37,628 bases of DNA from a virus (IMGVR_UViG_3300027892_001207:1-37628), one strand, 5' to 3'. Numbered from the stretch's first letter, positions 1-37,628 are shown. The notes: generated by a model not told the origin, from the letters alone. A program made the numbers and translations.

Positions 1-222
1 GAACGCAAGTTCGCAGATGCAGGTTACACTGTGCCACAGATTGTTTTCTGGAACCTAAACAGTTCAGACAACGTGCCTGTTAAGGCTGACAAGAGTGGCG
101 CCGCATTGGTAAGTGGATTTAGTCCAAGTATAATGACTAGCTTGCTAGCCGCTGATTTGGATCAGTTCACTCCAGAAGGCATCATGCTTAAGACTGTAAT
201 GAGTGATCGTTACGCTCTGTAA
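1..222 (+). CDS. DUF2828/vWA-like protein, C-terminal part (gene begins before the window)
   Basis: Frame is open from base 1 (ERKFADAGYTVPQIVFWNL...LVSGFSPSIM). The PxIVFWNL and LVSGFS motifs match the C-terminus of DUF2828 vWA-type proteins. Confidence 0.7.
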   Translation, partial: ERKFADAGYTVPQIVFWNLNSSDNVPVKADKSGAALVSGFSPSIMTSLLAADLDQFTPEGIMLKTVMSDRYAL

Positions 223-236
223 AAACAATGTTTTTG

Positions 237-263
237 AATAGCACCTTAGGGTGCTATTTTTTT
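237..263 (+). terminator. Rho-independent terminator
   Basis: AATAGCACC-TTAG-GGTGCTATT, a 9-bp stem followed by a T run, just after the stop at 222. Confidence 0.85.
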
Positions 264-719
264 GACTAAAGATATTGGATTATACCTTTCGTCTGTGTCC
301 CACAGCTCAACAACTACGTTTATATTATTCTTTTTATTATACGTTACTCTTATTAGATATTCTGGCAACGGTGTTTTTTGAAAAGACATCGGATAGTCCG
401 AGTGCGTTTTTATAGTAATTTTATTAATTAACTTAGACACTCTACCATTGCTATGACCGCAAACACATTCGTCTGCACAAGGAGCCCCGTCTTCTGAATG
501 ATGCGGTAATCCTTTATGTATAATTTCATGGGGTGTTAGATCTTCGCTTCGATAATTGTAAATATGATTTAACATGTCTACACGTATTGCGTTTTCTTTT
601 TCGTCAAATCTGTCTTTCAACGGGGGTAGAAAATCAGTTTCGGAATAAAATCTAGGCAACGGACCAATAAAGAATTTTCGTTTTCTAGTTTCAGTAATAA
701 TCATCAGTTGTCTGCCCAT
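246..719 (-). CDS. hypothetical protein, 157 aa
   Basis: ORF with a GGAG RBS (726-729, minus strand) and an ATAAATA motif (738-744, minus strand) upstream. Confidence 0.6.
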   Translation of the reverse strand: MGRQLMIITETRKRKFFIGPLPRFYSETDFLPPLKDRFDEKENAIRVDMLNHIYNYRSEDLTPHEIIHKGLPHHSEDGAPCADECVCGHSNGRVSKLINKITIKTHSDYPMSFQKTPLPEYLIRVTYNKKNNINVVVELWDTDERYNPISLVKKIAP

Positions 720-737
720 TATAATCTCCGTTTGACT

Positions 738-744
738 TATTTAT
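738..744 (-). promoter_or_regulatory. ATAAATA late-promoter-like motif
   Basis: Same motif precedes the other operon starts in the window and resembles the T4-type late promoter TATAAATA. Confidence 0.5.
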
Positions 745-783
745 TGCCTAATTAAACCGTTGTATTAAAACAACAGATTTAAC

Positions 784-812
784 TTGACAACATACATCGT
801 TGACGCTATAAT
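784..812 (+). promoter_or_regulatory. consensus sigma70 promoter (early type), probably giving a leaderless transcript
   Basis: TTGACA (784-789), 17-nt spacer, TATAAT (807-812). ATG at 819 lies at the expected start site with no RBS. Confidence 0.85.
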
Positions 813-818
813 AGTGGC

Positions 819-1046
819 ATGTACAAAGTAATAGGAAAAGAAGAAACATTCAAAGTTCTTACACTTGCTGAAGCAATGAACGTTGCTAAGAGTATGAATG
901 AATTTGTAAGAATTATTGGAACTGATTTTGAAATCGTTGGCATGTTCGGTGTAGATACTGTTAAAGACGGTAAGTGCCCGGATGGTGTCGCTTACGATTG
1001 GAACAAAGCAAGCCGTATTGGTCGTGTTAAAAAGGAAAGACAATGA
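819..1046 (+). CDS. hypothetical phage protein, 75 aa
   Basis: ORF directly after a perfect promoter; ATGA overlap with the next gene. Confidence 0.75.
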   Translation: MYKVIGKEETFKVLTLAEAMNVAKSMNEFVRIIGTDFEIVGMFGVDTVKDGKCPDGVAYDWNKASRIGRVKKERQ

Positions 1047-1240
1047 GCTATCGTGTACTTGGTAAAACAGAAGATATAATGCAAGGCTTTGAGTCACGCA
1101 AGGGACTTGAAGGCCCGTTTTATTTCAACGGACGCATCTTGTACTATGATGTTAAAGAAGGCAAATACTGGGATCCTCGAACGGATTTCTATGTGCCACA
1201 CAGTGAATATTTTGAACTTGTAGGATTGATGGTAAAATGA
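1043..1240 (+). CDS. hypothetical phage protein, 65 aa
   Basis: ATGA-coupled on both sides; aromatic-rich motif GRILYYDVKEGKYWDP. Confidence 0.7.
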   Translation: MSYRVLGKTEDIMQGFESRKGLEGPFYFNGRILYYDVKEGKYWDPRTDFYVPHSEYFELVGLMVK

Positions 1241-1404
1241 AAATTCGATTTGATAAAGATTCTATGCCTGACGAACTGTACAATGCGCTACTACAGCACT
1301 TTGTAAACGAAGCAGTTGGGCTAGGTGTAGAGGTCAACAAGTATACCCAATTTGAGAATTGGGTGGTTGAATGTGATGTAGATGTTAAGGAAGCTGTACA
1401 CTAA
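1237..1404 (+). CDS. hypothetical protein, 55 aa (not in ORF track)
   Basis: MKIRFDKDSMPDELYNALLQHFVNEAVGLGVEVNKYTQFENWVVECDVDVKEAVH fills the gap exactly, with ATGA and TAATG overlaps. Confidence 0.7.
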   Translation: MKIRFDKDSMPDELYNALLQHFVNEAVGLGVEVNKYTQFENWVVECDVDVKEAVH

Positions 1405-1865
1405 TGCCAACGTGTTATCAATTAGTTGGGGTTCCTGCCGCAGGAAAAAGTACTTGGACTAACAGCCAAAACTGGATAGTTGGTATGGAGTATGTTAGTA
1501 CTGACCATCATGTTCACAAGTATGCTAGAGAGCAAGATAAGACATATAGGGAAGTATTTGAAGAATACATGCCCACAGCAGTTGAACTAATGGCACAAGA
1601 AGTTGTTGCCGCTAGAGAAGCTGGACGTGATATACTCTGGGATCAAACTAGCACCACAGTTAAAAGTCGTGCTCGTAAGTTCAATATGCTCCCAGACTAC
1701 TATCATATTGCTGTGGTGTTTCCAACTCCAGCGATAGACGTATTAAAAGAACGATTGGCTAGCCGTGTAGATCAACCAATTCCTTGGGAAATTGTACAAG
1801 GTATGATTGATAACTTTGAAATGCCCACCGAAGAAGAAGGCTTTAGAGAGATTTGGAGAGTATAA
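1404..1865 (+). CDS. P-loop kinase (AAA_33 / polynucleotide-kinase-like)
   Basis: Walker A GVPAAGKST, STD motif, ILWDQT, lid-like ERLASR, C-terminal FEMPTEEEGF. Confidence 0.8.
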   Translation: MPTCYQLVGVPAAGKSTWTNSQNWIVGMEYVSTDHHVHKYAREQDKTYREVFEEYMPTAVELMAQEVVAAREAGRDILWDQTSTTVKSRARKFNMLPDYYHIAVVFPTPAIDVLKERLASRVDQPIPWEIVQGMIDNFEMPTEEEGFREIWRV

Positions 1866-1890
1866 CAGGGTCTTAGGACCCTGTTTTTTT
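1864..1890 (+). terminator. Rho-independent terminator
   Basis: AACAGGGTC-TTAG-GACCCTGTT followed by a T run. Confidence 0.85.
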
Positions 1891-1936
1891 GACTTAAAAC
1901 TAGCACATATTGGCGGGTGCGGTTTTCTTCGTTTGA

Positions 1937-1943
1937 ATAAATA
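1937..1943 (+). promoter_or_regulatory. ATAAATA late-promoter-like motif for the fibre gene
   Basis: ATAAATA upstream of a GGAG RBS and the ATG at 1991. Confidence 0.55.
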
Positions 1944-1990
1944 CTGTATAATGATCTGCTCAAGATTTACAGAATAACGGAGAATAGCAC

Positions 1991-3457
1991 ATGTCGCTAC
2001 GTATTAGAAGAGGTTCAGAAACCGAAAGAACAGCCATAAGGTTTGATCAAGGCGAGCTTGTATGGGTTCAAAGTACTACTACTAGCCGTCCCGCATATAA
2101 ACTATATGTAGGTGACGGAGTAACTAACGGCGGTAAGGATATTATCGAGTCAAGCGTTGGTAGTAAATTATTGTATAATGCAGGTACTGGGAGAATTGAT
2201 TTAGATTTGTCCAGCGGCAGTAGACTTAACACTGACGATATTGTCCAATTAAATGGTGCAAACAATCAATTTTTTACAGCAGAATTAGTACAAGATGTTG
2301 TAGGAGCAATGGTTGCCGGGGGTGCGAAAACCGGAATACAAGTTGTCTATCAAGATAACGGCACTGGCAACGGAGTATTAAATTTTACAGTAACAGGTGG
2401 AGGTGCCGGAACCGGTACTGGAATCGAACACTTATATGATGACCCGGCCCCACAATTAGGCGGCGATTTAAATCTCAATAACTTTAAAATTTCAGGTATC
2501 GGTGATATTGATATCGACGGTTATGCCATCATTACTGGAACATTAGCAGTTCCTGCAGGTATGAATTCTGATATTCCACTGAATGGATTTGACATCACTG
2601 GAGCAGGTAATATAACGATAGGTGGAGATGCATCATTCACCGGTAGTATATCTTCTCAGACAGGGCTAGGTGCTAATTTAGTATTAAATACTTACAACTT
2701 AACTGGTCTAGGAAATATTGATATAACTGGTAATTTATCAGTAAGTGGATTAGGTAAAAATTTAGATTTAAACACACATAATATTACCGGAACTGGTAAC
2801 ATTTCAAATACTGGAAACGTTGATGTTACTGGAACAATTAAAACAGCTATTGGTCTAGGTGGAGATTTAAGTCTTAATAACTTTGATATTACAGGAACTG
2901 GTGATGTCAACATAACCGGAGATGTCACAGCTACTAATATTATTTCAGATACTTTCACACCGGTACTAGTCGGCGGTGGTTTAAACTTAGAAGCAAGCAC
3001 ACTATTTCCAGTTAAAGTTTCTGGGCTTTCGTCGAATTCAAGCCCGATGATGATCGAATTAGCCGCATCCGGGGGAACAGTTGTAACTCCAACAGCGTTA
3101 AGTGCTGGTGATTTCATAAGTGGTGTTAAGATGACTGGCTACTACGGTGGTAACTATGTATTCGGTGCTGGTCTCATTACAAAATTTGACAATAGTGCAG
3201 ACTTTACTAAAACATTTCCAAAATCAACAATGTTTTTTGTTACTAATAACAACACAAATTCACAAGCGGGTTCAGCATCATTAGACGGCGACGGAGTATT
3301 TACTGCTAACTCTATTCGACCAGGAGTATATGCAACCTCAATTGCTCGAGATACTGCTATTCCTGTGCCAGCAAATGGCATGATGGTTTATATTACTGCC
3401 GGCAATGCATTACAATGCTACAGCGACGGTAGTTGGAAAACAGTAACATTGGTCTAA
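1991..3457 (+). CDS. tail fibre / virion fibre-like structural protein, 488 aa
   Basis: N-terminal IRRG...GELVW...KLYVGDGVTNGG resembles the Mtd_N-like fibre anchor. The centre has LGGDLxLN and TG[ND]xxx repeats. The C-terminus ARD...PANGMMVY...LQCYSDGSW is typical of phage fibre modules. Confidence 0.75.
   Translation: MSLRIRRGSETERTAIRFDQGELVWVQSTTTSRPAYKLYVGDGVTNGGKDIIESSVGSKLLYNAGTGRIDLDLSSGSRLNTDDIVQLNGANNQFFTAELVQDVVGAMVAGGAKTGIQVVYQDNGTGNGVLNFTVTGGGAGTGTGIEHLYDDPAPQLGGDLNLNNFKISGIGDIDIDGYAIITGTLAVPAGMNSDIPLNGFDITGAGNITIGGDASFTGSISSQTGLGANLVLNTYNLTGLGNIDITGNLSVSGLGKNLDLNTHNITGTGNISNTGNVDVTGTIKTAIGLGGDLSLNNFDITGTGDVNITGDVTATNIISDTFTPVLVGGGLNLEASTLFPVKVSGLSSNSSPMMIELAASGGTVVTPTALSAGDFISGVKMTGYYGGNYVFGAGLITKFDNSADFTKTFPKSTMFFVTNNNTNSQAGSASLDGDGVFTANSIRPGVYATSIARDTAIPVPANGMMVYITAGNALQCYSDGSWKTVTLV
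2453..2937 (+). repeat. degenerate protein-level repeats in the fibre gene
   Basis: Five units: LGGDLNLNNFKISGIGDIDIDG, DIPLNGFDITGAGNITIGG, LGANLVLNTYNLTGLGNIDITG, LGKNLDLNTHNITGTGNISNTG, LGGDLSLNNFDITGTGDVNITG. Confidence 0.75.
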
Positions 3458-4017
3458 GTCCATCTAGGATATTTAGATAACTCTTCAAAAAACTTATCGG
3501 GGTATAACTGCCAAACAGTTTGGTTAGTTCCCCGATAATTCATTTCCGTAACACGTTTCATCACTCCCTTCTTTTCCATTGCCGGCCCAAAAATATTATG
3601 AACACGGCGTTGTGTTCCCACACTGTTTTCGTTTGAGGTAATGTAAAGATTAGACTTAATTGGTGCCCATTGTATACAGGCTGGAATTAAAAACTGTGCT
3701 GTGGGATTTTGTTGCTGTGTAATAACGCTGATAGTGCGTAACGCACGGCCATATGGTCCGGGCAATTCATCTGTGAATACACAAGTACGTGCGGCAATGC
3801 GATATGCATCTTCTCCCATCTCGGGGAAACTATGTGCGCCTACACTGCCCACAGCTTTATTGTTGTAGTAAAGAATCCATACGCACCATTCTTTCTCTTT
3901 TGATAGACTATCTACTAACATCTTCTGGCTAGAATTATTTGTAAAACCTTTAGCTTCAGAAGTAGCATAAAACTCAGTTAAATCTAAATCATCAGACCAT
4001 CTTACCAAATTATACAT
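3454..4017 (-). CDS. putative GNAT-fold acyltransferase
   Basis: WCVWILYYNNKAVGSVG followed by YRIAARTCVF and a C-terminal YRGTNQTVWQL; GNAT-like strand pattern, weak match. Confidence 0.5.
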   Translation of the reverse strand: MYNLVRWSDDLDLTEFYATSEAKGFTNNSSQKMLVDSLSKEKEWCVWILYYNNKAVGSVGAHSFPEMGEDAYRIAARTCVFTDELPGPYGRALRTISVITQQQNPTAQFLIPACIQWAPIKSNLYITSNENSVGTQRRVHNIFGPAMEKKGVMKRVTEMNYRGTNQTVWQLYPDKFFEELSKYPRWT

Positions 4018-4735
4018 TGTTATGCCACTCGGCCCATGTTAAAGGTAATGCAGTACCTAGTGATTTAAATTGGACAACAAACATTTTTATATTTTTTCTA
4101 TCAGCAGACATGCCATAACCGTATTCGTCTGGCCATTTCTTTTTAAGTTGTTCATATGAATCTAAATTTGCAGTAAACCCTAATTGATTAAAAATTGTTT
4201 TTAAATAACCAATACTATAAAATACGCACAGGTATCTATTGTCAGTTATCCTGTTTGCCATAAATTTAAAATTGCTTGGATAAATTTCGGCAATTGGGTG
4301 ATTGTATTCTAATTCATGTAGCATATCAGGTGTTGCATAAGTCGATATAGTATCATGCATTATATGATTAAGGGGATTAACACTTTCAATCACTATATGA
4401 TTAGAAATTTTAGATAATTTATATAACACATCACTGCTAATTCCCCATATCATCCTTCCAAGAAAGACAGCATCAAATTTAAGATTGGGCTGTTTTAAAA
4501 ATTCTTCTATAGATGTTGTTATTACATTCACATCGGCATCGGGATAAGAAGTTTTTATATTGTCTAATGCAACTTCCACTCTTTGAGAATCTATATCAAT
4601 TCCTGTGTAGCTACTTGCTTGATTGCTCAGAACATACAAGCCAGCTTCTCCGTTAGCACACCCTACATCTAAAAAAGACTTTCCGGCTATTTCACTAGGC
4701 GATATCCATGCGTTAAAACGATCTATGTCATTCAT
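4010..4735 (-). CDS. class I SAM-dependent methyltransferase
   Basis: Motif I FLDVGCANG, then YTGIDID and KFDAVF. Confidence 0.8.
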   Translation of the reverse strand: MNDIDRFNAWISPSEIAGKSFLDVGCANGEAGLYVLSNQASSYTGIDIDSQRVEVALDNIKTSYPDADVNVITTSIEEFLKQPNLKFDAVFLGRMIWGISSDVLYKLSKISNHIVIESVNPLNHIMHDTISTYATPDMLHELEYNHPIAEIYPSNFKFMANRITDNRYLCVFYSIGYLKTIFNQLGFTANLDSYEQLKKKWPDEYGYGMSADRKNIKMFVVQFKSLGTALPLTWAEWHNNV

Positions 4736-5415
4736 AAATTTTTAACTTTTTCGATAAAGTCTGCAGGATAGTTTGTACTAAAACTAGCCCAACATAGTCG
4801 ATCCATTACTTCCCATGGTTGTGGTTTATCCCACTCAATACCCAATTTGTCTAAATGTTTACGTATTTCATCTTGCCTGGTAGAATAGATATGACTTTCA
4901 ACATCTTGTATACTAATGTTAGGTTCAGTATTTCTATAAGTAAAGAAATAGTTGATACTTTTTAATTTTCCGTCTATAACAAAATAACTACTGGGATGCA
5001 TACTATATTTGTGTAATCCTAAAATTTTATGGGCTCGGATGATGTTAAGCATTTGATCTTGCCAGTCGGGTAGTACTTTATCATAGTTTAACATATCGCA
5101 CCCCGATAGTTCCCAGAAGTCGGGGCCATCTATTTCTAAATATATCTTACGAGTGTCTAAATCTATTTTTTGAATAACAGGAACTAACTCTGGATGCCGA
5201 TTTCTCATTTGAGTTAGATAGTTTACTTCACGCAACCATTTTTCTTCCATCTTTGCGGGATCGACTACTTGATTTTGTCCCTTATGGTACTCGGTGTCAT
5301 TATAATACCATTGTACAAAAGTTTTTTGATCTTCAGAAATCAAACTAGTGTAGATAAGATTATTTCTACATAACCCGTGTTCGGGAACATTATTATAGTA
5401 ATAATTAAATTTCAT
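4732..5415 (-). CDS. protein-kinase-like fold protein with degenerate catalytic motifs
   Basis: REVNYL (helix C), LVPVI, IYLEIDG hinge; HKYSMHPSS in place of HxDxxxxN; INY in place of DFG. Paralog of 16609-17274. Confidence 0.55.
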   Translation of the reverse strand: MKFNYYYNNVPEHGLCRNNLIYTSLISEDQKTFVQWYYNDTEYHKGQNQVVDPAKMEEKWLREVNYLTQMRNRHPELVPVIQKIDLDTRKIYLEIDGPDFWELSGCDMLNYDKVLPDWQDQMLNIIRAHKILGLHKYSMHPSSYFVIDGKLKSINYFFTYRNTEPNISIQDVESHIYSTRQDEIRKHLDKLGIEWDKPQPWEVMDRLCWASFSTNYPADFIEKVKNL

Positions 5416-5450
5416 TTATTAGCCTTTCAAGTTTATTATTCCCGGTGAGA

Positions 5451-5465
5451 TATTTACCATAAATA
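5451..5465. promoter_or_regulatory. back-to-back divergent TAAATA motifs
   Basis: TAAATA on the minus strand (5451-5456) and ATAAATA on the plus strand (5459-5465), between two divergent operons. Confidence 0.6.
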
Positions 5466-5484
5466 TTGCGCGAGGAAAAAAATC

Positions 5485-6549
5485 ATGAAAATTACAAAAA
5501 TCCCAGGCTTGGGAAGATTTGGCATATTTGTCGATGGTGTAGATTTTGATAACATTACAGACGACGAATGGATGGAAATTGGTAAGCTCCACATGGAGAA
5601 TTTAGTCACTATTATTCGTGACTGTAACTTAACATGGGATCGAGAAATAGACTTTTGTAAAAAGTTTGGTGATACTCGATATGGAATAAGATATTTGCTT
5701 CTTAAAAAATATCAAGGCATGGAATGGAAAGAAATCGTTAAAGCAGCCATGCAAAATGATCCCCGCATTGATAACATAGATAAACAAAGATTACATAGTA
5801 TTTCACGTATGCAAGAACTTATGCCGGATGGCAGGCATGTTATGCGTGTAACTGGTAAAAAGGATGCTGATGGTAATCCGTTAGGTATGTTTGCAGAAGG
5901 TGAACTACTTTGGCACAGCAATGAAAGTGGGACATTAACATTTACTCCGGGTGTTGCGTTACTAGGTGCAGAAAATATGATCGGCTCCAGTACAGGCTTC
6001 TTAACAACACCGGACTATTATGAAAATGTAAGCAATGCATTTCGTAGCGAATTAGATGAAATGATCTTAATACATCGATTTACACCTGGCCGAATTAATC
6101 CGGGTCTACGTCAAGACCAAGACGAAGTAATGCATGCCAATATGTGTCCCGAGGATGATGTAGAAATTCCTATAGTCATGCGTAGTCCAGGAGGCATAGT
6201 AGGATTACACTATAGCACAAATACAATCTATAGTATCAAAGGGATGACTAAGGAAGAAAGCGATAGTGTGTTTGCAGAAATTGATAAAGAATTATTTGTG
6301 GACAAATATACATACGATCATCAATATCAAAGTAATAACGATTTTTGTTTATTTGATAACAGTATTACCTTGCATCGTCGATTGGGCGATGTTAAAGACA
6401 GACTTTGTTATCGCATACAGCACGACTATAGTAATTTACAAGGTGCTCCGTGGAAGCCTTATCTACAAGAATCTTTTATGTCTAAATACGCTGAAGAAAT
6501 GAAATACTACGTTGAATTAGCAGATATCAAAGATTTTAAATTACCTTAA
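5485..6549 (+). CDS. TauD/TfdA-family Fe(II)/2-oxoglutarate dioxygenase
   Basis: N-terminal GIFVDGVD, LWHSNE, and C-terminal FDNSITLHRR...RLCYR. Confidence 0.8.
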   Translation: MKITKIPGLGRFGIFVDGVDFDNITDDEWMEIGKLHMENLVTIIRDCNLTWDREIDFCKKFGDTRYGIRYLLLKKYQGMEWKEIVKAAMQNDPRIDNIDKQRLHSISRMQELMPDGRHVMRVTGKKDADGNPLGMFAEGELLWHSNESGTLTFTPGVALLGAENMIGSSTGFLTTPDYYENVSNAFRSELDEMILIHRFTPGRINPGLRQDQDEVMHANMCPEDDVEIPIVMRSPGGIVGLHYSTNTIYSIKGMTKEESDSVFAEIDKELFVDKYTYDHQYQSNNDFCLFDNSITLHRRLGDVKDRLCYRIQHDYSNLQGAPWKPYLQESFMSKYAEEMKYYVELADIKDFKLP

Positions 6550-8028
6550 ATGTTCAAATGCTTACTATTCAATGTTGCCAGCGGAACCAATCATGTTGGT
6601 AACGGCCGTAGTGTGGGTGTATACAGGATAGCGCATTATCTTAGAGAAAATAACTGGGACGCCGAAGTAATCGATTTTATTTCATCGTGGACCTTAGAAG
6701 AATTACGAGAATTAGCTAAATCTCGAATAGACAGCAATACTAAGTTTATCAGTTTTAGCCATATGTATTCTGTATGGTCAGATACATTAGAAGATTTTGC
6801 TTGCTGGTTGAAAGAAACATATCCAGATATTCCGTTACTCTCGGGCTCGGGAGTTGCACCACAGTTTAAATCTAATTATTTAGATTACTACATACAAGGG
6901 TTTGGAGAGCTTGCACTAATACAGTTGCTAGGTTGGATGTTTAGCAACGGAGAACGGCCAAGATTTAATCTATCTAGGGCAAACAATAAACCCTTGCTAT
7001 CGGCCAATGAACAATACCCTGCATTTCCAATGAAGAGTCTAAATGTAATTTATGAAGATAGAGATTTTATTCAGCCACACGAATGGCTGGGTATAGAGTT
7101 TGCTCGTGGATGTAAATTCCAATGCGATTTTTGTAACTTTCCTGTATTAGGAGTTAAAGGAGATTATAGCAGGGATGCAGATGACTTTGGGATACAAGTG
7201 AAGGATGCGTATGATCGATTTGGTGTTACTAATTATCTAGTAGCAGATGAAACATTCAATGATCGTACAGAGAAGATCACTAAGTTTGCCAATGTAGTAG
7301 AAGGGTTAAATTTTAATCCGTGGTTTACAGGATTTATACGTCCTGACTTGATTGTGAGTCGGTCGCGTGATAGAGAAGAACTATTACGGATGGGATTTTT
7401 AGGACACCATTACGGGGTTGAAAGTTTTAATCATGAGGCTGTAAAAAGTGTTGGCAAAGGTATGCATCCTGATAAAATCAAACAGGGAATACTAGATGTT
7501 AAACAGTATTTTGAAACACATGGCAGTAACCGTTATAGAACTTTATTAACATTTATATTAGGATTACCCGGAGAAACATTAGATGATCTAACCCATACAA
7601 CACAATGGTTGCTAGATAATTGGAAGGGGCAAGCGTGGACTCCGTTTGTCTTAGATATACCAATCGGAGAGTTAAACCGTATGAGTAAGATGAGTTTAGA
7701 TTATAGCAAATATGGTTACAGACCTTATACCGGGCCAACTAAGAATATAACTGTCCAGCAGAATCGAGTGTCTAATGAATTGCTGATATGGGAAAACGAT
7801 AACATGAATTATTATCAAGCATATGATGCATTTGAATTTATGTTAGAAAAGCGTAATGATGTTGCTAACGGGTTTACACTAGCACCTTGGGATTTAGCCA
7901 TGGTAGGATTACCCAGAACCCTAACAGAAAGGTTGTCTCTACACAATTCGTACACTAAGAATTCCGATGTGGATCACGTTAGAGAAGAGTTTGTCAACAA
8001 CTATAAGAATAAGAAATTTAACATATGA
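6550..8028 (+). CDS. cobalamin-binding-domain radical SAM enzyme (class B type)
   Basis: N-terminal Rossmann-like domain (EVIDF, DYYIQGFGE), ARGCKFQCDFC, ADETFN, GVESF, FILGLPGET. Confidence 0.85.
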   Translation: MFKCLLFNVASGTNHVGNGRSVGVYRIAHYLRENNWDAEVIDFISSWTLEELRELAKSRIDSNTKFISFSHMYSVWSDTLEDFACWLKETYPDIPLLSGSGVAPQFKSNYLDYYIQGFGELALIQLLGWMFSNGERPRFNLSRANNKPLLSANEQYPAFPMKSLNVIYEDRDFIQPHEWLGIEFARGCKFQCDFCNFPVLGVKGDYSRDADDFGIQVKDAYDRFGVTNYLVADETFNDRTEKITKFANVVEGLNFNPWFTGFIRPDLIVSRSRDREELLRMGFLGHHYGVESFNHEAVKSVGKGMHPDKIKQGILDVKQYFETHGSNRYRTLLTFILGLPGETLDDLTHTTQWLLDNWKGQAWTPFVLDIPIGELNRMSKMSLDYSKYGYRPYTGPTKNITVQQNRVSNELLIWENDNMNYYQAYDAFEFMLEKRNDVANGFTLAPWDLAMVGLPRTLTERLSLHNSYTKNSDVDHVREEFVNNYKNKKFNI

Positions 8029-9488
8029 ACAAGTGTTTGTTGTTTAACGTCGGTGGTGGAGGTATGCTTATGAGAAATTCAGGGGCATACAGAATCGCCA
8101 CCGTGCTAAGAGAAAATAATTGGGATACTGAAGTAATTGACTGGGTATCGTACTGGTCCCTAGATCAACTTAAACAATTATGTAAACAGCGCATAGATCA
8201 AGACGTTAAATTTATAGGATTCAGTTATCTGTTTGTTGATGAACCTATTAGTATTATTGAAGAGTTTGGCACATGGTTTAAATTAACTTTTCCTAGTATA
8301 AAAATTTTACTAGGTGCTCCTAATAAATGGAGATTTCCTAACAAATATGTCGATTACAACATACATGGCTATGGTGAACTTGCTTTATTAGAATTGTTAA
8401 AATATTTGTTTAGTAACGGAACTGCACCAAGATTTAATTTAATGACACACTCAGGAAAAAGTATATCTGCAAATGAGATGTATCCTAGCTATCCAATGGC
8501 TAGTTTACTGATCAAATATGAGAATAGAGACTTTGTTCAATCACACGAGTGGTTGGGAATCGAATTCTCTCGTGGGTGTAAGTTTGCTTGTGCATTTTGT
8601 AACTATCCGGTTATAGGTGTAAAAGGTGATCATACTAGAGATGCTGATGACTTTGAATATCATGTAAGAGATGCATACGATAGATTCGGTGTTACAAACT
8701 ATTATGTTGCCGACGAAACATTTAATGATCGCACAGAGAAGATTACTAAGTTTGCAGACGTAGTAGAACGATTACCATTTGACCCATTCTTTACAGCAAC
8801 ACTTCGTGCAGATTTGTTAATTAACAGACCAGCAGATAAAGAAGAATTACTACGGATGAATATGTTAGCTCAACTGTACGGTGTTGAAAGTTTTAATACT
8901 CCGTCGGCTAAGTCTATTGGTAAGGGAATGGATTCTACTCGTATGAAAGCAGGTCTCATTGACATTAGGAAATATTTTGAAACGCATGGAAGTAAGAGAT
9001 ATCGCGGAACTGTTAGTTTAATAGCAGGACTTCCCCACGAAACTGTTGATACACTTCGACAGTCAAAGCAATGGCTATTAGACTACTGGCAGGGCCATGC
9101 TTTTAATATACTGCCATTAGAAATCCCTATTAGCGAATACGATACGCCTTCAAAGATAGGGCTAGACTGGAAAAAGTACGGATATGAAGATGCATCAGAC
9201 GATCCTAAATTTATAGATTTAAAACAAAGGAATCTGATTACATCTCATAGATTACTAATTTGGAAGAACGAACATATGGATGTCGGTGTTGCACATGATT
9301 TATATAGAGAAATAGAAAGCATAAAAACTGAAGAAGGTAATGACTTTCGCATTAATAACTTTTCTATAGTACGATTAGGACTACCGGACGGATTAGATGA
9401 TCGATTAGCTGTAACCGAAAAACAAAAACCTCCTCCTGTACCTTATGATTTTTTAAATAGTTACATTAATAACAAATTGGATTTATGA
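8025..9488 (+). CDS. cobalamin-binding-domain radical SAM enzyme (paralog of 6550-8028)
   Basis: SRGCKFACAFC, ADETFNDRTEKITKFA (identical to the upstream gene), GVESF, LIAGLPHET. Confidence 0.85.
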   Translation: MNKCLLFNVGGGGMLMRNSGAYRIATVLRENNWDTEVIDWVSYWSLDQLKQLCKQRIDQDVKFIGFSYLFVDEPISIIEEFGTWFKLTFPSIKILLGAPNKWRFPNKYVDYNIHGYGELALLELLKYLFSNGTAPRFNLMTHSGKSISANEMYPSYPMASLLIKYENRDFVQSHEWLGIEFSRGCKFACAFCNYPVIGVKGDHTRDADDFEYHVRDAYDRFGVTNYYVADETFNDRTEKITKFADVVERLPFDPFFTATLRADLLINRPADKEELLRMNMLAQLYGVESFNTPSAKSIGKGMDSTRMKAGLIDIRKYFETHGSKRYRGTVSLIAGLPHETVDTLRQSKQWLLDYWQGHAFNILPLEIPISEYDTPSKIGLDWKKYGYEDASDDPKFIDLKQRNLITSHRLLIWKNEHMDVGVAHDLYREIESIKTEEGNDFRINNFSIVRLGLPDGLDDRLAVTEKQKPPPVPYDFLNSYINNKLDL

Positions 9489-10552
9489 TGAATAAATTAA
9501 CAGATACTTTATCTTTATGTGAACATTGTTACAGACACGTGCCTGCTGTTAAGTTTGAGCGGGATGGACAAATATGGTTATGGAAGAAATGCAAGTGGCA
9601 CGGAGAAAGCGAGCATTTGATAGAGCCTGATGCAGAGTTTTATCTAAACTACAAGTACCCTAGACAACCACTAGGGAGCTACATGTTAGATATAACTAAT
9701 CGCTGTAATCTAACATGTCCAAATTGTCATCAAGAGCCTGATAATCAAACTACGGATCTTCCTATAGACTATTATACTGCAATCGTAGAAAGTTGGCCCG
9801 ACGACGGTTGGCCAGTTGCGTTATGTGGGGCAGAACCCACTGTAAGAAAAGACTTGCCAGAATTCGTCAACGCATTAAACAATTTGCCAAGTAAAAAGCG
9901 TCACATATATATTTTAACAAATGCTGTAAATTTATCAAAACAAGACTACGTAGAACAGTTTACTAAATTTGATAATATATCTTGGACTATAGGTCTTAAC
10001 CATCCCGAGTACCAAGGACACACTGTACGTGGAAAACAAATGCAAGGTATTAAAAATCTTGTAGAGCTTAATCAGCCTATTAAAAATATCAGCTACACTT
10101 TAGAAGTACTTGATCAAATGGAATACTGTTTAGAAGAGATACAACAATTTGCAGGAAAGTATTGCAATGCATTTAGGGTAAGAACGGGCGTAGACATTGG
10201 TAGGTATCCCGGAGGCCCTAAAGTTTACATGAGCGACTTAGTAAAAGAAATGCAACGTGTCGCAGATAAGAATCAGTGGCCTGTTGTTAAAATACACACT
10301 GAAGGTAACCGCGCCCATTATACTGTGACAATTAACGGCGTTCTTGTTAAAATAATACAATGGCCAGATGTGACTACATTAGACCTTAAAGAAATACAAA
10401 CAGAGGGTATTGGGGATTTTGTTCCAGGAAAACCCCGCAGTCCTCTAATACATCAAGTTATGTTACGCGATGCATTTATAAACAAAAAGATGCCGCTATA
10501 CGATACAATACCACAGGAGTACATAGATAATTATGGCAATCAAAGGGATTAA
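9485..10552 (+). CDS. radical SAM enzyme with an N-terminal CxxC...CxxH metal ribbon (Tes/MJ0619-like architecture)
   Basis: TLSLCEHC...VPA...KKCKWHG, then DITNRCNLTCPNC, GAEPT and ILTNA. Confidence 0.8.
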   Translation: MMNKLTDTLSLCEHCYRHVPAVKFERDGQIWLWKKCKWHGESEHLIEPDAEFYLNYKYPRQPLGSYMLDITNRCNLTCPNCHQEPDNQTTDLPIDYYTAIVESWPDDGWPVALCGAEPTVRKDLPEFVNALNNLPSKKRHIYILTNAVNLSKQDYVEQFTKFDNISWTIGLNHPEYQGHTVRGKQMQGIKNLVELNQPIKNISYTLEVLDQMEYCLEEIQQFAGKYCNAFRVRTGVDIGRYPGGPKVYMSDLVKEMQRVADKNQWPVVKIHTEGNRAHYTVTINGVLVKIIQWPDVTTLDLKEIQTEGIGDFVPGKPRSPLIHQVMLRDAFINKKMPLYDTIPQEYIDNYGNQRD

Positions 10553-11339
10553 TAACATTCCATATTTCGATATGGAACCGTACTTAGACATCGCAGAGTT
10601 TGAAAGACTTCAACCAGAAATCATGGCGGGTTTTGCAACTGCAAGAGAGTTTGCCAAAGAAGGAACTTGGATGAAGCCAGGTTTTACATTTGATAACATG
10701 AGCTACAAACTTAGTTGGAAACCTATCTATCAGGCCATGGATGAATTTATGGAATTGGCAAAAGATGATCCTGTATACCAAGCCGGCATAAAATTAATGC
10801 CAACAGATTTTAAAAACTTTCAAGAGCGTAACAAGTTTACACGCTACCTGAAAATGGCGATGGGTGCTTACGATCCTTACATTTACTATTACTTGTGGGA
10901 AGAAGGATCGTGGGATGATAGAACTGCTAAACGTAGTCTAACGCCTGAAGCAGAATACTTCCCCAATGTAGTCAAATGGGTTGAAAGCCTAGTAGGCACA
11001 GTATTTGAAGATATTGGCCGTGTTATATTCTTTCACTGTGAAGCAGACGGTATTCCATTTGAACATAGAGACTTGGATGCTAACAACGGAGTTGATGTTG
11101 TCGTGCCGCACCGCAATGAGTTCATACATGTCCGTCCTAACACTAAAAAAGCCATGTATCTTTGGGATCCAGAAAATAAAAACAAAGTGTATCTTAATAC
11201 TCGTGCGGCTTGGTGGAATGATGTTGACTGGCATGGCGGAGAGCGTATTATGGAACAAAGTTACAGTCTACGCATTGACGGAAAGTTTACGGAAGAGTTT
11301 CGTAAGCAGTTAGGCATTGATCACTTAGAGAGTTATTGA
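10533..11339 (+). CDS. putative Fe(II)/2OG (cupin) oxygenase
   Basis: FEHRD (HxD), distal WHGG, and SLRIDG. Confidence 0.6.
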   Translation: MAIKGINNIPYFDMEPYLDIAEFERLQPEIMAGFATAREFAKEGTWMKPGFTFDNMSYKLSWKPIYQAMDEFMELAKDDPVYQAGIKLMPTDFKNFQERNKFTRYLKMAMGAYDPYIYYYLWEEGSWDDRTAKRSLTPEAEYFPNVVKWVESLVGTVFEDIGRVIFFHCEADGIPFEHRDLDANNGVDVVVPHRNEFIHVRPNTKKAMYLWDPENKNKVYLNTRAAWWNDVDWHGGERIMEQSYSLRIDGKFTEEFRKQLGIDHLESY

Positions 11340-12109
11340 TGAATAATGTACACGGACGCACACATTTTGAACTTGAGCAATTTATTGATCTAACAAAATT
11401 TGATGCGATACAATTAGATATTATAAAAGGTATTGCTACTGCCAAGCCACTATCACAACACGGATATCTACCCCCATTCCTTATATACGATCCTGCTGAA
11501 CTAAGTGAAGAACTTCGAGTTGAGCCTTTGATGAAATCATATCAAACTTATAGGGCATTATCTGATAGCGATCTTATTAAGCGAACAGGAGAAGAAATCA
11601 AACAGCAACACGGATACAATGCCCTCACCACATTCTTAAAGTATATCTACGGAGCACACGATCTCTATTCGCATTATTTGTTTTGGGATCATTTTAAAGG
11701 CTGGCGTTCTAATGTTAATCATAGAGAACTAACCCCAATTACAGAACACTTTTCAACATTAATACAATGGATCGACAGTCTAGTAACAGATAACATTTTT
11801 TCTAACATAGGCAGAGCGTACCTTATTGCAATAGAATCAAACGGATATTCATTCGAACATCGGGATCCTCCTCTTGACCCTGATGTGGATGCTAGTGTAT
11901 TTCCAGAGTTTATACACATACGACCTAGTATAGATAGACCGTTTTATGTATACGATTCTGAATCAAAACAAAAACATTATATTAATTCTAGAATAGGTTG
12001 GTGGAATGATAGAGATATACATGGCGGAGAACCTGCTGCCGCACCGTCGTATGCAGTGCGTATTGATGGGATCTTTAGCGATAACTTTAGAAAACGGATC
12101 GGTTTATGA
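11336..12109 (+). CDS. putative Fe(II)/2OG oxygenase (paralog of 10533-11339)
   Basis: FEHRD, EFIHIRP, WWND..IHGGE, VRIDG. Confidence 0.6.
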   Translation: MMNNVHGRTHFELEQFIDLTKFDAIQLDIIKGIATAKPLSQHGYLPPFLIYDPAELSEELRVEPLMKSYQTYRALSDSDLIKRTGEEIKQQHGYNALTTFLKYIYGAHDLYSHYLFWDHFKGWRSNVNHRELTPITEHFSTLIQWIDSLVTDNIFSNIGRAYLIAIESNGYSFEHRDPPLDPDVDASVFPEFIHIRPSIDRPFYVYDSESKQKHYINSRIGWWNDRDIHGGEPAAAPSYAVRIDGIFSDNFRKRIGL

Positions 12110-12663
12110 AAATATTATGTACAGGTAATCCAGAACACATAGGCATAGCTAAAGAAATAAAGAATATATTTCCAGATGCTGTCTGTATTTCTCGAGCATC
12201 GGAATTCGATCTCTCAACAGAACATGGACTATCTAAATTAAAAAATATAATTTCTAATTTTAACGTGTTGATTAATAGTTCCCATGTTGAGTCTGGCACA
12301 CAACTTAAAGTATTTGAAATTGCTAGACAAGCGTGGTCCTCTGGGCATGTTTTTAATATAGGAAGCATAGATGAGTACAATCAATACGCACACATAAATC
12401 CTAGATCTCATACTGAAAAGAATCATCTTAAAAATCTTGCAATAGAGTACAACTGTGATAAGTTTAAAGTTACACACATTAGCGTGGGACCGTTTGAGTC
12501 TTCAGCTAAACCATTGACACAACCGTTAGAAAGGCTAAACCCCAAATATATAGCAGAAACAATTAAATGGATATTAGAATGCAATTTTGATATTCCTATC
12601 ATAGGGATACAAAATTTAACTGACGAAGTTTCTAAAATATACAAAGAGAGTGTTAGTCAATGA
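12106..12663 (+). CDS. short-chain dehydrogenase/reductase-like Rossmann protein
   Basis: MKILCTGNPEHIGIA, VLINSS, VFNIGS. The catalytic YxxxK appears altered (SHTEK). Confidence 0.6.
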   Translation: MKILCTGNPEHIGIAKEIKNIFPDAVCISRASEFDLSTEHGLSKLKNIISNFNVLINSSHVESGTQLKVFEIARQAWSSGHVFNIGSIDEYNQYAHINPRSHTEKNHLKNLAIEYNCDKFKVTHISVGPFESSAKPLTQPLERLNPKYIAETIKWILECNFDIPIIGIQNLTDEVSKIYKESVSQ

Positions 12664-13169
12664 AGCATATTGGAAATTTTAAAGATTGGATTAAACAAGA
12701 ATGGGTTGATTATTTGTTAGTGCATGACGGTACGCTACGACCTAAAACAGCTAGCGAAAATCCCGATACAGAAGAGTTTAGAATTGCAACAAGTGTAGGG
12801 TATGATTTAACACAAACTTGGTGGCACCATTATTGTAATACTAGTTGTCCGCTATCGATATCTCCTCCGATACCTACAGATAAAGAATACATGTGGTGGT
12901 TTATCAAACTTCTTCCAGGCGGAATGATGCCAGTACACAGAGATCCACATGTAACAGAAGATGGAAAATATAATGTAACTCGGTACTGGATGCCGTTGCA
13001 AGATTATGTCCCAGGGCATGTGTTTGTGTATAACAACATTTTTATGACAGATTACAAAGCAGGTGATTTATGGGCATATTCAGATGCAAATGAGATACAC
13101 GGAGCATGTAATATAAGCTATGTACCTCGATTAACTTTTCAATTTACTACATATGATACACACGCTTAA
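12660..13169 (+). CDS. small Fe(II)/2OG oxygenase (Asp/Asn beta-hydroxylase-like)
   Basis: KLLPGGMMPVHRD, IHGACN, PRLTFQ. Confidence 0.7.
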   Translation: MKHIGNFKDWIKQEWVDYLLVHDGTLRPKTASENPDTEEFRIATSVGYDLTQTWWHHYCNTSCPLSISPPIPTDKEYMWWFIKLLPGGMMPVHRDPHVTEDGKYNVTRYWMPLQDYVPGHVFVYNNIFMTDYKAGDLWAYSDANEIHGACNISYVPRLTFQFTTYDTHA

Positions 13170-13740
13170 TCTTACATACAATATATTTGATGCTATAGAA
13201 TACTATAAAAAATTACAAAATAATTTTAAGCAGTTACATTGGCATTATACAAAAGACCATTGTGATCCAAGAGGTATTGGCACTAAGAATTATATGGACA
13301 ATGTTCACGGATGGGGATTACAAACTGTCTACTCCGATATTACATTTCCGTACCATTGTGATATAGATCCTCACGACGAAGGCCCGGAATATTTTAAAGA
13401 TACAGATTTAGTCTTTGGTTTTTTTAAAGAGATAAAAGATAAGTTTGTTAATCCTTATAGATCTTTCTTAATGACATTTCCTGCCCAGCATAATATTGGT
13501 AGATGGTTACCTGGAGGTCCACCTCACGGCAAAGTGTTTATTCCAATAATAACAAATAGACAAGCAACTATTACAGATCTTACAAATAGTCAAACGGTAG
13601 TTCTAAAAGAAGGTAATGTATACATGTTTGACATGACTACTAACTACGGCGAATTTAAAAATGAAGGAGATACTGCAATTACATTTATTACATTCAATGT
13701 TCCAGCCGACACGTTCCCACACGTACTAAGTACTGTATGA
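13153..13740 (+). CDS. cupin / AspH-like protein, metal ligands possibly degenerate
   Basis: FIPIITN...LKEGNVYMFD...FKNEG..ITFITFNV is the AspH-like jelly-roll pattern, but the usual HxD and distal His are not in place. Confidence 0.45.
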   Translation: MIHTLNLTYNIFDAIEYYKKLQNNFKQLHWHYTKDHCDPRGIGTKNYMDNVHGWGLQTVYSDITFPYHCDIDPHDEGPEYFKDTDLVFGFFKEIKDKFVNPYRSFLMTFPAQHNIGRWLPGGPPHGKVFIPIITNRQATITDLTNSQTVVLKEGNVYMFDMTTNYGEFKNEGDTAITFITFNVPADTFPHVLSTV

Positions 13741-14252
13741 AATACATTGGGAATTATAAAGACTGGATTACAGATAAGTTAATGGATCATCTACGGACGC
13801 ATAGCGGTGATACTAGACCAGTGTGGCAACCCGAACGATGGCAAGGCCATCCTATACTAGACGAGTTTAGAGAAAAATGTCGCGTAGCGTATTCACATAG
13901 AGATGATAAATTCCAACAGTTTAATATTACTACGGAAAGTATGATCAATATCGAATTACCAGTCCTTCCGGAAAGTCGTAGACAGTGCAACTGGTGGTTT
14001 ATTAAATTATTACCCGGACAATTTCAAGCAATGCATATTGATCCTCATCTAGTAGAAGTGACTAACCCCGTTCGATATACTATGTTTTTAGAGGACTACC
14101 ATCCAGGGCATATATTTGTTTGGGATGACCAACTTGCTACAAATTATAAAGCAGGTGACCTATTTGAATGGAGTGATCCTATGATAGTACACGGATGCAC
14201 TAACATTAGCTATCAAAACCGATACACACTACAAATTACGATGCACGATTAA
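13737..14252 (+). CDS. small Fe(II)/2OG oxygenase (paralog of 12660-13169)
   Basis: MKYIGNYKDWI, WWFIKLLPGQFQAMHID, VHGCTN, RYTLQ. Confidence 0.7.
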   Translation: MKYIGNYKDWITDKLMDHLRTHSGDTRPVWQPERWQGHPILDEFREKCRVAYSHRDDKFQQFNITTESMINIELPVLPESRRQCNWWFIKLLPGQFQAMHIDPHLVEVTNPVRYTMFLEDYHPGHIFVWDDQLATNYKAGDLFEWSDPMIVHGCTNISYQNRYTLQITMHD

Positions 14253-15324
14253 CTTGTTCTGCTATACTAATAAATGGCGAGTTATTACTACATAAAATAG
14301 TACACGGTGCAGAACTATCTGTAGTCCATTTTTGTTGTATCAGTGTTTGCCATACTCTGCTAGACAATATGCTTTTAATACCATAGGTTAATGCATCAAG
14401 TGCTTCTAGGCCGCCAAGTTCTTTAATAGTATCAAATACTTCCGTCTGTACTTCTTTAGCAATACCTATAACAGAATCAGAATCAATTAAACTGTAACTG
14501 TTGTATAAATTAACATCATAATTTGCATATAAGAATGATCCAATTAAACAACACGGCAAAACGTGCCTATGCGCATCTATATAAAGTTCTTTACTATCTA
14601 ACGTAAAGCAACTTACCTCGCTAGTCCATTGCTTGTAGTCTTTTAAATCTACAAATTCGACCGGTCGTATATTACTTGAAACCGGTTGTTCAATGTAATG
14701 AGTAACTGCGCCTGCCCTATTTAATACAGGAAATTTCTTTCCAAAGCGTTTACTATTTTTAACTGTAAATGAATTGAAGCCAAGTGACATTGAAACATTA
14801 CGTGCAATATCTACTTCATGTTCATTGTGTTTGAATTTAATAAACATCCAATCTGCTATGCCGCCGGCATCCATAAATGATGTTGCATTGCGTATGATTG
14901 AATTAAAGTCCGTACCTATTCTATACAAGCTGTGAGTTTCAGCTAAACCGTCTAGTGCAAACTCAACACGATGCTGTTGTGGCATTGCTTTTGCTAACTC
15001 TTCCCACCACGATACAGATCTAGCACTACCATTAGTATTAATAGCAACACTTACAGTACTGTTATCTTTTAGATACCGACACATCGAAATTAGATCATTA
15101 TTGATTATAGGATCTCCAAAATCTCCACAAAAATTTATGTGTTTAATTTGAGCAAGTACTTCTACGTTGAAGATTTTTATAAATTGATCTAATGTCCAAT
15201 CTGTTAATTGCAAAGAAGGATTTTCTATGCCGCCATGTATATTACGTAAACACATCGGACAGCTGGCTTGACACCGGTTAGTGATCTCTATTTGTACCTG
15301 TTCTAGTGATTCAAAATTAAACAT
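14236..15324 (-). CDS. radical SAM enzyme with C-terminal SPASM/Twitch-like domain
   Basis: EITNRCQASCPMC, CGDFGDP, NTNGS, FALDGL, then YIDA...PCC...CTILC. Confidence 0.9.
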   Translation of the reverse strand: MFNFESLEQVQIEITNRCQASCPMCLRNIHGGIENPSLQLTDWTLDQFIKIFNVEVLAQIKHINFCGDFGDPIINNDLISMCRYLKDNSTVSVAINTNGSARSVSWWEELAKAMPQQHRVEFALDGLAETHSLYRIGTDFNSIIRNATSFMDAGGIADWMFIKFKHNEHEVDIARNVSMSLGFNSFTVKNSKRFGKKFPVLNRAGAVTHYIEQPVSSNIRPVEFVDLKDYKQWTSEVSCFTLDSKELYIDAHRHVLPCCLIGSFLYANYDVNLYNSYSLIDSDSVIGIAKEVQTEVFDTIKELGGLEALDALTYGIKSILSSRVWQTLIQQKWTTDSSAPCTILCSNNSPFISIAEQVNRAS

Positions 15325-15893
15325 TAGTAACCTAGTATGTGAAACATGTACTTGGGAGTTAAACCAGCATTGATACCAGCATGCCAGTCTTTATAATTAT
15401 TCCATTTAAATATTGCACCCTGAGGAGCGTCATACAAATAGTCCTTGCCTAATATAAAAATATGTCCCATAGCAGGAGCATCTAGCATAATACTATATCG
15501 TTTAACAGCACCTTTATTTAGATATGCAGACTCGTTGTCATCAACGTCCCAATGCCAAGGCGCATAGTATCCTGGATCAACTCGACTTATCCAACTGCGA
15601 TGAACTCCATTTAATCTTAGATACCCTGCAACATCATCAGTAAATTCTTGATCATAATCATAATAGTTCGTCCATTTAATAGCATTAGGATTAAAGTTAG
15701 CATCTTGCCACATCTTAAGTATATCTGCATACCCTGTTGTATCAAGATTCCATTTACTAGGATCCGTAGTAATATCAACACCGTTAGACAATGAGTTAAC
15801 TATCTTTGTTAGATCGTGCCTAAAGTAATAGCCTAAGAATGCAGAGCTAGTTAAACTTAACAATCGTTTATCAAATACAGATGCTTCGATCAT
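15324..15893 (-). CDS. Fe(II)/2OG oxygenase (AspH-like)
   Basis: PGYYAPWHWD, GHIF, WHAGIN. Start set at 15893 from the ATGA overlap with the upstream gene. Confidence 0.7.
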   Translation of the reverse strand: MIEASVFDKRLLSLTSSAFLGYYFRHDLTKIVNSLSNGVDITTDPSKWNLDTTGYADILKMWQDANFNPNAIKWTNYYDYDQEFTDDVAGYLRLNGVHRSWISRVDPGYYAPWHWDVDDNESAYLNKGAVKRYSIMLDAPAMGHIFILGKDYLYDAPQGAIFKWNNYKDWHAGINAGLTPKYMFHILGY

Positions 15894-16612
15894 TCTAAAA
15901 ATCCAAATGCCCACATTCGTTCACCACACCACCAGCACTTACCGCAATGTGATCCAGGATGGTTGTCATTTTCACAACTGCGTGTAACAGGGTATAGCGT
16001 ATCTAATACACCTAATGCTTTATACAGCTTGGCAACAGATTGTTTGTTATGATTAACTAACGGGCTATACGCTCTTTTGTCCATGGCTAATTTATCCACA
16101 GGATTACCATCGATGCTTAATGGAGGGTCAGCAAAGTTAGTACCTGCGGGCAATTGCATTTCAAACCCAAACTCAGCAAATACCTGTCCATCTCTGCGGG
16201 TCTGAACATGCCACTCAGGCAACTTTTCTTCCCAATCTGCATATACCTCGTCTGGTGGAAATTTTGTTAGGCCTGTATACACAATATCAACTTCGCCACT
16301 GTCAAGTGCATCCTTATACACTTTAAACATTAGTTCAGGAGGAGGTTTGGGTACATGTAACTTATGAATGAATACATTAGTTTTACCTGTAAGCTCTATA
16401 CATTTGTTAACTACAATATCAAATGCAGGTTCTAAAATATCCTTTCTATACTCTGCAATAAGATTATAGATATGTAGGTCGTGTTCAACATTTTTCATCA
16501 GCCAATAGAGAATAATAGCACTGTCGGCACCGCAACTCACACTAATGCCAACCGGACCATCTTTGTATAACCCTATTCTAATCCCATCGATATCTACATA
16601 TTCTAAGTTCAT
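15890..16612 (-). CDS. QueC-like PP-loop ATP pyrophosphatase
   Basis: ISVSCGADSA (PP-loop variant) and a C-terminal zinc site TRSC...HCGKCWWCGER. Confidence 0.7.
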   Translation of the reverse strand: MNLEYVDIDGIRIGLYKDGPVGISVSCGADSAIILYWLMKNVEHDLHIYNLIAEYRKDILEPAFDIVVNKCIELTGKTNVFIHKLHVPKPPPELMFKVYKDALDSGEVDIVYTGLTKFPPDEVYADWEEKLPEWHVQTRRDGQVFAEFGFEMQLPAGTNFADPPLSIDGNPVDKLAMDKRAYSPLVNHNKQSVAKLYKALGVLDTLYPVTRSCENDNHPGSHCGKCWWCGERMWAFGFLE

Positions 16613-17274
16613 GTTAATCTCTCATAAAACTCTGGGAACGGATTATCTATCCAATTTTTACCCAGATGCTGTGTCATTGTAATTTCAAAAAACTTTTTAA
16701 AATCTACGTAATTGTTATCAGTTGCTAAGTTAAATCGGTCGTTGGAATCTCCGCCGATCATGCCTTCTAAGATTGTTCTTTTAATATATCGTTCTTCAAT
16801 GCCTACACAGGAATAAAAATCAATCGTTTTAACAACGCCGTCTTTAAGAAAAAAGCAATGCGGATACAACGCTACTTTGTAGTAGCCTGCACCTAGTATA
16901 TCTTTAATGATGTTAAAGATTTGTTCCTTCCAGTTAGGACATTCTTTATCTAAACTACGACCCGGAGTTAATAGAATATGATTTAATGTTTCTTTGTTAA
17001 ACTCGATATATATTTTATTCCCCTCTATGGATAGCAACTTAGGTGCCCATGAGAACTGTTGCATTATTTGCAAATGCTTGACTTCTCTTTCAAAACAATA
17101 GTTTATTAGTGTATCTGTTAGGAAACTATTTTCCGTTTGGTAAGGACTATTTGCGTCCCAGGTCATACACATAACAGAACCGTCTTCGTTTATCGTAGGA
17201 GTATACAGCATATTAGTTGTTACCTGATGCTTGTTCAAATAATCTATTTTATAAAGATATTTCCACTCAGTCAT
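16609..17274 (-). CDS. protein-kinase-like fold protein (paralog of 4732-5415)
   Basis: REVKHL, WAPKLL, IYIEF, YKVALYPHC, KTIDFY. Confidence 0.55.
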   Translation of the reverse strand: MTEWKYLYKIDYLNKHQVTTNMLYTPTINEDGSVMCMTWDANSPYQTENSFLTDTLINYCFEREVKHLQIMQQFSWAPKLLSIEGNKIYIEFNKETLNHILLTPGRSLDKECPNWKEQIFNIIKDILGAGYYKVALYPHCFFLKDGVVKTIDFYSCVGIEERYIKRTILEGMIGGDSNDRFNLATDNNYVDFKKFFEITMTQHLGKNWIDNPFPEFYERLT

Positions 17275-17947
17275 AGGTTATTATAAAATCCGAAGTTCTG
17301 ATACTTTCAAGCTCTTCTTTTAACTCAGCTTCCATTTTAAAAGTTACCAATGCAGGTGACGGTGAAAAATCTGTCATCTTATATTGTTCATTAATTTTAT
17401 TAAGCCACGGACTAAAAATGTTATCAAACTTAAAATGGTTATCCGGTGCCGGCACTGCTTGAGTAATGCTAACAGATATTAAATTTATAGACTGCCGGGT
17501 TTCACGCAAAGGCTCTCGCACAACTAATTGTAATCTAGGAACTGATCCAAAGTTACATGCAGTATGTCGTCTACCAGTTCTCATGAAATACCAATGATCA
17601 TTTCTTGTGCATTTAAACATTTCTTGATTTTCTAAATCGATTAAGAATGATTGATCACCTGTTAGATTTAAATGCCATCTATTATCAATGTCGGCATGCG
17701 ACTGATAACTTTCTCCGGGAGCTAGCGTGATAATACGTGCTTCACCTATGCTATACGGTAATGTATCTAATACCTGTTTCCATAATGTATCTTTAAACTC
17801 ATCCTTAATAGACCATGTACCGTAGAAGAAGTTGCCGTCATGTTTATTCAACACAACAACTTCACTATGTATAGGAGATTGAGTAAGTGCCTGTTCGATA
17901 AGGCCTTGAGGACACTGCCACATTAATCCTGTAACCATTTTTTTCAT
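17267..17947 (-). CDS. Asp/Asn beta-hydroxylase-like Fe(II)/2OG oxygenase
   Basis: ARIITLAPGESYQSHAD, RWHLNL, HTACNFG, PRLQLVV. Confidence 0.75.
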   Translation of the reverse strand: MKKMVTGLMWQCPQGLIEQALTQSPIHSEVVVLNKHDGNFFYGTWSIKDEFKDTLWKQVLDTLPYSIGEARIITLAPGESYQSHADIDNRWHLNLTGDQSFLIDLENQEMFKCTRNDHWYFMRTGRRHTACNFGSVPRLQLVVREPLRETRQSINLISVSITQAVPAPDNHFKFDNIFSPWLNKINEQYKMTDFSPSPALVTFKMEAELKEELESIRTSDFIITYD

Positions 17948-19359
17948 ATCAAATGTCCTAGCTCAGGGAACGTAGTTTTAAAATTTGTACCACGTTGCTT
18001 GTCCATTGTTATTATATACTCTTTAAAATCAGGAAGCAAGTTAGATTGGTCCTCACTATCCATCCAATCTAGTATTCCTTCCCAACGTTTCCACCCGTAG
18101 GGATTAGTTTCCCAAAACTCTTTGTCTTGTGTATAGTTTACCCATAGCCAGCTTTTAAGTTCTTCAAACAGCTCTCTCACTTGTTCTTTATCTTCTTTAG
18201 GTAATATACGTAAATTCAACCAAGTTGGAATCCATAGTAAATGGAAATTAACAAGGCCACCGCCTAGCTCTTGGCCTAATACATTCTTGCCGTGATTTAA
18301 TTTTTTAAAATCACTATTGACCTTCCATTTAATAAATTCCGGAATATGTTTAATGTTCAATACTTGTACAGCAAGCTCTATGTTAGTTTCTATGTGTGCA
18401 GGTGCTTGTTCTAAGCGCCATAAGTTTTCTTCTATTTCTGCAAAGTTTAAAGGGTAACGAATATACTCTCCTCGATCTCCCATTCCGTCTAGACTAATAG
18501 ATACTTTTACTTTACGAAATTTGGTCCATAATGCAATCATCTTGTCTGTGATGATAGTTCCGTTACTGTTATAGCGTAATAGAATTTTATCAGCATAACC
18601 TCTGCGCACAATCTCTTCTAAGAATATTGTATGTTCTTTAATAACTAGAGGCTCGCCGCCTGCAAAGTATAATTGTTTGATGTTTGGTATTTGCTCAAAC
18701 ACTTCTTCCCAAAACTCAGGACGCTCATGCCATTTGTTATTAAACTCTTCTGGACGCCACTGCATTTGGTCCTTAATAACGTTGCTTTGAATGATAGGAA
18801 ATATTTTCTTATGATCACTAACCCACTGACTGCTGTCATGCGGGCTACACATAATACATTTTAAATTACATGTATGCCCTAATCGTAAATCTAAGTATTG
18901 TAATTTATATGGAACCCCACCATCTTCTGCTGTTTGTGCGATTAGCTCAGGAATATCCACGCTATCATAATGCCAGGAGCCTGTTTCCCAAATTCGCTTA
19001 CTTGAAATGCCTTGTGCTTCTTCATCGTAACATTTTTTACAACTTGCAGGGACTGCCCCTTCTAACATAGTCTTACGTATGGACTTCATGTAATCGTTGT
19101 TAAATGCTTCGCTCGGCAAACTATTTCCAAAGTTAGCAGGCTGTCCGTTTTCTTTTTTAACAAGTCCTACACTGTAATCACCTGTATCAGCGCCGCTTGC
19201 ATTTGCTACACAGCATACACGCATGTCCCCGTTGGGCCGTGTGGCAATATGTATCCAGGGCAGTACACAAAAACTAGGACTACCTGAAATTTCAGTTAGT
19301 TGTTTTTGCCATTTGCCTAATTGAGTGTCTTCAGACTGTATCCAAAATGTTTTACTCAT
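17944..19359 (-). CDS. radical SAM enzyme with N-terminal Twitch/SPASM-like Cys domain
   Basis: FCVLPWIH...VCC...CKKC, then LRLGHTCNLKCIMC, FAGGEP, YNSNG, ISLDG. Confidence 0.9.
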   Translation of the reverse strand: MSKTFWIQSEDTQLGKWQKQLTEISGSPSFCVLPWIHIATRPNGDMRVCCVANASGADTGDYSVGLVKKENGQPANFGNSLPSEAFNNDYMKSIRKTMLEGAVPASCKKCYDEEAQGISSKRIWETGSWHYDSVDIPELIAQTAEDGGVPYKLQYLDLRLGHTCNLKCIMCSPHDSSQWVSDHKKIFPIIQSNVIKDQMQWRPEEFNNKWHERPEFWEEVFEQIPNIKQLYFAGGEPLVIKEHTIFLEEIVRRGYADKILLRYNSNGTIITDKMIALWTKFRKVKVSISLDGMGDRGEYIRYPLNFAEIEENLWRLEQAPAHIETNIELAVQVLNIKHIPEFIKWKVNSDFKKLNHGKNVLGQELGGGLVNFHLLWIPTWLNLRILPKEDKEQVRELFEELKSWLWVNYTQDKEFWETNPYGWKRWEGILDWMDSEDQSNLLPDFKEYIITMDKQRGTNFKTTFPELGHLI

Positions 19360-19985
19360 AGATCAATTAATGGTTTGAATGCTTCTAAACATTCTTCCCA
19401 AGTTTTCCATGTTTCGTGGAATCGAATACTCATACCGTGGCGTAATCTAGCTTTCGAATTGTAAGTTAGTAAATGCGGTATTTCCGATCTGATTAAATAT
19501 GGTGAGGATCCGTACTTTAATCTTGCTAATTCAACAGCACCTTCCGGAACTCCGAGCATTCCGTGATGGCTTCCTCGAAGCTTGATCATAGTAGCATCAG
19601 TACCGTCATCCTTGTCAGAATTTATATATACTGATGGGAACTTTTTCATATCCCACCATGACCACTCGGCATCTACTTCTTCAAATAATTCAAAATTTAT
19701 TCCACATATAATAGGAGTCCATACTCCGTCAGTGATAATTGCATCTGTATGTATGGTCCTGTTAGCAGTAGGGCCCATTGATTTGTCGTAAGGGAATAGA
19801 TCTATAATAAATCTAGGATTTAAATTATGATCTTTTAAGAATTCAATTGCATATCTTGTTAAAACATCGTCGATAGCTCTTACACGATAGCTATCTTTGT
19901 AACCAATCTCTCGATCTACAAGTTCTGTTTCTTTAACGAGCTTATCTATAGCTGGCAAATTTAATTTTGCATAAAACTCATTCAT
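19356..19985 (-). CDS. putative Fe(II)/2OG / cupin oxygenase
   Basis: IHTD (HxD), CGINF, IPH (distal His), RHGMSIRF. Confidence 0.55.
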   Translation of the reverse strand: MNEFYAKLNLPAIDKLVKETELVDREIGYKDSYRVRAIDDVLTRYAIEFLKDHNLNPRFIIDLFPYDKSMGPTANRTIHTDAIITDGVWTPIICGINFELFEEVDAEWSWWDMKKFPSVYINSDKDDGTDATMIKLRGSHHGMLGVPEGAVELARLKYGSSPYLIRSEIPHLLTYNSKARLRHGMSIRFHETWKTWEECLEAFKPLIDL

Positions 19986-21063
19986 AAAAAATTACCTCTT
20001 GTTGTTGATCTCTAGATTTAGCATAGTCGTTAATTTCAGCCCTGCCGCACATTCTTGCACAAGTGATCAATTTCTTTTCATTCCAATAAGTACTCCACAC
20101 TGTTTGATATTCGTTGCTATCGATAATCGATTCGATAGTATTGTTGACTGCATTTAATTTGTTAATACCTCCTAAGGATTTAACTAGATCATAATACTGA
20201 TTAAGCATTTCGTTACGCACACCAAACGCGGCATTTTCGTCAATATATGTGTATGGCAAACTAGCGAGCCAACAGCATGGAAATACGTTACGATATGCAT
20301 CAATGTATATTTCTTTTTGGTTACACGCTTGGCAATCTATCACTGAGGCCGATACAATTTCTTTGTACGATTCTATTGCCTTCTTATCTAAGAATTTTAA
20401 TGGTGTTTCTGTTGACGGTTCTATGATGTGGGTTAGCAAGCCGTTCTTATCGAGAACATCGGTCTTGGGCTCTAATAAAAACCTACTGCTGTTTTTCACA
20501 ACAAAGGCATCAAAGCCTAAATCTTTAGCCATTTGTTTAGCTTCATCTACCTGATGTTCATTGTGTTTAAATTTGATAAAACACCACTCGGCTTTACCGC
20601 CTGCTTTGATAAACGCTGTGGCGTTTTTAATAATGTTATCAAAACTGGTTCCTATCCTATATAGGTGATGTGTATCCTGTAACCCGTCTAATGCAAATAC
20701 AACGCAATGCGTTTTTGGTAAGACACTAACAAGTTCTGTCCACCACGCGGTAGATTTAGCACTACCATTTGTATGTATTCTAATGTTTAAATTGGGATTA
20801 GTGGCTGTAGAATACCTGCACATTTCAAGCAGATCTTTATTTAAAATTGGATCACCGAAGTTTCCACAAAAGAAAAATCCTGTTAATTGGGCTAACACCC
20901 TTGCAGGCATTATAGTTTTAAATTCATCAAGAGTCCAATCGGTTAACTTTATCAAAGGGTTGTCTAAACCACCATTCCTGTTTCGGGCGCACATAGGACA
21001 ACTAGCCTGGCAGTTATTGGTTATTTCTAAGTGTACTTCTTTTAGTTCGTTAAATTTAAACAT
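19978..21063 (-). CDS. radical SAM enzyme with C-terminal SPASM/Twitch-like domain (paralog of 14236-15324)
   Basis: EITNNCQASCPMC, CGNFGDP, HTNGS, PCC, CARMC. Start MFKFNEL set by alignment with the paralog (MFNFESL) and the upstream ATAAATA. Confidence 0.9.
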   Translation of the reverse strand: MFKFNELKEVHLEITNNCQASCPMCARNRNGGLDNPLIKLTDWTLDEFKTIMPARVLAQLTGFFFCGNFGDPILNKDLLEMCRYSTATNPNLNIRIHTNGSAKSTAWWTELVSVLPKTHCVVFALDGLQDTHHLYRIGTSFDNIIKNATAFIKAGGKAEWCFIKFKHNEHQVDEAKQMAKDLGFDAFVVKNSSRFLLEPKTDVLDKNGLLTHIIEPSTETPLKFLDKKAIESYKEIVSASVIDCQACNQKEIYIDAYRNVFPCCWLASLPYTYIDENAAFGVRNEMLNQYYDLVKSLGGINKLNAVNNTIESIIDSNEYQTVWSTYWNEKKLITCARMCGRAEINDYAKSRDQQQEVIFYE

Positions 21064-21067
21064 GAAA

Positions 21068-21098
21068 TATTTATGTAGGTGTCGAGCATGGGTAAATA
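21068..21098. promoter_or_regulatory. divergent TAAATA motifs, each 4-5 nt before an ATG
   Basis: ATAAATA on the minus strand (21068-21074) before the ATG at 21063; TAAATA on the plus strand (21093-21098) before the ATG at 21104; no RBS on either side. Confidence 0.6.
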
Positions 21099-21103
21099 TT
21101 TCC

Positions 21104-21958
21104 ATGACACGTTATAAAATTGCACCTTCATATTCAGCAGACTATTTGGAAATAGACAGGCCAAGCCCGCTAACAGATAACCAAATTGAGCAACTAATAC
21201 AAGACGTGTTAAGTGGTAATACAGATAAAGACATTAGCGATCAAATATACATTAATTTTAAAGAAGAAATGACAACTTGGATTGAGTCTAGCAAGCTCAA
21301 TACCTTAATCGGATTGAATTCGTTTGATCGGGTTGATATTATAAACGGATGTACACAATTTATTGACAACGTGTATATACAAGGACAGCCACAGGTATTA
21401 GTTGGAGATTATAGGTACCACGATCGATTAGGCAATTGGGGGACGCGGCCCGGGATTTTACGAGAAAATATACCATTAATTATTGCCATGCCGTTTCCTA
21501 GCACCGGTGCAGTACATAATCGAATGACGGAGATATTAGATGAAGCGAGAGACAAAGGTATTGATGTGCATGTGGATGGCGCTTGGCTTACTTGCTGTTG
21601 CGCAATTAACTTTGATGTATCTCATCCTGCAATCAAGTCTATAGGTATAAGTTTGAGTAAAGGGTTAGGACTTGGTTGGAATCGAATTGGCTTACGTTGG
21701 ACTAGACAACCACATGCTGATAGTGTTACAATAATGAATGACTTCCACATGAATAATCGTGCATTAGTGTTGATCGGACTGCACTTCTTACGTAATTTAG
21801 ATCCCGACTATCTTTGGAAGACGCACGGTGATCGATACTACAAAGTTTGTAAAGATTTTAATCTTACTCCTACTAACAGTATCTATCTAGCATTACGTGA
21901 TGGGCAACCTGTGGGAGTTAGTCCCCTTATAAGGTATTTAGAAAATGCATCTGCATAA
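21104..21958 (+). CDS. PLP-dependent enzyme, fold type I
   Basis: VHVDGAW and SIGISLSKGLGLG..RIG (PLP-binding Asp and Schiff-base Lys). The true start is probably 21104 (MTRYKIA). Confidence 0.75.
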   Translation: MTRYKIAPSYSADYLEIDRPSPLTDNQIEQLIQDVLSGNTDKDISDQIYINFKEEMTTWIESSKLNTLIGLNSFDRVDIINGCTQFIDNVYIQGQPQVLVGDYRYHDRLGNWGTRPGILRENIPLIIAMPFPSTGAVHNRMTEILDEARDKGIDVHVDGAWLTCCCAINFDVSHPAIKSIGISLSKGLGLGWNRIGLRWTRQPHADSVTIMNDFHMNNRALVLIGLHFLRNLDPDYLWKTHGDRYYKVCKDFNLTPTNSIYLALRDGQPVGVSPLIRYLENASA

Positions 21959-22688
21959 CATAGACGGAGTAAACATTCCGTTTGATAAAGACTGGAATAG
22001 TATTGCTATTAGTGTAAGTGGCGGCGCAGACAGTGCATTACTAGCATATCTAATTTGTTCTATTGCGCCTGACAATTTCCACATTCATATCGTCAGCCAT
22101 ACCCGTATGTGGAAGACCCGTCCTTGGCAACAGTATGATTCGTTAAATGTATTTCAATACTTAGTACATACATTTCCCACACTTACTTTTGAAAGGCATA
22201 CTAGTTTTATTGCACCGGATTTAGAATACGGTAATATAGGTCCTAGCTTAACAGACGAGTATGGAAAGAAAGTTAGCGGGGATAATATACAACAACGTGC
22301 ATTTGCAGAATATATTTGTTATCATAGGAATGTTGATGCTTATTACAATGCTGTTACACATAACCCACGATTGGGATTGTTCAATGGTATGCATGAAAGA
22401 GATGTCGAACCGTCAGATGAAAACAAACATCTTGAATATATGATACACATGGGAAAGGTTGCGAGCCATCCGTTTAGATTTGTAGACAAGTCCTGGGTTA
22501 TAAAACAGTATAGAAGGTTAGAGATTGAAGATTTGCTTGATATTACTAGAAGCTGTGAAGGTGAGTTTGATAGCATTGATTACAAAACATATAAACCACA
22601 ACAACTTGTCCCCATATGTGGAGAGTGCTTTTGGTGCAAAGAAAGGGAGTGGGCCATTAATGAAAATAAACAACCTAGACCCGAGTAA
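21945..22688 (+). CDS. QueC-like PP-loop ATP pyrophosphatase
   Basis: IAISVSGGADSA and TRSCEG...CGECFWCKER. Confidence 0.75.
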   Translation: MHLHNIDGVNIPFDKDWNSIAISVSGGADSALLAYLICSIAPDNFHIHIVSHTRMWKTRPWQQYDSLNVFQYLVHTFPTLTFERHTSFIAPDLEYGNIGPSLTDEYGKKVSGDNIQQRAFAEYICYHRNVDAYYNAVTHNPRLGLFNGMHERDVEPSDENKHLEYMIHMGKVASHPFRFVDKSWVIKQYRRLEIEDLLDITRSCEGEFDSIDYKTYKPQQLVPICGECFWCKEREWAINENKQPRPE

Positions 22689-23469
22689 GTATAACCGGTT
22701 CTTTGCATTCGGATGTAGCTTTACCAGTTACAAATGGCTGACTTGGGCTGACATTATAGGTAAGGATATCGAAGTATATGAAAACTGGGGAGAACAAGGT
22801 GGCGGAAATCATTTCATCTTTAATAGCGTAGTTGAAGCAGATGCACGGCATAACTTTACTAAAAACGATTTAGTAATAATCTTCTGGAGTACTAAAGAAC
22901 GAGAAGATAGGTACCTAAATAACAAGTGGATACATGCTACCGCTGGTACAATTGAATCGGAATACGGCAAAGAATGGATTGACAAGTTTTACTTTGACAC
23001 ACGGTCATTCTTGATTAGAGATCTTGCTTATATGAAATCAATACAGTCTATTTTAAAATCTAGAGATTGTGATTGGGCTAACTTATGCTGGAATGAATTC
23101 TTTAATAATACTAGTATGCGAGAAACATTTACTAAAACAACTAATAAAAAGTCATTAGTAAAAATGTGGAGAGATAATTGCAAAGAAGTTTACAGTGGTA
23201 ATAGTATTCCTAATTTTTTTGATGATCAAGACGTCATACAATTATATCAAGATGTGTTTACAAATATAACTAGCGTATATAGATGGTTCGATGAAGAACA
23301 GAATATTAACACAACTAACCGACTCGACGATCACCCTACTCCTACAGAGGCATTATTATTTTTAGATTGGATTTGGCCCGATAACACAATTAGTGACAGT
23401 ACTAGGCAGTACGCAAAACAATGGGATTGTACAGAAACAATCCAACGACTCCGAATAAGTAGACTATGA
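22660..23469 (+). CDS. SGNH-hydrolase-like protein
   Basis: FAFGCSFT (block I), NWGEQGGGN, C-terminal DDHPT. Start set at MKINNLD. Confidence 0.6.
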   Translation: MKINNLDPSKYNRFFAFGCSFTSYKWLTWADIIGKDIEVYENWGEQGGGNHFIFNSVVEADARHNFTKNDLVIIFWSTKEREDRYLNNKWIHATAGTIESEYGKEWIDKFYFDTRSFLIRDLAYMKSIQSILKSRDCDWANLCWNEFFNNTSMRETFTKTTNKKSLVKMWRDNCKEVYSGNSIPNFFDDQDVIQLYQDVFTNITSVYRWFDEEQNINTTNRLDDHPTPTEALLFLDWIWPDNTISDSTRQYAKQWDCTETIQRLRISRL

Positions 23470-24725
23470 CAAGTAAAACATTTTGTATGCATCCTTTCAC
23501 AGGATTAGCTACTAGAGAAGACGGCGCCATACAGGCTTGCTGTCGTAGTCACCCTATTGGTTGGATACAAGATAACACCTTAGAAGAAATTTGGAACGGT
23601 ACCCCCATGCGGTTAATACGTAAAGAAGTACTTAACGGTGGCCGGCCTCCTGAATGTGAACCGTGTTTTAGATTAGAAGATCAAGGTGTTGAGTCTCTGC
23701 GCCAAAGACATATTGCAGGTAAAATTCCAGAAGCTCGTATTAATCTATATCCCAATGCGGTAGCCGCAATGAATGAAGATTATACAATGCCGTTTGAGAT
23801 TCCTACTATGGAACTTAAACTAAACAACTTATGTAATCTTAAGTGTCGTATGTGTCACCCCGGCGATAGTACTAGCTGGAATGACTGGAGTGAAGTTAAA
23901 GAATTCTATAAAGGTGAAGGTCAAGTTATATTTGATATTGTTGAAGAACATAATTTAGAACGTAAACCTTACTTAGATAAATTTGACAACAATCCTAACT
24001 GGTGGAATAGTTTTGGAAAATTATTGCCACATTTTAGACGAGTGGAGTTTGCAGGAGGTGAACCTCTAATGGATCCACAACATTATCGCATACTAGACAT
24101 GTTAAAACCATACGGTACTAACATAGAGATTAAGTATGCTACTAATGGAACAACGCTAGGAATTAGCAAAGGAAGAACTATACATGAATATTGGCCTCAT
24201 TTTAGATCAGTTGCCGTTAATGTCAGCATTGATGGCATTTACGATGTTTATAATTACATTCGTGGCAATGGGGATTTTGTTGTCGTTGAAGAAAACATCA
24301 GAGATATACAGAGAATATCTAACATCAGCCGGATAGTAGGTGCGGTTGCTGTACAAGTAAGTAACGCTCTTATACTTGATAAAATGATTGAGCATTTCTT
24401 AGACAAATTAGGAATTGTATTTTATACAAATATGGTGCAGTATCCTAACGTACTAAGCATACAAGTATTACCCGATGAACTTAAAGCATTAACTATTATA
24501 AAATTAAAAGCGGTACGGACTCTCGTACCAACTTTTAAATTAGTAAAAGAACACCCACTGCTAGAAGAACTGACATACAAACAAATTGACGGTATTATTA
24601 ATTTTATATCAGCAAAAGACTTAACACATTTGTGGAATGACTGCGTAGAATTTAATCACAAACTTGATGTGACACGCAATCAAAGTTTCGAAACAGTTAC
24701 ACCTGAGTTTAAACAATATGTTTAA
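23466..24725 (+). CDS. radical SAM enzyme with N-terminal Twitch/SPASM-like Cys domain
   Basis: FCMHPF...ACC...CEPC, then NNLCNLKCRMC, FAGGEP, YATNG, VSIDG. Confidence 0.9.
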   Translation: MTSKTFCMHPFTGLATREDGAIQACCRSHPIGWIQDNTLEEIWNGTPMRLIRKEVLNGGRPPECEPCFRLEDQGVESLRQRHIAGKIPEARINLYPNAVAAMNEDYTMPFEIPTMELKLNNLCNLKCRMCHPGDSTSWNDWSEVKEFYKGEGQVIFDIVEEHNLERKPYLDKFDNNPNWWNSFGKLLPHFRRVEFAGGEPLMDPQHYRILDMLKPYGTNIEIKYATNGTTLGISKGRTIHEYWPHFRSVAVNVSIDGIYDVYNYIRGNGDFVVVEENIRDIQRISNISRIVGAVAVQVSNALILDKMIEHFLDKLGIVFYTNMVQYPNVLSIQVLPDELKALTIIKLKAVRTLVPTFKLVKEHPLLEELTYKQIDGIINFISAKDLTHLWNDCVEFNHKLDVTRNQSFETVTPEFKQYV

Positions 24726-25608
24726 AGTAACTAGCCGCTGGCCTCATCAAGATAGTATCAAGATTGAATGGAATCTTGGCAAGCGTTGTAATTACGACTG
24801 TAGTTACTGCCCTAGTAGTATACACGACAATACTAGCCCGCATCGAGCATGGATGAATTTGCAAGACACAGTTGATCGATTAATGACATTAGGCAAACCT
24901 ATACGCATTAGTTTTACAGGTGGCGAGCCATGTGTAAATCCAGAGTTTTCTAAATTAGTAAAATACTGCAAACATGTTGGTGTCAGTTGGGTTAGTGTAA
25001 CAACTAATGGAACATTGCCATATGAATTTTATTCAGCATTAGAAGCAGATCAAATTGTATTCAGCATACACTTAGAGTTTGATTGGAGGCGTGTATTTAA
25101 TACGGTAGAAAGTGTTGTTGATCTAACAAATAAGAAAGTTATAGCACAAATTATGGCGCACCATGATCATATGGATGCGGTGATGCAATTACGTGCTAAA
25201 TGTCTACTAGCAGAAATTCCCAGTACCGTTCGTCGAATTAGGTGGACTGAAGGCGACCATGATTTGTTTGACGATATGCGTTATCATCCAGACGACCTAA
25301 CTTGGTTAAAAGAACAAGATGCTACAGTGCAGGGTAACTGTGTTATAGACAGCTCTCGAATTATGCATGCCAATGATGTTATCAAATTGCACCTGAACAA
25401 ATATAAAGGATGGACTTGCAATGCAGGCATAGAAAGTCTGATGATAAACTGGGACGGAGATGTACATAGAGCGACTTGCAGAGTCGGTGGTAGTCTTGGC
25501 AACATATATGCAGGAACATTTTCAATCCCTACAGAACCTATTATATGCGATAGGAATTTCTGTACCTGCGCGGCAGACATTCCGCTAACTAAGATTTCAC
25601 CTTTGTAG
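24718..25608 (+). CDS. radical SAM enzyme with C-terminal Twitch/SPASM-like domain
   Basis: GKRCNYDCSYC, FTGGEP, TTNG, WTCNAG...ATC...ICDRNFCTC. Confidence 0.9.
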   Translation: MFKVTSRWPHQDSIKIEWNLGKRCNYDCSYCPSSIHDNTSPHRAWMNLQDTVDRLMTLGKPIRISFTGGEPCVNPEFSKLVKYCKHVGVSWVSVTTNGTLPYEFYSALEADQIVFSIHLEFDWRRVFNTVESVVDLTNKKVIAQIMAHHDHMDAVMQLRAKCLLAEIPSTVRRIRWTEGDHDLFDDMRYHPDDLTWLKEQDATVQGNCVIDSSRIMHANDVIKLHLNKYKGWTCNAGIESLMINWDGDVHRATCRVGGSLGNIYAGTFSIPTEPIICDRNFCTCAADIPLTKISPL

Positions 25609-26575
25609 CATGAGTGTCGGGTTGACAAATACATAGATTATTTGTACAACTAATATCACTCGGCGGACTCATAGTAAACACCGGTGAAAATATGTTTATA
25701 GATGTTTTAAACATCGATAGCCCACAACTGGCACGTAAATCCCCCGATGCATCTATAGCAATAGATTCTGTTCCAATTTTACAAGTCCAACCTTTAAAAT
25801 TATTCCAATCATTTAATAAGATAGTATGTGATTGTGCAACTTGTGCAGTATCGTCGTCGAATAAAACCACGCTATCATGCAGACTAAGATTGGCCATTCT
25901 AGGTAATAGCCAATCAGATGTTGGAATACGTTTTAATGCGTTGTTTATATACTCGTGTTGTAGAGGAGTATATACATCCGTTCCTTTATTAGGAGCGTCT
26001 ACTATCGTCTTAGCTTGTATGTACCAAGACTGTTTACTTTGTAACATATAGTTTATATTGTCTACACATTTATCCCAATGTTGTGCATCCATTAATCCTA
26101 ACGCAGTAACATCTACTCCTGCTGAAAATAATAAATCAGCAACTTCAATAAAATGATCGATATCTACATATTCATAATGGCAGCTTAATACTACACGATC
26201 AAGATATTTAGAATTATTTGACCACCACGTAGTAGTCCTCGAACCATTACTTACTATCGTAATGTATATAGATGTGCCGTACGTTTCTTTAAGCTCTTTA
26301 CAAAATTGATCTAATTGAGGCCACAATGTAGGTTCACCTCCCCCTGATACAAATAACCGAATTTTTCGTTTGTTATGATTGTCTTTGTAATACTTAAACA
26401 ATATTTTAAAATTATTAATAATTAAATCTAAATTTTTAGGATATCTATACTTTGCGTCGTGCGACCCTGGAAAACAGTAAGAACAGTCGTAGTTACAAAT
26501 ATCAGTAGGAAAAAATCTTACTTGTAACACTTCACTGTCTTGGGTAGAAATAACCTTTATTGGGATTCGTTTCAT
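25589..26575 (-). CDS. radical SAM enzyme with C-terminal Twitch/SPASM-like domain
   Basis: TDICNYDCSYC, GGGEPT, VSNGS, WTCKIG...SC...CTNNLCIC. Start set at 26575 from the ATGA overlap. Confidence 0.9.
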   Translation of the reverse strand: MKRIPIKVISTQDSEVLQVRFFPTDICNYDCSYCFPGSHDAKYRYPKNLDLIINNFKILFKYYKDNHNKRKIRLFVSGGGEPTLWPQLDQFCKELKETYGTSIYITIVSNGSRTTTWWSNNSKYLDRVVLSCHYEYVDIDHFIEVADLLFSAGVDVTALGLMDAQHWDKCVDNINYMLQSKQSWYIQAKTIVDAPNKGTDVYTPLQHEYINNALKRIPTSDWLLPRMANLSLHDSVVLFDDDTAQVAQSHTILLNDWNNFKGWTCKIGTESIAIDASGDLRASCGLSMFKTSINIFSPVFTMSPPSDISCTNNLCICQPDTHATKVKS

Positions 26576-27162
26576 TTTGTTCCTATGATCATCCAACGTG
26601 TATACAGTTGAGTTTTTAAACTACCCGACCATAATTCTTTTAGATGACTTTGATTTTTAAATTCTTCTAAGCTACGGGCAATTCTAATATGCTCTGCTAT
26701 GGCGTAATCGTTACTTTGAACTACAATAATACTGTCTGTTGATAGCCTAGACAACCATATGTCATATTGTTCTTGTGTGATATGTTCACAGCTGGTATTG
26801 ATGATAACATCGCCGTTAACTGGAACTGCACACATGTCTCCTGTTATAGCTTTAAATTTACCGTCTTGTTCTTCTATTTTATTCATCATAGTAGCAACAT
26901 GCTGGCACAGTGGATCAATGTCTACGCTGGCAATATAGCGGGCGGATATTTTACTTTGGAATATCATGCTGGCTAGTACACCAACCCAACCTCCGTGTAT
27001 TTCTATGCGACTAGGTTTGGTTACAAATGGCTCTAAGTTATCTATAAGCCATTCTTTGCTTTTCATCTGGCCACTCCAAAACGCATCAAGTGTACGCATT
27101 GGGCTGTTGCTTTCGCGGATAGCATTCATCCAAAAATGTAAGTGTTCTGTATCTATTTTCAT
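26572..27162 (-). CDS. putative class I SAM-dependent methyltransferase
   Basis: IHGGWVG glycine-rich loop, SVDID, GDM, INTSCEH. Confidence 0.65.
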   Translation of the reverse strand: MKIDTEHLHFWMNAIRESNSPMRTLDAFWSGQMKSKEWLIDNLEPFVTKPSRIEIHGGWVGVLASMIFQSKISARYIASVDIDPLCQHVATMMNKIEEQDGKFKAITGDMCAVPVNGDVIINTSCEHITQEQYDIWLSRLSTDSIIVVQSNDYAIAEHIRIARSLEEFKNQSHLKELWSGSLKTQLYTRWMIIGTK

Positions 27163-28427
27163 ATTAAGTCCTGCATCTCTGGGAATGTTTTTATAAAGGA
27201 GGTTTGTCTTCTTCGATCGTGCTCATTAACAAATTTTAAAAATTCTGTTAGATTAGTTTGTTCAGTAGTAACAAATAATTCTAGTATTCGTTCTAGTTCA
27301 TTAATTTCATTTGCAGTAAATCGGTTTCTTTTCATGTAAACAATTTGACTATTAATATAGTCACTGTATGTTTTAGGCAATACCCATATTGATAGAAAAT
27401 TAGGATTACGCAAGTAACTAGTTGATAAACTCACTCGACTGAACCACTTTCGACCTTTGAGCGTATTAATGTCTTTTAAAAACAGTTCGTATGTAGTAAC
27501 ACTAAATGCATTATAAGTTGCCATTATATCTAGTTTAACATCTGGTATTGAATTTAATATTTTATAACAATTATCGAGCCAAGTATCGTACTGTAGTCCA
27601 TTCCGTGCATATTCAGCCGCATGGCTGTATGCTTCACAGCTCGTGTGGATTGTTAATTTTTTAACTTTTAATTGTTTTGCTTTGCTAATAAATTTATCCA
27701 ACACATGGCAATCGGCCATTAAGTTACTGTTGATACTAAGCTCTAGATTAGTATTAGGATTACTAATAATATAGTCTAACACTTTGAAAGTGTTCTTGCT
27801 TAGTAGCGGCTCTCCGCCTGTTATTCTAAAAGTATGTAAGCTAGGATATAGATCAGGCCACCACTGCCAAAACGCATCAATATAAGGATTGTGTTCACGG
27901 TTTGGAATAATATAAGTTTGTTGGTAATGATTTGTAGAATCATCTGGCCATGGACCGTATCGATTAATCTCATCCATCCATTTACTGCTATTTGTAGGAC
28001 CGCAATAACTACATTTTAAATTACATACATTGTCAAAACTAATTTCAAGATATTTCGGATTACTTCCGTTAGCACCTTGTGTTAAGATTTCTTTGAAGAA
28101 CGGGCGTGACCAATTTGTAAAACTCTTTGTTATGCGATCACTTAAACTATTACTAGAGTCTTCAACTTTCCAACAATAATCACATTCTGTAGGACGAATA
28201 CCTTCTAGCATAAGCTGACGTTGTTGTTTTTTATATTTTGTATTATGTAATGCACTTACATCAATTTTGATTTCATCTACGGGTATATGATGTGGACCAG
28301 GATGATGACAACTGTGTGTCATACCGGAACCTAAGTAAATGTTAGATTGTGTCCATTTAGCCAAACAAAGACTAGGACTAATAGTGTCTAGTTTTTTCTT
28401 GTGCTGTAATCGGAACCATTTCCACAT
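27159..28427 (-). CDS. radical SAM enzyme with N-terminal Twitch-like Cys domain
   Basis: LCLAKW...HSCHH...ECDYC, then DNVCNLKCSYC, ITGGEP, INSNL. Confidence 0.9.
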   Translation of the reverse strand: MWKWFRLQHKKKLDTISPSLCLAKWTQSNIYLGSGMTHSCHHPGPHHIPVDEIKIDVSALHNTKYKKQQRQLMLEGIRPTECDYCWKVEDSSNSLSDRITKSFTNWSRPFFKEILTQGANGSNPKYLEISFDNVCNLKCSYCGPTNSSKWMDEINRYGPWPDDSTNHYQQTYIIPNREHNPYIDAFWQWWPDLYPSLHTFRITGGEPLLSKNTFKVLDYIISNPNTNLELSINSNLMADCHVLDKFISKAKQLKVKKLTIHTSCEAYSHAAEYARNGLQYDTWLDNCYKILNSIPDVKLDIMATYNAFSVTTYELFLKDINTLKGRKWFSRVSLSTSYLRNPNFLSIWVLPKTYSDYINSQIVYMKRNRFTANEINELERILELFVTTEQTNLTEFLKFVNEHDRRRQTSFIKTFPEMQDLI

Positions 28428-29401
28428 TATAATTTACACTTTGGTATTTTGCTGTCTGCCGAGCTAACACAGCTAGGTGTGATACAGCGAGTAGGTTCCT
28501 TAAATAATTCAAAACTATCTAATGTGCCTAATGGTACATCATGACAACTATAACTTCTTTTAACGTCATTACCTCTTATTATAACACTTTGATAGCCAGC
28601 ATTACAAGTCCAATTGGTAAATTTATTAAATCCAAAAGCATTGAACCTTTCTGCTTGGTCAAACAAATGTTCGGTACCATCTGCTTCGTATAGGGCAATT
28701 TGGTAGGTGTCTTCACCGTTGGCACGTTGCGGAAACCCTTCACGCATCTTGTGTATCATATCTTCTGTATAACCTTCAACAACCGCACTCGCTGTAGGAT
28801 CGCTTTGTGGCTTGAGTGTTACATTAATTCCACGGGCATGGAATCGTTCCATACGAGCATACAACTCATCGAACTTCTCAGGTACCATTACTTGGTTTAT
28901 TGTAACGTGTACCAGTTCGTACATCAACTGTAAACATTTATCACCAAACTCTTGTTCTTTGGCAAACTCATCGTGGAATGATGCTGTGATACTACGGCGC
29001 TGTAATAGCGCAGTATTGGCACACCAAGTGTTCCACCATTTGCTACCAGGACTTAGGTTAGTGGTCATATGGATACTTTGATAAGGACTTTCGATTTCGT
29101 CCAAGTGTTTTACCAAATCTGGAAACTGTTTATACGCTGTTGGTTCGCCGCCACTGAAGCTCCAATGAAATTCGGTAAACCCATTGGCTCGTGCTTGACG
29201 CTTAATCTCATCCACTGTAGCTGTATACACTTCCAGCGGTTGATGATCCACTTTATCACTACGAGCATATGGCCAGCAGTAACTACAATTATAATTACAA
29301 AATCTACCCAAAATCCAACTGGTAGAAAATAATGGTTTGGCTAGCATGGTGCGTTGCCCAAACCGTACAATATTTTGGAAAGGAATGGTTGAAAAGCTCA
29401 T
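28427..29401 (-). CDS. radical SAM enzyme with C-terminal Twitch-like domain
   Basis: GRFCNYNCSYC, FSGGEPT, MTTN, WTCNAG...YSC...CITPSC..AD. Confidence 0.9.
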   Translation of the reverse strand: MSFSTIPFQNIVRFGQRTMLAKPLFSTSWILGRFCNYNCSYCWPYARSDKVDHQPLEVYTATVDEIKRQARANGFTEFHWSFSGGEPTAYKQFPDLVKHLDEIESPYQSIHMTTNLSPGSKWWNTWCANTALLQRRSITASFHDEFAKEQEFGDKCLQLMYELVHVTINQVMVPEKFDELYARMERFHARGINVTLKPQSDPTASAVVEGYTEDMIHKMREGFPQRANGEDTYQIALYEADGTEHLFDQAERFNAFGFNKFTNWTCNAGYQSVIIRGNDVKRSYSCHDVPLGTLDSFELFKEPTRCITPSCVSSADSKIPKCKL

Positions 29402-29429
29402 TGACAGTATTTACAAATAAGTATATAAT
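29401..29429 (+). promoter_or_regulatory. consensus sigma70 promoter for the tRNA-like RNA, overlapping a minus-strand TAAATA
   Basis: TTGACA (29401-29406), 17 nt, TATAAT (29424-29429). On the minus strand TAAATA (29408-29413) sits 6 nt before the ATG at 29401. Confidence 0.8.
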
Positions 29430-29435
29430 ACAATG

Positions 29436-29553
29436 GTAGACGTGAGTGGAACATGGTATACCTCCTCCTAGTAAGCTGACCCCCAGCTGAACGGAGGGAA
29501 CTGGCCTTGCCCTTAGGGTGGCTTTGTAGGTTCGAATCCTACCGTCTACACCA
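29436..29553 (+). ncRNA. tRNA-like RNA (118 nt) with a type II (Leu-like) body and a non-canonical anticodon arm
   Basis: 7-bp acceptor stem GTAGACG/CGTCTAC with A73 and encoded CCA; T arm GTAGG-TTCGAAT-CCTAC; D region GTGGAACATGGTATAC; long variable arm with CC-TTAG-GG. The anticodon arm is an extended helix with no 7-nt loop. Confidence 0.8.
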
Positions 29554-29581
29554 TTTTTAACACAGGCACAGAAAGGCAGTT

Positions 29582-29920
29582 ATGAAGAAAGTAATAGCAA
29601 TGATGGCAATGTTGGTGTCTATCAATGCATCCGCCGAAATGGAAAAGGATGCATATGACATATGGCCCCTGCATCAATTGATGACAACTTCGACTACTAT
29701 TACTCTTGTTCGAGCACGGGACGTAGATGAAGTGCGAGAGATATGCAACAAGGAAAGCGTTCGCCGAGGTAAGGGAAGATTTGGGCATAAGATCGATGCT
29801 TGTTCTTTTTGGGACAAATCATCACGCGGACATGTCTGTACGATCGTAGTTCCAGTTTGGACTAATAATGACGCTTTCGGACACGAAGCACGACATTGTT
29901 TTCAAGGAAGTTTCCATTAA
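29582..29920 (+). CDS. secreted protein with an HExxH motif
   Basis: Signal peptide MKKVIAMMAMLVSINASA; FGHEARHCF; GAAAGG RBS. Confidence 0.65.
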   Translation: MKKVIAMMAMLVSINASAEMEKDAYDIWPLHQLMTTSTTITLVRARDVDEVREICNKESVRRGKGRFGHKIDACSFWDKSSRGHVCTIVVPVWTNNDAFGHEARHCFQGSFH

Positions 29921-30474
29921 TGAAAAAAGTAGCAAGTAGCCCTGAACGTAATACCTTCCAAAAAGAAGGTGCAATCCGTCGGGCAGAAGAAGCCGGCGAA
30001 GAGCCTAATCAAGACTACCTTGACTGGTGGGATCAGATCAAGATTGACGATGCCAACAAGATCCACGATCCTGCTTGGCAAAAAAACAACATGGAATACG
30101 ATCTCCGTAGTAGCAAAGAACTGTGCGATAAAGCAAAAGCCAGCGAAAACTATGCTCAAAACTTGTATGCGGCCATGTGCAATATGACTTGGCAAAGCAG
30201 AGAGTTTTGGCAAGAGTTAAAAGGTGAAACTTGGAGTTGCAGTTGGCGCCATAGTGGCGGTATAATTGCCGACATGCGTGAACAAGGTGACTACATTGAT
30301 TGGTACTGTAGTGGTATTGGCAATGCAGAACTAGGCAACGGATTAGACGGTACTGTACCAGACATTACTGATGGTCGAGACTATGTGCCAGAAGGTGTTG
30401 TAACTGAAGAAATTGAATTGGATTTAAATCGATTGGGGTGGCGTCCTGTTCCCTGGGAAGATGATGACAACTAA
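29920..30474 (+). CDS. hypothetical phage protein
   Basis: TAATG-coupled start (MKKVASS); motif YAQNLYAAMCN...WSCSWR...DWYCSG. Confidence 0.7.
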   Translation: MKKVASSPERNTFQKEGAIRRAEEAGEEPNQDYLDWWDQIKIDDANKIHDPAWQKNNMEYDLRSSKELCDKAKASENYAQNLYAAMCNMTWQSREFWQELKGETWSCSWRHSGGIIADMREQGDYIDWYCSGIGNAELGNGLDGTVPDITDGRDYVPEGVVTEEIELDLNRLGWRPVPWEDDDN

Positions 30475-30486
30475 AGTAAATACATT

Positions 30487-30663
30487 ATGACAAAATTAAC
30501 TTATACCGTAGAAGAATTATTTGAAGACATTCCGGACGATCCTGAAAATGTCATATTTAAGATTCCCCCAGCTATCTGCGAAGCGCAGGGATGGGTAGAA
30601 GGCGACACAATTAACATTAAAGTAGAAGACGGTGCCATGGTACTGTCCAAGGTAAATGGCTAA
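30487..30663 (+). CDS. AbrB/MazE/SpoVT-like DNA-binding protein, 58 aa (not in ORF track)
   Basis: VIFKIPPAICEAQGWVEGDTINIKVEDGAMVLSK fits the swapped-hairpin IPxxxxxxxGxxxGD pattern; TAAATA at 30477-30482 just upstream. Confidence 0.65.
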   Translation: MTKLTYTVEELFEDIPDDPENVIFKIPPAICEAQGWVEGDTINIKVEDGAMVLSKVNG

Positions 30664-30874
30664 AGACGACATTATTGAATTAACTGGCCAAGTTGAGGAA
30701 GTATTACCCGGTAACATGTTTAGAGTTAAAGTGGCAAATGTGCCAAATACTTTATTGTGTTACATGGGTGGAAAATTAAAACAACACAAGATTAGAATTA
30801 TCCTCGGAGATAATGTAAAGATTGAAGTTAGTCCATATGACTTAACTAAGGGTAGAGTAACTTATAGGCTGTGA
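30656..30874 (+). CDS. infA: translation initiation factor IF-1
   Basis: MAKDDIIELTGQVEEVLPGNMFRV...GKL...IRIILGDNVKIEVSPYDLTKGRVTYR, 72 aa, canonical IF-1. Confidence 0.95.
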   Translation: MAKDDIIELTGQVEEVLPGNMFRVKVANVPNTLLCYMGGKLKQHKIRIILGDNVKIEVSPYDLTKGRVTYRL

Positions 30875-31545
30875 CTATGAATAGTATAATGGAAACTGTT
30901 TGCTCGGTTTGTAATAATGTTAGAAGTAACAGCAGACACGGCGTAAGTTTCCAGAATTTACTAACCATGTTGCGTAGAGAATTTAGAGAACACGGATTTG
31001 ATCTTAAATTAAAATCCGATAGGCGCAAGCATTTAGGTGCAGAAGAATTTTATGTTAACGCATACTATGATGCTGAAGACGATCAAAATAACGAAACGCC
31101 AATCGAAGTTATTATACATCACAACTTTGAAAAACAATCAGTATGGGATCAAAAACAAACCACTGATTTATTAATTCAGATTTTTGATGCTACTGTACAC
31201 GAATATAAACATCAACGACAAAGTAAGAAACGTAAACACATCGTTTACTCTAATCACAACAAAAGCCCGTACGATGCCTACTTAGCAGACCCAGATGAGA
31301 TTGATGCTTATGCTATTAGTATAGCCATCGAACTGTGTCGTAATTTGGGGAAATATCGGACATTGCGCTACCTGCCCAAATTTCAAACATTAGGCCGACT
31401 CAAGTTCAATGAGAAATATGTAAGCCCGCAACTGGCGGCATATTTTGGACAGTTTGATAATTTAAAACACCCTGTGCTACGTATACTAGCCAAAAAGGTT
31501 TATGTAAGATTAATGAAGGTTGACACAGACTTCATTTTCATGTAA
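30871..31545 (+). CDS. hypothetical protein with an HExxH zincin-like motif
   Basis: ATVHEYKHQRQ and a downstream YLADPDEIDAYA. Confidence 0.6.
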   Translation: MTMNSIMETVCSVCNNVRSNSRHGVSFQNLLTMLRREFREHGFDLKLKSDRRKHLGAEEFYVNAYYDAEDDQNNETPIEVIIHHNFEKQSVWDQKQTTDLLIQIFDATVHEYKHQRQSKKRKHIVYSNHNKSPYDAYLADPDEIDAYAISIAIELCRNLGKYRTLRYLPKFQTLGRLKFNEKYVSPQLAAYFGQFDNLKHPVLRILAKKVYVRLMKVDTDFIFM

Positions 31546-31548
31546 AAT
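31520..31548 (+). promoter_or_regulatory. sigma70-like promoter
   Basis: TTGACA (31520-31525), 17 nt, TAAAAT (31543-31548), upstream of the ATG at 31581. Confidence 0.65.
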
Positions 31549-31580
31549 ACAAAGTATATTAACTCACTTAGCGAGCGAGC

Positions 31581-32273
31581 ATGTCCAAAAAAGAGTTTCC
31601 AACCCAACAAGTTCTAGAGCTAGCTTGTGCGGCACAACGGATAAATGGTGCTTATATTAAAGAGGATGCACCAGTGTATTCGGAAGATGGTGCGTTCATG
31701 TATCTCAAACATACTAATAAGATACAGATGCTCTGCACACTTGAGCCGGCAATTTGGACTGCGGATCCAAAAGATGCACCTATGCCACTTCGAGTATTGC
31801 CTGAAGATGTTGTGCTGGCAGAAGAGATCCGCAAGTATTTTCGTAAATTCTTGTTTAGTGCTATTGAAGGCGAAAACGAGTTTCAAACAAACATAAACAC
31901 AATTTTATCCGGTGATACAGTTAAACAAAATCAATTTGGATATGTAGCTTGTTTGCCCAGTGTTTATGTAAGAGACGTTGCACAAACCAAAGTTAAACGA
32001 GCGGCTAAGGCTGTCGAAGAAGGCTATTTAGGAGAAGTAGGTAGCAACCTTAAAGATTTAGATGCTGAAATTATTTCTTCAGTTAAGTCAAAAAACTTTG
32101 AAGGTTATAATATTGATGCTATAATAAACAATAGAATGGCGTCTTGGCTCAATAAGACAAACCTTAATCTAGGTGCTTGCATTATTGTTAAAGCAAAGAT
32201 CAAGGATCATACGAAACACTGGAAGCATCAAAATGATGTTACTAGACTTAATTATGTAAAGGCGGCACAATAA
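31581..32273 (+). CDS. hypothetical phage protein, possible C-terminal OB fold
   Basis: 230-aa ORF; C-terminal IVKAKIKDH...TRLNYVK strand pattern. Confidence 0.65.
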   Translation: MSKKEFPTQQVLELACAAQRINGAYIKEDAPVYSEDGAFMYLKHTNKIQMLCTLEPAIWTADPKDAPMPLRVLPEDVVLAEEIRKYFRKFLFSAIEGENEFQTNINTILSGDTVKQNQFGYVACLPSVYVRDVAQTKVKRAAKAVEEGYLGEVGSNLKDLDAEIISSVKSKNFEGYNIDAIINNRMASWLNKTNLNLGACIIVKAKIKDHTKHWKHQNDVTRLNYVKAAQ

Positions 32274-32447
32274 ATGGCAGGTAAAGCAAAATCGGTTTAC
32301 TTAACAGTAACTAAAAAAGGTTCAATGAAGACAGAGTTTCACCGAATGTTTTTCGATGCTAAGTCTTACAATGAATATGTTAAGTCAGACGAGTTTAAAG
32401 CCAAGTGGCCTGATACCGAATACCAAATTGTAAAAGAGACCTATTAA
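32274..32447 (+). CDS. hypothetical protein, 57 aa (not in ORF track)
   Basis: MAGKAKSVYLTVTKKGSMKTEFHRMFFDAKSYNEYVKSDEFKAKWPDTEYQIVKETY fills the gap between its neighbours. Confidence 0.7.
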   Translation: MAGKAKSVYLTVTKKGSMKTEFHRMFFDAKSYNEYVKSDEFKAKWPDTEYQIVKETY

Positions 32448-32448
32448 A

Positions 32449-33063
32449 ATGAAACAAGAACTAGATAAACTGTTGTGTGAGAAGTATCCAAAGATGATGG
32501 TTAACCGCAACAAGCCCATGCAGGAAACTTGTATGTGTTGGGGATTTGAATGTGGCGATGGCTGGTTCAATATCCTGGATCAGCTTATGGGTAATATTCA
32601 ACATCACATTGACTGGAAAGAGAAACAGCGTATTGGTGCTATCAAATACAACGAAATGGCCACACAAGCAAAGGCTGGTAACTTTGACCTGTTTGAAGAA
32701 GATATGAAAGCCTTGCCTAATGACGAGTACAAAGAAAAACGTCTAGCGGAAATTGTTGCTGGAGACTTTAGAAAAGTGCCAGAGTCTATTCCACAAGTGA
32801 CGTTGGATCAAGTTAAAGAAAAGTTTGGTACACTGAGATTTTATTACTCAGGTGGTGATGACTACATCAGTGGTATGGTATCGTTGGCAGAGAGCATGAC
32901 CGGAGTCACTTGCGAAAGCTGTGGCAACATTGGTGAACGCCGAGGTGGCGGTTGGGTGCATACATATTGTACACCGTGTGAAGAAGCACGTGAACTAGCA
33001 CGTAACAAACTAGATGAAGAATACGAATTTAAAAAAATACTTAAAGAAGGAAACGAGCAATGA
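32449..33063 (+). CDS. hypothetical phage protein with a zinc-ribbon-like C-terminus
   Basis: ECGDGW, QVKEKFGTLRFYY, TCESCG...YCTPC. Confidence 0.7.
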   Translation: MKQELDKLLCEKYPKMMVNRNKPMQETCMCWGFECGDGWFNILDQLMGNIQHHIDWKEKQRIGAIKYNEMATQAKAGNFDLFEEDMKALPNDEYKEKRLAEIVAGDFRKVPESIPQVTLDQVKEKFGTLRFYYSGGDDYISGMVSLAESMTGVTCESCGNIGERRGGGWVHTYCTPCEEARELARNKLDEEYEFKKILKEGNEQ

Positions 33064-33920
33064 GAATAAAGTTAGTCAGTGATCTCCATTTAGAGTTCAG
33101 TGATGTTAACATTCAAAACGATCAGGACTATGATGTTTTGATCCTCGGTGGTGATATTTGTATTGCTCAGGATCTTCACGACCATCCTGAGCCTGCTAAC
33201 ACTGCTGATCAAGCCGCTATTGCTAACGGTACTGGCTTGGGTCGTAGACAGTTGACAGCACAGCGTTTTAGAGATTTCTTCAAGCGTTGCAGTTTTCAGT
33301 TCCCACATGTTATTTACATCATGGGCAATCACGAATTCTACAATGGCAAATTCTATGCTGGTATTGAATACATGCGTGAAGAGTGCGCTAAGTACCCTAA
33401 CGTGTATATGTTAGAGCAAGATACTAAGATCATTGATGATGTAGTGTTTGTAGGTGGAACATTGTGGACCAACATGAACAAACGTGATCCACTTACGATG
33501 CATGCCATTGAAGGTATGATGAACGACTTCCGCATCATTCGTAATGATGCTAGGAACTATGCTCCTATGAGTGCGTTGGATGTTGCTATTCGTCACGACA
33601 AGACTCTTGCCTACATCGAGCACATTGTCCATGTACATAAGAATAAGAAGTGTGTGGTAGTTGGACATCACAGTCCTAGTTTCCAAAGTGCTCATCCAAT
33701 GTATGCACACGAAACATTAATGAATGGTGGCTACCACAGTGACCTAAGTGAGTTCATCTTGGATCATCCTCAGATTGTGTTATGGACTCACGGACACACC
33801 CATCATCCGTTCGATTATGTCATCGGTGAGACTAGAGTAGTATGTAACCCTCGTGGTTACCAAAACGACGGTTACAGCGAAAATACAGGCTGGAACCCAA
33901 ATATTTTATTGGAGATTTAA
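33060..33920 (+). CDS. calcineurin-like metallophosphoesterase
   Basis: SDLH, GGDI, GNHE, HHSP, HGHTH, NPRGY. Confidence 0.9.
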   Translation: MRIKLVSDLHLEFSDVNIQNDQDYDVLILGGDICIAQDLHDHPEPANTADQAAIANGTGLGRRQLTAQRFRDFFKRCSFQFPHVIYIMGNHEFYNGKFYAGIEYMREECAKYPNVYMLEQDTKIIDDVVFVGGTLWTNMNKRDPLTMHAIEGMMNDFRIIRNDARNYAPMSALDVAIRHDKTLAYIEHIVHVHKNKKCVVVGHHSPSFQSAHPMYAHETLMNGGYHSDLSEFILDHPQIVLWTHGHTHHPFDYVIGETRVVCNPRGYQNDGYSENTGWNPNILLEI

Positions 33921-34091
33921 ATGAGTGGACAAAAAGAAGTGTCAGTAAGTGAAATGCTTAAACTAACAGGTGCAAACACTGCCGAGTTTATGAAACAGGT
34001 TGCTGATCATATTGATAAACTTGAAGAACGCATTACTGCACTAGACAATCGTGTAAAACAGTTTGAAAGCCAAAATGACGACTTTAAATGA
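33921..34091 (+). CDS. small coiled-coil protein, 56 aa (not in ORF track)
   Basis: MSGQKEVSVSEMLKLTG...HIDKLEERITALDNRVKQFE; GGAG RBS upstream. Confidence 0.6.
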   Translation: MSGQKEVSVSEMLKLTGANTAEFMKQVADHIDKLEERITALDNRVKQFESQNDDFK

Positions 34092-34392
34092 AAAAGACAC
34101 TAGGTTATTTAAAAAATGGCTCAAGAGTCATTTAGCTTTCGGATCAGTGACTGTTGTCTTTACCAAAAAAGATGGAACTGAACGAGTGATGGAATGTACA
34201 ACCAGCCCTTCACTTGTTCCGTTTGTTGAAGAACCGATACACATAACCAACACCGACAATCCCATCGATTTTCCTACACCAAAAAAGGAAAAGAAAATCA
34301 ATGAGGATGTTATGCCAGTATATGACTTAGAGTCCAAAGCATGGAAGAGCTTTCGATGGGATTCAATTAAACAAGTGAGACTTATATTATGA
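34075..34392 (+). CDS. WYL_2/DUF2693-like SH3-fold protein
   Basis: VVFTKKDGTERVMECT...VYDLESKAWKSFRWDSI. Confidence 0.7.
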   Translation: MTTLNEKDTRLFKKWLKSHLAFGSVTVVFTKKDGTERVMECTTSPSLVPFVEEPIHITNTDNPIDFPTPKKEKKINEDVMPVYDLESKAWKSFRWDSIKQVRLIL

Positions 34393-34628
34393 GTACAATT
34401 ATACGACACAGCGATAATTGTTTAGTTGAACAAGTTGCATCCAAACGACAAATTGAAGCAGTTGTCCAAAACTTTAGTGAAAATGAACTACTTCATGTTA
34501 TAATAAACAAAAGCGTAAAACTTAGTATGAGATGGAATGGCAAATGTTACGAAGGTCGTGCCGCTGGTATGGACTTTACCAGTGCAGGCCCGTCTATGTC
34601 AAAAACTCAAACAGCATCAAGAGGGTAG
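34389..34628 (+). CDS. hypothetical protein, 79 aa
   Basis: ATGA-coupled ORF within the operon. Confidence 0.6.
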   Translation: MSTIIRHSDNCLVEQVASKRQIEAVVQNFSENELLHVIINKSVKLSMRWNGKCYEGRAAGMDFTSAGPSMSKTQTASRG

Positions 34629-34629
34629 C

Positions 34630-34962
34630 ATGGCAAAGAAAAAAATCAACAATGCTTATATGGCATATTTTGATACTTTAGGTTTTGAATGGATCTTTAA
34701 TATTTCTGACTACGAAAAGAAAAAGTTCTGGGCTGTGATCAAAGGTGACGAAAAGGTTGACTTCCCCATACCCAGACATGCTATACTAAGAGCACAAGCT
34801 AACCCGCAGAGATTTCCGGAAATTTGGGCATTCGAAAGTGAGATTAGTTTAAAAGAACTACAGATTTATTCCGAAGAAGCTCCGCAAGCTCTCGCAGATG
34901 CGATTCGAGGTTGCGGCCAGAATGTTTTTAAAACACATAAAAATGAAAGTGTGATAGCATGA
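34630..34962 (+). CDS. hypothetical protein
   Basis: Start MAKKKIN follows a GAGG RBS; ATGA overlap with the next gene. Confidence 0.65.
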   Translation: MAKKKINNAYMAYFDTLGFEWIFNISDYEKKKFWAVIKGDEKVDFPIPRHAILRAQANPQRFPEIWAFESEISLKELQIYSEEAPQALADAIRGCGQNVFKTHKNESVIA

Positions 34963-35399
34963 AAATTGGACTAAGTTATAGTCGTTGCGTTCGAGATATT
35001 GTAGACGGTGTTGTGAATATTGATGATGTCCTAGTTGTCATTGCACGTACAGATTTCGATCCGCATGATGACGATCAATGGAAGGGCATTTGGATTGGTT
35101 ACGGTGGTGGCACAGAAAATGCCTACAGTCAAGGATTTTTTAGCCAAAGTAATCCGGAGTGGGCTGGCTACATGGATGAGGATCGATTCCGTAGTGTCAG
35201 TATTGAACTTTGGGAAACTGGTAAACTACATCAGCCACGCAAGTTTAACGCACACCCCCGCCGCCGTCCGGAAATTTGGTTAGAAGCAGTATTGCCAAAT
35301 ACAGAGCTTGCTAAGAATCCTGCGGCCAAAGCCGCTTGGGATAAGTTTCAAACTATTGCAAGTTTGACCAACGTAGAACTTGATGAAAGTTATAAATGA
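34959..35399 (+). CDS. hypothetical phage protein, 146 aa
   Basis: MKIGLSYSRCVRDIVDG...GKLHQPR; coupled on both sides. Confidence 0.7.
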   Translation: MKIGLSYSRCVRDIVDGVVNIDDVLVVIARTDFDPHDDDQWKGIWIGYGGGTENAYSQGFFSQSNPEWAGYMDEDRFRSVSIELWETGKLHQPRKFNAHPRRRPEIWLEAVLPNTELAKNPAAKAAWDKFQTIASLTNVELDESYK

Positions 35400-35659
35400 G
35401 ATTAGTTGTTATTTTGTTGTTGAGTGTGCTGGTAGGTTGCACAGATGCCAAACCCACTAATAAAATGCTCACCTACGAGCAGTTAGTTGATTATCCGGCC
35501 GACTGTGAAAAGTCCAAAGAACAACTAGAACAATTAAGATATATCCAAAAAGTAAAAAACTTTAATCAAGACTTAGACAAGTTAAATGAAGATGATCGGG
35601 CTTACAACAGCAGATTAAAAGCAACCATTTGGTGGTACACTTACAGGTGCGAACAATGA
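35396..35659 (+). CDS. putative lipoprotein
   Basis: Lipobox LVGC after a hydrophobic leader. Confidence 0.65.
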   Translation: MRLVVILLLSVLVGCTDAKPTNKMLTYEQLVDYPADCEKSKEQLEQLRYIQKVKNFNQDLDKLNEDDRAYNSRLKATIWWYTYRCEQ

Positions 35660-36003
35660 AAAAGTTTATTCCAATTTTGTTCTTGTTAGCTTCTAATGTT
35701 TGGGCTAACGATTGTGTGATTAAATCTGCTTCAATTGAGCGTGACGGTGACATTAGTACCGAAACGATTACCGTCTGTGCTAACGGCACAGTGCCTTTAA
35801 CCAAAGTTAAAGTAGGCGATACTATTTTGGAAAACGAAATTGGACAAGCCAATACCAAAGTAGGTTACTTTAAATGGAAAAACTCTAAATGCAGATTGTT
35901 TACCGAACGGCTAACCGAAAAAGGTAAACTACGTGTGAATCACGGAGTCATGTGTCAAGTTGACAACAGTCATGACAATTGGCTAATTATTGATAAATGG
36001 TAA
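35656..36003 (+). CDS. putative secreted protein
   Basis: Signal peptide MKKFIPILFLLASNVWA; four Cys. Confidence 0.6.
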   Translation: MKKFIPILFLLASNVWANDCVIKSASIERDGDISTETITVCANGTVPLTKVKVGDTILENEIGQANTKVGYFKWKNSKCRLFTERLTEKGKLRVNHGVMCQVDNSHDNWLIIDKW

Positions 36004-36012
36004 AATTAATTG

Positions 36013-36041
36013 TTGACATTCGAGTACTAGTACGTTATAAT
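36013..36041 (+). promoter_or_regulatory. consensus sigma70 promoter
   Basis: TTGACA (36013-36018), 17 nt, TATAAT (36036-36041). Confidence 0.85.
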
Positions 36042-36076
36042 ACTAACATGCACAACACACACAGAAAGGCATTTAT

Positions 36077-36205
36077 ATGAAGGCATTCATAATAGGCACA
36101 ATCTTTGGACTAGTTCTAGCTACTGTTGGTTTCAGCGGTATTGCTCGAATGTTGGACCGAGGCGTAGACACAGTTAAAACACAGAGTCAGGAGATGGCAA
36201 AATGA
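36077..36205 (+). CDS. small membrane protein, 42 aa (not in ORF track)
   Basis: MKAFIIGTIFGLVLATVGFSGIARMLDRGVDTVKTQSQEMAK; GAAAGG RBS. Confidence 0.6.
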   Translation: MKAFIIGTIFGLVLATVGFSGIARMLDRGVDTVKTQSQEMAK

Positions 36206-36327
36206 AAATTTTCGTAGCACTTATTTTGGTTATTAACTTAGCCGCATGTTCAACCGTATCAGGAATCGGCAAAGACATTTCGTCTGGTGCTGAGTGGTCT
36301 AAAGAAAAGATTGGAAAAGCATTATGA
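36202..36327 (+). CDS. entericidin EcnA/B-like small lipoprotein, 41 aa (not in ORF track)
   Basis: MKIFVALILVINLAAC-STVSGIGKDISSGAE matches the entericidin pattern C-x-T-x-x-G-x-G-K-D-I. Confidence 0.7.
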   Translation: MKIFVALILVINLAACSTVSGIGKDISSGAEWSKEKIGKAL

Positions 36328-36893
36328 AAAAAACTCTATTGTTAATCCCTATTGTTGCTATGTTAGCGGCATGTGGTACAACTGACCCGTATATGAAACG
36401 TGCCGACCAGGAACGTAAATACGAAGAAACTGCCAAAGAAAAGGCTATTGATGAAATGCCAGATTGGTATTCAAAAGTGCCTACAAGTGCTTCGGCTATC
36501 TATGCCGCAGGTATGGGACAAGCCGATACAATTGAAATGGCTGTGACTAGTGCTACCACTGCCGCTAAAGCAAAGATCTGTTATAGTGCAGATGGTAACG
36601 TAACGAGTCAGACTAAAGACTTTGCCACTGGCAGAAGTTCAACTAGTTCAATTGAACGTGTTACTAGAACTAACTGTAATAACGTAAGCATTGCCGGTTA
36701 CGAGTTTGCAGAGATTAAAGGAAAGAATCCTAAGATCGTCCGGACTGGTAATAACTTTACTGCTTATGTTCTTGTAGCGTTGCCTACAGGCGATGCTAAT
36801 GTTCAACGTAAGTATATCGATAACCGCAAACGTGATGAGCGTGAACAAGCTCGTGCTACAGAAGCGTTTAAAGAACTGCCTAAGGTGCAGTAA
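36324..36893 (+). CDS. lipoprotein (LPP20-like)
   Basis: Lipobox LAAC; PDWY...IYAAGMG...A...AKAKI and C-terminal YVLVALP. Confidence 0.65.
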   Translation: MKKTLLLIPIVAMLAACGTTDPYMKRADQERKYEETAKEKAIDEMPDWYSKVPTSASAIYAAGMGQADTIEMAVTSATTAAKAKICYSADGNVTSQTKDFATGRSSTSSIERVTRTNCNNVSIAGYEFAEIKGKNPKIVRTGNNFTAYVLVALPTGDANVQRKYIDNRKRDEREQARATEAFKELPKVQ

Positions 36894-37018
36894 TGGTATT
36901 TCTAGAGGTGGTGGTATACGGTTTCTTTACAGCATTTGGTTGGTGGGGTGCAAATCATTATGTGATTGAACCCTACTTGCCTCCCCCTATCGAACGTAAG
37001 AAAGAAGAATCAAAATGA
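36893..37018 (+). CDS. small membrane protein, 41 aa (not in ORF track)
   Basis: MVFLEVVVYGFFTAFGWWGANHYVIEPYLPPPIERKKEESK; TAATG and ATGA coupling. Confidence 0.55.
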   Translation: MVFLEVVVYGFFTAFGWWGANHYVIEPYLPPPIERKKEESK

Positions 37019-37461
37019 TACGAGAATATATAAACATTGTAGAATCTATGGACAAGGGGATTACCGATGAGTGGTTTGCTCAAGGTAGTTTTGAAACTTA
37101 TAAACATCCTACACCAATCCATTATAAGACTGCGATTGCTAACGGAACCGTAGATACACTCGAAGGTCCAGTTGACTATCAAGCAGGGCATAAAATTATC
37201 ACAGGCCCCAAAGGGGAAAAGTATCCTGTTAGTGCAGAAAAGTTTGCCGACTATTATGACGACAACAAAGATGGTACTGCTACTCCTAAGAAGATTTTCA
37301 AACGTGCTAAACTAGCAGACCATGATGGTGTTGTTAAAGCATCATGGGGCAACTTGAACTATAAATCCGGCGAGGATGTTATCGTACGTCACGGCGAGAA
37401 TGACTATGGTGTTGTGAAGAAAGATATCTTTGCACAGACGTATGATACATCAAAGGCTTAA
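37015..37461 (+). CDS. PGDYG-family-like protein with an internal duplication
   Basis: TLEGPVDYQAGHKIITGPKGEKYPV..KFADYY and a second copy ASWGNLNYKSGEDVIVRHGENDYGVV..IFAQTY. Confidence 0.6.
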   Translation: MIREYINIVESMDKGITDEWFAQGSFETYKHPTPIHYKTAIANGTVDTLEGPVDYQAGHKIITGPKGEKYPVSAEKFADYYDDNKDGTATPKKIFKRAKLADHDGVVKASWGNLNYKSGEDVIVRHGENDYGVVKKDIFAQTYDTSKA

Positions 37462-37463
37462 CC

Positions 37464-37628
37464 ATGTTCGATTGGTTTAAAAAATCCGACTACAAGAATG
37501 TAGTACCTTTGTTTCCAGAACCAAAGGCAGTTCCGTATGTTGAGCCTCCCAACAAGGAACAAGAATATTACAGCATTGGTGTTACTAGCGAAAATCGCAT
37601 AACTTTTAAAACTGGTATATCAACGCTA
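37464..37628 (+). CDS. hypothetical protein, partial (runs off the window)
   Basis: MFDWFKKSDYKNVVPLFPEP... open to the end of the window. Confidence 0.55.
   Translation, partial: MFDWFKKSDYKNVVPLFPEPKAVPYVEPPNKEQEYYSIGVTSENRITFKTGISTL

What the first reader, a model, noticed from the sequence alone, without database searches (positions are those of the whole stretch)
3454..29401. 26-kb phage-encoded tailoring cluster: 11 radical SAM enzymes, about 9 Fe/2OG oxygenases and accessory transferases
Seen: 28 contiguous, mostly stop/start-coupled genes, nearly all predicted modifying enzymes (11 CxxxCxxC radical SAM, about 9 oxygenase/cupin, 2 QueC-like, 2 kinase-fold, 2 methyltransferases, GNAT, SDR, PLP, SGNH). 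I recognised no scaffold-building enzyme (NRPS, PKS, glycosyltransferase), transporter or precursor peptide. Known: this enzyme mix is typical of RiPP maturation (SPASM/Twitch and B12 radical SAMs, Asp/Asn hydroxylases, methyltransferases) and partly of phage DNA base hypermodification. Inference: the cluster heavily modifies an existing macromolecule (virion protein, DNA base or RNA) and may be an undescribed phage hypermodification system.
Basis: partly seen in the sequence, partly recalled or inferred. Interest (0 to 1): 0.92.

Follow-up and report, generated by a model that had tools for sequence, protein, structure and literature searches.

The report
Phage radical-SAM sugar-tailoring gene island
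A large freshwater phage carries, beside a likely fibre gene, 30 back-to-back enzyme genes (11 radical SAM, 9 oxygenase-type) whose relatives sit next to, or are fused with, a predicted sugar transferase, so they likely rework a sugar decoration that would sit on the virus particle; the product is untested.

Summary
The cluster is real: 30 genes (not 28), 11 radical SAM and 9 oxygenase-fold, in five units, each behind a T4 late-type TAAATA motif. It lies between a fibre gene and an anticodon-less tRNA-like RNA. It is a variable island of T4-like jumbo phages (73 gene orders in 80 loci).

The missing scaffold enzyme turns up in relatives. A divergent GT2-like glycosyltransferase ('B4') lies beside g19 orthologues in Bdellovibrionota (17 of 32 loci, once fused), sits directly at g30 in some phages, and in others lies in a fibre-linked operon elsewhere. 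Best reading (about 0.5): late, soluble enzymes tailor a phage-built glycan on virion proteins, with the transferases likely acting in trans. Product and acceptor are untested.

DNA modification is less likely: a relative has separate deazaguanine genes. No peptide precursor fits between the genes. The tRNA-like RNA is a neighbour, not a part.

Radical-SAM-rich phage modules are in print (CP220, pelagimyophages), and this scan has reported such islands (105 notes match) and this RNA type on other DNA. New variant of a known kind; interest 0.58.

The parts
1991..3457 (+). Fibre-like virion protein (left boundary, candidate acceptor); Gly/Thr/Asn/Ser-rich
   Evidence: Homologues hit Pfam Mtd_N; median 35% identity to homologues; TAAATA at -53; present in 21 of 29 g1 loci
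3454..4017 (-). g1, single-domain GNAT fold
   Evidence: Model pLDDT 90; best Z 12.8, rmsd 3.0, 155 aligned, to acyl-CoA GNATs
4010..4735 (-). g2, class I SAM methyltransferase
   Evidence: Pfam Methyltransf_31 E 8e-9
4732..5415 (-). g3, kinase-like fold without the catalytic Asp
   Evidence: Model pLDDT 92.6; Z about 12 to IRAK3 pseudokinase and Rio1; alignment
5416..5484 (.). Divergent late-type promoters (TAAATA on both strands)
5485..6549 (+). g4, TauD-type oxygenase
   Evidence: PF02668 E 5e-15; phrog_24590
6550..9488 (+). g5 (6550-8028) and g6 (8025-9488), radical SAM enzymes closest to B12-dependent families
   Evidence: PF04055; TIGR04072 54 and 52 bits against cut-off 360
9485..10552 (+). 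g7, Zn-ribbon radical SAM, distant from Tes/TrsS
   Evidence: PF23545 + PF04055; NF045702 66.6 against 450
10533..14252 (+). g8, g9, g11, g12, g13 (AspH-like oxygenases; g12 13153-13740 lacks the metal triad) and g10 (12106-12663, SDR)
14236..21063 (-). g21 (19978-21063) and g14 (14236-15324) radical SAM; g19 (17944-19359) N-twitch radical SAM; g20, g18, g15 oxygenases; g17 kinase-like; g16 QueC-like PP-loop
   Evidence: g19 is orthologous to a B4-fused enzyme
21064..21103 (.). Divergent late-type promoters (TAAATA at -10 and -11)
21104..25608 (+). g22 PLP-type (21104-21958), g23 QueC-like (21945-22688), g24 SGNH-like (22660-23469), g25 N-twitch radical SAM (23466-24725), g26 radical SAM (24718-25608)
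   Evidence: g22 and g24 by motif and weak homologue hits only
25589..29401 (-). g30 (28427-29401) and g27 (25589-26596) radical SAM; g29 (27159-28427) N-twitch radical SAM; g28 (26572-27162) methyltransferase-like
   Evidence: g29 groups with fibre-operon enzymes including that of RsoM2USA; TAAATA at -12
29436..29553 (+). Anticodon-less tRNA-Leu-like RNA (right boundary; a neighbour, likely not part of the pathway), behind a sigma70-type promoter
   Evidence: missed by ARAGORN defaults and Rfam

Best explanation
This is a variable island of 30 soluble-looking enzyme genes behind late-type promoters that likely tailors a sugar decoration, which phage glycosyltransferases probably encoded elsewhere in the genome would build on virion proteins such as the fibres. 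Shown: gene content, promoter motif, fibre neighbour, and the link of the g19/g21/g28/g30 core to a GT2-like transferase (B4) in bacteria and in related phages. Inferred: B4 and two further GT-A-like proteins of the fibre operon attach the glycan. Twitch-type radical SAM enzymes would oxidise, epimerise or deoxygenate sugar carbons; B12-type enzymes would C-methylate. PLP, GNAT, SGNH, PP-loop and methyltransferase enzymes would add amino, acyl, amide and methyl groups, and the Fe/2OG enzymes would hydroxylate. The reaction types are recalled by analogy to aminoglycoside and nucleoside-sugar tailoring, not from a call. Gene gain and shuffling would diversify the surface.
For: Late-type motif at 6 of 6 island and fibre starts against 1 of 11 other starts; in relative G006, 14 of 17 structural against 1 of 17 replication or nucleotide genes, and G006 has a late sigma factor. 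Of 32 Bdellovibrionota loci with a g19 orthologue, 28 have g21, 27 g30, 17 g28, 17 B4, and 23 B4 or another GT2. L343 is a 722-aa B4-g19 fusion in the g19 clade, support 1.0. In 151 genomes, g19 orthologues and g30 occur in the same 5, B4 in 6, with 4 shared (p 7e-5 without the centre genome, 1.6e-3 without both pre-selected genomes). B4 passes Pfam GT2 in 6 of 8 double-domain members scanned. B4 lies directly at g30 in G009, L060, L142, L146 and L158. G001, G004 and G006 share a B4 operon behind the baseplate and tail-fibre genes with 0, 4 and 5 radical SAM genes. RsoM2USA has B4 - N-twitch - B4 - g28 near the tail sheath gene. K566 interleaves four N-twitch-like enzymes with two GT8 and a GT4-like gene. 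g26's nearest solved structures act on sugars or nucleosides (viperin, cytosylglucuronate decarboxylase; weak).
Against: The window has no glycosyltransferase and ends before any tail operon, so B4 is not shown for this phage. Island and B4 operon in trans in one genome is shown only for G006; G004 (53% complete) has the B4 operon but no g30 match. B4's GT call is modest: 7 of the 8 members scanned were pre-selected for a GT2 label (7 of the top 120), hhalign gave only 3%, and there was no PDB hit. The two 'GT8-like' partners are unconfirmed. 9 of 32 bacterial loci show no GT in the flank. The phage-specific core g1, g3, g8, g15, g17 has no homologue in those bacterial loci, so it may act on something else. 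In G006 the g3/g8 starts lack the exact motif. No glycan or acceptor has been observed.
Confidence: 0.5

Rival explanations
1. The same sugar chemistry, but aimed at the host surface (LPS, capsule or host glycoprotein) to block rival phages.
For: This is the printed guess for pelagimyophage and cyanophage islands (PMC7029224, PMC7824862) and partly for K566 (PMC12028318). The bacterial versions sit among GT2, carbamoyltransferase and asparagine-synthase-like genes; G006 carries other sugar genes.
Against: Late-type promoters and tight linkage to fibre genes; no membrane protein, flippase or polymerase among the 30.
Confidence: 0.17
2. Direct side-chain modification of fibre or other virion proteins (RiPP-like chemistry on a large protein), mainly by the phage-only g1/g3/g8/g15/g17/g18 module.
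For: AspH-like oxygenases, a single GNAT and kinase-like folds are protein-modifying types. This module is highly conserved in phage loci (65-80 of 80) and absent or nearly so from the bacterial loci. It can be true together with the best explanation.
Against: The radical SAM core tracks with a GT2-like enzyme; SPASM and RiPP maturase models score far below cut-off; AspH-family members also act on lipid A (recalled).
Confidence: 0.13
3. Synthesis of a small molecule (aminoglycoside-like, nucleoside analogue or cofactor) used against the host or rival phages.
For: The enzyme mix resembles secondary-metabolite tailoring; Iyer et al. offer this for a cyanophage cluster (PMC7824862); weak viperin matches. 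Related islands add halogenase, amidinotransferase-like and AMP-binding genes.
Against: 73 different gene orders in 80 loci with free gain and loss fit a decorated surface better than one product; no transporter; viperin scores 35-52 against cut-off 180.
Confidence: 0.1
4. DNA base hypermodification.
For: QueC-like, PLP, GNAT, radical SAM and 2OG enzymes occur in DNA pathways, and Mu Mom is a late GNAT (both recalled). A relative has FolE, QueD and QueE but no QueC was seen near them.
Against: Those deazaguanine genes lie outside the island without the late motif within 60 nt. No PF00303 hit in 5 of 5 relatives, one 94% complete. No TET, HMUDK or aGPT family hit. QueC 26.9 bits against 150. 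G006 still avoids palindromes (mean rho 0.81 against 1.0). G001 lacks N-twitch genes and g30 yet keeps the deazaguanine genes.
Confidence: 0.06
5. The flanking anticodon-less tRNA-like RNA is the substrate or an aminoacyl donor for the island.
For: It lies head-to-head with g30 in 70 of 80 g30 loci, and g30 is the upstream neighbour in 89 of 120 RNA-selected loci. A73 in 90 of 90 copies; the anticodon arm is dispensable for leucylation (PMC9976931).
Against: Present in G001, which has no N-twitch gene or g30; 13-15 kb from the island in G002 and G003. Only ordinary tRNAs match in RsoM2USA and G009, and only weak tRNA-sized matches in K566, Mosig and 5 Bdellovibrionota genomes. It has a sigma70-type promoter, not a late one; g1 is a single GNAT, not a Fem or L/F-type double domain.
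Confidence: 0.04

Closest known systems
NCBIfam NF033640 N_Twi_rSAM (twitch domain-containing radical SAM protein)
   Same: g19, g25 and g29 are members by cut-off.
   Different: The family has no close solved relative (best PDB hit SkfB, E 1.6e-4) and I found no assigned reaction; here it comes with 8 other radical SAM enzymes and 9 oxygenases.
Radical SAM modules of Campylobacter phages CP220/CPt10 (PMC2853527, passages read)
   Same: 11-12 radical SAM genes per genome, five of them in an interchangeable 10-12 gene module with an amidinotransferase; function unknown.
   Different: No g19 match in those genomes at E 1e-5; the module here is three times larger, oxygenase-rich and fibre-linked.
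Host recognition cluster of pelagimyophages (PMC7029224, passages) and the Mosig EXVC030M island
   Same: Hypervariable island beside fibre genes with radical SAM cassettes, AspH, TauD, GNAT and methyltransferases; Mosig has a g28 homologue (29%).
   Different: Those islands hold the glycosyltransferases and are read as host O-chain modifiers; this one has none in cis and lies in a different jumbo lineage.
Mycobacteriophage virion glycosylation (Freeman et al. 2023, seen only as cited in PMC12363180; paper not held)
   Same: Phage glycosyltransferases decorate capsid and tail proteins, which is what this likely works like.
   Different: No radical SAM or oxygenase tailoring is mentioned in the passages seen; glycosylation has not been shown for this lineage.
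Class II tRNA-Leu (for the flanking RNA)
   Same: 7-bp acceptor, A73, CCA, D-loop GG, long variable arm, T arm; the best non-self matches are Leu tRNAs.
   Different: The first arm is 12-42 nt instead of 17, with a 3-6 nt end loop in 85 of 90 copies, so it has no anticodon loop.

Membership tests
NF033640 N_Twi_rSAM | Score over 170 bits with N-terminal twitch domain before the radical SAM core | tested here: met
   g19 405, g25 313, g29 324 bits; SPASM hit at the N-terminus of g19 and g25
RiPP maturation cluster | Short precursor peptide gene in or beside the cluster | tested here: not met
   27 of 29 junctions overlap or abut; gaps of 69 and 40 nt. Nested alternative-frame ORFs were not tested.
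RiPP maturation cluster | Named SPASM or peptide maturase over its cut-off; RRE/PqqD domain | tested here: not met
   Best RiPP-type models 27-46 bits against cut-offs of 268-625; no PqqD hit
7-deazaguanine DNA modification | QueC orthologue with FolE, QueD, QueE and DpdA in the locus | tested here: not met
   g16 26.9 bits against 150; FolE, QueD and QueE lie outside the island in G006; DpdA not identified
Thymidine or cytosine hypermodification (5hmU/5hmC based) | Hydroxymethylase or TET/JBP, plus 5-HMUDK and aGPT transferase | tested here: not met
   No such family hit in the window; PF00303 0 of 5 relatives, control 10 of 14; a divergent enzyme could be missed
Prokaryotic viperin | NF038283 over 180 bits | tested here: not met
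   g26 51.9, g27 50.3, g30 34.9; PADLOC pVip matches cover only the N-terminal part
Tetraether synthase Tes | NF045702 over 450 bits | tested here: not met
   g7 66.6 bits, 355 aa
Virion glycosylation system | Phage-encoded glycosyltransferase linked to structural genes | tested here: inconclusive
   Met in relatives G001, G004, G006 and RsoM2USA; the window is a fragment without it
Virion glycosylation system | Glycans demonstrated on virion proteins | not testable with these tools
   Needs mass spectrometry
tRNA-dependent aminoacyl transferase (Fem, L/F type) for g1 | Tandem GNAT domains; structural match to Fem or L/F transferase | tested here: inconclusive
   187-aa single domain; the top 50 rows are single GNATs
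Decoding tRNA-Leu (flanking RNA) | 5-bp anticodon stem with 7-nt loop | tested here: not met
   A 7-nt loop in 1 of 90 copies; UUCG cap in 16

The most novel reading that the evidence does not exclude
These jumbo phages run a two-site surface-coat system: a conserved glycosyltransferase operon behind the tail fibres lays down a glycan, and a separate, fast-shuffling island of up to 30 radical SAM, oxygenase and transfer enzymes edits it in trans into strain-specific, aminoglycoside-like sugars, while a phage-only GNAT / pseudokinase / AspH module modifies the carrier protein itself. That would be a phage 'serotype' system built on untested radical chemistry.
Probability: 0.3. Interest if true: 0.85.

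Novelty: new variant of a known kind. Interest (0 to 1): 0.58.

Why it matters
Radical-SAM-rich modules in phages have been noted since 2010 without a substrate. The link to one GT2-like partner (adjacent, fused, co-occurring) gives a testable substrate class for a family with thousands of members (5584 hits for g25) and no close structure. If right, abundant freshwater jumbo phages carry chemically elaborate, variable coats that could govern host recognition or stability, and the islands are a source of new sugar-editing enzymes. The score is held down because the kind of island is in print, it is common in this scan, and the product is unknown.

Tried and rejected
A single-protein scan of genome contigs with g25 found nothing; a closer g19 alignment did. 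PDB sequence searches with the B4 and g8 profiles and with the 536-aa gene near the G006 polymerase gave only chance hits, so my DpdA guess for that gene is unconfirmed. hhalign did not confirm F315/F316 as GT8 or g28 as a methyltransferase. The SGNH profile match for g24 is circular, because a g24 homologue seeded it. Fem and L/F transferases were not among the top fold matches of g1, which does not exclude them. Five B4-bearing phage fragments (27-62% complete) had no g30 match, and G010 and G011 (35% and 32%) had no B4; as fragments these show nothing. Rfam found nothing in the window; relaxed ARAGORN output was mostly noise. Single-sequence folding of the RNA was barely better than shuffles (z -0.5 to -2.1); its support is covariation. 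The RNA as a pathway component was rejected (see rivals). The 40-residue peptide noted before TauD in another genome cannot fit in the 69-nt gap before g4. RNA-library contigs cannot rank genes, so depth was not used. No complex prediction of g19 with B4 was obtained, so that question is open. Literature searches with no relevant hit for this island or RNA. The host was not identified.


Full report
Observation. The stretch 3454-29401 holds 30 genes, not 28. Eleven have CxxxCxxC and a radical SAM hit; g19, g25 and g29 are members of NF033640. Nine have an oxygenase fold: TauD g4, seven AspH-like genes and g15, with g12 lacking its metal triad. The rest are two QueC-like PP-loop proteins, two kinase-fold proteins without the catalytic Asp, two methyltransferases, a GNAT, an SDR, and PLP- and SGNH-type proteins; g22, g24 and g28 rest on motifs and weak hits. 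All look soluble. 27 of 29 junctions overlap or abut, which leaves no room for a precursor peptide.

What carries it. Relatives with the island have a T4-type gp23 capsid gene (2 of 5 fragments), a late sigma factor and genomes near 350 kb (G006 is 282 kb at 80% complete; G001 345 kb at 94%). G006's capsid protein is 66-72% identical to those of Phosso, PA5oct-like and GAP32 phages. Exact-match contigs occur in four freshwater RNA libraries of four studies, one covering all 30 bins of both halves; this shows presence in those libraries, not transcription. The host is unknown.

Anatomy. The island has five units. TAAATA lies within 60 nt of all five starts and of the fibre gene, against 1 of 11 other starts. 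In 211 divergent gaps from 80 related loci it occurs on the + strand in 137 and on the - strand in 107, against about 4% of random windows. In G006 it marks 14 of 17 structural genes and 1 of 17 replication or nucleotide genes, by my own gene labels; G006's g3/g8 starts lack the exact motif. Late expression is therefore inferred. On the left is a fibre-like gene whose homologues carry Mtd_N. It is present in 21 of 29 g1 loci; five of the eight misses have under 3.2 kb of flank. It is far more variable than the enzymes. On the right is a tRNA-like RNA.

Conservation. In the best 80 of 163 g8 loci, g1, g3, g15 and g17 occur in 70-76, g18 in 65, and g7 and g25 in 62; these loci include near-duplicates. 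They show 73 gene orders and 1-8 radical SAM genes per 20 kb, and swap in halogenase, aminotransferase, epimerase, sulfotransferase and more oxygenases.

The missing scaffold enzyme. An earlier scan note pointed to Bdellovibrio-type bacteria, and I tested it. A g19 alignment found 78 genome loci. I counted the 32 with a g19 orthologue in Bdellovibrionota-type records (one is titled only 'bacterium'), leaving out three short contigs binned to other groups. g21 is present in 28, g30 in 27, g28 in 17, and a family I call B4 in 17; 23 have B4 or another GT2. L343 fuses B4 to g19 and falls in the g19 clade with support 1.0. In a sample of 151 genomes of that phylum, g19 orthologues and g30 share the same 5 genomes, B4 is in 6, and 4 overlap. 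B4 has a DxD motif, an Atlas cluster automatically named GT2-like, and Pfam GT2 over the cut-off in 6 of 8 double-domain members, 7 of which were chosen for that label; profile comparison is only weakly positive.

B4 in phages. It lies directly before g30 in G009, L060, L142, L146 and L158. In G001, G004 and G006 two B4 genes and two further DxD proteins form an operon behind the baseplate and tail-fibre genes, followed by 0, 4 and 5 radical SAM genes. All 50 of 80 B4 loci with at least 5 kb upstream have the fibre genes and both partners, but these are 85-100% identical to G006 and not independent. G006 holds both this operon and the island, about 90 kb apart. Cultured RsoM2USA has B4 - N-twitch - B4 - g28 near its tail sheath gene, and the window's g29 groups with that enzyme and also lies beside g28. 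K566 mixes four N-twitch-like enzymes with GT8 genes. That the transferases persist without the radical SAM genes (G001) fits a base glycan with optional tailoring.

Mechanism. Most likely, fibre-operon transferases glycosylate virion proteins late in infection and the island enzymes edit the sugars, before or after transfer. The gene links are shown. The acceptor, the sugar, each reaction and the presence of B4 in this particular phage are inferred; the reaction types come from recalled aminoglycoside and nucleoside pathways. The phage-only module g1, g3, g8, g15, g17 has no homologue in the bacterial loci and remains unexplained; it may modify the carrier protein.

Rivals. Host-surface glycan modification is the printed guess for similar islands, but there are no membrane components here. 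A small molecule is possible. DNA modification is less likely: FolE, QueD and QueE lie elsewhere without the late motif, no thymidylate-synthase-family gene was found in five relatives, and palindromes are still avoided. A late, Mom-like route (recalled) is not excluded.

The flanking RNA. It keeps a tRNA-Leu frame with strong covariation, but the anticodon arm is a variable hairpin. It faces g30 in 70 of 80 loci; five loci end too soon, two have an oxygenase there and three have B4. It also occurs in G001, which lacks g30 and N-twitch genes, and no full copy was found in three cultured carriers or five bacterial genomes with N-twitch genes. It is a landmark beside the island, and the scan has described the type before.

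Literature. I read passages only (term searches) of PMC2853527, PMC7029224, PMC7824862, PMC8504454, PMC12028318, PMC12191111, PMC12363180, PMC13282480, PMC9976931, PMC4201824 and PMC7609411. Freeman et al. 2023 was not held. Searches found no paper on this island, on N-twitch enzymes with glycosyltransferases in phages, or on this RNA; subscription journals are mostly outside the library. I read no supplements; those of PMC7824862 (S5), PMC12028318 (Table S8) and PMC8504454 may annotate these genes.

Verdict. The feature is real and striking, but it is a large, transferase-free variant of a known, uncharacterised kind of phage island, which this scan has met many times (105 notes in at least 94 genomes match my words). 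Interest 0.58; 0.85 if the two-site coat model proves right.

Noticed in passing
window 29436-29553 (+): Anticodon-less tRNA-Leu-like RNA: 90 distinct full copies of 96-119 nt, all with A73 and CCA, 88 with a perfect 7-bp acceptor; 14 of 28 pairs change on both sides; about 320 viral stretches match one motif. Function unknown; earlier scan notes describe the type.
   Followed up: yes
window 4732-5415 and 16609-17274: Two kinase-fold paralogues lack the catalytic Asp across the aligned family yet are among the most conserved island genes (74 and 76 of 80 loci); pseudokinase or unusual ligase.
   Followed up: partly
window 13153-13740 and 19356-19985: g12 is an AspH-like protein without the metal triad; g20 has no homologue in the fetched loci other than an identical copy.
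   Followed up: partly
window 31-222: End of a gene cut by the contig edge, probably DUF2828-like (recalled); contigs of relatives here are very deep in RNA libraries, which cannot be read as a level.
   Followed up: no
window 30656-30874: Phage-encoded translation initiation factor IF-1.
   Followed up: no
G006 157-168 kb (L318-L319): QueE, FolE and a 536-aa gene shared with PA5oct-like phages (43%) lie next to the DNA polymerase, QueD elsewhere; no QueC seen there.
   Followed up: partly
L194, L229, L236, L241, L245, L253: Alternative cargo at the island site: DctP and TctC binding proteins, desaturase, fatty-acid hydroxylase, GARS-like ATP-grasp, sulfotransferase, AMP-binding enzyme.
   Followed up: no
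G006 whole record: ACGCGT, AGCGCT, CGCGCG and GCGCGC are absent; CGCG and GTAC at rho 0.41.
   Followed up: no
L353, L359, L374: Short contigs binned as Thermoplasmata, Planctomycetota and Bacteroidetes hold g19 at 43-72% identity; possibly misbinned phage DNA; left out of the bacterial counts.
   Followed up: no
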